Shown here: positions 1 to 64,000 of the stretch, in pieces
Layout: every line of letters begins with the position of its first letter
Numbering within the stretch: the first letter of the stretch is position 1
DNA from: Amoebophrya sp. A120
Lineage: Eukaryota > Protista > Dinoflagellata
Reading direction: 5' to 3'
Length of the DNA stretch: 64,000 nt
Assembly: GCA_905178155.1 (NCBI GenBank)
Contig: CAJINV010000015.1
Span: 1,237,495-1,301,494 of the forward strand
The notes under the pieces: generated by a model
What the model was told of the DNA's origin: nothing
Seen by the model: the letters and a program-made list of their open reading frames with translations, nothing else
Databases searched by the model: none
Made by a program: the position numbers and the translations under genes

Positions 1-229
1 ACATGACCCGTGATGTCTGCAATGTATTCCCTAGCATCACAAACTTTCTGAGTGGTTCTTGATCTTGTTGCCTATTGCGCACGAGAAATCATGCTCTGTC
101 GGCGTTGTAACAAAGAAAACCAAAACTAGACTTCTCTTGCTGCTCGGGCAATACAAATTTTTCTGGAATCCAAAAGCAGCATCAGAAGATCCACTTTTCC
201 ATACCCAGACTACGTATTTGCAGTTGATA
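1..229. mobile_element. Introner family A, partial
   Basis: Right TIR ttccatacccagac...tttgcagttgata. Confidence 0.7.
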
Positions 230-913
230 CTGCTGCGGCTGCTGGAATTGCGCCGGTGGATGCTGCTGCACGAAGTGTTGCTGCTGCAGCCCCGCCACGC
301 CCGCTAGGTTGTTGATAATTGTACCGTCCGAGCCGAGCTGCTGCTGCAGATTAGTGTTATTCGGGTTTATTTCGTTGTTATGCAATTGCGCGGCGTTGTT
401 CGGGTGCAATAGACCCGGCGTTGTCGCGGTCGGGCAGCCGCCGTCGGCCGCGGGCGGTGGTGGGGGGAACTGCTGTTGAAGCAATGGCATGGTATTCATG
501 ATGATGTTAGTCGGTGGGGGCTGATGAAACACCATTGGATTATGTGGAGCACCAAACATCAGCTGACTGCTCTGGTGCAGCAGATTACTATTCGGAGGGT
601 CCACGACGACCGCCGCGCCGCCACCCCCGAATTGACAATGCCCTTGCTGTTCTTGCTCCTTTTTCCAGATTGCCATCAGCGGGTTAGTACTTGTCAAATC
701 ACTTGGCGTCGCAGCCAGCGCGTTCGGCGTACCTGTGGACTGAGGGACAACGGGCGGTATGTGATCCATGGGGAATGGTTTCAACCCCGGGAAACAAGAC
801 CCAGAGTTGTTTTGCTGACTTCCGCTCCCACCGCCTCCACCTGGGGGGGTCGCGTGGGAGGCTGCTCCGCCGGAACCGTGGGAGGGCAACATGCTCGTCG
901 TGCTCGGCGACAA
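230..913 (-). CDS. Exon of a Q/P/N/G-rich low-complexity protein, continuing off the left edge
   Basis: ORF 182-913; the frame runs into a family-A introner terminus at 229. Confidence 0.65.
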
Positions 914-3900
914 AAATATCCAGCAAAAAGAACATTGTAACTTTCACTTTGTGATGCTGGTGCGCAAGAATCAATAATAAAACGCGCGAGAACAAATAAC
1001 GGTTGCGTCTGTCGACCTCAACTACATGCTGGCCTTGGTCATGCCTAATTGCAAGGTCCACGACCATGCAAGTGTGTTTCCAACACGACGAAGTACAACT
1101 TGTGTGGGCATGGCAGGCCTTCTTTGCTGTCCTGTTCGCTGGTGAAGAAGACACACAGATTTGCACTTGTCTTTGCTGTTCACCCCCACAAAAAAAGTTT
1201 AAGTACTTCTACAATCTCTTTTTCTTGGATAGAGAAGGAGTTCGGCTTCGGCGGGGTATTTTCGGATAATTCAATTTGAGTTCATCTTCCTGGTGGTCCT
1301 CCGCGCCACCGAACAGCTACATGAGGTGGCACTAGTTGCGAAGGTTTTTGGTTTTGCTTTTGCCCGGCCGTCGGGAACTACGAAAATAAACCCGCATGAT
1401 TTTCAGTCGTTGAATTGTCGAAGAACTAGTCCAACACGATGTCTGGTTTATCTTCGATTTTGTTGACGGCGGCCTGGTCTCCCCCTCCGCGCTCCGGGTC
1501 GAAGAGTGAGGTTGTTGATTGTAGGTGGAACTGAAAGAATTATATGTTTCCGTGCTGCTACTGGTTTCTTGAACACCGGGCTCTTGTGGCCGGGAGAGCG
1601 GGAAGTAGAACTGCTACTACAGCTGCTGCCCGGTAAATAATGAATACGTACTTTTGATGCTGCTACTGTATCCTGTGGAAACACGTCCCCGCCACCCCGC
1701 CATCAAAGCTGTCATGCAAATCTGCAAGTCTACAACATTTCTCCTGCGCAGTCTGCAAGTTATAGCTCTTCCTGCTCCTCCTGCAGATCTTTCATCCTCG
1801 GAGGTCGGTTATTCTTCACGACGATCTGCAGTCGGGTAGAAGAGGTCGAGGTCGTCCTTCTATAACGCTGTGTAGAAGTTGTAGAACTACCTTCTGCCGT
1901 AGTACCTCTTGCGGCATCTCCTCCCGGCTTCGGAGCATCACCATCTTGTTGGGGAAAATCTCAAAAAAAAAACCGATCAGCGCTTTTTACCGGAAAAAGT
2001 CACGGACCCGATTGCTCCGACTCTGATTTAGTGACGATAGATAGAGTAATACTTCTTGTTAGTCTTACACGACTTATGTAGATATGTATTTTTGTTTTTC
2101 TCAAATTTTAGAAATACTTTTCTGCCGAAATTTTTAATATATTTACCTGCTAGTTGTAATGCCGCTCGTCGCAACAGTATTTCTTTTCCGACTCTAAAGA
2201 ATCTTTCCCTACTTATTCTTTCTGTCGGTTATCTATCAAATTTTCCGTTTACGGAAAACGTTCGCCTTTTTTTTCTTCGTGACAGTGACGTACTCACATC
2301 AATCACGCAAAATTAATATATTGCTGCCGGGACCATAAGGTCATCTATGAAAGACCTCAATAAAACAAATAGAATACTTAATACAAAAAAAAGACTCTTC
2401 ACTACTTGTCAAGTCCGCGGAACGGTTTCTTTCGTATCAACACTTCCGAATCAGATTCGCCAAAGAGGCAAAAATTTGATTACAAAACGACTTGATTGTC
2501 AAGTCCGGGGCGTTCTTCTTCTTCTTTGAAGCGCTGCCAGAACGCCGCTGCGGCAAAGAAAATAGCCTTGCAAGCCCTGCCAGATGAACGCCGCTGCGGC
2601 AAAGGAAATAGCGTTGGTATCTGAGTTTGTGTATTTTCACAAGTACTTAACTTATTTTTCTGAAGCGGCAGGTGCGAGAATAGAAGTCTCAAGCTGCGAG
2701 AAATCTCAATGAAAGGCAAAAACTTGGTGCTGTGTCCCACTTCAGCGATCTACAACAACTTCGGGAAAACTTTATTATTGCCGGACTGTGGACACTTTTC
2801 GTTTTTATTTCTAGTTCTATAGATTCTTGAAACCCTCAAGAAAGAATCAGAGAAAATTCTTCAAATTATGACAGAGCCAAGGAGTTCTTTTTTCTAATAA
2901 TTCTATTTTTCTTGTTGATTCTAGTGCCCTGAAAACGACAAAGTACGGATAGCACAGCACAAACACTAGGAAAGCATATCACGTTGCGGTTTTCTCCAAA
3001 TGCCTAAATGAGTTGCTGTTCCCTATCCCTCCTCGTGCTGCAAATGATCACCTTCTATTACTAACTTATTTTTCACCCCTCTGCATGACAAGAATCAAGC
3101 GGGGGTTGGAAACGAATTGCTCTCCTCCTAGTGCGCAGAGAAATATTTATCTACTTTCGAAATACAATTTTTTTCTTGGACAACTTTCATCTTCTTTTTT
3201 TTATCAGCTGCTTCACAAGATGCAGAGTCGCTGTCTGGGCGGAGGTAGAGGAGAGTGTTTATTGTCACAAAGCTCAGTTGCAGCAGAAGTGTTGTCCAAA
3301 ATCCGAGGTCGTTCTGACCTTTACTTCTACGCGTCAAGATCACAGTCACGAACCATGACGCTCCTTCTACTTGTCCAACTTGTAAGTAGTGGTCTGCAAC
3401 GCTCTTACTGTGATAAGATAAGTACCAAGACCAAAACATCAAGAACATCCGCCTCGTACTCGTTTAGGACATAAGAAAATGATCCGCGTAAAGAAGTCTG
3501 CTCCTCATGGTTGAGAAGTCATGTTGTGGTCGGATAACAAGGAAAATTCATATGCATAAAAAAACCTAGTGTAGAAAGCTATTGGACCACTTTTCTCCTC
3601 TGTGCCGCTTCTTCTCGTCTAGTCCTCTTAACCACCAGAGCGACCTAGTGGCGCTGTGATCAGATCAGAGGTGTCAGCCCACGTGACGCCGTTGGAGCCG
3701 TTGGAGTGGGGCGTACTCGGGGCTGTAAGAGCTCCGGCGAGTGCTTTCATGAGCTAAGCTTGACCACGCTTACTGCTATAGTAGAGGCGGCTAACGATGA
3801 ACCTGCACCCCTCCCTCGTGTCATACAAACCCCGGGCTTAAGATCAACATGCTTACAGGGGGGACGGGGAAATAGCCCAACCCTGGCAGGTCCACCGAGA

Positions 3901-6816
3901 GTCTTATACTGGCCAATGTAATAACTTCACGCGCCAGACGGGAGCACACGTCAGCAGTCAGGCAATCCTAACCACCACGCACGCAAGCAGTCAGGCAATC
4001 CTAACCACCACGTCGGATCTATTCTATCTGTGTCCTCGCATTTATGGGATCCAAAGTTCGGTGTGCGTTGTTCGTACTTCGCTTGGAAACCTCCGAGGAA
4101 CAAGAATGGAGTCACAAAATCCAGCCTTTCTCTACTTTTCTTCAACACATTTGAAGAACAAGAACACCCATCGAGACGTCGCGTTTTTTCTTTGTCGTTC
4201 TTGCAAGTGGTCTGCGTTTTTCTTCATGTCGTGCCAAGTTGGAGTCTACTATCATTCTGATGGGCTTCATCTCTACTTAGGAAACTTCTCGCCCACGTCC
4301 CTGACATCTTCACGTTGTCCAGCTTGACAGATTCAGATTTTCCGGCAGCTGTTCCAACATTTTCTCACTTTCCAGAACTGATTGTCATTTCCTGGCACAG
4401 GCACACAGTGTCCTCGCAACTTCCAACTACATGAAGTGGCCGACCGGTGTGAAACTTTGTGATAGATATAGCTATTGCTATAGACGAGTAATTATGCTAA
4501 TGTCAATTCTTTAGGTACTCAGAAATAAAAGTCGGAATGCCGTAGGAAGAGCAGCAAAAAAAAAAAACGACTTAGACTCAAGATGAGATAAGATAAAGAG
4601 ACAAAAAAGAGGTAGAATCATAGTTGCTAAAATCGAAAAAAAAACCGAGAGAAAACTAGCAATGACTTTGAAACGATGATGTTTATGTGTAAAGCGGAAA
4701 ACTAAAATTTGGTTGAGAAACTAAAATTAAGACGTGCAATTTTTCAAATGTGTCCAACTTGATGACATGGTTTATTCATTGAATAGGAATACACGGTGAA
4801 CGTTCGGAATAAAGCGAAATAATTTTTGAGAAAAAAAACTCACTCGACTCTCATGACAATGAGAATCGTAGCTGAAATTGTTTTGAAAAAGCAAATACGT
4901 GCGATGACTTCGAAATATTCTTGATGTGTGAAGCAAAAAAAAAATTAGAAATGTAGAAAAATAAAATGAAGAATTGCTTTAATCCCTTCACTTTGGCACG
5001 ACAGGGCACATTTGTCATGCGTCTGCGAACTTGATCAGTAGAGCATGCTCTTGCACGCTTTTCTAGCAAAATGAGCAGTCGTGTGCCTGTCCCTGGTGCG
5101 GTGCAGAATCTGGAACTGCATTTCAACTCTCTAGTAAAACTGCTTTTCTTTTCCTGTACTTTCTTACTGTTGTCGGGCGATCGGACATGTCGCGTTTTTG
5201 CAGCTTTTCTTCGCGGGTATTAGAGAAAAAAGCGCCCCACTCCCTCCTCCAGACGGCTGGGGCTGGCGAAATGTTTCTATTGCAAAGTAGCTTCTCTACC
5301 GATAACTTTACTTGTCCTGCAGAAAACTACGCTTGGGTTCTTTGGGACGCGTTTTTTTTTCGGCGCGTTTATCGATAGCAAAAATATGCAGCCCTAACTA
5401 CAACTTCATGAAATAAACCGGCCCCCCTTACACTGGTGTGGCGCCTCACTTCTACTGTAGAAGTGGCGCGCCAAAATGTAAGGGAGGCCTGGCTGGCAGC
5501 AGCTTGTGTAGAAGTTCTACACAAGCTGCTGCCAGAAGTCCAGGTCTCAATAAATTTGTCATGTTGCAACATACAGCGAGACCCAAGATGGCGAACAATG
5601 TCGACATCTCCACATAGCTCAGTAGGAAAATAAAAATTCTGTCGCGCAACGAAACATTTCCCAACTCGCTCCGGAGTGGAGGCGGCATTTTTCATCTTCG
5701 CAAAAACGAGCTTGCTTTCTTCCAGCGCCTGGCAGCTCCTGCTCCCCCGCTTCGTCTGGCGCATGCCGCACCTCGGTTATGTGCTCCGATACCCAACGAA
5801 CGAAAAATCAAACCCAAAAACATTCTGCTTCCGCCCCCGTCGGCAAAACGGAGACATTTCAGGATACAGGCTCCACGGATATAATTACTCCACTATGAAG
5901 ATGATAATATCATGACTTCATCAAACATAGCCACCCTAGAGCCATCCACAACATGCTCATGATGCAGATTCCCGTCTCGGTCCGAGGGTTACCCAGTCGA
6001 GTCTTGCAATGTGTAATACTGCAAATATGATGAGCAAGCGGCCTTTTGATAGGACTGTCCTGGCAAATCAATCATAGGCTGCAGTCATGCGTGACTCCCA
6101 AGGATTCAAGAGGGGTGGGTACGTTTTTACACAGGACACACGGCCCTTGCCGCGATTCATGGTCCTCTTGCAGCTGCAAGATGCCTACAACTACATTTAC
6201 GCCATATATAAAAATCGTGTCTACGAGGGCCCGGATGCTGCGATCCGAATCGCGCTCGCATTCCGTAAAAAACAGGAAGGCAGACTCCTACTAGAGCGGA
6301 CTACTCACCCAAAATATGAATACTTATCGGCGACGCTTCGCAGTTTCACAAATGCGCCCCTACCTTTTCTGGAGTAGCAATACAAATTTTTCCCGCCCCT
6401 TGCTTCCATTGCCGTAGTGCAAATCGCGTAGAGGCAGCTGCGCCCGGCCGCGCATGGAAACAAAGCGCGTACCTTGGTAGCTGCTTCGCGCCACAGATAT
6501 TCTGTTTTTAGTGACACCGCCACCAGTACAAAGACATGAAAACAGCTAAGGCATGGAAATACTCCCCCGTGTGATGCTGAAGGCGTACGCCATTGCCGGT
6601 CTGGTATGGCATATGGCTTGCGCCATTCAGGCGCAGGGGGATGCAAAACGCACCCACCCGGGTCCGTCTTCGGCCGGTTTTGATTTTTCAAAGACGGCCC
6701 CCCGCCTCCAACACTGCGAGCACCAATCCCGATCGGCATGCTCATGAATCACGCGCAAGAACTCGCAACGCGACTTCCCGGCAGAGAGGAAAGCGAAAGC
6801 CATTTTTAACTACGCA

Positions 6817-8262
6817 TTACAGATGCTGTAGACGCACACACGCCGTTTTCCTTCGCGGGAGAGCTAGTATGCCTTGCCTCCAGGAGTGCAGAAACAGAAC
6901 GAAAATGCTTTCACAGGCATATCGGGCGGGCGCGACGTACGTGCCTGTGTCCCTGAGCAGCGGGGCTGGTGGATGCCGAGAGGGGCCCGACCAAATCTGG
7001 TTCCCGTACATTAAAACGACGCGCGTGCGGTTCAAGGTCAGGGCGAGGTTGCCGTACGCCAACCAGAAATGCGTAAGCGGCGCCTCGGTACGTGCGGCAC
7101 GCGCCGCACCCTGGTTAAGGTCAGTTTGCTCAAAAACCATTCCGCGGACGTAGTGTGGGTCTTGGGCGACTTCTCGTGGTGGTGGCGGAGATTGAGATGG
7201 AGGAAGATGTGGCTGCTGACCTCCAGGTTGTGGCGGGTGACCTGGTGTGGTACCGAGGCCTGCGAGGAGACTCGGCATACCTCCGAAAATCGAGCCCTGG
7301 TAACCACCACCACCGCCGGGTGGTGGTGGTTGCCCGTATCCGCCGCCGGGTGGTGGTGGTGGCCCGTATCCGCCGCCGCCGGATGTGGGGGAAAGACGCG
7401 GCGGGGGCGGCGGCGGCGCTTCCGCTGCTGCAGCTGACGCTGCTGCTGCCGCCTGCTGCTGACGCTGCCGCTCGTTGTCTTGTTCTACTGCAGCCTGGAG
7501 GGCGTCGTTTGCCTGCTTTTTACGCACCGCAAGTACCCCTAAGGCCTTCTGCCCACTTGTCGGATCGACATCCAAGAAATATCTGCGCATATTCTTGGCC
7601 AGCTGCGATAATTCTTGTTTGCCATACCATGATCCCGTGGCCGTCATTCTATCTGGGGCGAAAGCTGTCCACGCAGTCAGGTTCTCTTCGGTTATTGCCG
7701 AGGCGGGCTTGTTTCTTTCCTTCTCTTGATTCTCTTTTACCAACTTCTCGGCGCTTTCGATATGATCTATCGCCGTTTTACACAAGCGTTGGCGCTGCGC
7801 CAGCGGCATCGCCTGACGCATGTCTATGCAAGGATTGAAATGCTTCATCCGTTCGTTCGTAATGCCATCGATAGCATCGGTAAGTTTGGCCGCTTCGTCG
7901 AGTCCCTTACCTAGCCTGTTTTGGATATCCTGGCCCGTCGTGCGGTCCAGATTTTCAAAGCTCGTCTTGTGCTTTGTATACACTGCCTGAAACGACTGAC
8001 CCACATTAGGGGATCTGCCATAGAGACTATTCGGGCGCAGGCTGGAGTTTTCGTGCAGGCGCTTTCCTATGTCATTCGTGAGCAACTGCCACCGCGTCTG
8101 CAAATTGCCGTGCAACTGCCGTTTCGTTTCTTCGTAATCTTTTTGCAACAAACGTTGAAGCGTAGCCGCAGTTGCACCTGGTCCAAGCTCCTGGTCCAAT
8201 CTGCTCCTGATCCGTTCATACTCGATTTCGGACGCTTCGACTGCTTTCGCCCATTCCGCGTC
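6817..8262 (-). CDS. Terminal region of gene 2: helical repeat followed by GGGYGPPPPP-type Pro/Gly-rich tract
   Basis: 460-aa ORF 6817-8199, open upstream (AEWAKAVEASEIEYERIRSRL); contains the LHGNLQTRWQLL motif; boundaries approximate. Confidence 0.7.
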   Translation of the reverse strand, partial: DAEWAKAVEASEIEYERIRSRLDQELGPGATAATLQRLLQKDYEETKRQLHGNLQTRWQLLTNDIGKRLHENSSLRPNSLYGRSPNVGQSFQAVYTKHKTSFENLDRTTGQDIQNRLGKGLDEAAKLTDAIDGITNERMKHFNPCIDMRQAMPLAQRQRLCKTAIDHIESAEKLVKENQEKERNKPASAITEENLTAWTAFAPDRMTATGSWYGKQELSQLAKNMRRYFLDVDPTSGQKALGVLAVRKKQANDALQAAVEQDNERQRQQQAAAAASAAAAEAPPPPPPRLSPTSGGGGYGPPPPPGGGYGQPPPPGGGGGYQGSIFGGMPSLLAGLGTTPGHPPQPGGQQPHLPPSQSPPPPREVAQDPHYVRGMVFEQTDLNQGAARAARTEAPLTHFWLAYGNLALTLNRTRVVLMYGNQIWSGPSRHPPAPLLRDTGTYVAPARYACESIFVLFLHSWRQGILALPRRKTACVRLQHL

Positions 8263-11200
8263 AGCGTTTTGCTGCTGCTTTTGTCACCCAAAAAACCCTC
8301 ATCACTGTAGTTCCGGCTTCGACCACTTTTGCTTTACTTACTTTATATATTGTTTGTTCGGGTGAACTGAAAGTCAGTGATCGTTCTTCTGCATGACAAA
8401 CTTCGCGGTACTAGTATTGGCAACATACAAAATAAATACCCAACAAAGAAAAAGAGCTGCTTGGCCCCCCTGCACAGCGTCTGGCCCTAGACACCTCCTG
8501 TCCTCCTTCCCCACCGACACGACCATGCCTTCATCCCCTCATCTACTTCTTACTTTCCCGATGCGATAGCAAGAACGGGCCCACAGTGACGCGGTTTTTC
8601 TGGTCGGTAACTTGATGGCTGTTTACGATTGTGATTGGGGAAGTCGATTTTCTACTTCAGATTGGTATTTATTGCTGGCTCGACCCCTGCTCCAGGCACG
8701 CGGTACTGAGCAAAGGGCCCAGCGCGCTCGCCCATGCGAGTGGCGCAGCAGGCGGCCCACAGCCACGCAGCCGCGGTCTGCGCCACAGACCATATCGATG
8801 CTACTCGTGCTGACCAGAGCATTTGTACACTCTGATATGGTTTTTAGGGTGAAAAAGCATTCGCAGCACGGGACAGACGCCACACGGGCTGTCCTCACTC
8901 GCGCGTTTCCGCGGCTGTTGGAAACAAAACGGCACAAGGCCGAGCAGGGCGGGAGTGCGGGCGAGTGCGTGTTTTGTCACGCGGGCGGCTGCGTGCTGAC
9001 CCGGCGTCGCTCCAAAACAGCGGACCTCGCGGACCTGAGACGGAACTCGTCGCTGGCCCGAAGCCCTTCTTTGTGCCCTGTGGCCAGAGCACCACGCACA
9101 CTCTGACAGGCAATAGCAGGGGCGGAGGCCGCGTAAAGTAGAAAGCTAGTGACTTATTTTTTGCTCTTGGTCTTCATTATCATATAGCGAGGAAAAATGA
9201 GTCCCGCCCCCTCCCCAGATTCAAGAAGAGCCTTGTGCCCCCGCTTGATTTGCGTTAAGTGCGTCTTGCGGCAAGGGAATCATGGAGGCGCATTCTAGGC
9301 CAACCAGGCCCGCACAGGTCTCCTGAAGTCCTCGTCCTCTGGCCCTTCAGCATCATAGATTCTCACACAACTGTAGGCATAGGCTGTTGTTGAAACGCAT
9401 TAGAAATAGCCTGTCCAAGGCTTGTTCCTGTTGGCCTTGCTCTTGCTGTCCAAGTGCAAGTAGTTGTACCTGCATTATTTCTGTACATAAATCCGCAACG
9501 CCAAATGCGTTGTCTGTCCATTTTCAATACGGGGAGGTAGGACTTTTAAAATCATGGCACTTCATCACAGGTTATCTTTTACTGCTTCTTTTTCTACTTC
9601 CCTCACCTGTTCTCCTATCGGCGATAAATGAGTCCAGCTGCTCTTTCGCCTTCGCAACCACCTGATGTTCGACCTTTTGAATTTCACCCTGGTAGTGTGC
9701 TGCATCACGTGTTCCCTGAGCGTCGACCTTGTCTTTATACTCCTCGATCACGTCTTTCTGCGCGCGAATGTTTTCTTCCAAGGGAGCCACGACGTCACGT
9801 TGGTTTGCCTCGAGGAATTTCAACTGCGCTTCGTCTTGGCAGTTGCTCACTTCAACACCACGTTGCGCGACAGCTTGCTGCAGCTGTTTCATGATCTGCG
9901 AAGTGCCAGCGCTAAGCCGCCCCATTTCTGCCCGGAAATGTTCTGGTGATGTATTTTTGTTTTTTTCATTCCCGTCTCGGAACGAGAGGAAGAGGTAGAG
10001 GACGCCGGCAGATACAATACTTTGCGAACGCCTTCGCGCCATGAGGAGTACTAGTGTCTTTATGTTTATTATTTTCATATAGACAAGAGCAAGACTGATG
10101 CAGCTTGTCCCACCTGCAAAAAATCGGCACCAAAAACGCAGTGCCAGTCCATAATTCAGGCACAGCCGGTGTTCTGAATATTAACACCAGAACTACTAGC
10201 ACTCCACTACTCTTTCGACTTTTGCTTTTGAGTCAATCTGTTCTATCACCAGCCGCAAGACATCGAATCATCAAACCCAAAACGCTGAATAAGTACTTTC
10301 TTACCTGTGGCGCGTGCTCGTTGTGCCGCTTCCTGTCACACAAAAAAATAACCGTACCACTGTAATACGGTCTTTGACTTCGTCTTTTACTTTTTCTGCC
10401 ATCCGCACGCCAGTGGTCTTCAGCTACAAAGGACTGGATGGCGCCACTCCTCGCATGACAAAGCTAGATGCACAACTTTATATGTTTGTCGAGTAAAATA
10501 AACTTTACTACGAGCTACGGAGCCAAGATACAAAAAAACTGTTCCCGGGGGTAGGAGGAAGTCGAAGTTCTGTAAAAAAATATCTATTTGTCATCCCGGA
10601 GAAAGGCTCGCGTCCGAGACGAGTGCTCTCACTTCTACAACATATTCCTTCACAGTAACGTATAAGGTGACACCTACTTACACGACACCTTTTTTCCGAT
10701 ACAGCTGTCACAGGCTGTCAGTGGTACGGTTTTCTTGGTTGATAACTCGATTTCTGTGTGTGTTTTTTGTTGATGGGGAATCAGACTTTTTGTTGTTTCT
10801 CTTTTATAGAGAAATATGCAGGGTCGGCCCAGACGCTGCATTCGCACTGTAAAAATCAAACTAATCCTTGCTTCGGTGTGCTCACCAGGTCTATCACGCG
10901 GTCTCTTCGGAAACCAGAGGACAAGATCTAAAAATAGGCGCCTGACAAGTCAAGTTGCCGCTTTTTTTTGCGCGTGGCAAAATACTTAAAACAGTGGCTC
11001 TGACGGGTCCGTACCGGGCGAGCGACTGCACTTCTAAGCATGCACTAAGCATGCTAGAAACGTCCCAACGCGAAGTATTGTCGCGCAAGATTTTAATTTT
11101 CCATGCCCAGAATGCGAATCTCTGTCATGGGCAGCTCCGAGAACATGAGGAGCATTTTCTAAGTCAACAAACTTGTCATGCTCTATATCAAGATCCGAAG

Positions 11201-14200
11201 ATCGACCTGTCGTGCAACTGCACTTCTACCCAGCCACGAATACACCGCACCCAAACGTGTCACGCACAGAAAAAGCGCCGCGTAATCTATTGCGTAGCAG
11301 ATTTCCCGATCCGGACGCTTTATTTGCAGAGGATACAGTGCCGGGTGAAAGGAGGTGGAAAGACTCTCGCCGAACGGCCGTTCTTCCCTCACTTCTCAAG
11401 GCTTTTGGTCCTGTGAACTGTGACCCCGGCCGAGGTTTCTATCAAATGCAAATACGTCTGGTGTTCGGTCTGGAATGATGCTGTCATCTCTGGATAGTCA
11501 TACTATTCATTGCAACCAATTTCATTGCGCTACAAAGGCGCCGCACCTGTTGCCCGCGCGCGGGCGCTGTGTGAAGTTGCGGCCACCCTAGGTGGCCGCG
11601 TACGTTAAGGCGTGGCGCCGCGCCCCCCCAGGGGGACGCAGAGCGGCGCATTCACTTTGAACAAACGCCCTGGTCTAGAGTGAAAAGACTTGCCGACATT
11701 CACCGCTAGGCCCTAGTTTCGTTCTTGCCTAAAGATCCAGGTATTGCGCGCAGGCGGGCGAACCAACTGCATTGCGGGAGCGGTTCTGGTAGATGTTCCG
11801 GGAGAGGGTCCGCGAGAGGGTCTGGGAGAGGTTCGGAGAGGGTCCGGGAGAGGTTCAGAGAGGGTCCCGGAGAGGGCCCGGGAGAGGGTCGGAGAGGTCC
11901 CGAGAGGGTCCTTCGAGAGGTAAAATAGAGGCGCCCGGAGAGGGTCGCGGTAGAGGGTCACATAGAGGGTCGCCCTATATTGTGGAACCTCTCCGACCCT
12001 CTGCACCCTCTCCCCCCACCCTCTACTTGACCTCTACTCAACCTCTACCCACCCTCTGCGCGCGTATAGCGCCGCTATACGGGTCCATATACGGCGCACC
12101 CTCTCCCCACCCTCTCCGTACCCCCTCGCCTGACCTCTCCCCGACCCTCTTGCTCTGGCCGACCCTCTATTTTACCTCTCCGACCCTCTGTCTGACCTCT
12201 ACGAAACCTCTCCCCAACCTCTACCGGACCCTCTCCGGCCCCAAAGTTTGCCTTATATAAATATAGTAATACGTCTGGTGTTCGGTCTGGAATGATGCTG
12301 TCATCTCTGGATAGTCATACTACAAAATACTGTCTTGCATGAGCAATATATGCGGCCCAGCTCCAGTTTTTGCGAATCAATTCGTTGTCATTCAAGAATA
12401 TAGGCATTCAGCTTCAGCATCCCCTTTATTTTTCCAGGGCATACATGACAAAATCAAAAACCGGTGGTCATGCAGAATGCGCATGACAACCTTCATTGCA
12501 CTCTCCCAGGCAGACCCACACATTATATTTGCATGTGATACTTTGTTTCCTATGCGAAGAGCAAGACAGCCGACTCCACCAGGGCGAGAGCAGGTTGGAA
12601 ACCAACACGCTAAAGAGCTATGAAAACGAAACATCCCAGCACACCACCAGAAACCCAGACTGTTTGTCTTGTAAACTAAAACTTTCCACACGGAAGATGA
12701 TGATGAAACAAGTCTTTGTATAATTGCATGAAAAGGAAAATGCGAGGCATTTTGTTTCGGAATCTGAGCCAGACATGCTTTTTCGATAGGACAGACACTA
12801 TGGCGCTGTCCATGTCCAACTCAGCCTTCTCCTTCATCAGCTATTCTGGTTTGCAAACTTGTCATGCTGATAGATGCAAAGTGGCAAATGCTTCCATTGG
12901 GAACTTTTGCAGCCCAAACACGTCCACATTCTGGGGTGCGGGCCCTGGCCCTTTTCAATACGATAAGAGGAGGCTTCGCCACGAACAACACCCTGCCTTG
13001 TTGTTGTCAGTGTGCATTGCAAGAAGACAGGCCGCCCCGCGAAACGGGTGCGCTACAAGCGTGCCGTCCGCAACAAGAGGATCAACATCTTTTTGGATGG
13101 CTAGTAAGATCGGACCCTCGTTCCCTTTTTAATTTTAAAACCTCGCCGAGTCGCTCTCCGGCTGAGACAAACAGAGCGGGGCAGAGGAACAAGGCGAACG
13201 GGACAGCTGACGTCCGTGATTCATATTCATTCCGCCTATCTTGCTCTTTCTCGAGATACATATAAAACAACGCTGCAGTTTGTTAAAAATACTACACTCC
13301 TTACCGCCTTGTCTATTCGCGGCCAGATCCCCAAGGAATTCTCTCCATTTCTTGGCAGATTCCTTGGCGGTCTGAGTAGCGACGCGAAATTGATCGGCCT
13401 CTAACATGAGGAGCCCTTGCACTGCTTTATTGTCTCTGGCAATCTTCTATCAAGTGCAAATATGTCTGGGTCTGGAAGGATGCAAGGTCTGTCATGCATA
13501 TTTTGAATAGCTCGCGATGTCTTGTCCGTGATGCATGCCCTAGCATCACAGATTTTTTGCGGGCTTTTTGATGCCTACTCCGCATGGGAAATGCCCTCTC
13601 CGCGGAGCAACAACTGGACCTCTCCTGCTCCTCATGCACCACAGATTTTTTCTGAATCCAAAGGCAGCATCACAGGCTTTCACTCTTCCAGACCCAGACA
13701 TATTTGCAATGCATATCTGCGAAAGAACGCCTTCCCCTCGCCCGACTGCATTGTCCAAAGGGATCACGAACTGCGTGTCGGCCTCGTATAAAAATGAAAA
13801 AAAGCCCCCAGCTGATACTCAAGCGAAGACTGGTGGCGTAGCATGATTTGCTATCCTCAGTCCGGTTGTCATGTCCTCACAGGGGTAGAAGTAATGCGGA
13901 CCGTAGTGCTGCCTGGCATAAAGAAGCGCTCGCGTGGCGTGTTCAGCATGACAGCAGGCAGCAACGGCATTACCATGACAAATCGCCTGCAAACTAGATC
14001 GCAAGCGTGCCCCTGTGCCTCTGCGCAATAAAACTCGACGGAGTGGCGTTCGCGAATCCGGCATCATGCAAGTCTACGGCTGAATATGCGAAGGAGGCGC
14101 TTTTCCTCACAGTAAGTTCGTGCGCCATTGTTCGGCGTCGGTGGCATGGTTCAACTCGCTGTCAGGATTCTACTATCCTGAGGACAAACACCCCCACCCC

Positions 14201-17200
14201 AGATTCGTCATGCCAACCAGCACGCTTAAAAAGTTTCTCTTGCGCAGCCTCCCTCAACATGCGAAATGTCGTCTAGTCGCGATTTGGGATTTGTCATGCT
14301 AGAATCAGGAGGAAGAGGACCGATTTGTGACGCGGCTGCACTAGGCAAAAAACAAAAAAGATCACACTATGGGCGCAAGAAAATTCTCACGCGCAACAGC
14401 GAGAGTCCTCATCTTGACTCTGGGGCGGGGACGTTTTTCCGCAGGTATCTGCACGGTGCTCCCCCATGCCTCCAGTTGCTGCTGCCGAGTAGCATACTCT
14501 CCCCCGAGTTCTCTCATCTGGCCTGATATGTTTCATTTGTTTTTCCCGTGTCTGTCCTGAACGTTCCATCCCGAGCAGAGACGTCTGCCCTGGGCTACAG
14601 ACTCCGAGCGTGGGGGCGACCTCCCGCATATTCGGGTTGAGGCTCCAAGAATGAACGTCCGCGCTTCCGGTGCGCTCCGTATTGTGGTCTCCAAACCATT
14701 CATAGTTTCCAGCTTTTAATAAATTTCCAAACCATGAATACAAAAGTCGCAACTTCATCTGCAGAGATAATGAAGATGGAAATCAACAGGCAGGCTGTGT
14801 GTCTCGATGTCCTAAGAAAAACTCTACGCATGTTGTGCAGGCCTTCACACCGTCGTCCCAGCTTTTGTATAGATTCTATGGGCCGACTATTGTGTGTACA
14901 GCTGCAGCTGCAGGTTCGAATTCGAACTGAGATCGAAATAAAAATACAATTACGAATACAGAAATAGAAACGCACTGCATTTCTATTTGTTCTTTGGCCT
15001 ATATTTAAAATTCGCTGGCACAAAAAAAATCAAACAAATATGGTGGCTACTTACCTCTGCGCCCGTCCGCCGTCTGTTGTGAGACGAAAAAGCCGCGTCA
15101 CTGTAGCGCTGTGCGGCCAAGCCTTATCTGTAGCTAAGCGTCACGTACCTCTTCATGAGGCAACTTCCACCAAGATGAAGGCCAAGATCACTGCCACACA
15201 TATAAATGGCAAAGCAAAAAAGTCGAAAACCGCGCACAGCAGTTCGGCGAGGCAGGAGGGCGAACGCCTCTCGCCTGCGAGCTGTACTTCTGCTGTCCCT
15301 TCTTTACATTTTCTACCCGCTACAGATATTACCCACAGCAACACAGTGATACGGCTTTTCGGTGCGGTAGCTGGATTGCTGAGTGTTTTGGTAATTGCGG
15401 AAGTCCAGTTTTTCTATTTTTGGCCCTGACAAGGAGAAGGGCAGCAACCCACAGAAACTAGACGTCGGTGATAGGACGCAACGCGCTATAAGGATATCAA
15501 AACAATACGTGCCATTCGCGCTGAGTAGTTGCGGTCCCGAACATAGACATACTTACCTGTGCGCGTAATGCTTTCAGAATTCCTTCGCGAGCATATCTGT
15601 GCAGCCACTTTTCCACATGCCTGACAGCCTCCCTAATCCACCGCAGGGGCGCGTTTCATCAAGGCCGCAGCGAAAAAGAAATAGCGCGGACACTGAATGT
15701 GGGGGCGCGACTGCAAGCGCGACAGCTAAGAACGCCGCAGATTCTTCCCGAGGCTTGTGCCTGGCACATTAAGCACGTTTGCAAACAGTGCTTCTTGGGT
15801 GCAGGGCGTCAGCTGCGAGGCTTCCGCGAAACCGGATGCCCAGCTGCATCGCGACGCCCGCGAGTGGGTAGAATTGAAATTTACGCCAATAGCACAAAAA
15901 CTGAAAAACATCGCGCGCTCATGCTTTTTGCATGCGGTCTAACCTCGCCACTGAGGGTTTTTCCGCGAATAAAAAAATGAAATTATAACTCACAAGGCAA
16001 TCGAATCCAAGTTAGCAATGGCACGACCAAAAATTTCTCTTTACGCACAACGCCCACGGGCGGAAGAGTGAGGTGCCGAAGCTTCGGCCCTGTCCCAGTC
16101 TTTCCCAAATGCATTTTTTAAGTTCCTTACCTGTGCGTCTGTCGCGGATCTCCTTTTCCACCTGTGGCTTCAATCTTTGGAAATCGACCTTGTCCTTGTA
16201 CACTAAGGGTTTGTCTCCGCCAAATACATCTCCTCCCCATGCGCTAGCAAGAGTACCCATCCCCCAAAAGCTCGTGTCCTGACTGAATGCATCTGCGTTG
16301 GTCGAGAGATCTGCTTCCCGGGTGCGCACGTTGTCGCCTAGATTTCCAAGCAAGTCCACGAGCTGGCTCTCCAGCTGAGCGAGGGAACCCTCGTCAACAC
16401 AACTCGCCACAGATTTTCTGCCCGCATCCAGGTTGGTAAGAAGCGCCTTGTAGGCTGTGTGGAGGTGCCGCATTCTCTCTGATTTATTTTTCAGAAGTCT
16501 GTTTTTACGGTGAGAAAAGAGGCGCGCCGGGAAGTGACATCCCCAGGAGATCTGTGACAAAACAAAGAAATCCGAAAAACGAAAATTGAGGCTGCCACGT
16601 CTCGAAGCAAATAAAATTTGGTTTGTCATGGCAACGGCATAGTGCATAAAACCAGATGGCAGCTGCCAAGAATAATAGTCGCGGCCGACGAACGCTCGTG
16701 AGCTCACTACATAGAAGCATAGACGATACACTGCGGGAAAAACAAATGGGCTAGACACTAGCGAACGCGTGACACAATGCGGTCCCGTGCTTAATATGCA
16801 CATGGAGACAGCAAAATACTAAGAACGCCCAGTACTTCGTATAAATAAGTACCTTTTGCCTCGGTCTTGGCGTCCTCCTTGGCCCGCGCCGCTTCTTGCT
16901 CGCTCTGACATCACACAGAAAACCGCACCACCGTGGCGCCTACTTCAAATTTTGTTTTTGTGTCAGCCACATAACAAACATCCCTCCCATGGTGAAAAAC
17001 GAAGGGGTCTACGAAAACTCCCGCCGTCTCGACATGCGATGAACAAACACCTGAAATGACTGCTTTCTACGCATTCCAATGCAAATTCCAAATGCTGAAG
17101 CCAGCGTCAACCAAGTACAGCATATCTAGCCGGAGCGGCAGGGGCGAATGGCGAGGACTCATATGAAAATGTAGGTATCCAAAGCAAGTATGTCTGAATC

Positions 17201-20200
17201 TGGATGTGTGCAGGTGTTTGTCTTGGTGTTTTTTTTGTGACATCCCAGTAGAAGGTCTGCCATGCAACCCCAAGCATCTTCACAGGTTTTCAGATGATTT
17301 CTCAATGCCCCATTCCCATGACAAATCATCCCTTTCGGGAACCAGAAGTGGGCATCTTCTTTTCCTGTCCATGCATGACAGATTTTCCCGTGATCTGAAA
17401 TGCGCATGACAAGTTTGCATCCACATTCCAGACCCAGCCTACGTACTTGCAATGCATAGTACTATGCTCCTTCGCACAATTCCAGATAAAGCAAGACCTT
17501 TTCCACGCCCCACCGAACAAAAGTGACCACGAACAACCGGCTTTCGGGCGTTCTTTTTTCCCATAGCGCGCACAAACCCACGGTGATGCAACGGTTTTTC
17601 TGTGCGGTAACTCGAGTTCTGAGTGTTGTTTTGATTGAGGAGTTGCAGTTTCGTTTGTAGTCGAGCGAGAGAACGAGTTTAACTCGTTACGCAAGAAAAA
17701 AAAAAACTTCCTGATGCGCAAAATGGAAGATGCTGGTCAGGTATGGTTGTAGGGCCAACGCATGCGGGTTTTCCTTTTCGCGTAGGCGTACTCTCTGTGC
17801 TGCATGACACTTCTTTTTCGCTGTCATATTATACATATTTGTGACGGACGCTGTTCCTCGAATAAAAAAGGGCTGCATATACAAAGAAACTTTTTTTTCT
17901 TGGTTGGATAAAAATAGAAAAAAGAAGTACGGGCTGGAACCGCTACACGATCCAGCGTGCTTAATATCTAAGTATATTCTTGCATCGGTCGTCTGCTGTC
18001 GGACCTGCAAACAGCAACAGAGCGGACGAGGGCAATAGTAATAGTTCGCGCATTAAAGACGGGAAATAAGACGAAAGTAGATGAAGAAGAAAACCCCACC
18101 CAACTAGCTACCAACTTTAGATGTCTTACCGGCCTTCCTCTGCTCGATCAGACCGTACCACGCTGTCCCCAACGTTTGCAATTCCGTACTGTGATGCTGT
18201 AGCAATTCCCCATGCCTCCGCCCCCCCGATGCATTCTTCGTAGCCACGCGCGCCCCTACATCGGGGGTCATGAGCAGGCTGTTCCTCCGTTGCCAGTTCA
18301 GGCCCAATTCGTTTATTTTGTCGCCAGCTTTCTGGAACAACCCTTCGACCATACCAGGATCCGACCCGTTTTGAATCTCCTGCTCAAAACTCTTTTTTAT
18401 CGTGTCGTACTCGCCTTCAGACGCCCGAACTTGATTTTCCAATTCTGAAGATTGTTTGAAAGGTAGCAAATCCAGAACGTGGCCGAGTACAGCTAATTTC
18501 TTAGCTCAGACGAGTAGTAAGGCGCTTCTCAAGTGGCTCAAAGGCACCAGTTGAAAATATGGGCACACTCGAATAGATATAGAAGCCTGTGTCCTACCCA
18601 GCAGTTTCTTTTTGCTGCAAGGCAGATTAATTTTCCAAAAACCCGGACAGTTCGCAGTAGAACGAAAGTAGCTACAGCTGCCGTCACTGATGAAGCGCCG
18701 GCCCTGAACCTAAATGCAAAGGCAAGGCTCAAAGACTTTTTCCCGAAGTTAACGGCACCGCAGAGAAGTCACTTATGCCTCGTGCCGAATATCATCCGCA
18801 GCAGCAGCCGTCCGCGCAAAGCCGTTGCTTTCTGGACACGAAAATGTGACCGTGGACGGTCGCCGTTGCGATTGCGAAATGAAAATCATACAAGACCCAA
18901 ATAGTGAGTCCCTCTCTACTCTGTTTGCTTCAGATCTCTATTTCATGTACTCCGATTTTTATTTCAGCTGTTCTTGCGGAGGGCGGTGACAGGCAGCGAA
19001 AGCTGTCACGCATATTTTCATCTGCAGGCGCGCGCGCGGTTCGCGTTGGAGCGTTTAAACGTAGTGCTACACAAGCGGACGACCTTGTCGCGCTCCTCAT
19101 CCGCAGATGGACGGGGTTGAGAATGTGCATCCATTATGCTCGTTGGGCATCATGAATACGCGGGTGCTAGCCCACTTATGCGGCAATCCCAGATATTAAA
19201 ATAAGTTGGCACTTTTGCACTAGTCCGAGAAAGTTGCCAACACGGAAGTCCTCTCGCATCAAGACTCTTTGATCATCGCCGCAACGAGATTTTCTACCGC
19301 CTTGCTGGACAGACTCTGTGGCAACAGAGTTCTCCCACAGGACATATCGAAATCTCCATCCTCCTGCCAGGTCCTCGCATCACGCTAGCAAGCTGACGCG
19401 TTGCGAGATGCTGTCTCGGCCCCGGTCGAGTCTTTCGCCACAGGCCGAACCGGTGGGCTCGCAAAGTAAAATCGATTTGAGGAATGTCATACGTGTGGAT
19501 GGATGTACGAAGCTTTCTATACATGCATCGCGTTAGTTCACATATGCAAGCGACTCGAACTGATTCACGTACTCACCACGCAAGTCGTGCAGCACGAGAG
19601 GCCGCTCACAGAAGCAACTGTGCGCCACTGGAGTCTTTCATGCGCTCCCATAGCTGCAAAAAGAATCAAGGAAGACTGCTGAGTACCATGGTCATTCTTG
19701 GTCGCCGCGGCTGTTTTTGTTTTTTTTTTTCATCGCGCAAAGCTTCGAATCCCTGACGTTGGCATCGAACGCGGACCAGCCGCTGGCGCCTAATATTTTC
19801 ACTCTCTTGACACATTGCAAGCCGCGTAATTATTATCATGTGCCAAAAGAAATAAAGGTAGCTAGGTAGCTTTAAAGAGGCAGCGTATGCCCATACATAA
19901 TATCCGGCACGAAAATTTCAAATGTCGCAGTCTTGCACTTCCTCCTGCTGCGTGCCATGAGTCTTATAGATACGCGACCCTACCGCGCGCAAGCTCATCA
20001 GCCCCGCGTCCCCCTGTCTAGGCGACGAGAGCGCAAGCTGTGAAACGACTCATGAAGCTGGTTCCTGTGCGTAAGTAGCTGGCAACTAATGTCGCAACAT
20101 ATCGCCGCCGGAGCTTGACTAAGCGCCGCCCTCACTCTTCAGCAGCGAAGGCCCTGGCCCGGGGGGTACCCAGGGAGATGGAGCACCGACACCCTCTATG

Positions 20201-23200
20201 GCCTCGGAAAGGCGCTCTGTTACCGCGGCCTTTTCAGCCCTGCGCCGACCCCCCCCCCGCCTAGGCGTGAGATCCACCAGAGCAAAACGCATCACTGGCG
20301 TATGTCAATATGGACACCCGAGTCGCGCGCGCGCGACCGTTTTTGAATGTGATCGGCTGTGGTCGCATGAGCGTGCAAAACCTGCCTCCTCCTCGTTTGG
20401 GAAGGAGGGCCAGCAACGGAAGCAGGCGCGCAGCCTTCCGTATCGTTTAAGGTGCCGAACCTTGTCACGCGCAGGGTGCCTTCAATGCATTTGCGGCTGC
20501 CGGACTCGGTTCTTTGCATGGGAAAAGAGGGAGAAGGGGGGGCTGCGCACTCTCATAGGCGGCAAAGCGCCAAAGTTCAGCTGAGACTTAGACCAGGTCA
20601 CTTGGCGCGGCAGATGAGCAGAACAAGGCACGCACGTTATTTATTGTAAGCGCCTTTACCGTCCAGCTTCTTCTGGATGGCTTCCTGCCAATTGGCACCG
20701 ATTTCCGTGGCCTCACTTTTATGCCTCAGAAGCATTGCGCCATGGGTTTCCGCGACCGCCGCCAACATTCGCCTCGGCCCATTTTTGTCGACCGTCTTCG
20801 TAGTGGTACTTTTGACAAACTTGGCGACGTCGCCGTCCTCGGAAAGCAAGTTTTCGCGCTCCCTTACATTATGCTCCAAGGAATCCAGCACAGCTTGAAC
20901 GTCCTCCAGCAACGCCGCAAACGTGGCCTCGTCCCCCGGGCCGTTGATGCGGCCCTCAAACCCGTCCCTCTCTCTAACATATGCTTCCTCCAAGGGTGTG
21001 ATGCTGCTTGCTATCAGGCCTGAGTATTGTCCGAAAAATTGGCAGTCAAGCTAGCAATTGAGGGAGCGAGACAAATTTTCTGGCTCACACCAAACAGACT
21101 GCTACTTCTCTAACCCCTTCTTAGAAACGCCCATATGAATGGACGCTGTGCCCTTCTTGCACTGCGGCATTTCTTCTACCCGGGCGCCTTTCACGAGGAA
21201 CGCGCCTTCTCTAAATCCAACTACAGGAACGAGGACACCCAGCACAACGAAAAGGACTGTCGTCGGCGATGAAGCTGCGCCCCTGCATGCCGATGCAGCC
21301 AAGTCCTCCAGGACCGCGACTTATCCGCTGTCCGCAGTAGTGCGAGCAGGTCGTGCCCAGACCTCGAGCAGCGGGGTCCGAGGTTAGGTCTGCCGGGCTT
21401 CGCCCGGATTTCTCGCGCGCAACGTTTTTTCATTGTCGGTTTCATCAGGTAGGCCCATTTTCAACACGTCACGCATCCCGCGGGCACGGCATTTTTTTCG
21501 GGGCCCCACCAGAGCGAGGTTCCTCGGCCTCGAACAGCCGACCTTTCCCATTAGTGTCCTAAAATTCGGAAACGAGGCAACCTTCGGCCTGCGGAGGGTA
21601 CTGTAGAGCTATTTGGGCCCAAGCGCACCCGCTACACGCATACCATGACGCCCGGAGGGCGTGCGCTTTTGGGCTCTGCGGACCCCTTTTGAGCTACTTA
21701 TTCGCGTGCTGGGCTTCCCGGAGGCCGGGCTTTTTTGCCCAGCCTGTCGATATCGAAAGTATCCAATTATAATTACAGTGGGGCTTTTCGGTTTTCGCAA
21801 ACATGCCACATATTCTTGTCTGCGCGGAAAAAAGCGCCCTAGATTGCGGGAGAGATCCGGAAGCGGACAGACTTCGCGCAAACCCTGAAAACAAAGCGCA
21901 ACCGTACATCGATGTGACATAGGCTGCACAATATTATGCCGCGTCCACGAAATAATGCTTACTCATAACTTGTACTTGATGACGTCGCGCGTTACAATAA
22001 TTTTCTCCTAGCTGATGTGTCCTGTAACAAATCCTCGCGCTGTTTATTTTTACCTCTAGTCCTGCGATTTCAATACTTAGAAGAGGTGCAACAGTTAGGA
22101 GAATAAAAAAATACGAATGTCGTCGCGCTTTGATTTTGGTCAGGCTCTCGTATCAGACCCAGAGGCTTACGTTGATCAATATACTTTACAATACGTTGGC
22201 GTAAGAAGTTGGCCTCAAAAATGCAACAAAACTCGCAGTACGAGAACGGATGGGGGGGGTCCCCCCCGTAGCCGCGTGGTCCCGCAGTACGAGTACGAGA
22301 ACGGGTGCTGCGCATGGAGACACTAAAATCAAAATGAAAAAACAGCAGTGGTTTGAAAATACCGCCTGCAGCTTCCCTGGTTTGCTCTTGAGCTCTTTGG
22401 GCTTGTTCCGCTCGTTGCTGGTTCTGTTATCACACAAAAAACAAGCCGCGTCACCGTGGCGCCAACTGCACATTTTGCGGCGGGAGCATGACAAATCCTT
22501 GTTCTCTCATGCTGAAACAACAAGTGATGTACAAAAACGCCCGGCGTCTCGACGTGCAATGAAAATGTAAAAATGGAATAACTCCAACTGCTACGCCCTA
22601 CAATGCAAAAGGAGCCACCCGGAAGGATTGACGCGGGGAAAAAAAAATGGCAAGGACACATAAAGGCATGTACTTATGATGTCTTATTGCACAGTTCCAG
22701 AAAGAACAACTCCTCTCCCGCGCCGTCCGAAGTGCAGCCAGGAACTGCCTTTCACTCGTTCTTTTTCCCCGCCGCGCGTGCAGATCCACGGTGGTGCAAC
22801 GATTTTTCTGTGCGGTAACTCGAGTTCTGAGTGTTGTTGTGATTGAGGAAGGTGACTTTCGTTTCTTGTTCTTCTACCAAGAGAGGACTGACTGTAACCC
22901 GTCGCCGAGCTAGCTTTATGCAGGAAAAACAAAATTGTTAGTGTATGTAGGGCCCATGCATGCGCGCTTTCGTGTGCAAATTGCTTCCTTTGGTTTGTTC
23001 TTACATTTACCTGCTGTTCTTGTTCATTCGACATGCAAGAAGAAAAAAAGAAAAACGAGCAAAGAGCAGCCCTGAAGAAGGAACGCGAGCGCTCTTCGAA
23101 GATCGAGGCGCGTTTATATATATTTCCTCGTCCAAGGTGCCTAGTTAATACCGGCCAACTTAGCAGCGATCGAACTCCTCCACTGTTCCCGTAACCCGCC

Positions 23201-26200
23201 CGCATCCGTTTGGTACACTTGCGTATGGTGAAAGCGATACAGGGCATCATGTGTAGTCCTTTGCGGATCCTTTACTGTCGTTTGTAGGCTACCCACCTCC
23301 GAGAGCGGTGCTCCATTTTCGTCATAAAGCAGTGTGTGCCGGAAATTAACGTTTCCTTGCAACTCCGCCAACACGGCATCAGTCTGTTGGTAAACGAAAT
23401 TTTCCGAGCGTTCGTCGCGAACGTCCCGTAGAAGTTGCGTAAGTTCCTCCTGAAATCGATCCCTTCGTCCGATATACTGCTGTTCAGAAGTCGTAATCGC
23501 GGCGCTGGCTTGATTCAACTGCGCCTCCTCCAACGTGGCCTTGGCTGTATTTTTTTTTTCCATCGCGGAAATTTCCAAGAAAACCAACATGTGTGCTTGG
23601 TGGGCGAGATCCAATAAAACCAATCCCTCTAGCACAGTGTTCGTGTGTAGCAAGATGACAAATACAAATTTATATGCTCTCGTTGAAAATATCAAAGCCT
23701 TGTCTTCAAGTTCATGGGCACCTAGTACAATGTGACAGGGAAAACAGTCACGCCATCTTGTATGATCTGGTGCTGTATTTTAGTTTTCCGCACAAGTGTA
23801 TGCACGCATAATTTTTACGACGTACACAGAAATTGCATAACTGTATCTGATGTTATCAATATGGTCACGCAAGCGTCCTTCACCTTCTAGTTTTTGGCTA
23901 TGCGCATATACAAATTCATATGTCTGGGTCTGGGGAGAAAGAGAATGCGGAATCTGTGATCCTTTTCCTTCCTTTCGATCATGCAAAAACCTGTAGCTGT
24001 ATTGGATTGCATGAGCAGTATAGAGCTACGCAAATTTTTGCCACCCCAAGAGGGCACATCCCATGCAGGATAGGCGTGGGCAAGCCTTCGCGAAGCCTGT
24101 GACGCAGCTAGAGTGTGCATGACTGAGATCGCGGGCGCGGGTCATGTAAAATCTGCATGACAAACTCCGGATCGCGATCGAAAGACCGCGGGACCTGCAC
24201 CGCCGACAGGCGCTATTCAACCTACCAACCAACCAAGCTCCCTGAATCCTCCAGACCCAGGAGACACATTTGCACTTGATATTGGTCGCATCTGCACCAA
24301 TGACATTGGTCGCATCTGCAACAAGCGGAGAGGGCGATTTGCACAAACAAACAACATGAACAGTTGTAGCACACACAGAAATAGACTACACGCAGTACTA
24401 ACATCAAAGACGATACGAAATAAACTCATTCTCGGTCCTACCGTACCTTCATCCAACTTCTTCCGGACCTGCCCGAGCCAGGCGGTTTCTAGGCGGTCAA
24501 CTTCCGCGTTGTATCCTCAGTAAAAACGTCCCCACGCCAGAGGCGAGGAGGGAATTCTGCCAGACAAGTCCAAAATTTTATTTGGCACTCACACATGATA
24601 CATTACACATGAGGACAGGTTTGGCTATACAGTGTAGCTGTGCCTAGCTCCACGGTCCAGATGCATCACAGATCTCTTCTATTGTCCGGCTCCGGGGTAG
24701 CGCATCACAGATTGCCAAAGACACCTACAAGCACAGAAACAGAGATAGACTGCTTCTCCTGGAGAGCCACATAAGAAACATCCTAGGCATACGAATTCGC
24801 ATGGCAAGGCTGAAGTGGGGACGTTTTTGCTCAGGATACGCTGTGCCGCTGATACATCTCATCATGCGTCTCCCCCGCCGCCCCCGGAGACTGCGTGCCG
24901 CCCATGCCCAACCAACCGCCCATGAAGGTGGTCGAACGGGTTGGCGTAGTCTTCGGGACAAACGCAGGGTCTGACACCGTTGACGACACGCCCGCCACCG
25001 CGGCGCCTATCGCGTCTGATAGCAACTGCCTCCGTTCGTTAAGGTTTTCACGCAATCGTTGCAGTGTTTCATCCGGCTTAAGGGAGGAAAGAAAAGCCTC
25101 CGCAGTGCTCCCGAGCGACGGCGAGTCCGCGTTGATACCGCCGATTGCTCCGCCGAGCCGCCCTTCAAACTCCTTCCTTGTGTCGATGTACGCGTGTTCG
25201 AGCTTGACCACGTTTCCATTGCAGATTTCTGAATAGTGTTTTTCAAGAACTGAAGGTGAAAAAAATGTTGATGAAAAAATAGTAAATCTAGCGCGTGAAG
25301 ACGGCCTATCACAGCAGGGCCGCTTCTTTTTGCTTCATCATCTTCAGATGAAGAATGCCTCGCAACACCACTACGACAGCGGGCTTCCAAGTTCGCTCTT
25401 GATGTTGTGTTGCCTGTGCATAGTAGACCTTGCCTTTTTTATGTTACTCTCCGACAGTAGTTGGGGGGGAGCGCTACTTCTCAGCACGCTCGTCATCTTG
25501 TAGTAGGAGGGTCACAGACAGCATTGTGTAACTTCTGTCAGTTATGGAAATGTACGTGCTCCCCCTATCATCCAAGAGGCCGTCCAAAGCCAGCTAGAAG
25601 AGCTTTGTTTCTCCTCTTCTTTTTTCTTCCGCATACGCGGCTGGCGCTGCAGGGCTGCGTAATCACAATCATACACCGGCACTCTGCCCTGCGCCTGCTC
25701 TGCGCGGCAGGGGCACCAGTGGGCTATGTAAAGTGCTACTGGTCCGTCCACCCTGGGACAAGAAAGACGTGCAGGCGCTCGCCTACTTAATTGTGTGACC
25801 CCGACGCAATAAGGCGCACACGAGCGCCGGCAAAACCATCCTTGTGCTCACAAAATTAATAAACTTTTTGCGCACACAAATACAAATTTCAAACAAACAA
25901 TCAAACAAACAAAATTACCTTTTTGGTTGTTCTGTTCTTCTGCCTCCTTGAGTCGCCGCTCCTCCTCTGCTCGGGCTACACGTGCTTGCTCTGTTTATTT
26001 TAAGTAATATTTGTGCCTTCTCTTTCTCTTACACGGATTCAAACAAAAAGTTGATTGATTTGTGTGCTGCGAAGTGGCACCTCGGGGCGTTTTCACTGAG
26101 GATACTTCTGGCGCTGCATGCGACGCTCAGAAGTTCCACTCACTACAACTGTTGCCATTTTCATGGAGGTCGGGGTCGGGGTCGCGGGGGCATTCTATAA

Positions 26201-29200
26201 TTTCTCGTTTTGCGTGTACCTTGCACGACATGCGCGCAATCATACAGGTGACCAGTTGCATGGACGAAGGGACGCGACAACTACATGCAGTAGTAGCACA
26301 GATGCAGGACGAAACAACTCATTCTGAGTAGGTTGCCGTACCTGCTTCATTGAGCTTCCTCTGGATCTGTTCGACCCAGCCGGCCTGTAGGTCGGTGACT
26401 TCAGAAGCGTGCCGTGTATACATCGTGTATCCTAAGTAAAAACGTCTCCACCCCATACCCATAGTCAAGCTAGGAGCTCCGCATTACAAATGCAAATCCA
26501 GAGGGTTTGGCAGTCACGCAAAACAAATTTTCGTCTGTAGGACACTGCAGCCTAGCAGGGACAGCCGCATCACAAAGCCATTTGCATTTGGATTTGTTTT
26601 TATCCTATTGACAGCATTACAAATACCAAAACACGACTGGAAACTCCTCTTGGGAGGACGTGCGTTATAGATGCTCTACTTGTAGATGGTGCAAATCTCA
26701 GATGACAACTCGGGGGTGAGGGCATTTTTAATCAGGATATCGCAACATGCGTCTCCCCCGCCCTGGCGGAAGGGTCTTGCACACTCGTCGGGCCGTTTTG
26801 CTTCTCGGGAACTTGTTTTATCAAATCCCCCCGTCTTTGCACGTTGGCTGACAATTCCGCTAGTTTCGTGGAGTCAGCGAGCCTCGTGAACAGGTTTGCT
26901 GCAGCGCCCTCTTCGCCGAGCCTGTCGCCGGCACTGAGGGCAGCGATCTGCGTTGGAAGTTGCTGTTCAAGCGTCCGTTCAAAGGCATTCCTCGTTTCGA
27001 TGTACTGCCTTTCCAGATTGTTCATGTCTGCCTCCCAACGTTCGCCTGATTAGCATTTATTGTTTCATCTTGCTGGATGAAAATAGTATATCTGGCACGC
27101 GGCGACTCAGCACAGCGGCGAGAATTCGTCCGGGTGCTTTACATCTTCTACTTCAAAACGCTTCTATTAATACTCAGTGATACTTTCCGTTTCTTTCCCG
27201 TGATTATTCTCTATCAAACGCAAATGTGTCTGGGTCTGCAAACTTGTGATGCGGGTCGGACAATCATGACGAGGACAAGCATGATAAGTTTTTGAGTTGT
27301 AGTTGTACGTGTTGCATAATCTGCATTGCAAACTGCGTCCTTTCTGCGCGGTACATGAATGGGGCTTTGGGGTAACGTTTATGACAGATTTGACTGTCAT
27401 GCTAGCGAAGCATGACAAACGTTGCGCTCCCCTTCCAGAAGACCCAGACATATTTGCGATTGATAATTCTACTCGCAAAATCGAATTTACAAGAATCCGC
27501 CCTCTCAATAGCAGAACAAAAAAAAAAATTGTGTTGCCAAAGTCGCGCCACCAAACACTCTGTCATGCAGAGACCACTATGGCGACGCCTCCTTCCCATG
27601 CAGAATGGCATTTGTATTGCCCGAATTTTACGAAGAAATAAACAAGGGCGCAGCAAAAATCCCTAAACCCTAATTGCATGAGACAAATAGTTTTCTGCAG
27701 CCGGGCCCCCCTCTCCGCACCATGGGGGCAGGAGCGCCAGCAGCAGCGTACAACATTTCTCGTATGGAAAAATCTTCTATCTAGATCTTGATAGGGCATG
27801 GGCTGGAATAGTATCAAAATGGCCTTCAGCATCGTCGATACAGGAAAAGACTGATAAACGTAAGTAGAACTGAAGTAATTACCTGCTTCTCGTCTTGTCC
27901 TTTCTTCCTCTGTCTGTCGTCTTTTTTGTTCTTCCACCGCCCTCCGGGCCTCCTCGTCCTCTACTCGCTTCTGTTGTTCTTGGCGTTCTGTTTTTCAATG
28001 TAGTTTTTCCACTCCTTTAGCTCGGCCGCACCATGACTACAGGAGCGCCAGCAGCAGCATACAACATTTCTCGTATGGAAAAATCTTCTATCTAGATCTT
28101 GATAGGGCACGGGCTGAAATAGTATCAAAATTGCCTTCAGCATCGTCGACACAGCTCAACAAGACTGATAAACGTATTAAGCCAGACTGATGTAAGTACC
28201 TGCTTGAAGTCTTCTCCTTTCCTTCTCGTCGGCCTCTTCTCTTTGTTTTTCTTCCAACGCCTTCCGCCGGGCCGCCTCCTGCTCCTCCCGCTGCTTTCGC
28301 TCTTCCTCTTCGCGTTCTGTTTTATTTCAATGTACTTAGTTTCTTGTACCGTGCTTTAGCTCGGCTCTGCTGATCGAAGAAGACCAACGATGCGCGTTCG
28401 AGGAGCATGCACACGAAAATCGGCGTAAAAAAAATCTTGTATCCAGACCTTGAGGTAGTTGAAAGCACGGGCTGGCAAAAGAATATGAAAAAGGCCTTCA
28501 TCAGTGTGGTCGATACAACAGCCACGATGAACTACGTCCTTCCAGCGTTGTAAACAAAAACATCAAGTGTAGTTGTAGACATGCGTGCTTACCTCGTCGC
28601 AACCGGTCCTTCTCCGCTTGTTCAGCTTCTTGACCAAGTCGCTGTTGCTCTGTAAATGTAAAATAAATCAGGTCCTCTAGAACAAAAAACTACAAGGTGT
28701 TAGTTTATTGTTATGCGGCTTTTCGTTTTCTGTACACAACTACAACACGCTCCTCGTCTGAAATGAAACGAATCGTTGTTGCAAATGTCGAGTTGAATAT
28801 TCCAATCCTTATCTTTCCTGTAAGAACCCGACAGGCCTCTTTTTTCACGTGCGGGTAATTTCATGTGGTCGACCCAGGGTCTAGTACTGGTTGTAAAGCT
28901 AAAGCCCCAACAGAAGCAGGTAAAAAACAGTACTTTATGTACCAAGACGCAAGCCCTCCACCTTTGTACGTACATTCTCGGAGAGCGCTGCCAAACGGCC
29001 ACTATCTTCCTCATGCTTGCCGAAGAAGTTTTCTGCGGTGTAGGCCCTGCTCTCAATTGCCTGTGCTTGATCCTCACCAAAGAGTCTTTTACGCTCGTCC
29101 TATCCCGAGAAAAAACGTCCCCACGCCAGCCTTCTTGTCATGCATAAGTACTTTTGCGTGTCTTCACTGTTTCTCCTGCACAGCCCGCCCATGAGGGGCG

Positions 29201-32200
29201 TTTTCTCATACTGTCCTGGGCATTGTGCTGCTGCAATCTATCAAGATAACGAGCTGGATTTTTTATGCCATGACCTCACTAGCCAACCTCGTCGAGGAGA
29301 CCCAGATTTGTCATGCCCGACAGGACCCAAGCCTTGTTCTTGATTTGCGTAGCAATTGATTTTTTTCGTTTTTGTGAAAGCGGTGGGGGTGTTTAATTAA
29401 GTTTCTACTCAGGATACGTCCAAATTTCCCTGCAGGCCGGTCAGATCGCCTGAGAATTTCCTAAACAGCTCGTCGATGAGCCCCTGCGAAATTTCATCTC
29501 GTCGCTCCGTAGCGATATCACCGGCCAGCGCGTCGTGGCCTTTAGTAAATTCTTCCTCAAGCTCCTTCATGCGCAGGCGCTTGCGCTTTTTCAGTTCTCT
29601 AACCTCGCCAGCCTTTGCCATTGCGGCCTGCAGGGCGTCTTCCTTTGCCTTGAGCTCCTGGGCGTGCTTTTGCTCCTGCTCCCTCAAGAGCCTTTGCGCC
29701 TCCTCAATTTGTCGATTGGCTTCCTCTATCAAATGCAAATGTGTCTGGGTCTGGAAGGATGCAACTTGTGATGGGAAATCTTTCTTCTCGAGCAGCAAAA
29801 AATGTGTATTGTATGAGGGCCAATAAACGCTGCCCACTTTTTGCTACACAAATGGCGCATTTCTCATGCAGGATAGCTAATGCTTCATGTGCATTCCAGA
29901 TCATGTACTCACTTCAAAAAATGCATGGCCAACAAGCGCACTCTTCCAGACCGAGACATATTTGCCTTTGATATTGTCGAGCTCTGCCTCCAAATTGCCC
30001 TCGGCCTCCTTGTGCGTCGTTTTCAACTCCTCAAGCTCGGCATCACGGTCTTTCTTCAATCTTTCAGCCTTATCTCTTGCCGTCTCGCTTTCTCGCAGCC
30101 GTTTCTGATTCGCAGCTAGCAGCTCCTGGATTTCAGTGGCTTGTCTGTCGTATCAACTCCAAATATTTCAGAGTCTGGAAACCTGTGATGCTAAATGGTC
30201 ATATTAATTGAACAGCCTTCCTAGTGCAGCCACGCATGACAAACATTTTTGCGAGCGCTTTAGCTTTTTCATCATGCCTAGGGCGCATTACAAACTGCGT
30301 TTTTACATGACCCAAAAAGTCGCGCTGTTGTTGGTCATGCAACACATATCTTTCAGGAATGACAAGCAATACAACAAGTCCACTTTTCCGGACCCAGATA
30401 TATTTGCACTGGATAAGGCGCTCGCAATTTGCAGTTTATTCTCTGCGTCTTCTACTGCTTTTTCCAGTTCACGCAGCCGGTCTGCTTGTCTTTCTGTCTC
30501 TTTACGCCTTTCTCCTTCTTCCTCCTCTTCGCGCTCTTGTCTCCACCTGTTCTTCTTAGCCACTGCTTCTCTTGCCTGCGCATCAAGCTCCTCCAGCCTT
30601 CTCTTTACTGTCGCAGAGAGCTCTTGCCAACGGGCGGCATCCTCTTCATACTGCGCTGCGCCATCGGGCGGGGCCTCTTCGTCCGCATGATCGTTTCTAA
30701 GCAAGAGGCTCTTCCGCACTTCCAAATTAGACTGCAGGTCGGCCAGCGAAGCCTGGAATTCCGTACTCCGCCGTGCAACGTCGATCTGGTCCAAAACAGT
30801 ACTTCCTTCTTGCTCTGCGGTGGTACGGGCGAGCAGCGCCTCGTAGTCTGCATCAAACTTGTCCTTGAGCGCCTGCATGCGCTCGCCGAGCGCCTGCATG
30901 CGCTCGCGTCTGCGAGTATCCGCTTCATCGAGCTTGCCAGCGTTTCGTATCCCAGAAAAAAAAGCAGGCAGGGCAAAATTGTGTATGCAAAAATTAAATA
31001 GCAGAAAAATTTGTCATGGGTGACGCCATAGCCTGCTGTTTAGGGCATTTGTTTTGTCTATTTATGTTTGCAATACAAATATGACCTGCCTGTCTTTTTC
31101 TGGGGGATATTTCTCAACGCTTCCTGAAGAGATGCTTCGAGCGTCCCCACCTTCTGTTGGTTTGCCTGCTCGGTGTTTGCTGCGTCTGCTTTTGCCTCCG
31201 CAAGTTGTCTCTTGGTTTCCTCGAGTTCTTGCCCCAACTTCTCTTGCTTGCTCTGCAGATCCGCAAGCTCGGCCGCATGGTTATTCTTCGCATTTTCAGC
31301 GTCCCCTTTCGCCGCGTCGTTTTCGCTCTTCCACGCCTTCCGCTCCTCCTCCAGCGCCTTGTTGATTTCAGCTAAGCTTTTGCCTTCGTCAGCGCGCTTT
31401 TTTTGTACCCCGTCTAGTGCGTCCGTCAGTTTCGCCACCTCAGTCTCCTTTCCGGTCATTTCTTCCCTGTGCTGTTGTGCCTGTTGCTCATTTTCCAACC
31501 GTAAATTTGCAAGAGCAGCCTCGTGGCCTTCCTGCAACGCTTCATTGTCACGTTTAGCATTCTTTATCGCTTGCTGCGCGTCCTTCTATCCTGTTCAAAA
31601 AACGAACCCATCCCGTGCTCCCGTGTTTCATGCAACTCTGCATGAACCCCACATTTTGATGCTGTTCGGTATCGGTACTTAATTTGTCACGCTAGTGCAA
31701 AAATCTTGATATTAAAAGCGTCGATGTCGAATTACAATTACTTCTATGATCTTGACGCGCCCCCGGACAGTTCAGTTCTTTTTACTCTTAGATGGCCACC
31801 TCGCTATACCTACTTATATGACCATGACGACTGCAATATTTATACATTCGTTCTCGTCGTCAGTGTTCTTCGGCCACAAGCTTCATCTTGCTCAAGATGC
31901 TAGGCCCTTCAACATGAACGTAGAAAAGTGTTTACATTGCAAAGCCTCGAAACGCTTGCCAACTTGCATGTATCAGCATGACCAGTTTTCAATGCTCAAC
32001 GGTACGGATTTGCGCTGCAAAAGAGCCCAGCGACAGCCGGCCCCGTGAAGGATGCCCAGCGCGCCTAGCGTGTGCACCAGAGAGCAGACTCGTACTCCTA
32101 CTTTCATGCCACGCAAATACAAATTCCATTGGGAGACTTTGCGTATGAAAAATTTCCAACTTCCGGGGGTCGGGCACTCGTCCTCGCACTACAACTTCCC

Positions 32201-35200
32201 AGTGTAATTATAAGATCAGCTTCTTGCTCACACCGACTGAGCACGAAATTATACACGAATAAATCTATCTCTTTCTGGAGTAATATGGAGCCAGGCGGGT
32301 TCTATTTCTTGCACGGGATATTTGCAACTTTTCCTTTAATGTAGTTACTTGTTCTCGCAGTGTCTCGGCGAGCTCTCTTGCCACTCGCGCCTTTTCTAGC
32401 GCTTCCTGGCTGGCCTTCCTGTGCCTCTCCGCTTCCTTGAGAAGCTGCTCTTGACGGTGTTGGCTCTCCGCCGCATCCCGCTCCGCCTTTTCCTTCGCGT
32501 CCTGCGCTATTCGAACGCTGTCCTGTGCGGCTTTCTGCACGTCGTCGTGGCCCGCTGAGGCGACCGACAACCGTGCGTCGAGACTATCACGCGCAGCTAC
32601 CGCCGCTGCTAGCTCGCGCTCCTTCTCAGCAAGTTCATGATCCTTGTCGGCCAGAGCCTGTGCTGCCTTTGCCCTCTCCTCTTCCACCCTGGCGTCGGCC
32701 CTCGAATGAGCCTCGGCGAGACTCTCGTCGGACTGCCGCGCCCCGTGCCGAAACTGTTCCAGATCCGCCTCGGCCGCACGTAATTTCCGCTTCGCCAGCA
32801 CGCAGTCGCCGCCGCCCGATGATCCCTGCAGCCACTCTTCCACTTCGGCCCGGCAAGCGGCTTCGAGGGCCGGTTCTATCAAAATGAAAAATCCCCCCTC
32901 CCCATATCAAAACGGAAATTTGTGATGCTGATTTGTGGCCACAAATCAGCTTTGTATTGCAGAGAGGGACTGCGACCAGATCCCCAGGCTAGGTAGGGGC
33001 GTATGGGTCTAGCAAAACAGCATGGCAAACGGCCCCCCTTTAGGCCCAACAGCATGGCAAATCGCTTCCATAATGGGGCGGAAGCTCCTGCCCTTGTCTT
33101 CTTGCAAGACAGATGTGATTTGTGACCTCAAATCCGCAATGCAAATTTTTGGAGACATACCTTTTCAATATGGGGAGGGGGGATTTTTCTTCTCAATAGG
33201 TTCCGTGGTCACTTCGCTCGGGCTGTGGAACTCAGAAATGGCCGCATCGGTTATCATAGTGAAAAAAGCCCCCACCCCATATCGGAAACGGAAGATGCGC
33301 GAATTTGTGATGCTGTATTTGAGTACACAAATCGACTTGTATTGCTAGAATTCCAAGAGACGAAGCTGCGGCATACATTGCAGGTAATCTGTCATGCTGT
33401 TTCCCACTTCCAGCTGCCTCCTGTCATCCTGGAGCTGCAAGGCTCTCCCACGCTAGGCAGCACTACAGTTCGCATCTTTTGCCTTCTAGCATCACAAAGC
33501 TGATTTGTAACCACAAATCTGCATCACAGATTTCCGTTTTGATATGGAGAGGGGGCATTTTTCATTGTAATATCGGTCAAGGGCTTCCAGAGATCTCTTT
33601 CGAAGTCGGATCTACTTGCCCCCAACGTGCTGCTGGCGCTGTCAGCGTCGTACAGGCGCCGCGCTGCAGTCTTCGCTAGCGTGACCAGCGCAAACACCTT
33701 CGGGTAGGGTTGTTCCAGAGACGAGGGGGCGATTCCCGGTCCCGCGGCCTGGCTTCCCCCCGGGATGGGGTACTGCGAAGCCCCCAGCTTCAGATCAAGC
33801 GCGTCTTGGAAGTTTGGCGCGTCCACTGCACCGGACGAGGGTGTTCCGAGCACCTCGGCAAAGGGTTTCCGCCTCGGCGCCTGCGAGGCCTGTAGTAGCG
33901 GCGGCGTGCTACTTGCCCGCGCCACCAGCTCTTCTCCTAAGTAAAAACGTCCCCACCCTATAGTCCTGCTACACAAATCACCCACGTTCGGCTGTTGCGC
34001 ATGACAGGTTTGGCCTCGTAGCGTAATCCTGTTTAGCTAGTAGTTAAGCAGCATTACAGATGTAGAATAGCATGCTGATTGGAGCATCACAAATCCCGAA
34101 CACGATTAGAAAATGCTTCTCATAGGGCTCCGCATGAGCAACATTTTAAGCATGCACATTTGCATGACAACTAACTATGGGGTGGGGACGTTTTTCTTCA
34201 GGATAGCTCTGCCGCGGTGTTCAACTCCTGCATGACCCCTGGGCCCGCCCCCGCAGTTCTATGAAATGCAAAAGTGTCTGGGTCTCGAAGAGTCATGCTG
34301 TTTTTGCATGATACAGGAGGTCTGGCATGGAAGCTCTAGCATCACAGGTTTCGAGAAGCTTCCGCAATGCCGAATCCGCATGACAAGTCCCCCATTTTGG
34401 TGACAGAAAGTGGGAAGCTTTTGCTACCTATGCATGAGAGATTTTTGTGTGTTCTGAAATGCGCATCACAAGTTTGTATTCTTCCAGACCCAGACATATT
34501 TGCAATCCATAAGTTCCGGAGGAGACCAAATTGGACGCAGCCTGCCACTTCCACCATTCCTGCCCCGCGCGGTCGGGTGCGGGGGGCTTCAGCATGCCGA
34601 GGAACCGAAAAATCTTTTTCGTGTCTTCGTCCAGCAAAAACGAGTAAAGCTTCGGAAAATGCTGAAACCACCCTCCGTCAAGCAGTTCTGAGAGTTTTCG
34701 CTCGTACGGCGTCAGGTGACTCTGGAACCGTTGCATTGCTATTAACGCCACGCGCCTGCGGTCCGCCGTGTTTATGTCCTTGCCTTTCGTGCCACTGAAC
34801 GGAGGGGCCTTGCCCTGGGCTATCAAAGTGAAGAAAGGAGTGCCTCCACCCCGTACAAACGAAGAAAACTTGTGTAGTACTACTATGCTGGATTTATTCT
34901 TGCGCAGCCAACTTGTATTGCAGCAAGCGCTTGGCGGCATTTATTTCGAAGCCTGATAGTGTATGCAAAAGGCCGCTAGCAGTTAAGGCATAAAAGACAG
35001 CGGCTTCGCAGTAGGCAAAAGCGCGTCACAGATTGACTGTGGAATGCGCCAAACAGCTCCCACTACTTGCCCCATAGAATGCAACACAAATCTGATTTAC
35101 TGTGGTCACGAATCTTCACCAGCATCACGAAGTTCTTCCATTTTCTTGAGTACGGGGAGGGGAGCAGTATCAAATGTAAAAATGTCTGGGTCTGGAAGAA

Positions 35201-38200
35201 TTCATGTTTGTCATGCTTGTCTGGCATGACTCTTAAATCTGTCATGCACATTACCCAAGAGCTCCGTTTTTCTGTGATGCAGAAGCGCAGTTTGTCATGC
35301 AGAATAGGCAACACCTAGGACCTCAGAAACTTGTCATGCTGAGCCAGCATTTGTAGCCTCATCATGAGACGCCACCCAGCATCACAAGTTTCCAGACCCA
35401 GACATTTTTACATTTGATAAGCAGATTTTCGTCACGATACGGGCGGCGATCAGACCTGTGACGTAGGGCATCAGGTGTTGATATCCTGAGTAAAAACGTA
35501 CCCACACCATAGTCAAGATAGGGAATCGGCTAGACAAATCCACAAGCTTTGGCTGTTTTGCATGACAAATTCGGACGCGTATTGTAGTGCTGTTTGAGCT
35601 AGTTCAGCAGCATTACAGATCTAGTCTCTCATGCTGATTGGAGCTTGACAAATTTCAAAACACCATTAGAAAATGCTTCTCATGGGGCTCCGCATGAGAA
35701 ACATTTTAAGCTTGCAGATTTGCATGACAACTCTGGTGTGGGTACGTTTTTACTCAGGATAGTTGACGGGGCGCGGCCAGTGCACCTGGCCCCCCCTGTG
35801 CAGCTGCGCCCATGATCTGCACCTGGTTGTATTGAGCAACAGGCTGCAGCACCGAGAACCCCTTGAACGCCTGGCTCAAGGGGCTTCCGTGCACCGTGAT
35901 GGCAAAAGCCGCGTGTTGCAACGAAGCTTCTGCTTCTTTTCCGGGTACTACGGGAGAGAACTCCGCCTTCGCCGTGAGCGCCACTGCCTTCCCCACCAGG
36001 CTCACGTGACTCTTGCAGGCTGCAGACGCCGCCTCCGGGCGAGGCCATCGACCGACATCCCCGGAAGTCGTGGAGCTGCAGGTAAAGAACATGGCCCGCG
36101 CCAGCTCAGGCATCTCCGAGAGTTGCTTGTGAGTCACATCTGTGTTCGCTCCCACGACATCCTGTTGGGTCAGGCCAACCATCTCCTTCTGCGCCGCCAC
36201 CGCAGCGTGCTCGAGATACCGCTCCACCGTGTCCGAGAGCGCGCGCGTTTTCTGTGCCGGGGGGCCGTTGAGCAGATCCACCCCGAACCGGGCGGCCGAC
36301 TCCTCCAGGTTGCGCGCGAACTTCTCGAGCCAGGGCACGGCCAGGTTGTGACCGTGATGATATCCTGAGTAGAAATGTCCCCACACCAGAGTCAAGATGG
36401 GAAATCTGCTAGACAAATCTGTCAGCTTTTGCTGTTGCGCATGACAAGTTTGGCATCGTAGTGCAAGCATGCTTAGCTTGTTCAGCAGCATCACAGATCT
36501 AGCATATCATGCTGATTCTAGCATTACAAATCCCCAAACACGACTAGAAAGCCCTTCTCATGGGTCTCCGCATGAAAAACATTTTCAGCATGCAGATTTG
36601 CATTACAACTCTGGGGTGGGGATGTTTTTACAGATGATAGATGATTAATCTGGTTCAGCACGGGAAGCAGGTAGCTCGCCACAAACATCTGGTCCACGAA
36701 AATTCGGTCAACGAAGTGGTGAAACGCATCGTGCCCGTATCCTATGTAAAAACGTCCCCACACCATAGTCAAGTTGGGGAATCGGCTAGACAAATCCACA
36801 AGTTTTGGCTGTTTTGCATGACAAATTTGGATTCGTAGTGTAGTGCTGTTTGAGCTAGCTCAGCAGCATCACAGATCTAGCATACCATGCTGATTGGAGC
36901 ATGACAAATTTCAAAACACGATTGGAAAATGCTTCTCATGGGGCTCCGCATGAGAAACATTTTTAGCATGCAGATTTGCATTACAACTATGGGGTGGGTA
37001 CGTTTTTAAACAGGATAGCCCGCGGCTGCGGGTCATGAGCTGCAGCTCACTTGTCACGTAGTCCAGGTGGCCCACAAACTCTTGCGAGATCTTTTCCATC
37101 TCCACGTACAGCGCCGGAAGCTCGAACGGTTGCGGCCTCGGCGGAGTATTCCCGACGGACACGGTCGCGGTAGCGGTGGTTCCGACACCAATTCCCGAGG
37201 CGGGGGGACCAGCACCTGCTCCCAATCCGGAGTTAGATGAACCGACCCCCGCTTATGCATTGCAAATATGTCTGGGTCCTCTGGAAGAGTCCTCCAACTT
37301 GTGATGCTAAATCTCGACCAGATAAAAATCTGTATTGCATGGGTGCCAAGTCGTGCTGCCCACTTTTCGCTGCAAAAACGGCGAATTTCTTATGCGGGGT
37401 GAGCATTTTTAGATAGGAAGCTCCTTGTACTTGTTTCGCAAAACCTGTAATGCTTGGCGTGCAGCATTCCAGCAGATCCAGACCACTGATCTGTACAACG
37501 AGCAGAAGATGCATGTGACAAACAAGCGCACTCTTCCAGAGGACCTCCCAGACATATTTGCAATTGATACCGTTGCTGTTGTACTTCTCACGGGTCCTCG
37601 TGCTGTCCCTCCATCTCGTCCGTTCGAGGACCTCATGGCACTCTGCTCCAGTTCGCTCAAATACTGAAAGAACATGTTGCACTTTTCCTCCAGATTGTTT
37701 CCTTGGTGTTCTACATCGTCAGCCAGCCGCTCCATGGCCTCCTGTGCCGCGCCCCCCATCGCGCCGGCGTCTCGGAAGACTTGCTGCACGTGCGCGGCGT
37801 CTGGAATTACATATGACCCGCTCCTCGCTGGCTCAACATGTTGGTTGCACCAGTCTGCGAATCCGCCGTTTTGGAAGCTTGCTCGTGCCCTTTGCAGAAG
37901 TTCTCCGTAGTTCATACTAAGCCCCGCCTGCGGGTCAACGTTTGCCTTTGCTGGAAGCACTCCGGGGTAAAGCGTCTTCTTTATATTCGAGTCGATGTTG
38001 GCCAAGATCGTTCTCGCAACGTCGGGCCAGTCCTGGTCGGAATCCAGTCTCTGCCCAGTTTTCTGGCAGTACCTCTCGAGATCCTCTCGGGCCTGTGCTG
38101 GGAGGAAACGCAGCGCGAGGCTCCGCGACTCGGCTTCCCGCGTCTGCTCCTCCGTAGGATCGGCACTGTTGTAGAGAGTTTCCAAAAGGTTCTCGCAGGC

Positions 38201-39454
38201 CGGTGCCGGGCCTTGGTCCGCCGCCAGGACGTCGTCGGCAAGGCTGTATTCTTCCAACCAGCGGTCGAATGATTCCAAGACCGGCAAGGTCGTGGTGGGG
38301 CTTGCAGCGTCCTCTCGGAAGGGATTTCCAGACTCGCTGCACCTGCGATATTCGTCCTCAGGCCGGTCTCCGGCGAAGTTCAACTGCCCACACCAAAACT
38401 GCAACAGTGTGTGGGAGAAGTCTTTGAACATTTGCCTCGGAAGGTGCTGGTGATCATGGTCCTCGACACAGGTTTGCTTCACGAAGTCCTCTCCCGCGTT
38501 CGGGTAATCTCTCGAGAGCGCACTGAAGACGCGCACCACCCTCTTGACTAAACCTGACTCGGAAATGCCCTCGTCGGCGTCCGCCCACCGGTCCAGGAGA
38601 GGCGAGCAATTGTCAGCGAACATGGTGTCGACTGGCGACAAGCCTCCCTCGTCGTCCTTCTGAGACACAACTACAGGGTCGAAATACGTTTCCATCCACT
38701 CGCCCAAGCTCGCCGCTGACGGCAACACTGGATTATGCGCCGGAAGATTTTTACCGAAGGGGTTCTCGCGGGTGCAGCGGTCACGATGATCTCCCTGGAA
38801 AACGTCGCTGCACCACGAATTCAAAACGAGTTTGGCGAACTCCACGAACACCAAGTACCATTTGCTTTCTTCTATGACCCGCGCCGTACAGACGCCATCA
38901 AGTGACCGCCAAAAAGCATCATAGTCCTCCTGCGTGGTTCGTTCTCGAAAGACCTGATTTGCGACTTGGAGCACATTGTTCACCAGGTCCGCGGGATCGT
39001 CTGTTGCTCCCGGTACGTGACTTAGCATGATTTCGCACGCGGGAGGAAGCCAGTTTTGTTCCACTTCTCCCTCGTGCCAGCCATAATCGTCCTGGGGCGC
39101 ATCATAGTCGTAGTCGGAGGGATGAAACTCCGCTGCACTAATAAACGCCCCGCCCTGGTGGTGAGCCTGGTCGTGTACTTCTTCTGCCCAAAATTCATCT
39201 TCCGGGGGAATCGCTCCTTCCGCGCCAGCAAACTCTTCCGGGAAATAAAGTTGTGCTCGGTGCTGCCTCTTGTTCCCCCGCGTCCCGGACACAAAAGGCG
39301 TCGCGCTTTGAAGAAAATTATACTCCTGCAGAAGAGAAACCGCTCCTTGCAGAATGAACCCGGACGACAAGAAGTCGCGCTTCTTGCACCACCTCAAACG
39401 CCACGGGACCATTTGGGAGGTGTTCCGTGGGCGCAGTAGAGGTTTTGCGACCAT
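6817..39454 (-). CDS. Very large multi-exon gene: Cys-repeat N-terminus, coiled coil, array of helical-repeat exons, Pro/Gly-rich C-terminal region
   Basis: The frame can be traced from ATG 39454 through introner-bounded exons to ~28940. It then continues via phase-1 GT-AG exons whose lengths are all multiples of 3. Linkage below 27 kb and the exact 3' end are inferred. Confidence 0.6.
9607..9942 (-). CDS. Helical-repeat exon, phase 1-1, 112 aa
   Basis: CAG|AA ... ACAG|GTGAGG, 336 nt, open. Confidence 0.7.
11440..12540. mobile_element. Degenerate family-A introner interrupted by a 762-bp insertion
   Basis: Left end tatcaaatgcaaatacgtctgg, right end cagaccc...tttgcatgtgata; ~284 bp once the insertion and one 55-bp repeat are removed. 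Confidence 0.5.
11506..12267. mobile_element. Foldback-like insertion flanked by a perfect 55-bp direct repeat
   Basis: Repeat at 11451-11505 and 12268-12322; GAGAGGGTCC-like array (~11800-11970) faces a CCCTCTC array (~11985-12240); hairpin at 11579-11599. Confidence 0.7.
13305..14522 (-). CDS. Helical-repeat exon, phase 1-1, 111 aa, split by three introners
   Basis: Removing 14174-14447, 13787-14114 and 13448-13715 (each +5 nt) leaves 333 nt open: GQMRELGGEYATRQQQLE...FVIPLDNAVGRGEGVL...LAANRQG. Confidence 0.7.
13448..13715. mobile_element. Introner family A
   Basis: TIRs; DR tcttc/tctgc; frame restored. Confidence 0.85.
13787..14114. mobile_element. Introner family C, degenerate
   Basis: tataaaaatgaaaaaaagccccc...ttttcctcacagta; 328 bp; frame restored. 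Confidence 0.6.
14174..14447. mobile_element. Introner family B
   Basis: TIRs; DR tctac/tctgc; frame restored. Confidence 0.8.
16131..16478 (-). CDS. Helical-repeat exon, phase 1-1, 116 aa
   Basis: TCAG|AG ... ACAG|GTAAGG, 348 nt; motif LGNLGDNVRTRE. Confidence 0.72.
17176..17458. mobile_element. Family-A element inside a canonical intron
   Basis: Degenerate TIRs; DR gtagg/gtact; empty paralogous site at 22670-22674. Confidence 0.65.
18130..18444 (-). CDS. Helical-repeat exon, phase 1-1, 105 aa
   Basis: TTCAG|AA ... GCCG|GTAAGA, 315 nt; motifs NWQRRNSLL and HHSTELQTLGTAW. Confidence 0.75.
20660..21019 (-). CDS. Helical-repeat exon, phase 1-1, 120 aa
   Basis: CTCAG|GC ... GACG|GTAAAG, 360 nt; motifs LEHNVRERENLL and THGAMLLRH. 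Confidence 0.75.
23152..23544 (-). CDS. Helical-repeat exon, phase 1-1, 131 aa
   Basis: TACAG|CC ... GCCG|GTATTA, 393 nt; motifs LQGNVNFRHTLL and THDALYRFH. Confidence 0.72.
23899..24281. mobile_element. Family-A element inside a canonical intron
   Basis: gtctgggtctgg and ccagacccag termini; DR ttggc/ttggt. Confidence 0.6.
24447..25228 (-). CDS. Helical-repeat exon, phase 1-1, 150 aa, one introner
   Basis: Removing 24512-24838 (+5) gives THDEMYQRHSAEVDRLETAWLGQVRKKLDE. Confidence 0.75.
24512..24838. mobile_element. Introner family B
   Basis: tatcctcagtaaaaacgtcccca...tggggacgtttttgctcaggata; DR cgttg/cgctg. Confidence 0.85.
25919..25975 (-). CDS. Charged linker micro-exon, phase 1-1, 19 aa
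   Basis: TGTAG|CC ... AAAG|GTAATT; ARAEEERRLKEAEEQNNQK. Confidence 0.6.
26342..27045 (-). CDS. Helical-repeat exon, phase 1-1, 129 aa, one introner
   Basis: Removing 26428-26739 (+5) gives THVAMYTRHASEVTDLQAGWVEQIQRKLNEA. Confidence 0.75.
26428..26739. mobile_element. Introner family B
   Basis: TIRs; DR tcgtg/tcgca; frame restored. Confidence 0.8.
27212..27465. mobile_element. Family-A element, probably within an intron
   Basis: TIRs; attct on both flanks, offset by 1 nt. Confidence 0.7.
27720..28649 (-). repeat. Tandem duplication (~310-bp unit, 2 close copies plus 1 diverged) of an intron and an E/R/K-rich micro-exon
   Basis: 27720-27860 is nearly identical to 28030-28175; exons 27883-27987, 28200-28316 and 28593-28649 are all phase 1-1 and 3n long. 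Confidence 0.8.
29101..29416. mobile_element. Introner family B
   Basis: DR cgtcc; gives LQGNLD-ERKRL. Confidence 0.85.
29727..29973. mobile_element. Introner family A
   Basis: TIRs; degraded DR tcctc/ttgtc; frame restored. Confidence 0.8.
30151..30415. mobile_element. Introner family A, degenerate
   Basis: TIRs; DR tgtcg/aggcg; frame restored. Confidence 0.75.
30948..31109. mobile_element. Introner, minor family I
   Basis: tatcccagaaaaaaaagcaggcagg...cctgcctgtctttttctgggggata; DR tttcg/tttct. Confidence 0.8.
31587..32320. mobile_element. Oversized (734 bp) introner-like intron
   Basis: tatcctgttcaaaaaacgaaccc...gggttctatttcttgcacgggata; no clean DR, but removal +5 keeps the coiled-coil frame. 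Confidence 0.5.
32877..33198. mobile_element. Introner family C
   Basis: tatcaaaatgaaaaatcccccctccccata TIR; DR ggttc; 322 bp. Confidence 0.9.
33252..33572. mobile_element. Introner family C, opposite orientation to its neighbour
   Basis: DR tcggt; 321 bp. Confidence 0.9.
33933..34205. mobile_element. Introner family B with a TCT left terminus
   Basis: DR gctct; frame restored. Confidence 0.85.
34260..34511. mobile_element. Introner family A
   Basis: DR agttc. Confidence 0.9.
34821..35439. mobile_element. Degenerate family-C introner hosting a nested family-A element
   Basis: DR tgggc/cgggc; removing the whole unit gives GLIAA(R/Q)GKAPPF. Confidence 0.8.
35168..35419. mobile_element. Family-A element nested in the TIR of the family-C introner
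   Basis: Perfect long TIR; DR agcag; 252 bp; close inverted copy of 53331-53582. Confidence 0.9.
35482..35761. mobile_element. Introner family B
   Basis: DR gttga; 280 bp. Confidence 0.92.
36361..36639. mobile_element. Introner family B
   Basis: DR gatga; 279 bp. Confidence 0.92.
36738..37017. mobile_element. Introner family B
   Basis: DR gcccg; 280 bp. Confidence 0.92.
37254..37569. mobile_element. Introner family A
   Basis: DR ccgct/ccgtt. Confidence 0.85.
37570..39454 (-). CDS. First large exon of gene 2 (acidic, two Cys/Trp repeats)
   Basis: 686-aa ORF 37409-39469; its last ~53 codons run into introner 37254-37569. Confidence 0.85.
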
Positions 39455-42400
39455 TTGGTTTTTCAACAAAAATCTGTCATATCTGGTGGGAATAAAAAAT
39501 TTTCTCGGGGAAAACGTATTTTTCAGGATTTCTTCAAAATGTTTTAGTTCTGCGCCAGACTCCAGATACGCACAGAAATCAAGAACATCGGTTCAACATC
39601 TACTGACTTCTGTGCGCGGGGGAACCTCCGTGTTGTAAACTAAAGTACTAGTAGTGTCAGCTGCTACCACTTTTTTCCGAGGGGACGGACGGCGGGAGAG
39701 ATAGGTAAGCCTCCACTGCTAAGCAACTACCGCTTATTCATTTTGTAACAGAAAGTCCTAAATTTTCAAGCAAAAAAGTTGCAAACAAATTTTGTATGCT
39801 CCAGAATTCTTAGGGGGGTGAAAAATGTTTCGACGTTTTGTTTCTGATGATACAAAAACTGGTCGGTGGGATGAAAAAGCTAATTTTTATTGGGATTTCA
39901 AAGAAAAATCTTGTTTTCTTGAGAAGAAGACGGTGGACGAGCACGTGCAATTAGAAAGAACGACGACTTGTACGAAAGTGGCGGATGTACCTCTGAAACA
40001 GGACGATTGTACCGATTGAAAGCTTCCAAAAAGAATGATGAAAATGAGGACGACAACAGACTAGAAGAATCTTTTCCATGAAAATAACGACTCAACCGAC
40101 TGAAACCAAGTACTGCCCGGGCTGCTTGTGTAAAACGACACTTGTTTTGTGTCAAACGAACGAGAGAAACCACATCACTGTTTTGTGTAAAACGCGGAAC
40201 CGACGAGAGAAACCACATCACTGACCGACAACACAATCAGAGATACTATAACCCGATGTAAGTAAAAGCGGAAGAAAAAGTCACACCGTCTCCCAACAAT
40301 TCGGCAAACGAACGAACAGCACACTGTATACGGAAAGACGCTCTGTCAAAACAGGCACACTCTCCTGCGCCACGGTAGTTGGTGAACTCGTCCAACTACA
40401 TCAACTACAGCTGCGGGGGATGAATTTTGATGTTCACATACTTTTACTATAGATTAAACAGAGTTCATTTACTGAGAAACGAGCGAATATCAAAGTTGAG
40501 CACTGTCATCTAGAAGTTGCAGCACGAGCTGCAAGAGCTCGCTCATGCGACAGTTTGAGCGGCAGGAGTAGTCCTGCGGTAGAAGTTCTTTCGATCATTC
40601 TTTCTGTCTGTTCTAGAGTCTTTCTCGACTTCTTTTTGTACTTAGTGGAAATAAAACAGGAATAGCACGGCGAATAATTATCAACGGGACTAGAAATAAA
40701 TTTAGAAGGACGCTGCTACCACTCGTATTGCTTCTGTAATTATTAGGTCACAACAGTTGTAAAGAGGAAGCTACTTGTTCTGCTGGTGGTGCTGGGTGGC
40801 GGAGGTCGTGGTGGTGGTGCACCCCTTTTTTAGGAGTTCTCGTTCACCTCCTCTCCTTTGACATCTGGTGCTGTTGATGTCAGGTCGACGTTCGAGAGGC
40901 TGTTGTAAAAAGAACCAGGACTTCTCGACAAAACCTGCCAGTCCGTCCTGATCTAATTCCATTGCAAGAATTCTTCTATGGAGGTGGTGTACTGTTGAAG
41001 CAAGGTGGAGGTTGTTTACAACTGGTTTTTTATTGAGGGATAGTAGAAAAGAGAGTCCTAGAAGTAGATAAGTTCTGTCAACCTGCGCGACGATGTCGCT
41101 CGTCTCTGGGTCTGCTTCGCTTTCGTCGAAGTCGAAACAAAACCCCGTACGCAGGTGAAGTGTGTGGCTTCGAGAAATAGATTTTGCTTTTTAACAAAGA
41201 GAGTCCTGCTAAAGACATGGGTGAACTTGAGTTCATCTCGTACTTAATACCAAATGAGGATTCGAAAGAAAGCTGATGACGTTTTTACATATTCATATCA
41301 AACCGACGCTGCACCTGCTGCGCTGTGGCCCGCCCCCGCCACTACACACACTGCATTTGCGCTGTTTCGTTGCATTATCGTCTTCTGCTGGTAAAATTGA
41401 ATTAAGTATTGACTTTATCTGACTGAAATTTCTTAGCTGTTGATGTTTCGAAGGTATTGATGATTGACTGTTTTTTTGATTTTTAGCGTGAAGTTTTTTT
41501 TTTTTTTTTTTTGCCAAGGGAGGACTGGATCAAGCATGGACAGTGGTCCACTTTCCTGACTACTAGAAAAAAATCTTACTCATTCGCAAAATGGTTCTGC
41601 TCAGGATCTCATTGTTGGTTGCGCCAGCAAGGGGGATAAAAATAAGGCTGGTACGCGGATACAGGTGCAAGGTGTCACAGTGTGCCAAGCAGATTCAGAC
41701 CAGAGGCGCAGCACCCCCCGCGCCCCGGCCGGGCCCCGCGCGCTCCCCTTCCTGGTCTGGCCTCACTGGATGAAGGGAACGCAGGGTCTGTCTTGTTCTG
41801 AATCTGCCTGCCAAGCACTTGACGTTCACACCCCCAACAACAAGCTCCCTTTCCTTAGACCGATTTCTCTACTATATAAAATGATCCTCCCGGGGTTGAT
41901 GCCCCAGCCGCACATATAAAACTGAAGCCATTTGCCTTGACGCGAGGCTGTTGCAATCAAGCAACTCATGACCAATAGCCCCTCATACAATGCGTCGCAG
42001 CGGTCTTCCCGGCTAGTGCAGAGCATACTCAATTCACCACCTTTTTTCCCGTCCACTAGCTGCTGCACCTTGTCCGGCCTATACTTATGGAAAAAAGCAG
42101 TAACTGTGCGCAGTTACTGCTTTTCATTTGATACTCTTATCTTTTTACCCTGGGTCTATTTTCCATGCAAGACAGGTTTGAAACAGATTGCGGCCTCCCC
42201 CCACCTGTATTGCATACCTATCAAAATACAAACTGAAGCACATTGATTCTGGCTTCTCATGCTTGACTAGCAGCAGAGTCGTTTTTCTTTGAAAACTGCA
42301 ACAAGTCGCCCACGATCCACCGACGCAATGGCCCAGAAAGCAATCTGTTTCTCCCCTGTGTATAATGTCCATCATGTAAAAACAAGATCAGCAACACACA

Positions 42401-43084
42401 CCCTACAAAGAGAGTGTGTGCTCGACCCAGGGCAACTAGATTTGTCGGACTCCTATCTGGTTTCTTGCGCGCTGGTTGCTGATAAAGTCCAGGAAGAGCT
42501 TGGCCTCATTTTCAAAAAAATAGAATATTACGGAACAGAAAAACAGAGCTTGCCTACATTTTGGAAAAAATTGGTCATCTTCAAGGATGCGCCTCCCCGT
42601 CAACGGGGAGGCGCTCGCATCTTGTTCTTCAGAATATTTTTCTTTTGCTATTTTCATGTATATCTTCAACCAAACAGACAAACACCTTATAGCAGCAGAG
42701 GACGTTGACGAACGAAAAATACGCATCGCAGATTAGAGATAAACACGCGCTTACCGATTTATATTGTAGTACCTAGACCGAGTTGAGTTCGAGATGTAAT
42801 TACGACCCTGTCTAATGTTTACGACCCTGTCTAATGATTACGATGATTTTTAGTGTGAAGTTGTGAAGTAAATTCGTAGTTTTTGCTATAGAAAGAAACT
42901 GATGGTGAAGTTGTTCGTGTAGTACTATTTTGCGTTTCAGAGGTTGTAAACTAAGATGATATTCTTTAAAGTGTGCTACATGGAGAAGCACTGTGTCTGC
43001 TAAAGAACTAGTAGTGGTTCTACTCTCCGTTTTGTCGTCCTTGCTGTGGTGTACGTCTGCTATTTCTCGTCTCTTTCTAGCAAA

Positions 43085-46000
43085 CTACGCCACCACGGCA
43101 AATACGGAACTTCCAACCGCCGCCAGGAGCAACATCCACGGAATCTGTTTCGCGGCAAAGGCTGCGCTGGCCTCGGCGTCGTCCCCGTTGCCACTGGAAG
43201 CACCGCTGGCCGCGGGTGCGTCGCCCGCATTGGCGGCCTATGGGAGTGCACAACTCCCCCTCCCCCTCATTTGTATGGCATGAACAGCAATTTAAGTGTC
43301 GGCACGAATGCAGGTTTTGCATGGCAAATTCACCCAGGATTGTAGCGATGCATAGTAGTCACAGGAGGGAAAGTGTGGCAGTTGTGTTTTGCATGACAAA
43401 TGAGAACGAGGGAGACGAGTTGTGCATTGTCATACGGCCAACTGCCCGTGCACAAACCCCGGAACTGGAAAGGCTAACTTCACGCTGGAATCGAACGCAC
43501 TGATGCAGCCCCCGCTACCTTCGCACAAAGACACCGTCCACACCTGGGCAAGAATTTGAATTTCGATAATTTAACATTAATGTCGCGGTGCAGATAAAAT
43601 GCAGAGATCAATTTTCGCAAGTGCATACTTAGTTTCCACAACAACGTTATTGTGGAACACCACCCACAACACGGACAAACCGGATTCGGAAAAGTTATGA
43701 GCAGCACACGACAACACGCACAGCATCTGAAGACAAACTGAGACTGTCTCTAGTGGCAGTGCTAGAGGCCTGGCTGAATGCAATGAATGCAAATGGAAGA
43801 AAAAAAAAACGACTTTTCAATATATTTTTACGTTGTAGGGCGGTATCTGTGCTGGAACCACGGCCTGGAAAGAGAAGGAATAGGTTCCCTGTTGCTGCTA
43901 TCCCCTGCAAATATGTTGCCTAGGTCTGGATCATCAGACCACAGTGTAGATCTGAAATAAGTTGTACCATGCATCATGCTGTTTTCGCGTGACCAAGAAG
44001 GTCTCCGACATGTTGGACATGCAAGCCCTAGAAGTAGCATGACAGGCTTTATGGAGATGACTCTTCCATGCCTCAGCTAGTACCTTTTTCAGTGACAAAA
44101 AATCGGCATCAGCTTTTCTTCCTGTTCATGATGCATGCGAAATTCTTCTCTATGTGAACAGTACGCATCAACAAAAGTCTGCTGGGTTTGCTTCTTTATT
44201 CCAGACCCAGATCGAATATTATATATTTGCATGGCATAGCTGCAGCCCGGAGGGATCCACGTCTGGTCCCGTCATCAGCGAAATCCTGAGCCGGTCCTGC
44301 TGTGTGGAATCCAGCCATCTGGGCACATCGTCCTCATCCATGACCAAGGGCATACCGCCCGGCTGTCCGTTCAGTGCGGTTTTTACCTCGGAAAAGCTGA
44401 CGATGGTGTGGAAAAATCCCTCGGGAAAATTTATGCAATACAAATTTCCCGTACATAATGTACAAGAAGCATCACAAATTTCACCACGTAGGAGTCGTGT
44501 GCAGCCACTTTGTCAGGCTAAACCAGAATCGAAGCTCAGTTTTGTCATGCAGAGACCGCATGTGCACCTGTACGGAAAATTTTCTCCTGTGGATAAAATT
44601 GATCAACACCTCACCGAGGTCTCGCAGCGACCGGTCGCGGATATACATTGCAAAAAGATAGTCTGGGTCCTCAGGAGCGATGCAGCTTGTCATGCGGAGT
44701 CTCGACCACAGGCTTTTCCGTGTTGCATGCTTAGGCTCTTCTTGCTAAGCAAGAAGCCGAATTTCTCATGTGGTGCGTGAGATGTATGACAAATCTTGCA
44801 CTCTTCCAAAGGAACCAGACAAGTACTTTGCACTTGATAGCCAAAGGAGGTTGTTGATTCGTACACGGTGAACGCTACGGTCATGTCCGACTTCTTGTTG
44901 GCGTCTGCTCGGTTCCAGCTCAGGTCGGAGACTGAAAATGAATTTTTATTTTTGCGATCCTAGGCACGACGAAGTTGGACACCTCTCGTGACTTTTGTCC
45001 AGTGAGGAAAGAGCGACAAACTAACATTCTCATCATCGTCATCATCATCATGTTCTAAAAATCATTCAAACAAACGAAGACTTCTGTACAGCGAATGTCG
45101 ATCCCGCTAAGCATTTTCAGGCCTTCTCGGTCCATTGCGGCATCCCGCACTTCTTTCTGCAAGTCGTAGAGCAACACAGAGTATGGAATGCAAATATGTC
45201 TGGGTCTGGATGAATGCAGATGTTTGTCATGCGCAGTTTGCATAACCCCTGGCGTCTGTGATGCATGCCCTAGCATCGCAGATTTTTCAAGGGCTTCCTG
45301 ATGTTCATGCCGCATGAGAAATGCCCTCTCCGCGTAGCAAAAACTTGATCCCTCTACAAATTGCAGTTCATGCAATACGAATTCTGTGTAGAATCCAAAG
45401 GCAGCATCACAAGTTGGCATCCTTCCAGACCCAGACATATTTGCAATCCATAGAGAGAACCGGTTGTTCACGGGTGTGGTCTGCGGCACCATGGTTCGCA
45501 TCGAAAACGCGTACTGTGCAGCGGGTAAAGTAGACGACAGTTTCAACCGCACCTGGTTGTTGCCCCCCTGCTCACACTTCACGTCGCCGATGAGAGAGTA
45601 TGACAGTGCACAACTACTCCCCCTCGCCCTCATTTGTATAGCTGCAGGAACGGCAATACAAGCATCAGAAAGAATGCCGGTTTTGCATGACAAATTTGCA
45701 CTATATTGCGATTGTAGCGATATTAGGGCTACAACCAGAACTTGTCATGCAAACAGTGCCAAGAGGCAGAGCCAGGATTTGGTATTTTGCATGACAAATG
45801 AGGGGCAGAGGGAGTTGTGCACTCTCATAGAGAAATCGGCTTCAGATTTCCGTCCTCGCAGTTCACCTCGAACGCCTCGGGGACTAGCACCAGAATCGTT
45901 CCCCCGCCCTCGAGGGTGATGGAGGATTTGAAGCCTATGGTAATCTCGGACTCGACCCCCGGCATATCCTGTGCAAAAGTATCGTACTCGTACTAATTGC

Positions 46001-49000
46001 GTTTATGCATTACAAATCTTTTTCTTAAGGCAAATCCGCATTACAAATCCGCATTACAAATTCAATTTGTAATGCTAAGCCAATTTGTAATGCAATCTAT
46101 ACTAGTACGAGGCTTTTGCATTGCATACGGCACCGCGGTGTACAAAACTGTGGTCTCGGCCATTTGCTGTATCGGGTACCCGATGGGGTCCTCGCCCCAC
46201 GCGACGATGGCGTTGGATACGGAATATCGCAGGAAAAAACTATTTCATCACTGTGATGATTTTGCAAGATCTGCATCACAAGCTTGTTACACATGGCACA
46301 GAAAATCTGTCATGCGCACTTCCCAAGGGAAAACGCCCTTAAAATAAATCAAATGTCTTGCATGTGTAGCAAAACAAATAGTTTTGTGCTCCATTCCATG
46401 CATCACAGGCTCACAGTGAAACAGTTTTTTCGTTGGATACGGAATCCTCCCCGATCACAAACCAGGCCGTGGGCACGGGCGTTTTCCTGTATCCTGAGTA
46501 AAAACGTCCCCACACCAGAGTTGTCATGCAATTCTGCATGCCAAAAAAGTTTCTCATGCGGAGCCCTATGAGAAGTATTTTCCATTCGTGCTTTGGAATT
46601 TGTGATGCTAGAATCAGCACGATGTGCTAGATCTGTCATGCTTCTGAGCTAGCGCAATAGGATTACACTACGAGGACAAGCTTGTCATGCCAAACAACGA
46701 AAGCTGTGTGATTTGTCTAGCAGATTTCCCATCTTGACTATGGTGTGGGGACGTTTTTACATAGGATATCCTGGGCGGCACCATCAGTAGGTCTATGGAC
46801 ACTTCGGACTGCAGCCCGTCGGGCCGGCAGGTGCAGAGCGCCGTGTTTCGGCTCGCCATGGGTGGCCCCTGCCGACACTCCAGCACGTCGAGACTCGAAG
46901 TCAGCAGCGAGTTTCCCTCAGTAAAGTTGAAGTTGCTCGGCGCCACGATGTATGGATTGCAAATATGTCTGGGTCTGGAAACTTGTAATGCTGAGTGGGA
47001 AATAGTGACTGCTCTGCAATGCACAGCCTAGCATGAGAAGTACTTTCGTGCCTGAGTGTTGCGGTTTCCGCATGACAGACTGCGTTTTTGCATGACAAGC
47101 AAAAGGATCTCTTCTTAGCCGCGCATCACAAGCCCCTCAGTCATGCCAGACAAGCATGACAAACCCTGCCTCCTTCCAGACCTAGATATTTTTGCAATCC
47201 ATACGATGCGCAACCGGTTCGGGGTCGCGGCTGCGGGGTTGATGCGCACGCGGGTGTATCCTACGCAAAAACATCCCCACCCCAGAGTTGTCATGCAAAT
47301 TTGCAAGCACAAGAGCATTTGCAATGCGCATCCCCATGAGAGGCACTCCCCATCGTGTTTTGAAACTTGTAATGCTGTAAACAGGATAAAGAGACGGATT
47401 TGCTATGCGAATTCCCTTGCTATGCTGCACTACAGTACAGCCCGCAACTTGTCATGCGTGACCCCCAAAAGTTCTAGGTTTGTGTTGCAAAATCCCCATC
47501 TTGACTCTGGGGTGGGGACGTTTTTACACGGGATAGGGTGGTCAGCTTCGCCAAGGGCGGGCTCCCACCGGGCGCGGACGCCGTGACGGCGATTTTGCCG
47601 ACCAGGTGGAACCCGCCCTGGTCCCCGTCGTTCGTGTTGGACGGGAGGCACTGGATTTCCGTCAACACGGCGATCGAGGGGTCCAGTTGCTGCGGCTGGC
47701 ACTCCGGAGCCAGCGTGCTCTTCCACGACCTGGTCTCGATTCGCCAGGTTTCTCCGGGCATGGTATGGATTGCAAATATGTCTGGGTCGGGAAGATTCGG
47801 GGAGTCTGTCATGCACAATTGTACATGACCCGCGATGCCTGTGATGCATGCTGTAGCATCACACACAGTTCTCGCAAAGCCTTGCTGATGCCTATTCTGC
47901 ATGAGAAATGCCCTCTCCGCTTGGCAAAAATTTAAAGGATCTCTTGCTACTTACGCAATACAGGTTTCTCTATCGTCGACAGTTAGCATCACAAATCCCA
48001 TTCTTTCCAGACCCAGACATATTTGCAACGCATACATGGTGGGGGTTTGCATGAACACCGTGATCACGTAGTGCGTCTCCTTTTTCAGGGTCTCCTGCAA
48101 CTGCACGTCGATCTGGCCCCCGCCGTAGGAAATCACCGAGAACGACACGGCCGTGCCGACTTTCTTGAACATGCTATCGATCATCAGGTGCTCGGCATCG
48201 TACTCGTGGATCGCGAAATTTTGGTTCATATCCTGTGTAAAAACGTCCCAACCCCAGAGCTGTAATGCAGATCTGCATGCTTAAAATGTTTCTCATGCAG
48301 AGACACACGAGAGGCGTTTTCTAGTGGCGACTTGAGATTTGTCATGCCCGAGTCAGCACTACAAGCCGGATCTGTGACGCTACTGAACTAGCTCAACAGG
48401 ATTACACTACAAGGCCAAAGCTGTCATGCGCAACAGCCAAAGCTTGTTGATTTGTCTAGCAGATTTCCAATCTTGACTGTGGGGTGGCAACATTTTTACT
48501 CAGGATACTTCATGATTTGATACGGCGGTCCGGATACGGTGAAGTAGGACCCCGCGGGGGCGTCCGTGGACAGCATGATGAAGAAATCCGCATAGGCCGG
48601 GCTGTCGATCCGCATGGGCAGCTTTTCCTTGATCGGGTACTGCACTGGGTGCATGGAAAACCCGGAGTACAGGCGGGGCGTGCGGTATGCAAGAAAAAAA
48701 CTGTGGAAGTGTAACTCTGTAATGCAGAAAATGCAACAGACTTACACTTGTCATGCCAGACAACCATGCAGCCCTCTTTTCATGTGTCTTTTCCCTTACA
48801 AGCCACGCATGACAGGTTTTCTCTGTCATGTGGAGCAAATTTGTAATGCTGCCAACCAAAGAAAGTTACACTAACACAGTTTTTTTCTTGGATATGCGGA
48901 AAGAGGAGATCTTTCCGGGCTGGGAAAACCCATACTGAAAACCGAGCTTTTCGTCTTTCGTCACCCCGTTCAGAAGCCTGTGATAATATTTTTCACTTAC

Positions 49001-52000
49001 ATGTGGTATGCACGACGGCGCATGACAAACTTTACAGGTGATAGGTGCCCCTGCATTACAAAAAAAAAAAATTATCAAATCAAAACTATACGTCGTGATG
49101 GAGAAGATCGTTGGCGACCCAATGGCTCCAAGTTTCACCTCCTGTAAGTGAATGACCGTCGTCGAAATTACCGCCGGATTTATGTTTGCCCGGATGGAGA
49201 TCGTAGCACCTTGGTGTTTGTGGTTTCTTCTGAACTTCGTATAAATGCATTTCCTCAGCATGAGAAATAAAATTTGTAATGCGGATTTACCTTAACAAAA
49301 GGATTTGTAATGCATGATTACCATCCACGGTTTTGATCTCCTGCCCGGTGACGAGTTTTGCCAGCGTGAAATCGAATCCCGCCGGGGAGTCCGCGGTTAG
49401 TCGAACCTCGTTTGCCACGCTGACCGACACAAACCGAAATTCGATGTCAGACCTGGACCCCGCGGCCCGGTTGGCGTTTGGCAGCAGGCCGAGCCGGATC
49501 TGCACGCCCATTAATTGCGGCAAAATCTGCCAAGACTCCCAAATGTCGCTGGCCATCAGCTGCGGGCTCCCGGCAGTGTCTTTGGTCAGCAGAAGCGGGT
49601 CCAGCTGCAGCAACGACTCGGCGACCGTGGCCGAAGTTTTGGCCGCGGTGCTGTCTATAACGCTCCCAGCTGTTACAATCTCAAACGTTACAGTAGAATG
49701 TGGAAATCTGTGATGCAGGAAGTGCATGCACTACCGTACAACCCATAGGTTTGCGCATGACAAGTTTCGGAGCCCGAAACCCAATTGATATCCGGCGAAA
49801 TTTGTATTGCGAAAGGCGCAAACCTACATACGTTCCTCATGCTTTTCATGCAAGACAAAATCCAGATTCTATTGTAACGTTTGAGATTGTCACGTTTGAG
49901 CAGGTCATATTGTCGTAGACGGTTTTTTTGTAATGGTACACGCGCCAAAAGTTATCGAACAGCTCGGGAGTCGCCGGGGGGTTTACCGTGTTAATTCGGA
50001 ATTTCACGGCGGTGTCCTTGGGCACGGTGAAACTAACCACATCCATCACGATCAGATTTTTGTAGCAAAACACCGTCGATTGGGGGCCGAGGTAGAGCGC
50101 ATCGACTATCACAGGAAGAAAGTGTTTCACTGTAAGCATTTTGCAACTTTTGCATTACAAGCTTGTTCCGCATGACAGAGAAAATTTGCCATGCAAGCTT
50201 CTTTCCACTTTGTGCAAATGCTTCTGTGTTCCATTTTGCGCATTACAAGTTTACAGTGAAACAGCTTTTTCTTGCGATATCGACCGGGTCAAATTTGAAC
50301 TCGTTGCACTCTGTGTTGTGCACTGCCGTGCCTGATATAGAATTTTGTTCAGGTTCTTCATCAATTCTTCGACGCATGCGAAACTTTTTTTCACAACTTC
50401 TCATGCGAACAAACATAGCAATTGTCATGTTGTCTACAAACAGGAATCGTCGAAACACAACCAGCTTGTTAAAGAACCAACGGCAAAAAAAATCATCATC
50501 CTGTACTTCCGATCAGCTGTTTGGTCAATTGAAAGGTTGTGGGCGCGATATAGACCACCTGGTGTCCGGGGTCCATCCTCACTGGGCTTTCGAAGTGGAC
50601 AAACAGGTTCGGAATCGCGGTCATACCGTTCCTATGCATTGCAAATATGTCTGGGTCTGGAAGGTTGGAACTTGTCATGCTAAATCTGAATCATGTACTT
50701 AAAAATCTGTGCTGCGTGATTACCAAAAGCTGGTGTCCACTTGTGACCTAATCGAGATGCAGTTTGTTCTCATGCAGAATAGGCATCATAGATAGAACTA
50801 TGTATCACAGAATCTGTCATGCTATGTCCTACATACCAGACCTCATGGGTCATGGAAAACCTGCATGACAAGTCTGGCATTCTTCCAGACCCAGACTAAT
50901 ATTTGCAGTTGATAGTTCCGGATCGGCTGAAACTGGGCGTTTTCGTTTCGCATATCGTAAGGAAAAATCCCCCCTCCCCATATTGAAAAGGTATGCTTCC
51001 GAAAATTTGCATTGCTGAATTGAGGTAACAAATCGCATTTGTTTTGCAAGAAGACAAGGGCAGAAGCTTCCGCCCTATTATGGAGGCGGTTTGTCATGCT
51101 ATTGGGCCGAAAGGGGAGTCGTTTGCCGTGCTGAACAACTAGACCCATACGCCCCTACCTAGCCTGGGGATCTGGCCGCAGTGCCTCTCTGCAATACAAA
51201 GCTGATTCGTGTACACAAATCCAGCATCAGAAATTCCGTTTTGATACGGGGAGCGGGGATTTTTGTTTCCGATATCGCAGGAAAAACCGCTTCATCACGT
51301 GGTTCACCTCGTACGCCGGTATTCTCATCTCGTCTAATTCCGAGCCCGCGCGCATGTCCTCGTAGGAGTAGGACACGACGAAAAACTTGTAAAGAAACTC
51401 CTCCAATGCGAGCAAGGGGTTTTGCACGTCCAGTTGCAGCTGAGAGTATTTGGTGATGGAGTAATTTCATTCTGCTATTGCGTAAGTTAAATCTCAGAAT
51501 CGATCTGCAGCGAGACTTTGTCCTCCAAAAATGCGAAGATGATAGCGATAGCGAGTGCTGTAATTTTCTTTTTCATCATGACCACATCACAAGTAAAGTG
51601 TCAAAAACTCGTCGTGCGAAGAGCTCTTTTGAAGAAAAAAAACAGTACATTCATTTCCGTACCCTGTATTTCCGGTGCGCCATGAAGGCCTTGTCACTGT
51701 TCAGGTACAATAACAAGACCCGATCCGGCCCAATTTGCCCATCGTCCGTTGCCGGAACCGCGGCTTGCACTCGGCACCGGATGTCGTTGGCCGACCAAAA
51801 TTCCTCTGCCAGCTGGACATCCTCCTTATCCACGGTGATCACATGCGGCCCAGCGTAAATGCTGATTCGGTTGCAGTATCGTAAGGAAAAATACCCCCAC
51901 CCCAGAGTTCTTGTCATGCTGATGTCCAATGACAGGAATATTTGTGATGCGCGTACCCATGATAGGCATTTCCAGTCGTGTTTTGAAATTTGTAATGCTG

Positions 52001-55000
52001 TAAACAGGATAAGCAGATGGATTTGTAATGCGGCTGCCCACGCTAATCTGCACTACAGTACGAACTGAAATCTGGCATGCGTGACCCCCAAAGCTTCTAG
52101 GTTTGTGTTGCAAAATCCCCATCCTGACTCTGGAGTGGCGGATTTCGCTTTGATATGCAGATCCCGTTGGTTTGCGAAAACTTGAAGTCTTGTGGGGCAA
52201 TCAACTTCAAAACACCCCCGGAATTCGGCGTGGGCAGATCGGGGGAGATGGTATTCCGGGGCTTCAAGTCGAATTTCACCGGAATATGCCGAATTTCGTT
52301 GGCGGGCGACCGGGCCGTGGACCTGAGGTGTTACTTTGTTTTCTTCACATCGCGTCTCGAACTTGTCATGCTACTTTAAGCATGAATGTGAACCAACAAT
52401 GTTCATGCAATTGTGCAAGAAAAAACAAAGGGCGAACAAACTGTCAATCTACACACCAGCATAACAAACATCCTCGTAGTAGTACCTCGTTTCCACGTTC
52501 GTCTCTGTGAACGTCCAGAGCACAAAACCCGGCATCAGCTCGTTTACCGAAGACTCGCCGTTGAATTCCAAAGCGTAGTTGTTCTCGGCTGGAGTGAACT
52601 CCGGGTTCGACTTTATCCCGATGCGGAACGCGTACAGCCGGGCCGCTTCCAGATACACCTTGTCCTTTGGCTGGACGGTAAACACCGCGGTGTTTTTGGA
52701 GCCCCGACAGTATGGATTGCAAATTTGTCTGGGTCTGGAAGAAAGGAACCTGTGTTGCGTGTCTTAGATTTTTCGTGTAAAATCTGTATTGCGTGACCAG
52801 GAAATAAAGGAGCCTTCTTTTGTCATGCAAAAGCGCAGCTTCTCATGCGCACTACGCATGAGAAAGTGTCCGAAACATTTGTCATGCTTGGTCGACCCTT
52901 TCAGGGGTATGCTCAATCATCGCCACCCAGCATCACAAGTTTCCAGACGCAGACAGTTTTGCAGGTCATAGACAGTAGGTGATCTCGATATCGGTCGACC
53001 ACACGGTGTAGTCCGCCGGCATGGGCTGGCCGCCGAACACCGTTGTGGGCCGGACCTCCAAGACTGACAAACAGTCCTCGTAGAACAAAAACCCCTCGGG
53101 GGCGCGAATGCTCATGTCGTAGGTAGAGACCACGGGGTTGGTCTGCGGCTTCGCGTCCTTATTGAGTTTGAAAGAGAAAATCAAACTGTTCGGTCGCAGA
53201 GGCCGGTCGTCGCGCCCGGTCGCGAGCCGCACCGGCTCGTCACTAGGTTGATCGAGAAGCAGCAGCCTCGCCTCCATCATTCTCTCATTCACCGGAAAAC
53301 TAGTGGCCGCGATCGGTCTATCTTGCGAAGTATCAAATGTAAAAATGTCTGGGTCTGGAAACTTGTGATGCTGAATGGCGTAGCATGAGGAGGCCACAAA
53401 TGCTGGCTCAGCATGACAAATTTCTGAGCTTTTAGGTGTTGCCTATTCTGCATGACAAACTGCGTTTCTGCATGACAGATAAATTTGTCTCTTGGGTAAT
53501 GTGCATGACAGATTTAAGAGTCATGCCAGACAAGCATGACAAACATGCATTCTTCCAGACCCAGACACTTTTACATTTGATACGAAGACGCGGCGGACGC
53601 GAGCGAGGTGGCAACCTGTAGGATCATGTGTGTTTTTTTATTGCGTGGCTTTGTCTTGTACAGTTTTCTGTGAAGCAGAGACAGCAACAGAAACTAGATT
53701 CGTCATGCACTTTGCAAAGCAAAACACCACAAAAATACCGTTGTGTCGGACGCCGTACTGAAATCCCAGCACATGGTATATCCGCAACTGCTCGACACGC
53801 TTGCCGCCTGCGAGACCGCCAGCGTTGGGTTCTTTGCGATGAGCACAAACCCATACGTCGCCGGCGGTAGCATATCCTGTGCAAAAGTTAAAGTACTCGT
53901 AGGAATCCCAATCATGCATTACAAATCTCCTTCTTAACCTCAATCCGCATTACAAATTTCATTTTTCATGCTGAGGGAATTTGTCATGCGATTTCTACTA
54001 GTGCGATGCTTTTGCATTTCATAGAGCACCCCCTGGGCCGAAGTGATCCGCAGTTCGGGTCGAGTCGCGGTTGTCAGCAATCTCGTCGGAACAGCTCCGT
54101 CGACCGAATCATCTTCTTCCAGCAGTTCTCTCGGCGGCGACCATACGGAGCACGTCGTCCCCGCCGGAAGGTCCACCGTCCCCTCCGGTAACGGCCGAAG
54201 GTTTTCCAGCCCGCAGTTCGCCTTTTCGTACAAATACCCCGTTGGAGAGATCAACACGAGCCCCCCGTTTTGCGGTAGTTGCGTGACCGTCCCGATCGTG
54301 AACGATAACCTGTTCTCCCGGTTCGCGACGTTGGTACTGTACCCCACCGACGCAGACGTCAACGCCCTAATTTTCGGGGCCGGAATGACCCCGCCAAACG
54401 GCCTGGTGGCGAGGGTGGTGCCATCGTAACCAAATTCGACCGTGAAATTTGCCATGGACCCGTGCGGTGCGTAATTCGGCACTTGTACCGGCACTTTGAA
54501 GCCGTAATGTTTGTTAGCGGTGGAGAAGTCGTAGGTCGTTGGGTTCGCGAAATTCAACACGTGTAACGGCCCCACGGTCGGCGCGTTGGTGTGCGGAAAG
54601 TCGGCGGACGCACTGGTGCTGTAAAGCGTTGCGGACGGCCCGGAATTCCGGTAGGCCCACTTAGTTCCCGGCTTCCACTCGTAGTATTGAATGCAAATAT
54701 GTCTGGGTCTGGAAGACTCATGCTGCTTCTGCATGACACAGAAGGTCTGGCATGGAAGTTCTAGCATCACAGATTTATCCGAGAAGCTTCCGCAATGCCG
54801 AATCCGCATGACAAATGCCGCTCGATTTTGGCGACAGAAAGTGGGCAGCTTTGGCTGCCTATGCATGAGAAATTTTTCCGTGTTGTGAAATGCGCATCCC
54901 AAGATTGCATTCTTCCAGATTCAGACACATTTGCAATGCATAGGTAGCCAAAGGGCGCGATAATCCGGAGTTTCACGTTGGTCAGAGTCATGGGCAAGTT

Positions 55001-58000
55001 TCGCACGAAAAACGTCAGATCCGAGTACACGTTGGACAGGGCGAATGGTCGCATGTCATTGATCGACAGGTCGTATCCTGTACAAAAGTATCGCACTCGT
55101 ACTAATTGCAATTTTGCATGACAAACCTACCTTTTATTTTAATACCTGAATTTTTAGCATTACAAATTCCATTTTTCTTTCTGATAAAATTTGTAGTGCA
55201 GTTTGTACTAATACGATACTTTTGCAATGCATAGGTCGCACCGAATTTCCTGCGGCGTGTTTAAATCGTAGTTGTACAGACCAAAAGATCTGCCGCTCAA
55301 ATCCGTGTAGTTCGTCGTTCCAATGCCCTCCGTTAGCGCGATGGTGCCCTGCCCCGAATCGAAGACCCCGTCGAAACTGCCGTCGACGTCCCGGGATTGC
55401 GAATCCTGCGTAAACATCTTATGCATTGCAAATATGTCTGGGTCCGAAAGGATGTAACTTGTGATGCTGCATTTGGACACTACGAACATCTGTATTGCAT
55501 GAACAGTAAAACAGGTCAAGTTTTTGCCACGGCGAAAGGGCATTTCTCATGCGGTTTAGGCATCAGGGAGACCTCACAAAATCTGTGATGCTAGGGCATG
55601 CATCACAGACGTCAGGAGTCATGCAAAATGTGCACGACAAACCTTTCATCCTTCCAGACCCAGACATGTTTGCATTTGATACATCTTCCAGTTGACCAAC
55701 TGTGTCACGTCGAAGACGTACGGGTTGATCGACCGCAATATGGATTGCAAAAATGTCTGGGTCTGGAAACTTGTAATGCTGCGTTGGGAATAATGAATGC
55801 CCTGTAATGCACAGCCAAGCATGGGAAATATCTGCGCTTCTTTGTGTTGCGTTTTTCGCATGACAAGCTGTGTTTTTGCATGACAGGCAAAAGGGTCTCT
55901 TCTTGGACACGCATCACAAACTTTTTGGTCATGCCAGACAAGCATGACAAATCTCGCAATCTTCCAGACCCAGACATTTTTGCATTTGATACGCAAGGCG
56001 AACCCGAACTTCTTATTTGCGTCGATGATCCCGCTCACCTGCACCTTCGCCCGGTTCCTGGGGGTTCGCTCGTAGATGCACTGCTTCACCCCGTTTGGTA
56101 AACGGTGGGTCAATTCCCCCGGTCGAAAGGCGTAGTACTCCATCGGCAGATCGTATCCCACGAAAAAAGTGTTACAGTTACACATTTGCTCTTAATTCAG
56201 CAACACAAATTTTCTCCGCATGAGAGAGAAAACTTGCAACGCACAGATCATAAGGGAAAACAGGTATGTTGACACGAGGCCCAAAAGCCTTTCTGGCATG
56301 ACAGAGGTTGTCTGTCATGCTGGGCCTGCAACACAATGTGTAACTGTAACACTTTTTTCTCGTGATAGATCGCTGGCGTGGCAGTTCGGGTAGTCGTATT
56401 GGAACCGAATCGACTGCATTTCGTTGTATCCTGTGTAAAAACGTCCCCACCCCAGAGTTAATGTCATGCAAATGTGCAATGACAGGAACATTTGTAATGC
56501 GGATCTGCATGAAAGGCATTTCCAATCATCGTGTGTGGGACTTTGTAATGCTGTATTAACAGGATGAGAGGCTGGCTTTCTCATGCGACTGCCCTTGCTA
56601 AACAGCACGACGCTGCAGATGGAAAATTGTCATGCAAAACTCCCAAAACTTGGAGATTTGTGTTGCAGATTTACCAACTTGGCTATGGGGTGAGGACGTT
56701 TTTCCACAGAATACGTTGACCACGTTATCCATCGGCGCTTGCAACACGATCATGCCCTCCAGCCCGACCGGGGATTCTGTTTTCAGAAACACGAATAACT
56801 GCGGCCGCACCACCCGGTTCGACAACTGCGCGCCCATAAAGTCCGACGGGTGGAGGATGGTGTCTCTCAAATACCCCAAAACCGCGACGTTGCTGCTGTA
56901 ATTTGCCTCAATGGTCGCTTTGAAGATGACCGGACTCGTTGTCATGGGCAGGCTGAAATACCCTTTGGACATTTGCGACACCGTCCACTCGTTCAGTTTG
57001 TTGTCCTGCGCGAGGGCCGTCGCGGGGTTATTCACCGTGAATTTCACAATGATCGCGGACCCGGAGGGAATTAAGCCGTACTGCCTCAACCGAAACCGAC
57101 ACAACCGCGGGTCGCTCGCGAACACGCTCCAGCCGTGCGAGGTGACGCCCGCCACGTACTCACTGGTGGTCGGCGCGCCCCGGCCCTGCGGCGCGGTGTG
57201 CGCATAGAGATTTAACGTCGACTCCGCCGCCCAGGGGTTGTACGCGGTCGCGAGAATGCCCATTTGGTCCGGAATGGTGCAGTTATACCCCGGGGGGAGT
57301 CGCACATCGAACCCGGCGTCCTGGTTCAAATTGGCGGCGAACAAGGTCGCCGCAAACTGCAGCCGCACGTAGAGGATGTTCGAGGTTTGCGCCTTAAACG
57401 GGCGGGAATTCCCGTCGCCGAAGCTGGTCACGATCTTCGCGATGGTGGTGCCCGCGTCCGGCTCCTTGTACAGGTAGTTGTTGTTTCCGGAGAGAATGTA
57501 CGACGGCCTCGTATCCAACTCGTCCGTGACCTGAGCGCCTAATCTCGTGGAGAAAAACCCGTTCTTCGGCATGGTCAGGTGCTGCACCCGCAACTGCATC
57601 TTCACCGACCCCTGAATCGTGGTCATGATCGCCGGCATGGTGATCTTCACGACGTTGTTGTAGCTGTTCAGAACCGTCGGCACGCCCTGGCAGTTCTGCG
57701 CCGGGCCTCCCTGGTGCGCCACCGCGTCGTAGGGGATGGCGGTGGCGAGACAGGTGGAGCCGATGTTCCAGGTCGTTAGAGGTTGGAGATACAGCCGGAT
57801 AATCGCGCCCTGCTTGATCTGGTAAGTCGGGTCGCCCGCCAGTTCCATTCGCAGTGCGTCACCGGACACCAACGTGACAACGTTGTCCTTCGACTGTCCC
57901 GGGTAGTCCTCGAGAATCCGCACCCCGCCCGGGTTGAGCCACCGCGGACTGGTGACGGAAGTGGAAATTCGCTCCGGCGTCTTCGACAAAGCAGCCTCTC

Positions 58001-61000
58001 CCCGCTCGATAGCCAAGTACGGGTTAATCCCCCGGTCGTCCATCGTGAACACCTCCAGATATTTCCCTCCCGCGGTGGCAGCGCCGTGAACGGATCCATG
58101 CATCACCACCTGGTAGTTGTATCCGGGTCGCAAACCGTTCTTTGCTTCAAAAACGACGAAAATCTCCCGCGTGAACCCGTATTTCTTGTAGTAGCACCCC
58201 TTGGGCAGCGGGAACCCGTAGTCCAGGTCGTCGCTCCACATCTCCCGGAATAATCGCCCGCAGATGTACTGCCTCGCCTCCTCGTAGTCGTCCTCGGACG
58301 CATTTTATCCCACGAAAAAAGTGTTACAGTTACACATTTGTAGTGAATTCAGCAACACAAATTTCTCTGCATGAGAGAGAAAACTTGTAATGCAGAAATC
58401 CTACGGGAAAACACCTAGGAAACGAGGCTCCTGTGCATACCCGGCATGACAGAGCTTGTCTGTCTTGCTTGGCCTGCAACACAATGTGTAACTGTAACAC
58501 TTTCTTCTTGCGATACATTTGCCTCGATACTCGAGGCGATGTCGTCGCTGTAATAGATCTCGAACGTGCTGGTGTCTTGCAACACAAATTTCAGCTGCGT
58601 CTCGCCCACGACCTGACTGTACCGCGCGCCGGTGGTCGCAGAAGCGGTCTTAAAGGAAATCACCACCGGAGCTTTGGCGTCGAGCAGGGTGGACGTGAGG
58701 GACAGCCGCACGTCTTGCATCGGGTTGGCGCCGACCAGGGTAAGGAAACCGACCTGATAAAGGGTGGTTGATGAAAAGTTCGATAAAGTCAAAGAACCAT
58801 GATTCGTTTGCCAGCATGAGAAATTGTACCCACCATGCTCTGTTTCGCATGACAACAAAACAGCTTCAAGAAAACGAACGACCCCAATGTTCATAGTACT
58901 TACATAACTTCTACAACCTGCGGCCAGTACCTCTTCTACAAACCGATTCGGGTCGGTCCCTCCGTAGTGAAAGCACACCCGCAAATTCGTTCGGTCCCGG
59001 ACTCCCTTGATTTCCCACTTGGTCATCGCCCGATTTCGCCGGGCCCACTGCCCGTATACGGGGCTCGAACCCGCCGTGATGGACGCGAATTGCACCTGGA
59101 ACAACGGCCGCCCGTTCTCTCCCGCGGCACACGCGTTGGGCGGCGGGGGATTTCCTGTGGAGTAGCAATCCGCCTTCCACCCGTACTGTATACGCCACTT
59201 CAGCGGGTCCGTGGTCGGTTTGATTTTGTGCCCCACCATGTAACTGTCGGTCGCGGCCGCGTTGTTGGCCCCGGCGTCACTGTAAGTGAACACGCCCTTC
59301 AATTCCATCAGCTTCTCATTACTGCATTGGTACGAATTCGGATGGCAGATGATGTTATCCCCTAGGGTAATCACGTCCGACCCGTCTTGCGCGAATTCCG
59401 GGTCGAGCTCAAACTCCACCTCCGTTTCGGTATCGGAAATCGCAGTGACCGACCGTATGTCGTTTCGCTTGCAATTTTCGAACTTGTCGTCGCAGTTGAA
59501 GGTGGAAGAGGTTGTGATCAAGGTTTTCAGATCGCCATTAACCGTGTCTGTGATCGACCCAACATTTGTCGCGAATTCGGGCGCATCGACCTGCAAATAG
59601 GTGAAGGGGTAGGAGCCCTTATCTGGATTTCGGTTGTTGTCGCTGCACTTGCCGTCGCCGGAGATTATCCTTAATTTGTTATCGCTCGATAACCCGAAGC
59701 CAAAATACTCCAATTTGAAGACCACTTGCGTCGAGAAACTCCAATTGTGCCCGGCGGTCGGCCCCTTGATGGTCATCCGCGCGGCCAGGATCCAGTAGTC
59801 CTTGTGCATGCACCCGTTGCTGTTCGCATCCGCGAACTGGCAGTAGCAGATCCCGATCACCCCGGCCTTCTTGATCGTGATTTTGTTCGCCGAATTCCCC
59901 GCGTTGAACGCCAACCGATCGCTGTTCACGCCCTTGCCCCGGTAATTTGTGTAGGCGCTGGCGGCGGAGAGACCGCCGACCGGCTCGACTAGGTTCGCCA
60001 AATGCTCGTTGTTGTTCGTCTGGCACTGCGCATCGGACCCGTGCGCGCCGGTCTGCTATCCTCAGTAAAAATGTCCGCACACCGGAGTGTTCAAGATGGG
60101 AAATCTGCTAGACAAATCTACAAGTTTTGGCTGTCCTGCATGACAAATTTTTTAGACTCGTAGTGTAGTGCTGTTTGAGCTACCTCAGAAGCATCACAGA
60201 TCTAACATATCATGCTGATTGGAGCATGGCAAATTCCAAAACACGACTACTAGAAAATGTTCCTCATGGGGATCCGCATGAGAAACATTTGCAGCATGCA
60301 GATTTGCATTACAACTATGCTGTGGGGACGTTTTTCAATACGATATCTGCTCGATGATCTTCACGACCCCGTTCTCCGCCAACCCCATCACCTCGTTGTC
60401 GGCCGCGTCCCTTCGGAACACAATCTGCCCAGGCTCTAACACGTATTGGAGGGACAACAAGTTTGCGTTGCTCGCGGTCGGACTAACGGACGACAACAAC
60501 CGCACCCCCGTGAACCGAATCTGCCCCACTTTGAACCAGTTCGCGCCCGCGTCCTGCGTGCACAGCCCGTCGCAGTAGCAGATGTCTAACCCGACGGAGT
60601 TGTGGAAATTCACCCTCTCGTAGTCGTGTTCCGCGGCGTCGAACTTGAAGCCCGTGGTATATGCGATGGTGGACAGCGATATGGGTGTGTCAGGTTCGAA
60701 ATCGACAAAGTTGAAATAATCTGTGATGCATAAAACGCAAGGCATGAAGTGCCTCTCTTGCAGGGATGGCAAGTGAGACCGATTCTTGTGAGCCTGTTTC
60801 GGGTTTGTGATAGTTAGAGCTGGTAAAGTGGCGTGACAAAGGATGCCTTCTTTCGCTAAACAGCATGACAAACTGGATTTCGATGACGTCGAAATTTGTC
60901 ATGCGACGCTTGGAAATTGGGCCTCCAACTGGTATCGGTTTTATGCATCACAAATTTTTCAACCTCGTCAATTTCAATCCTGACAGTTCCATAAGCGGGT

Positions 61001-63998
61001 CGGTTTGCGTGTAGGGCGGGAACTCCTTCATGGTGTGTGGCGCACCCTCCTATTGTGAGGAAAAATCCCCCCTCCCCATATCGAACAGGCGTGCTTTTGA
61101 AAATTTGTGATGCTGATTGGTGGCCACAGATCGAGTCTGTCTTGCAAGAGAGCAAAGCCAGAGACTCCGCCGCGTTTCGCAGGCGCTTTGTAGTGCTGCT
61201 GCGCCAATGGGGCAGACGTCTGCCATGCTAAGTACCTAACTCAAGCTACCCCTTTCCGGGCTTTGTATCTGCCTACAGTGCTCTGCTGCAAGACAAAGCT
61301 GATTTGTGTACGCAAATACAGCATCACAGACTTCCCTTTCGAACTGGGGAATGGGGATTTTTCATTTTGATACCTCCACCGTGCCGTTCATGTTGCATTC
61401 GATCACACCAGAACAGATACCGGTGTTCCCGGTGGGGAGCACAACTCCGACGGGGAGCGGTGTGGTGGCCATGATCTCCCTTCCCGCGAAATTCCTCCCG
61501 TGCATTTTCGTGCGGCAAATGTTCCGGCTGTCGAACTTCGGGTAGTCGTAGGCCGCTGTCGGGCTGCGCGCGATGATTTTGAATCGATTGTTTTTCGCGT
61601 TCGCGCACGCCCCCTCCGGGCAGTTGATGCGGATTTTGAAATGTTTCTGCGGAATGGTCCCTGTGTAGTCTGTGCCGCAGGTCTTGTCGTCCGAGCGACA
61701 GGTTTTCGCGGTGTAGAAGTGCACCGTCCCCAGCATCTGCGAGTACTGCAACGGCGAGGAAGCTAAGCAACTCGCTGCGGGACACCAACAAGCCGCGGTA
61801 GAAAAGGGGACAAAGCCGGACCCGTCCGTCGCGCCTCCGGTCAGCGTGTTCTTCGTGGACGGCAGGTGGAACCTTCCCGTCCCCCTTTGCTGCACCGCGA
61901 GTTTCAGTCGGTTGGCCGCCCCGGATTCCACGGGCGTGTTGCAGTCCCCGCCCGCCCCGCCGTTCATGCAGATCTGCGTGGCGTAGGTCGACTGGCCGCA
62001 CAACTGCGCTGCTGTCGGCGTGGCCGTGTCAAAGGACGGGCCCCAACTGCCCTTGTACTGCGTTTCGCCGATGCCCACCCAGCCCTGGTTCGCCCCGTCG
62101 AACGCGACCACGCAGTGCGTGGACTGGTAGGTGTAGGTGTTGGTCGGGTTGTTGTGCTGGTTCCTTAGCAGGTAGCAGTAGTACTTTTTCGTGGTTCCGA
62201 AGTAGTCCACGGTGCCAGCGGCGTAGTTGTGGTCGTACACGCCGTAGATTTCCGCCTCCACCGGCCACACGTCCACGTTCCCGGTGGTAAACGACCCGTC
62301 GCCGGACACGCAAATGCGGAAAAACCCGCCCATCAGAAATTTCAGCGCGGTCGAATCGGACGTGGGTGTGCCGTACTGCAGCCACCCGTTCTGTTCGTTG
62401 TCCGCTCCTATCAAATGTAAAGATGTCTGGGTCTGGAAGGTTGGAACTTGTGATGCTAACTTTGGACTCGAAAAAAATCTGTATTGCATGACCAGCAAGA
62501 GAGGTCTCGTCTCTGCTACGCGGGGAGGGCATTTGTCATGCGGAGTAGGCATCAGGAAGCCCTCGAAGAATCTGTGATGCTAGGTCGTGCATTACAGAAA
62601 CAGACATCCTGGGTCATGCAAAATATGCATGACAATAAATCTCAGAATCTTCCAGACCCAGACATTTTTGCATTTGATAGCTCCACCAGTGGAAAAGGCG
62701 TTCGTCGCGGGCAGCGCCTTTCCCCCGTTCTGGCACCACGCGTTGCTAATCACCGAGCACCCGGGGACGGTTGCCTGGTTGTCCTGGCAGTGGTTGCTCC
62801 CCTCTGCGGTCGTTTTCGTCACCGTGTTTCCGACAAAACGCGTCCGCAACGAGTTCTGCAGCCCGGACAGCCACGTGTGCGCGGAGGCCTTGGAGAACCG
62901 CAGTTGCAGAGCCTTGTATTCCTCCGCGGATTCCCGCACGTGCTTGGTGGTCGTGAAATCACCCGCGGTGACCGAAGCCGTGGTATCTAGCTCCGCAAAC
63001 CTGGCGGACGTCGGATAGGTGTAGAGCGACATAGAATCGCGGGCGATCCCCGCGTTGCCCGTCCAGTAGATCCCGCCCGAGGGGACGACGACTAACCGTC
63101 TTCTCAACCAGTCGAACTTCCGCGAAAACCCTTGCGGCTGCAGCTGGTCTCCTGCTCCCGGTGGAAATTCGCCCGTGTTCCCGAAGTCGTCCACTAGTTC
63201 GCCGCCGGTAGTGGCGGACGTTCTGCCTCCTTGTCTCTTACTGTACCGGTTCCGGTGCTGTTTTGGGACCAGAGGGTGTATGTTCTCGAAATTAGAGGCG
63301 GAGTATTTCGATTGATTTTCGTCCTCGGTTCCCGGTTCTATCCCGTCTTCCGCCCCGTCGAGCGAAGCAGAAGCTGCGGAACTTGCTGTTTCTGATCCAG
63401 TACCACCACTACTCACCCGACTGGCACCCGAGGAAGAACTTGACGCTGTGCCCGTGCCGCCGCGGAGGTTCGCTATGGTCGGCGACTCGTTTGCTAAAGT
63501 GCCCGTGCGAAAGGGCTGCGTGAGGAGAAAAAGCCACCACATTTGCTTCGTGCGCCGGTGCCGTATTCGCTTCAGGCAGCGAAGAGGTTTGTTGTCCTTA
63601 CCGGAAACACCTTGTGTTGCTGACTGTGAATCCTCATCCGCACAACTCCCGGGCTCGTTTCTTTGTATTTTCCCCGTGCTGGTGTCGCTTTCGGGCGCTG
63701 TGGTGTTGCTGCTCCCGCGGCCTGGTGATGCTGCCTTGTTCTTCGACGCTGTTATCACACCTTGATGAGCTAAAAGTCCTTTGCAGGTCCTGCTGGAGGT
63801 CGTTCTCTTGTTTTCTGTCTTCGGGTATTTTGTTCTGCTGCCATGGCGGAGCGAGGTGGATGTGGAAGAACTAGGGCTCGACGTCGTCGATGCGGAAGAT
63901 GTGGAGGAAGTAGCACGACCAGTGGCAGAAGGAAAACCACAACGCTTTTTACTACAAGAACCACTGGCAGCAGGAACAAATTTTTCATCTTCTCGCAC
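43085..63998 (-). CDS. Giant multi-exon gene (~3,600-3,700 aa visible), probable GPI-anchored surface protein with tandem beta-sandwich-like repeats; 42 introns; 5' end uncertain or beyond the window
   Basis: Removing 33 TIR elements (each plus one direct repeat) and 9 GT-AG introns joins ORFs 62592-63998, 61362-62552, 58415-60001, 56598-58241, 53940-54902 and many smaller pieces into one frame. It ends ...SGASSGNGDDAEASAAFAAKQIPWMLLLAAVGSSVFAVVA* with TAG at 43085-43087. Function is inferred. Confidence 0.85.
43239..43434. mobile_element. Introner family G
   Basis: tatgggagtgcacaact...agttgtgcattgtcata; DR cggcc. Confidence 0.88.
43544..43831 (-). other. Canonical GT-AG intron
   Basis: Joins IPPYN to VWTVSLC. 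Confidence 0.8.
43899..44238. mobile_element. Introner family A, diverged
   Basis: DR gctgc. Confidence 0.85.
44432..44595. mobile_element. Introner, minor family H
   Basis: tatgcaatacaaatttcccgtaca...tgtacggaaaattttctcctgtggata; DR aaatt. Confidence 0.85.
44642..44839. mobile_element. Introner family A, degenerate
   Basis: DR gcgga/gccaa; frame restored. Confidence 0.7.
44932..45089 (-). other. Canonical GT-AG intron
   Basis: Joins to give IDIRFSDLSW. Confidence 0.7.
45182..45452. mobile_element. Introner family A
   Basis: DR cagag/gagag. Confidence 0.9.
45599..45829. mobile_element. Introner family G, inverted relative to 43239
   Basis: DR gagag/gagaa. Confidence 0.88.
45965..46127. 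mobile_element. Introner family D
   Basis: tatcctgtgcaaaagtatcgtact TIR; DR cggca. Confidence 0.9.
46225..46439. mobile_element. Introner family F
   Basis: DR cggaa, extending to 14 bp. Confidence 0.88.
46490..46768. mobile_element. Introner family B
   Basis: DR tcctg; 279 bp. Confidence 0.92.
46951..47203. mobile_element. Introner family A
   Basis: DR cgatg; 253 bp; close to 55739-55991. Confidence 0.92.
47257..47535. mobile_element. Introner family B
   Basis: DR gggtg; 279 bp; close to 51877-52155. Confidence 0.92.
47764..48034. mobile_element. Introner family A
   Basis: DR catgg. Confidence 0.92.
48229..48507. mobile_element. Introner family B
   Basis: DR gttca/cttca; 279 bp. Confidence 0.9.
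48686..48894. mobile_element. Introner family E-like
   Basis: tatgcaagaaaaaaactgtg...cacagtttttttcttggata; DR tgcgg. Confidence 0.88.
48978..49091 (-). other. Canonical GT-AG intron, 114 nt, stop-free and in frame
   Basis: GTATAG...CACAG; the ORF reads through it. Confidence 0.7.
49210..49321 (-). other. Canonical GT-AG intron
   Basis: GTAATC...CCAAG; joins to give KTVDGATISI. Confidence 0.7.
49661..49902. mobile_element. Introner with non-TAT termini (caatctcaaacgttaca TIR); boundaries approximate
   Basis: ~35-bp inverted repeat between two coding segments. Confidence 0.65.
50107..50279. mobile_element. Introner family F
   Basis: DR tcgac. Confidence 0.9.
50332..50506 (-). other. Canonical GT-AG intron
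   Basis: Joins to give QLIGSTAVHN. Confidence 0.75.
50633..50914. mobile_element. Introner family A
   Basis: DR gttcc. Confidence 0.9.
50953..51274. mobile_element. Introner family C
   Basis: DR tcgca; 322 bp. Confidence 0.9.
51440..51662 (-). other. Canonical GT-AG intron
   Basis: Joins RKYR to LQLDVQNP. Confidence 0.75.
51877..52155. mobile_element. Introner family B
   Basis: DR tgcag; 279 bp. Confidence 0.9.
52323..52485 (-). other. Canonical GT-AG intron
   Basis: Joins to give NVETRSTARSP. Confidence 0.78.
52711..52970. mobile_element. Introner family A
   Basis: DR gacag. Confidence 0.9.
53331..53582. mobile_element. Introner family A
   Basis: DR cgaag; 252 bp. Confidence 0.92.
53616..53738 (-). 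other. Canonical GT-AG intron
   Basis: Joins ASDTT to VATSLA. Confidence 0.75.
53873..54023. mobile_element. Introner family D
   Basis: DR tagca/gagca. Confidence 0.88.
54685..54942. mobile_element. Introner family A
   Basis: DR cgtag/ggtag. Confidence 0.9.
55074..55233. mobile_element. Introner family D
   Basis: DR ggtcg. Confidence 0.9.
55420..55681. mobile_element. Introner family A
   Basis: DR catct. Confidence 0.92.
55739..55991. mobile_element. Introner family A
   Basis: DR cgcaa. Confidence 0.92.
56154..56367. mobile_element. Introner family E
   Basis: tatcccacgaaaaaagtgttacagttacacatt TIR; DR gatcg. Confidence 0.92.
56427..56713. mobile_element. Introner family B
   Basis: DR cgttg. 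Confidence 0.9.
58306..58515. mobile_element. Introner family E
   Basis: DR cattt; close copy of 56154-56367. Confidence 0.92.
58754..58930 (-). other. Probable canonical GT-AG intron, 177 nt, stop-free and in frame
   Basis: AG|GTACTG...ATCAG|GT; AT-richer than the flanking exon. Confidence 0.65.
60057..60345. mobile_element. Introner family B
   Basis: DR tctgc. Confidence 0.9.
60688..60985. mobile_element. Introner with TGTCAGG...CCTGACA termini
   Basis: ~48-bp imperfect TIR; removal with 3 nt gives DPLMEPISLS. Confidence 0.75.
61051..61372. mobile_element. Introner family C
   Basis: DR cctcc; 322 bp. Confidence 0.9.
62409..62679. mobile_element. Introner family A
   Basis: DR gctcc; joins FSTGGA to DNEQ. 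Confidence 0.92.
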
Positions 63999-64000
63999 AA

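What the first reader, a model, noticed from the sequence alone, without database searches (positions are those of the whole stretch)
32877..60345. The same introner families sit as introns in both orientations
Seen: relative to minus-strand hosts, family C is inverted between the adjacent copies 32877-33198 and 33252-33572. Family B is inverted between 60057-60345 and 48229-48507/46490-46768, and family G between 43239-43434 and 45599-45829. The frame is restored in all cases. Known: spliceosomal introns need strand-specific donor, branch-point and acceptor signals. Inference: the signal here is symmetric (terminal RNA stem plus direct repeat), which points to a structure-guided or atypical mechanism.
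Basis: partly seen in the sequence, partly recalled or inferred. Interest (0 to 1): 0.85.

Follow-up and report, generated by a model that had tools for sequence, protein, structure and literature searches.

The report
Reversible transposon introns without GT-AG
Small mobile elements with mirror-image ends sit as introns in both directions inside the genes of what is likely a parasitic marine microbe, mostly without normal intron borders, and are likely cut out by a machinery that reads their folded, symmetric ends; the elements are already described, but I found no report of their two-way use.

Summary
Mostly confirmed; the elements are known. They are 150-360-bp TAT…ATA inverted-repeat elements with 5-bp target duplications, matching the non-canonical introners of Amoebophrya A120 (PMC7789003; organism inferred). 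Family G is not inverted. Removing element+5 nt gives a 3,743-aa frame (33 elements, plus 8 hand-placed GT-AG introns) and matches one RNA contig's exon sums exactly (9 introns, including opposite-orientation A and C copies). Inverted B copies lack RNA evidence. In a second assembly, 174 exonic copies split near 50:50 in the six largest families, targets match background, and only 15 of 174 could use GT/GC/GA-AG. So the orientations do not carry their own conventional signals, unlike two-way introners of Aureococcus and Polarella. Symmetry follows from inverted ends and cannot separate stem-reading from sequence-reading. TAT and ATA are conserved, positions 4-10 pair poorly, and the direct repeat decays. 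Two single sites put the 5' cut 1-3 nt before TAT. The scan earlier noted similar hairpin introns in two other dinoflagellates, not their orientation.

The parts
32877..33198 (-). Family C introner, orientation 1; perfect 5-bp duplication
   Evidence: removal fits RNA contig exon sum
33252..33572 (-). Family C sister subfamily, orientation 2
   Evidence: global 176 vs 127; profile +58.0 vs -26.4; RNA exon sum
33933..34205 (-). Family B introner, orientation +, 3' end mutated ATA to AGA
   Evidence: RNA exon sum
34260..34511 (-). Family A introner, orientation opposite to 37254
   Evidence: profile -86.9 bits; RNA exon sum
34821..35439 (-). C-like introner carrying a second introner (35168-35419) inserted 20 nt inside its 5' arm
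   Evidence: whole unit absent from RNA contig by length
35482..37017 (-). Three family B introners, orientation + (35482-35761, 36361-36639, 36738-37017)
   Evidence: RNA exon sums 793 and 324
37254..37569 (-). Family A introner opposite to 34260; its mismatched duplication limits the cut register
   Evidence: profile +58.9 bits; RNA piece starts at 37570 with 0 other letters
28000..39859 (-). Host gene 1 (3' end not mapped): frame of at least 1,973 aa with coiled-coil-like C-terminal part and 14 element introns
   Evidence: 8,966-nt RNA contig
30151..30415 (-). Older element with 3 of 5 duplication matches; keeping the whole upstream copy makes a TGA stop, so the 5' cut must lie before TAT
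43239..43434 (-). Family G introner, same orientation as 45599
   Evidence: RNA joint 43233>43435 skips 201 nt
43899..44238 (-). A-like introner
   Evidence: RNA joint skips 345 nt at depth 984; unspliced contig at depth 10
45599..45829 (-). Family G introner, same orientation as 43239
46490..46768 (-). Family B introner, orientation -
   Evidence: frame need; 0 indels across junction in 2 of 2 covering homologs; no RNA joint seen
48229..48507 (-). Family B introner, orientation -
   Evidence: 0 indels in 2 of 2 covering homologs; no RNA joint seen
50953..51274 (-). Family C introner, 87% inverted copy of 32877
   Evidence: homolog alignment has 1-2 aa indels here; no RNA joint seen
60057..60345 (-). 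Family B introner, orientation +, in the same gene as the - copies
   Evidence: 0 indels in the 1 covering homolog
43083..64000 (-). Host gene 2: 3,743-aa open frame (open at window end) with 33 element introns and 8 hand-placed GT-AG introns, ending in a hydrophobic segment; start coordinate approximate
   Evidence: homologs 36-51% identical to its longest exon, relatives in Symbiodinium, Effrenium, Durusdinium

Best explanation
These are non-autonomous transposon-like elements that sit in exons in either direction behind a 5-bp duplication and are likely removed from the RNA by a modified spliceosome that would find the paired inverted ends and cut at a fixed distance from the terminal UAU and AUA. 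Shown: both orientations, removal of element+5 nt, no use of target sequence, conserved TAT/ATA at both ends. Inferred: the core stem (positions 11-28) brings the ends together; the 5' cut lies 1-3 nt before UAU (most likely 1, giving N-U-A-U, which mimics the G-U-A start of all 8 GT-AG introns of gene 2 with a relaxed first base) and the 3' cut 4-2 nt after AUA; the cuts are 5 nt out of register, so one duplication copy is lost and the protein is unchanged. The direct repeat is a transposition footprint that makes insertion harmless, not a splice signal. Orientation-blindness is then automatic.
For: Opposite-orientation A copies (34260, 37254) and C copies (32877, 33252) are absent from one RNA contig with exact exon sums 793=793 and 324=324. 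Orientation counts in a second assembly: 20/30, 17/13, 3/7, 6/6, 4/7, 3/3. 168 of 174 copies would break the frame if kept. Target composition equals phase-matched background (p>=0.06 at all 5 positions). With termini relaxed, 186 of 191 keep TAT and 186 of 191 keep ATA, against 4.4% decay per position of the duplication. Families with unrelated arm sequences, some lacking the AAA motif (49656, 60680, family G), share only TAT…ATA and self-complementarity. Arm positions 11-15 pair with the far arm with predicted probability >=0.5 in 41 of 42 sense strands. The nested copy leaves the outer stem intact in the predicted fold. Register: keeping the whole upstream copy gives a stop at 30151; the RNA piece at 37570 excludes cuts 4-5 nt upstream. 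Most spliceosomal proteins and U2, U4, U5, U6 are reported for A120, U1 not found (PMC7789003 section 10).
Against: No direct sign of selection on RNA pairing near the ends: positions 4-10 are 65% Watson-Crick, G-U vs A-C 104 vs 102 and 28 vs 31; only positions 16-28 lean to G-U (58 vs 39, 22 vs 17). Complementary arms are expected from transposition alone. No lariat, branch point or spliceosome dependence was tested. The register rests on two single sites and assumes one register for all; a codon-likeness test on 49 mismatches was uninformative. RNA support comes from one contig set that is RNA only by guess and shows presence, not efficiency; inverted B copies and 50953 have no RNA joint in view.
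Confidence: 0.5

Rival explanations
1. Pure sequence read-out: spliceosomal factors recognise TAT-N7-AAA at the 5' end and its mirror TTT-N7-ATA (a short U-tract) at the 3' end; the stem is a by-product of transposition.
For: TAT/ATA and AAA/TTT are conserved while positions 4-10 pair poorly and show no G-U excess; 33 of 42 have AAA on both arms. Precedent for broadened U2AF/snRNA recognition in the tunicate Fritillaria (PMC13326754 abstract).
Against: 4 of 42 copies lack AAA at positions 11-13 on both arms yet must be removed, and one of them (43239) has an RNA joint; TAT alone is too short to define an intron end.
Confidence: 0.25
2. Non-spliceosomal excision: a protein endonuclease/ligase (or domesticated transposase) cuts the hairpin RNA at staggered sites, as proposed for euglenid nonconventional introns.
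For: Complete symmetry; no invariant first or last intron base in the allowed registers; both TAT and ATA equally conserved; U1 not found in A120. Euglenid stem-loop introns are thought to be spliceosome-independent (PMC8219788 passage).
Confidence: 0.2
3. The joints are reverse-transcriptase jumps across hairpins between direct repeats (a known artefact, recalled), or one orientation is not really spliced.
For: Hairpin plus direct repeat is the classic setting; RNA evidence is contigs from one run; no RNA joint was seen for inverted B copies.
Against: 31 of 33 and 168 of 174 copies would wreck conserved frames if kept; the spliced protein aligns with intron-free homologs across both orientations; copies with 2-3 of 5 repeat matches still need removal; unspliced contig depth 10 vs 984 at 43899.
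Confidence: 0.04

Closest known systems
Introner elements (IEs) of Amoebophrya sp. A120 (Farhat et al. 2021, PMC7789003; read: abstract, sections 10-12, passages of 16, 17, 32, 36, supplement text hits; figures not seen)
   Same: TAT + 7 variable nt + AAA arms, 3-5-nt direct repeats, about 240-260 nt, many families, non-canonical borders, co-oriented genes, proposed hairpin and alternative splicing mechanism.
   Different: Nothing structural. The paper's main text and supplement text do not state element orientation relative to the host (4 and 3 hits for 'orientation', those shown all about genes; 0 for 'strand') and leave the cut position open.
Two-way introners of Polarella glacialis (bioRxiv 10.1101/2020.10.14.339549, passages) and Aureococcus anophagefferens (Huff 2016, seen only as summarised in PMC10228655 and the preprint)
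   Same: Transposon-derived introns with target duplications that create introns in either orientation, some in several registers.
   Different: They carry or co-opt GT/GC/GA and AG from the element or the duplication and show orientation bias; here no site is co-opted (15 of 174 possible) and the large families are near 50:50.
Euglenid nonconventional introns (review PMC11282704 and PMC8219788, passages)
   Same: Terminal stem, repeats at junctions, non-canonical borders, proposed MITE origin.
   Different: Different conserved motif (CAG/CTG near the ends), unrelated lineage; orientation not discussed in the passages seen.
Fritillaria borealis non-canonical introns (PMC11282704 passages; PMC13326754 abstract and passages)
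   Same: Inverted repeats and duplications, removal by an adapted U2 spliceosome.
   Different: Preferred polar borders (AG-AC, AG-AT), U1 kept, duplicated U2AF.

Membership tests
Amoebophrya A120 introner elements | Inverted repeat joining the intron's 5' and 3' ends | tested here: met
   Arms of 16-73 nt in 43 copies, longer than the 8-20 nt exact motifs of the paper
Amoebophrya A120 introner elements | Direct repeat of 3-5 nt at the borders | tested here: met
   Perfect 5-mer in 32 of 42 window copies and 255 of 332 in the second assembly
Amoebophrya A120 introner elements | TAT, seven variable nt, at least three A | tested here: met
   Both arms in 33 of 42, one or both in 38 of 42
Amoebophrya A120 introner elements | Repeated families, non-GT-AG borders, absent from RNA | tested here: met
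   11 element introns absent from RNA contigs (9 by exon sums, 2 by joints)
Amoebophrya A120 introner elements | Genome is strain A120 | not tested
   Inferred from the strain-specific motif and dinoflagellate homologs
Aureococcus/Polarella-type two-way introners | Intron creation in both orientations | tested here: met
Aureococcus/Polarella-type two-way introners | Canonical splice site carried by the element or co-opted from the duplication | tested here: not met
   15 of 174 and 5 of 42 possible; duplication composition at background
Spliceosomal intron | Lariat, branch point, U2/U6 dependence | not testable with these tools
   No lariat or perturbation data
MITE / non-autonomous DNA transposon | Inverted ends, fixed-length duplication, short, multicopy | tested here: met
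MITE / non-autonomous DNA transposon | A cognate transposase | not tested
   No whole genome is held; PMC7789003 reports none in A120

The most novel reading that the evidence does not exclude
Amoebophrya A120 has a fully non-polar intron class: a UAU…AUA hairpin is excised in either direction from any target sequence at a fixed 5-nt stagger, with no invariant first or last intron base, by a U1-less spliceosome or a new RNA cut-and-join enzyme, so that a transposon can insert anywhere in an exon at no cost to the protein.
Probability: 0.45. Interest if true: 0.8.

Novelty: new variant of a known kind. Interest (0 to 1): 0.5.

Why it matters
How Amoebophrya removes its majority of non-GT-AG introns has been open since 2021. 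Orientation- and target-independence rule out co-opted splice sites, the route used by other two-way introners, and explain how these elements could fill exons so densely. The result narrows the signal to a few terminal bases plus, probably, a stem, and gives natural test cases: inverted near-identical pairs, decayed duplications that fix the cut register, a nested copy and a copy with a mutated end. It does not reveal the machinery, and the elements and the hairpin idea are published.

Tried and rejected
No whole genome is held, so no genome-wide count. No listed holder is on record as RNA; X1 was treated as RNA because it lacks a CT..AC intron. Of 4 runs laid, X4 showed none of the three splice joints and X8 laid 134 mostly partial reads; only 15 of 2,083 joints were shown. 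No read data were obtained for 52,401-64,000, and no joint for 44,240-52,400 was in view. The window's own annotated protein was not found in two homolog searches. No match in viral contigs. An apparent A excess at the centre of the duplication (18 A vs 3 T) vanished against phase-matched background in 174 copies. The gapped G-U vs A-C count (59 vs 89) was a double-counting bug, corrected. Codon-likeness and stop-codon tests in the second assembly did not fix the register. DNA-level excision rejected: the DNA-like run X5 has contigs through the elements and 0 support at the three joints. Host-strand-specific ends rejected: end variants follow the element's side (p=0.0008, 0.0006 in two families), not the host's (p=0.43, 1.0). 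One GT-AG intron of gene 2 (49210-49321) was chosen after three other options failed to keep the frame. Huff 2016 is not held; the Current Biology version of Roy et al. and Henriet 2019 were not read.
Full report
Observation. All seven intervals are elements that begin TAT, end ATA, have inverted arms and are flanked by a 5-bp duplication. The window holds 41 such pairs against 0-2 in each of 10 shuffles. I modelled 42 in two minus-strand genes; 32 have a perfect duplication. Orientation was judged on interiors with the arms removed (null maximum 30 in 600 shuffles). Family B has 5 copies each way with 0 of 37 inconsistent edges; 60057 is inverted to 46490 and 48229 within one gene. Family G is not inverted (44 vs 22; 142 vs 85).

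Are they introns? Gene 2: removing 33 elements plus 5 nt each and 8 hand-placed GT-AG introns gives 3,743 aa; keeping an element truncates the frame in 31 of 33 cases. One GT-AG intron was chosen after three other options failed. The product aligns with three intron-free homologs over 2,000+ residues each; junctions at B- copies 46490, 47257, 48229 and B+ copy 60057 show no indel in the covering homologs, while 56427, 51877 and 50953 lie in gappy parts. Gene 1: an 8,966-nt contig of run X1 maps in pieces, and the gaps between pieces equal the exon sums predicted with element+5 removal, 793=793 and 324=324, over 9 introns. Two of these introns (33933, 34821) I found only after a first sum did not fit; their borders were set by arms and duplication. 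This transcript contains opposite-orientation copies of A (34260 -86.9, 37254 +58.9) and of C. Direct joints are seen at 43239 (skips 201) and 43899 (skips 345; depth 984 vs an unspliced contig at 10), with 0 support in the DNA-like run X5. Limits: X1 is RNA by guess, only 15 of 2,083 joints were shown, X4 showed none of these joints, X8 barely mapped, and no RNA joint was seen for any B- copy.

Larger sample. A pattern search returned 171 loci (538 kb, overlapping) from one public assembly with the same families at up to 97% identity; whether it is the window's strain is unknown, and the sample is biased to family A. Of 332 distinct elements (0 in 469 kb shuffled), 174 got a confident exonic strand call and 158 were dropped; calls agreed within loci 123 of 123. 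Orientation counts for the 12 families of 3 or more (loci only): 20/30, 17/13, 3/7, 6/6, 4/7, 3/3, 5/0, 1/3, 4/0, 2/1, 2/0, 2/1. The 5/0 family (7/0 with the window, p=0.016 uncorrected) has a sister subfamily in the other direction. 168 of 174 would break the frame if kept.

What is the signal? Not conventional sites: GT/GC/GA-AG is possible in any of six registers for 15 of 174 and 5 of 42 copies, and the duplication matches phase-matched background at all five positions. Not host-strand-specific ends: base counts of the two arms match, and end variants follow element side, not host side. Probably not the direct repeat: 38 of 870 positions have decayed, and copies with 2-3 of 5 matches still need +5 removal to carry gene 1 to 1,973 aa. 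With termini relaxed, 186 of 191 copies keep TAT and 186 of 191 keep ATA (the search still favours intact copies and missed 33933, whose 3' end reads AGA and which is removed). Arms pair at 65% in positions 4-10, 88% in 11-15 and 91% in 16-28; G-U vs A-C on the sense strand is 104 vs 102 (positions 1-15) and 58 vs 39 (16-28). So selection for RNA pairing is not shown. In favour of a stem: unrelated arm sequences, some without AAA, share only TAT…ATA and self-complementarity, and the nested copy at 35168 leaves the outer stem intact in the predicted fold.

Register. At 30151 keeping the whole upstream duplication creates TGA, so the 5' cut precedes TAT. At 37254 the RNA piece keeps position 2 of the upstream copy, excluding cuts 4-5 nt upstream. 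If one register holds, the 5' cut is 1-3 nt before TAT. The 1-nt option gives N-T-A-T, and all 8 GT-AG introns of gene 2 start GTA. This is a two-site inference plus analogy.

Mechanism. I favour a modified spliceosome that uses the paired core to define the intron and the terminal UAU/AUA to place cuts 5 nt out of register (0.5), over pure sequence read-out (0.25), a non-spliceosomal enzyme (0.2) and artefact (0.04).

Known work. The motif TAT-N7-AAA, the 3-5-nt repeats, the hairpin and the missing U1 are described for Amoebophrya A120 (PMC7789003). Two-way intron creation is reported for Polarella and Aureococcus with canonical or co-opted sites, and a survey allowed opposite-orientation insertions when clustering (PMC9860276 passages). 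I found no statement on orientation of Amoebophrya introners in eight library searches, in PMC7789003 text and supplement text, or in passages of PMC12130899, PMC11282704 and PMC11453091. Figures, the Current Biology version of Roy et al., Huff 2016, Henriet 2019 and preprint supplements were not seen and may cover it. Earlier scan notes describe single hairpin introns in two other dinoflagellates; none exist for this genome.

Verdict. A real, well-supported but largely expected property of a published intron class, with one of three examples wrong. Its value is in ruling out co-opted splice sites and in making the open mechanism testable. Interest 0.5.

Noticed in passing
window 34821-35439 (inner 35168-35419): An introner inserted 20 nt inside the 5' arm of another; the 624-nt unit is absent from the RNA contig. 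Either the inner leaves first or the outer stem forms around it as a three-way junction.
   Followed up: partly
all families; e.g. window 43239 vs 45599, 50953 vs 51877: Arm positions 4-10 are 76.5% identical between nearest neighbours whose interiors are 91.9% identical, and the same 7-mers recur across up to 5 families: ends seem to be exchanged between elements.
   Followed up: partly
174 loci copies and 42 window copies: The duplication starts at codon position 3/2/1 in 88/53/33 copies (p=1.6e-6) and 23/10/9 in the window, with no clear base preference to explain it. In the 1-nt register this is a phase-0 excess.
   Followed up: partly
window 49210-49321: A GT-AG intron that holds a decayed piece of the 45965/53873 element family without its ends; other GT-AG introns hold the same GCATGACAA motif. 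Possible conversion of old introners to canonical borders (seen by eye).
   Followed up: no
window 58730-58950: An AT-richer stretch with GT…AG-like ends reads through in frame in my model; may be an unmodelled intron.
   Followed up: no
window 43083-64000: Large protein of unknown function with a likely signal peptide near residue 153 and a C-terminal hydrophobic segment; homologs of 1,300-3,300 aa in dinoflagellates and marine metagenomes, most without Pfam hits.
   Followed up: partly
window 22000-29000: Duplicated exon-intron blocks and elements with decayed duplications in the 3' part of gene 1; not modelled.
   Followed up: no

Follow-up and report, generated by a model that had tools for sequence, protein, structure and literature searches.

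Architecture of the nest

Amoebophrya is a marine single-celled organism, and the window analysed here is a 64,000-nt stretch of the Amoebophrya sp. A120 genome. On its minus strand lies part of a host gene carrying TAT introners, one of which has another introner inserted in its end repeat (Table 1). The inner element begins with TAT and ends with ATA, its end repeats are identical across 30 nt, and the duplication AGCAG stands on both of its sides. It equals a second copy (53331-53582) at 232 of 252 positions (92%), and copies in a related assembly match it at 97%. The outer element is flanked by TGGGC and CGGGC, alike at four of five bases. After in silico deletion of the inner element and one duplication, the rebuilt outer element (362 nt) aligned best with family C, with better-orientation global scores of 162-182 against four copies, compared with 73-78 for family B, 39-63 for family A and 46-57 (sd 8-12) for shuffled controls. 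Judged by this alignment, the outer element is a diverged family-C member; it exceeds the 321-322-nt copies by about 40 nt. The nest of a young introner inside an older one is confirmed as real; the flanks, the identical 30-nt repeats and the alignment scores bear out the nested anatomy and the rebuilt family-C terminus proposed in an earlier sequence-only reading.

Table 1 Features of the nest and its host gene (window positions)
Feature	Position	Strand	Basis
Outer, older TAT...ATA introner, family-C-like; 362 nt without inner element and one duplication	34821..35439	-	alignment, frame test
Inner, young family-A introner, 252 nt	35168..35419	-	end repeats identical over 30 nt; copies
Right AGCAG copy; in the outer end repeat these are native bases 16-20	35420..35424	+	sequence
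Left AGCAG copy of the inner target duplication	35163..35167	+	sequence
Uninterrupted terminal 20 nt of the outer element (transcript 5' end), with TAT-N7-AAA	35420..35439	-	motif from PMC7789003
C-rich tract, inward portion of the outer 5' end repeat; predicted partner 34843-34860 with or without inner element	35135..35162	-	fold
Outer 3' end repeat, degenerate (AAG for AAA at positions 11-13)	34821..34860	-	sequence
Upstream outer target duplication, transcript GCCCG; last base absent from mRNA	35440..35444	-	RNA-type contigs
Downstream outer target duplication, transcript GCCCA; last base retained in mRNA	34816..34820	-	RNA-type contigs
624 nt lost from mRNA under the proposed -1/+4 register; GT start, CC end	34817..35440	-	RNA-type contigs
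Exon piece, 36 nt, from nest to next element	35441..35476	-	RNA-type contigs
Host gene part: 14 TAT introners, 1942 stop-free codons when spliced	29030..39592	-	RNA-type contigs

The introner elements described for Amoebophrya A120 carry TAT, seven loose bases and at least three A, with border direct repeats, a hairpin, a length of about 250 nt and no GT-AG (Farhat et al. 2021, PMC7789003). Both elements of the nest are such TAT-N7-AAA introners: the motif fits both inner ends and the outer 5' end, the borders carry direct repeats within the 3-5-nt range, both elements recur in the genome (the outer one as a relative of the four family-C copies), and the outer nest is removed from RNA with non-canonical borders. 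The insertion had been placed 15-20 nt from the outer end; in fact 20 native end bases remain intact rather than about 15, because duplication of the target site adds 5 nt to the 15. The full published end motif (positions 1-13) of the outer 5' end is uninterrupted; what the insertion splits is the family-specific stretch of the end repeat.

A contig of run X1, which behaves as DNA, spans 34486-35191 with zero mismatches and confirms the outer body and the left inner junction; the right inner junction rests on the window assembly, this independent piece ending at 35191. No orthologue of the locus, and hence no empty site, was found among 134 loci. The insertion site has 60% G+C, which ranks in the highest tenth for the outer element and is usual for targets (mean 57%, n=316), and insertion near the end was rejected as a sign of selection. 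In a set of 812 ends, chosen by their TAT and their match to a matrix from 42 window elements, 729 have AAA at positions 11-13.

Removal from the host transcript and a proposed cut register

The joint 34816->35441, which skips 624 nt, occurs in contigs of runs X4 and X5 (depth 58.4 and 58.9) and, from piece coordinates, in X3; the three represent one sample and are RNA by a program's guess. In the joined contigs, 8.2-9.0 kb long, all 14 elements are missing together. The predicted outer junction is thus found in the RNA-type contigs, and the frame test agrees with the claim that only removal of the whole outer element restores coding: with eight other elements deleted from 31700-39500, the longest frame free of stops had 1415 codons without the outer element and 980 when the inner element alone or neither was removed. 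The residue across the joint, previously given as R or Q, is Q (GLIAAQGKAPPF) and not R, since the transcript retains base 34816. The same host transcript is spliced at a 734-nt element and at an element lacking its terminal ATA (33933-34205). None of 12 window frames and none of the three host exon frames tried matched a Pfam family, and no homologue of the longest host exon was found in a search among longer proteins.

If the inner element alone is removed, or if the ends pair crosswise in either way, a stop follows no more than 46 codons after the upstream exon begins. A rule joining the first 5' end to whichever 3' end comes next would ruin the host gene, so partners must be chosen by pairing or by a closest-pair-first rule. 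The depth over the outer body is 0 in X3, X4, X5, X7, X8, X9 and X15, where contigs drop rare forms, X7 and X8 hold scraps only, X9 matches element copies only, and the raw-read run X15 provides 99 reads, all from repeats outside the host gene. Unspliced RNA of the locus is absent too, so an intermediate would not be visible in these data.

The outer joint alone permits five placements, none of them GT-AG. All 14 element joints in the host transcript skip the element plus exactly 5 nt, and the sole cut position compatible with all of them is n5=1, with the cuts preceding TAT by 1 nt and following ATA by 4 nt. This -1/+4 register derives from six joints with unequal duplications in one gene, one sample and contig sequences; the joint at 31587-32320 sets n5=1 by itself, and two further joints bracket n5 (0-1 and 1-2). 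If the cuts were random and independent of one another, they would agree on some register in 8% of cases (3720/46656). A GT-AG placement is possible at none of the 14 joints, and under the register the introns start with CT (5), AT (4), GT (3) or TT (2); a GT requirement was rejected, as GT starts only 3/14. An independent check of the register in the RNA polymerase gene of the related assembly failed, since the single unequal-duplication candidate there did not join coding sequence. The cut is likely set by a fixed distance from the paired element ends and not by GT-AG signals. The shared register, a by-product of the analysis, is a better result than the nest.

Relation to known introns

Introners of Micromonas are reportedly spliceosomal-type introns with ordinary splice signals. 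Nested introners are already known there, with several introner-in-introner cases, nested or merged, described (Verhelst et al. 2013, PMC3879977); by comparison, the borders of our nest are non-canonical and the insertion lies in an end repeat. Fungal stwintrons are built of two canonical U2 introns and lack target duplications (Fekete et al. 2021, PMC8469720), whereas the nest consists of two non-canonical elements with 5-nt duplications and an uninterrupted common end motif, and its outer joint has no GT-AG placement. A strict twintron has a needed part of the outer element interrupted and passes through an intermediate that has lost the inner element only; in the nest, motif positions 1-13 are intact, the interrupted family-specific part is predicted to pair all the same, and such an intermediate is absent from the listed joints at an outer-body depth of 0.

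The nest shares its end motif, border repeats, hairpin and non-GT-AG borders with the published Amoebophrya introners. For those introners no splice position was defined: it is called 'variable' and a 'border position that remains unknown' (PMC7789003, Fig. 3 legend), and the direct repeats lie between 1 and 5 nt away from the splice sites (Fig. S23 legend). In the present gene, 14 joints agree with a single register, and there is one nested element. Neither the main text nor the supplement text of that paper uses the word 'nested', and no report of an Amoebophrya nest or defined cut position was found in the titles and abstract openings searched.

The cut may resemble that of Euglena nonconventional introns, which are non-GT-AG, are cut 3 nt before CAG and 5 nt after CTG, need pairing, and have borders defined via non-slidable introns (PMC12501133; review PMC11282704). 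Both would use fixed spacers from paired motifs, but the lineage and motifs differ, and the spacers here would be 1 and 4 nt. Membership in the euglenid type, which is also marked by release of a full-length circle without a lariat, was rejected: CAG at +4 and CTG at -8 are lacking, and the ends read N-TAT and ATA-NNNN.

No U1 has been detected in Amoebophrya, and the way in which it removes its tens of thousands of non-GT-AG introns is still unexplained (PMC7789003). A fixed -1/+4 register, if true, defines the real borders of these introns, corrects gene models and tells where to seek lariats or circles; a cut set by distance would be a clue to a splicing route that nobody has explained. The nest constrains partner choice and by itself is a curiosity with precedents.

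Predicted end pairing and the probable order of removal

In the predicted fold of the full nest, each element pairs its own ends (0.59-0.83 for the outer, 0.85-1.0 for the inner), and cross pairs have probability 0.0. The inner element forms a closed side branch while both parts of the outer stem still pair, the outer terminal pairs reaching 0.65-0.91 without it; the outer stem is thus predicted to form anyway. In the nascent 5' part, the inner stem is predicted to be closed already (0.95-1.0). Some results speak against a cut set by end pairing: over 20 nt the outer end duplex reaches -7.5 kcal/mol, among the weakest 5% of 406 elements, TAT:ATA probability is below 0.3 in four of 13 spliced elements, and the spliced element at 33933-34205 lacks its terminal ATA. 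End-end pairing beyond the family consensus appears at few positions only and is confounded by subfamilies.

On balance we favour a reading in which a young hairpin-type transposon intron landed within an older one, 20 bases from its end, and the whole 624-base nest is lost from the mRNA, the cut likely being set by distance from the paired ends. Each 5' end would pair with its own 3' end only, the inner element closing as a side branch with the outer stem around it. Transcription would finish the inner hairpin some 340 bases ahead of the outer 3' end, so the inner element would usually be cut first, and the native outer end would then be rebuilt exactly. Inner-first removal is likely; it is probably not obligatory. 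The earlier choice between two-step splicing and an end signal of about 15 nt was right that the whole outer element must go, but the predicted side branch adds a third option.

The outer element might instead be recognisable only after inner excision rebuilds its end repeat, as in donor-interrupted fungal stwintrons. Such an order would suit the position of the strongest part of the outer stem, the C-rich tract, inward of the insertion point, the drop of the 40-nt end duplex from -30.3 kcal/mol (rebuilt) to -15.7 (linear ends of the nest), the exact rebuilding of the outer end by inner removal at -1/+4, and the rarity of TAT-in-TAT nests (one among the 406 elements surveyed, a part of the genome). 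We nevertheless consider it unlikely, since folding predicts an outer stem closed around the inner branch and the common motif positions 1-13 are intact; furthermore, an element of the related assembly (L038:2532-2913) is interrupted 24 nt from its end by 122 nt of non-introner sequence, and from sequence alone its longest frame (989 codons, versus 778 and 737) still results from removing element + 5 nt. Somewhat more doubtful is removal in one step only, by a machinery that reads short end motifs beside the true exon and treats the inner element as passive interior. Foreign inserts of roughly 120-1000 nt within eight elements of the related assembly and one in the window are consistent with it, as is the concentration of cross-family conservation at positions 1-3, 9 and 11-15; the inner-removed form is also absent from the contigs, which has no power at an outer-body depth of 0. 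Yet free-standing copies share 92-97% identity with the inner element, three family-A relatives are spliced in the same transcript, no feature was found that would make the inner element invisible, and a shared exon-side signal is not evident, with duplication bases near random and varying intron ends.

Excision from DNA, like the internal eliminated sequences of ciliates, or an assembly error would draw on the guessed RNA nature of the joint-bearing runs and on a right inner junction unspanned among the independent pieces listed. Either is very improbable: run X1 has element-containing pieces without mismatch, contigs free of all 14 elements are as expected of mRNA, AGCAG on both inner sides and the alignment of the rebuilt end with family C argue against misassembly, and Farhat et al. 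treat such elements as RNA-seq-supported introns (PMC7789003). Returning to the favoured side-branch reading, we tentatively extend it, with rather less confidence, to a ruler from the paired transposon ends that would ignore the bases at the cut, find partners via hairpin pairing and need only about 20-24 terminal bases; the nest might then be a true inside-out twintron of a route without GT, AG and U1.

The nest had also been proposed as a natural test of the minimal signal, a role it does not fill: motif positions 1-13 are untouched, and the inner element, itself a perfect substrate, offers an escape route, so the locus is not a clean test. One-step removal would not prove that about 15 nt suffice either, because the outer stem is predicted to pair still. 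Non-introner inserts near element ends are the cleaner test. In the related assembly the nearest is that of L038, whose TAT:ATA probability is near 0.1. Removal of element + 5 nt gave the longest frame in three of the eight elements with inserts (L015, L026, L038) and tied in one (L043); it did not for L130, L027, L042 and L004, nor for the window element at 11440, and L042 was rescued by homology despite the frame test. Twelve long candidates were inspected, and four were dropped, L019 as a wrong call and L003, L015:6480 and L046 as ambiguous. A 972-nt element with a foreign insert splits the RNA polymerase II motif GEMVGTIAAQSVGEP of the related assembly, and removal of element + 5 nt restores it; with the 734-nt element spliced in the host transcript, this indicates that long interiors are tolerated. 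The best named matches of this polymerase are dinoflagellates and apicomplexans (61-64%), and another match reaches 87%.

A nested introner and its transcript joint

The nest, a family-A introner lying inside the end repeat of an outer introner in a minus-strand host gene, is real and supported by RNA, with the duplications, the family-C alignment of the outer element, a piece of run X1 and the transcript joint all in agreement. After the inner element is taken out, the outer one measures 362 nt and does align best with family C, which bears out the assignment of the flanks in the sequence-only reading. Its claim that coding is restored only by removal of the outer element also holds (1415 vs 980 codons). 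The piece from X1, a run that behaves as DNA, covers 34486-35191 with zero mismatches.

Contigs of runs X4 and X5 join 34816 to 35441 at a depth of 58, skipping 624 nt, that is, the whole outer element plus 5 nt, and the spliced joint reads GLIAAQGKAPPF. The identical joint is present in X3 via 36 record letters separating two pieces; X3, X4 and X5 are three runs of one sample, and their RNA nature is presumed. Of 16 joints, 15 are listed; fourteen of these are on transcript contigs, and the remaining one, in X7, is an artefact of repeats. Each of the 14 leaves out the element plus 5 nt, and jointly they give 1942 stop-free codons.

Nested introners have been reported in Micromonas (PMC3879977) and inside-out stwintrons in fungi (PMC8469720), and the word 'nested' is absent from the searched texts of PMC7789003, PMC12130899, PMC9860276 and PMC11282704. 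Nested introners as such are already known, and the A120 nest is a variant of that kind.

Register of the cut

Equal duplications conceal the cut and unequal copies expose it, so the six of the 14 joints with unequal copies are informative (the joints span window 29030-37729). At these six, the intron may take in 0-1, 1-2, exactly 1, 1-5, 0-3 and 0-4 bases of the upstream duplication (n5), with 1 as the sole common value. Since only n5=1 fits all six, the intron would begin 1 nt before TAT and finish 4 nt after ATA; we hold this -1/+4 register with moderate confidence, for one gene in one sample. Independent random cuts share any value in 8% of cases and the value 1 specifically in 0.9%, and 8% is the fair chance figure because the value 1 was not predicted beforehand. 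GT-AG placement is allowed by none of the 14 joints, and the end dinucleotides are variable. Farhat et al. (PMC7789003) described the splice sites as variable relative to the hairpin, with an unknown border. The closest working model for the A120 cut is that of Euglena nonconventional introns, which use fixed spacers from paired motifs (PMC12501133).

A 734-nt TAT element with an old unequal duplication (31587-32320) is spliced in the same transcript as the nest, and the element at 33933-34205 is spliced with its terminal TAT now TCT on the plus strand (3' end in the transcript); this intron would end in AG if the inferred register applies.

Order of removal and the end signal

One-step and two-step removal yield identical mRNA. 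The listed joints include no intermediate, but the depth of the outer body is 0 in all runs but X1, so there is no unspliced RNA where an intermediate could show. In the fold predicted for the complete nest, the inner element forms a closed side branch with the outer stem pairing to either side of it; pair probabilities are 0.59-1.0 for own ends and 0.0 for cross pairs. The inner stem is predicted to be closed already in nascent RNA, and each wrong pairing or removal outcome introduces a stop. On these grounds we favour inner-first removal as the usual, not the obligatory, path: the inner hairpin would close in nascent RNA and the inner element would usually be cut first, and the outer stem could also form around the inner branch without prior inner removal. 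Of the earlier choice between ordered two-step splicing and sufficiency of about 15 nt of TIR, the ordered path is favoured as the usual one, and the strict either/or is relaxed by the predicted fold. Against this reading, terminal pairing is not predicted in 4/13 spliced simple elements and the duplex of the outer ends ranks in the weakest 5%, so pairing alone may be an incomplete account of the signal.

Beyond the insertion, 20 native outer end bases are left with the shared motif complete. Because the inner element might be removed ahead of the outer one, the nest locus is unable to bound the minimal signal and is a less decisive natural test than had been claimed. A pattern scan of one related assembly, which gave at least 134 loci (557 kb), revealed foreign inserts without TAT ends in 8 of 12 long elements inspected, 24 to ~150 nt from the nearest end.

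Elements of the nest and elements carrying foreign inserts (L, loci of the related assembly)
Location	Element	Details
Window 35168-35419	Inner element	Perfect AGCAG duplication; 30 end bases identical
Window 34821-35439	Outer element	Flanks TGGGC/CGGGC
L015:5314-5770	TAT element	Foreign insert
L026:571-1051	TAT element	Foreign insert
L027:3862-4492	TAT element	Foreign insert
L043:8961-9456	TAT element	Foreign insert
L130:301-699	TAT element	Foreign insert
L004:8473-9727	TAT element	Foreign insert
L042:5001-5972	972-nt element in RNA polymerase II largest-subunit gene	Foreign insert with A-rich tail, short direct duplication
L038:2532-2913	Family-A element	122-nt insert ending in ATG repeats, 24 nt from 3' end
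Window 11440-12540	TAT element, 284 nt collapsed	762-nt foreign insert; ninth insert-bearing case

Of the 8 foreign-insert elements, no more than 3 passed the frame test. In the genomic sequence, the L042 element splits a conserved motif of RNA polymerase II, which is brought back by removing the element plus 5 nt, and the same removal gives the longest frame at L038. Should RNA confirm it, L038 would bound the minimal end signal better than any other natural case. Two leads are worth following up, the cut register and the elements with foreign inserts. The inserts in L130, L027 and L004 appear by sequence to form one insert family. Several of the inserts in the six elements listed from L015 to L004 sit at an internal CATG-containing motif. 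The insert in the window element is 82% similar to L036:9107-9861; it carries a perfect 55-nt direct duplication (11451-11505 / 12268-12322), and its GAGAGGGTC repeats are mirrored.

Scarcity of nests and the element population

The 406 unique elements, 320 with sufficient flank, include a single detected TAT-in-TAT nest; when nests were simulated, 160 of 195 were picked up by the detector. If insertion were blind, a rough model predicts 18-38 nests overall and 2.7-5.5 in the window alone, where the shortfall is not decisive (P 0.03-0.26). Some nests may be hidden by short-read assembly breaking at repeats. Given that foreign inserts persist, the scarcity may stem from target avoidance or from the danger of competing ends. 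Gaps between neighbours in the window and L001-L134 are 30-99 nt in 103 of 298 cases and below 30 nt in 9, a spacing that suggests targeting beside, not into, existing elements; this clustering resembles linker targeting (PMC9860276). The nest insertion site is G+C-rich, as at normal targets, and the near-end position of the insertion need not reflect splicing.

Short elements with a TAT start, an ATA end and 5-nt direct repeats at both sides abound in the window, and a pair search identified 46 simple ones. In 42 hand-picked elements of several families, TAT at 1-3 is common to all and AAA at 11-13 is present in most, the same motif as published for Amoebophrya A120 introners (PMC7789003), a match that points to this genus. 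Possible exceptions, with a TAT start and 5-nt duplications but lacking AAA at 11-13, lie at 43239-43434, 45599-45829 and 60680-60993. RNA polymerase II of the related assembly, which carries the same elements, has its best named matches in dinoflagellates and apicomplexans.

For 513 of 812 element ends (window and L001-L134), the motif TGT[ACG]ATGC is found no more than 110 nt away, mostly at 30-49 nt and across families; it is possibly a binding site of the mobilising protein. The rebuilt outer element has no exact copy of it close to either end. A stretch of 40 nt or more is present in two identical copies at window 27758 and 28069, 311 nt apart, as a local duplication.

What the first reader, a model, noticed from the sequence alone, without database searches (positions are those of the whole stretch)
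43085..62684. 33 TIR-bounded transposon-like elements act as non-GT-AG introns in one intact giant gene
Seen: 151-340 bp elements, nearly all ending TAT...ATA with 20-45 bp TIRs and a 5-bp direct repeat that differs at each site. Deleting the element plus one repeat restores a continuous frame at every junction traced (one, 49661-49902, only approximately). Most cannot be shifted within the repeat to give GT-AG; 61051-61372 is an exception. Known: introner elements with inverted and direct repeats forming non-canonical introns are described in Amoebophrya, and their excision mechanism is unresolved as far as I know. Inference: they are removed precisely from the RNA by a machinery reading the terminal stem and repeat, or else excised from DNA like ciliate IESs.
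Basis: partly seen in the sequence, partly recalled or inferred. Interest (0 to 1): 0.9.

Follow-up and report, generated by a model that had tools for sequence, protein, structure and literature searches.

The report
Thirty-three transposon introns in one gene
A giant gene for a predicted surface protein is split by 33 small transposons lacking normal intron ends; where transcript data reach, they are removed exactly with their 5-base insertion scar, matching a known but mechanistically unsolved intron class of the marine parasite Amoebophrya.

Summary
Observation confirmed. Thirty-three TAT…ATA elements (151-340 bp) lie at 43239-62679, each between 5-bp repeats (25 perfect, all different). 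Transcript contigs of one run match this to the base for 16 elements and lack GT-AG introns too, while DNA-like contigs keep the elements: removal is at RNA level, not IES-like. The end motif (TAT-N7-AAA) is the one Farhat 2021 gave for Amoebophrya A120 introners, so the kind is known; the scan also noted similar introns in other genomes. Added detail: copies work in both orientations; in 3 of 3 informative junctions the cut lies at least 1 nt outside the 5' TAT; no G·U bias in the stem; TAT is not obligatory in related loci; one GT-AG intron is a TIR-less relic of an element family. Best mechanism (inferred): paired TIR arms position a fixed-register cut, likely by a U1-less spliceosome; an endonuclease-ligase is the main rival. 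Interest 0.35.

The parts
43085..63998 (-). Giant gene, 3,684-codon open frame after splicing (5' end open at the window edge; a possible start Met at 63539); predicted surface protein of tandem beta-sandwich domains with a hydrophobic C-terminus
62409..62679 (.). Element 271 bp, perfect 5-bp repeat
   Evidence: RNA contig skips 62404-62679 = 276 nt, both sides seen
61051..61372 (.). Element 322 bp, perfect repeat; the only one that can give GT-AG
   Evidence: RNA piece ends at 61373
60680..60993 (.). Element 314 bp, imperfect repeat
   Evidence: frame only
60057..60345 (.). Element 289 bp
   Evidence: RNA piece ends at 60051
58754..58930 (-). GT-AG intron 177 nt
   Evidence: RNA length and piece end
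58306..58515 (.). Element 210 bp
   Evidence: RNA exact length
56427..56713 (.). Element 287 bp
   Evidence: RNA exact length
56154..56367 (.). Element 214 bp
   Evidence: RNA summed length
55739..55991 (.). Element 253 bp
   Evidence: RNA summed length
55420..55681 (.). Element 262 bp, opposite orientation to 55739 and 54685
   Evidence: RNA summed length
55074..55233 (.). Element 160 bp
   Evidence: RNA summed length
54685..54942 (.). Element 258 bp, imperfect repeat; RNA keeps repeat position 5 from the downstream copy
53873..54023 (.). Element 151 bp, imperfect repeat; RNA keeps repeat position 5 from the downstream copy
53616..53738 (-). GT-AG intron 123 nt
   Evidence: RNA length
53331..53582 (.). 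Element 252 bp
   Evidence: RNA
52711..52970 (.). Element 260 bp
   Evidence: RNA
52323..52485 (-). GT-AG intron 163 nt
   Evidence: RNA summed length, homologs
51877..52155 (.). Element 279 bp
   Evidence: RNA summed length
51440..51662 (-). GT-AG intron 223 nt
   Evidence: RNA summed length, homologs
50953..51274 (.). Element 322 bp
   Evidence: RNA summed length
50633..50914 (.). Element 282 bp
   Evidence: RNA summed length
50332..50506 (-). GT-AG intron 175 nt
   Evidence: RNA summed length
50107..50279 (.). Element 173 bp
   Evidence: RNA summed length
49656..49909 (.).
49210..49321 (-). GT-AG intron 112 nt; TIR-less relic of the ~152-bp element family (86% over 91 nt, E 6e-26)
   Evidence: donor side from RNA piece end
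48978..49091 (-). GT-AG intron 114 nt (in-frame; inferred)
   Evidence: homolog alignment
48686..48894 (.). Element 209 bp
   Evidence: frame, homologs
48229..48507 (.). Element 279 bp, imperfect repeat
   Evidence: frame, homologs
47764..48034 (.). Element 271 bp
   Evidence: frame, homologs
47257..47535 (.). Element 279 bp
   Evidence: frame, homologs
46951..47203 (.). Element 253 bp
   Evidence: frame, homologs
46490..46768 (.). Element 279 bp
   Evidence: frame, homologs
46225..46439 (.). Element 215 bp
   Evidence: frame, homologs
45965..46127 (.). Element 163 bp
   Evidence: frame, homologs
45599..45829 (.). Element 231 bp, imperfect repeat
   Evidence: frame, homologs
45182..45452 (.). 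Element 271 bp, imperfect repeat
   Evidence: frame, homologs
44932..45089 (-). GT-AG intron 158 nt (donor inferred; 45071 also keeps the frame)
44642..44839 (.). Element 198 bp, repeat 3/5 identical
   Evidence: frame; whole in DNA contig; RNA bin depth
44432..44595 (.). Element 164 bp
   Evidence: whole in DNA contig
43899..44238 (.). Element 340 bp
   Evidence: frame; whole in DNA contig; RNA bin depth 11.5 seen vs 11.4 predicted
43544..43831 (-). GT-AG intron 288 nt (inferred)
43239..43434 (.). Element 196 bp
   Evidence: frame

Best explanation
These are non-autonomous TIR transposons (introners) with a 5-base target-site duplication that stay in the DNA and are removed from the transcript as element plus exactly five bases, likely by a retooled spliceosome that finds the ends through the paired terminal repeats instead of GT and AG. 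Steps: (1) shown: TIRs, 5-bp site-specific duplications, repeated families, insertion in either orientation. (2) Shown for 16 elements in one run: exact removal from a contig that also lacks GT-AG introns. (3) Shown for 3 junctions: the 5' cut lies at least 1 nt outside the 5' TAT, and the repeat copies need not match. (4) Inferred: because both orientations work and repeat identity is dispensable, the signal is the symmetric end structure (long stem, or a protein bound to TAT-N7-AAA on both arms), and the two cuts are measured from its base with overhangs summing to 5 nt. (5) Inferred from literature only: the catalyst is the U1-less U2/U5/U6 spliceosome reported for A120. (6) Inferred from one case: an element that loses its TIRs can persist as a GT-AG intron. 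Steps 1-2 I put at about 0.92; the confidence given is for the whole chain including the spliceosome.
For: Contig-to-model distances identical in 5 of 5 segments: 1359, 2156, 819, 1513 and the 276-nt skip. The 2156 segment (six elements, no other intron) and the 276-nt skip have no free parameter. 11 listed piece ends fall at the predicted junctions, shifted by one base only at the three imperfect repeats. A DNA-like contig spans three elements whole with no differences. Retention would break the frame for 31 of 33. Homologs align across junctions with gap rate 0.27 versus 0.26 at random sites, 31 homologs. Families in both orientations: 16 of 34 related pairs opposite in this gene, including the parameter-free RNA segment; 88 versus 75 among 163 assigned of 195 oriented copies in related loci. 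Ends pair in 31 of 33 predicted folds (no shuffle control). Farhat 2021 reports U2, U4, U5, U6 and 83 of 89 spliceosomal proteins but no U1 in A120; a review states Fritillaria TIR introns are excised by the spliceosome.
Against: Nothing here tests the catalyst. RNA support comes from contigs of one run whose RNA status is the tool's guess; two raw-read runs covered only repeat fragments. 15 of 33 elements have no junction-level RNA evidence. No G·U over A·C excess in the arms (36 vs 37 here; 181 vs 161 in related loci, p 0.30), so RNA-level selection on the stem is not shown. The internal repeated motif has no fixed distance or strand, so no branch point was identified. A fixed U at intron position +2 is not established: 11 of 198 ends in coding-like context lack intact TAT versus 4 of 119 in non-coding context (p 0.43), and one predicted 5' end lacks the first T. 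The lower bound of the cut position is unresolved.
Confidence: 0.55

Rival explanations
1. Same elements and same RNA product, but removed by a spliceosome-independent endonuclease and ligase that cut at the base of the TIR stem, as suggested for euglenid nonconventional introns.
For: No conserved terminal dinucleotides at any register; orientation independence; no branch-point-like motif at fixed position; U1 not found in A120; euglenid TIR introns come out as circles, not lariats (review).
Against: The organism needs a spliceosome for the nine GT-AG introns of this same gene; no G·U bias in the stem and weak pairing at arm positions 4-8; no candidate enzyme found.
Confidence: 0.33
2. Elements are excised from DNA in some life stage, like ciliate IESs.
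For: Transposon anatomy; the library type of the element-free run is only guessed to be RNA; 3,022 lower-ranked joints were not shown, so rare DNA excision is not excluded.
Against: The element-free contig also lacks GT-AG introns; DNA-like contigs at depth ~43 span three elements whole and cross 21 element-exon junctions, 8 of them in one contig; Farhat defined these introns by RNA-seq on an assembly that holds them.
Confidence: 0.04
3. The deletions are reverse-transcriptase template switches between direct repeats across a hairpin (an artefact recalled from general knowledge), and the gene is dead.
For: Hairpin plus direct repeat is the classic setting; no direct-RNA reads were available.
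Against: 15 consecutive elements are absent from one 8,814-nt contig; repeats are only 5 bp and three are imperfect; 3,684 codons without a stop and end-to-end similarity to homologs indicate a gene under selection.
Confidence: 0.04
4. Ordinary splicing at nearby GT-AG sites.
For: Frame-compatible GT/AG pairs exist within 20-25 nt for 25 of 33 elements; 61051-61372 can be GT-AG exactly.
Against: RNA lengths and piece ends match element+5, not shifted sites; in related loci only 13 of 199 can give GT-AG.
Confidence: 0.03

Closest known systems
Introner elements (IEs) among non-canonical introns of Amoebophrya sp. A120 (Farhat et al. 2021, PMC7789003)
   Same: End motif TAT + 7 variable + AAA, inverted repeats, 3-5-nt direct repeats at the junction, non-canonical ends, repeated families, ~240 nt, genes mixing canonical and non-canonical introns. 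Tens of introners in one A120 gene are reported in PMC12130899.
   Different: No difference in kind. The paper's text gives 8-20-nt IRs and variable repeat and splice positions; here the geometry is a 5-bp duplication abutting both ends, arms of 16-66 bp, and removal of element+5. Its figures were not visible to me. That the window is A120 itself is inferred from the motif, not tested.
Euglenid nonconventional introns (review PMC11282704)
   Same: TIR-closed stem, TSD-like repeats, non-canonical junctions, MITE origin, unknown excision.
   Different: Different end motifs (CAG/CTG, pyrimidine|purine junctions); excised as circles there, untested here.
Fritillaria borealis TIR introners (PMC11282704; bioRxiv 2025.08.15.670264)
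   Same: TIR and TSD transposons acting as non-GT-AG introns.
   Different: There AG-AC/AG-AT ends prevail and splice sites correspond to the TIRs; here no dinucleotide prevails and the 5' cut lies outside the TIR.
IS3EU/GingerRoot DNA transposons (PMC10045372)
   Same: TA..TA termini.
   Different: Usually 6-bp TSD; here 5 bp; no transposase found to compare.

Membership tests
Amoebophrya A120-type introner element | IR starts TAT, 7 variable nt, then at least 3 A | tested here: met
   TAT in 66 of 66 ends; A at positions 11-13 in 29-31 of 33 at each end (definition)
Amoebophrya A120-type introner element | 3-5-nt direct repeat at the exon/intron boundary | tested here: met
   5 bp, 25 of 33 perfect
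Amoebophrya A120-type introner element | Non-canonical splice ends | tested here: met
   GT-AG possible in 1 of 33
Amoebophrya A120-type introner element | Repeated copies in families | tested here: met
   24 of 33 fall in 5 families in the gene; 28 of 33 have relatives in fetched loci
Amoebophrya A120-type introner element | Removed from the transcript | tested here: met
   16 of 33 by exact length, 2 more by one boundary, one run; 15 not directly tested
Amoebophrya A120-type introner element | Hairpin joining the ends, no internal transposase | tested here: met
   31 of 33 predicted folds (no shuffle control); lengths 151-340 bp
Amoebophrya A120-type introner element | Host genome is Amoebophrya A120 or close kin, lacking U1 | not testable with these tools
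   no genome held; run organism coded
IS3EU/GingerRoot | TA..TA termini | tested here: met
   33 of 33 (definition)
IS3EU/GingerRoot | TSD usually 6 bp | tested here: not met
   identity 0.21 at length 6 versus 0.95 at 5
IS3EU/GingerRoot | Related DDE transposase in an autonomous partner | tested here: inconclusive
   no autonomous copy in 632 kb of related loci
Ciliate IES (features recalled, no call) | Excised from somatic DNA | tested here: not met
   DNA-like contigs keep elements; life stages not compared
Euglenid nonconventional intron | CAG/CTG motif near the ends | tested here: not met
   end consensus differs (definition)
Euglenid nonconventional intron | Excised as full-length circle, no lariat | not testable with these tools
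   needs intron RNA sequencing
GT-AG introners (Micromonas/Aureococcus type) | Canonical splice sites carried or co-opted from the TSD | tested here: not met
   1 of 33 here, 13 of 199 in related loci

The most novel reading that the evidence does not exclude
A dedicated, spliceosome-independent RNA 'transposon eraser' (a TIR-recognising endonuclease-ligase, possibly a domesticated transposase) cuts at fixed distances from the stem base, removes element plus five bases in either orientation whatever the flanking sequence, and so makes insertions into coding sequence harmless; decayed copies then turn into GT-AG introns, giving a visible route from transposon to ordinary intron.
Probability: 0.25. 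Interest if true: 0.85.

Novelty: already known. Interest (0 to 1): 0.35.

Why it matters
The class is published, but how these introns are cut out has stayed open since 2021 in the papers I could read. This gene holds 33 of them with 33 different repeats, both orientations, eight imperfect repeats that report the cut register, nine GT-AG introns as internal controls and one apparent element-to-GT-AG convert, so one amplicon series could separate spliceosome from endonuclease-ligase. If removal needs only the paired ends, it explains how a transposon can flood coding sequence at little cost, and would be a sequence-independent intron system. As a discovery it is modest: it sharpens a known puzzle rather than opening a new one.

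Tried and rejected
Raw RNA runs X11 and X12 laid only 174 and 264 reads, nearly all partial on repeats: no evidence either way. The 0.68 word share of X3-X6 fits the 0.66-0.69 exonic share but is only suggestive; the small shares of X8-X10 are no evidence. Apparent excess of repeat mismatches at position 5 (5 of 9 here) vanished in 199 oriented copies: 10, 13, 10, 12, 14. Which repeat copy is exonic: coding-likelihood test 31 vs 27 (p 0.69); an A/T bias of 27 vs 13 (p 0.04) hints at the upstream copy being intronic throughout but is weak; homolog columns were uninformative. G·U bias test negative. 'TAT is an obligatory splice signal' (0 of 198 terminal bases changed here) was weakened. Only 1 of 9 GT-AG introns is a demonstrable element relic, though the internal motif is at 5.2 per kb in them versus 0.18 in exons and 12.9 in elements. 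No autonomous element in 132 loci; one 4.2-kb candidate was two separate elements. Apparent orthologous loci were neighbouring elements. Protein: no Pfam for 10 of 10 proteins, no PDB sequence match, single-sequence fold failed, Atlas gave only unnamed clusters, Foldseek only generic Ig-like chains with TM-score at most 0.22. No Rfam match. The glycofibril preprint naming A120 concerns other proteins.

Full report
Observation. A scan for inverted ends with flanking direct repeats found 31 TAT...ATA elements in 43239-62679 and two more with gapped arms at 44432-44595 and 53873-54023: 33 in all, 151-340 bp. In the whole window 31 such pairs have a perfect 5-bp repeat and at least 14 of 25 arm matches, against 0-1 in each of 10 Markov shuffles. 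The repeat is exactly 5 bp: mean identity 0.95 at length 5 and 0.21-0.35 at all other lengths from 2 to 9; 25 of 33 are perfect and all 33 differ. All 66 ends read TAT, and positions 11-13 are A in 29-31 of 33. Sliding the junction within the repeat gives GT-AG once (61051-61372), GC-AG once and AT-AC once.

The gene. It lies on the minus strand. Removing each element plus five bases and nine GT-AG introns gives 3,684 codons without a stop, from the window edge (63998) to a stop at 43087-43085. Retention would break the frame for 31 of 33 elements. The largest exon finds 209 representatives at E up to 0.001, many of 3,000-3,500 aa. Of 31 long homologs tested, most align as one stretch over residues ~430-3680, and gaps near junctions are no more frequent than at random sites (0.27 vs 0.26), with identity 0.25 vs 0.29 (junction views). 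No Pfam or PDB sequence match exists. A model of that exon from a 37-sequence alignment is confident and all-beta (pLDDT 89) and resembles tandem Ig-like sandwiches only generically (TM-score at most 0.22). With the hydrophobic C-termini seen this suggests a membrane-anchored surface protein (inference). One homolog is labelled Polykrikos kofoidii. The true start is not settled: a transcript contig runs on beyond the window's end.

RNA versus DNA. Four of 13 listed runs were laid on 43050-63049. Run X6 (RNA by the tool's guess) holds an 8,814-nt contig and two shorter ones made of exon pieces with no differing letters. Model and contig distances are identical in 5 of 5 segments. Two have no free parameter: six elements between 58300 and 54680 (2156 = 2156) and the 276-nt skip at 62409-62679. 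In the other three I chose GT-AG introns after seeing the missing lengths (177; 123; 175+223+163). So 16 elements are supported by exact length and two more (60057, 61051) by one boundary. The other 15 rest on frame, homologs and bin depth (11.4 predicted vs 11.5 seen at 43717-44383, 9.7 vs 11.5 in the next bin; most other bins are inflated by copies from elsewhere). Because the same contig lacks GT-AG introns, it is a spliced transcript. Run X1 (type not on record, depth ~43) has a contig spanning three elements whole, and its eight listed pieces all cross element-exon junctions. The raw-read runs X11 and X12 gave only partial reads on repeats and say nothing. Lower-ranked joints (3,022) were not shown, so rare DNA excision is not excluded.

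Where the cut lies. At the three imperfect repeats with a listed piece end (49656, 53873, 54685) the boundary is shifted by one base, in the direction showing that repeat position 5 comes from the downstream copy. The 5' cut is therefore at least one base outside the TAT, and a mismatch does not block exact removal. The lower bound is open, since junction reads for 43000-49700 were not obtained. Indirect tests did not settle it: coding likelihood 31 vs 27, A/T bias 27 vs 13 with p 0.04 among 50 oriented imperfect copies.

What is read. 28 of the 33 elements have relatives there. Orientation calls in these loci rest on a codon model trained on this gene, without RNA. Families occur in both orientations: 16 of 34 related pairs are opposite in this gene, and 88 vs 75 in related loci. 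Mismatches in the repeat are even across positions (10, 13, 10, 12, 14). The ends pair in 31 of 33 predicted folds (uncontrolled), but arm positions 4-8 pair only 41-66% of the time and G·U pairs do not exceed A·C (36 vs 37; 181 vs 161). The terminal triplet is invariant here (0 of 198 bases changed, 5-11 expected from repeat divergence), yet 26 of 420 ends in related loci lack it, and 11 of 198 in coding-like context versus 4 of 119 elsewhere (p 0.43); changes occur at either end (7 at 5', 4 at 3'). An internal repeated motif is at 12.9 per kb in elements, 5.2 in the GT-AG introns and 0.18 in exons, on both strands and at no fixed distance, so it looks like a transposase site rather than a branch point (inference). 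One GT-AG intron, 49210-49321, is the interior of the ~152-bp family without its arms (86% over 91 nt, E 6e-26; best of 180 shuffles 0.001); the other eight show no such match.

Mechanism. Shown: transposon anatomy, retention in DNA, exact removal of element+5 from RNA, tolerance of repeat mismatch, both orientations. Inferred: the symmetric end structure positions two cuts whose overhangs sum to five bases. For the catalyst I favour a U1-less spliceosome (0.55): the same transcript needs one for nine introns, and Farhat found U2, U4, U5, U6 and all but six of 89 proteins in A120. An endonuclease-ligase as suggested for euglenids is close behind (0.33). DNA excision, template switching and cryptic GT-AG use are each at or below 0.04.

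Comparison with what is known. Farhat et al. 2021 (PMC7789003; read: abstract, sections 10, 11, 12, 16, passages, supplement part 2 legends; figures not held, and Figs 3, S19-S23 may already show the junction geometry) describe 29,850 repeated introns in A120 with IRs starting TAT, seven variable bases and three As, and 3-5-nt direct repeats. This is that class. PMC12130899 (passages) reports tens of introners in single A120 genes and a TIR-flanked family with integrase-like ORFs, a plausible source of 5-bp duplications (my inference). PMC11282704 (section 6 and passages) treats the excision as unresolved. PMC12005148 (passages) shows other Amoebophrya use GT-AG. PMC10045372 (passages) gives TA..TA ends but usually 6-bp TSDs for IS3EU/GingerRoot, so membership there fails. 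PMC9860276 and bioRxiv 2025.08.15.670264 were seen as passages only. Roy 2023 (Curr Biol) was not seen. Five searches listed no paper whose title or abstract start resolves the Amoebophrya mechanism; the library lacks most subscription journals. Earlier notes of this scan report similar introns in three other genomes and none in this one. IES features and the template-switch artefact are recalled, not from a call. That the window is A120 or close kin is inferred from the motif.

Verdict. Real, well supported, already known as a class. The additions (exact 5-bp geometry, cut outside the 5' TAT, orientation independence, one conversion to GT-AG) are incremental but make the gene a good test substrate. 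Interest 0.35; the boldest reading, a spliceosome-independent eraser, has probability 0.25 and would merit 0.85.

Noticed in passing
window 49210-49321: A GT-AG intron that is the TIR-less interior of the ~152-bp element family (E 6e-26): an apparent element-to-canonical-intron conversion.
   Followed up: yes
window 11451-12322: Exact 55-bp direct repeat around a ~760-bp insert with 10-12-bp tandem arrays in inverted arms, next to an element-like left end; 83% match over 572 bp in L041. Possibly another mobile element.
   Followed up: partly
window 917-37569: About 15-20 further TAT...ATA elements in other, mostly minus-strand genes; removing some opens a 1,011-codon frame at 39592-35128.
   Followed up: partly
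window 27212-27465 and 30151-30415: Elements with good arms but offset or poorly matching flanking repeats; informative for the cut register if transcribed.
   Followed up: no
L008 632-1465; L018 3862-4492: Longer derivatives (834 and 631 bp) with intact ends and perfect 5-bp repeat carrying cargo without a long ORF.
   Followed up: partly
window 43085-63998: The host gene belongs to a broad unnamed family of ~3,000-3,500-aa predicted beta-sandwich proteins with hydrophobic C-termini (209 representatives), without Pfam or PDB match.
   Followed up: partly
all elements: An internal 7-8-base motif recurs in both orientations, often about 32-33 bp apart, and in 7 of 9 GT-AG introns.
   Followed up: partly
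window 43085-62684: Target repeats rarely begin with A (3 of 33) or end with T (2 of 33) in transcript sense, a roughly palindromic target preference.
   Followed up: no
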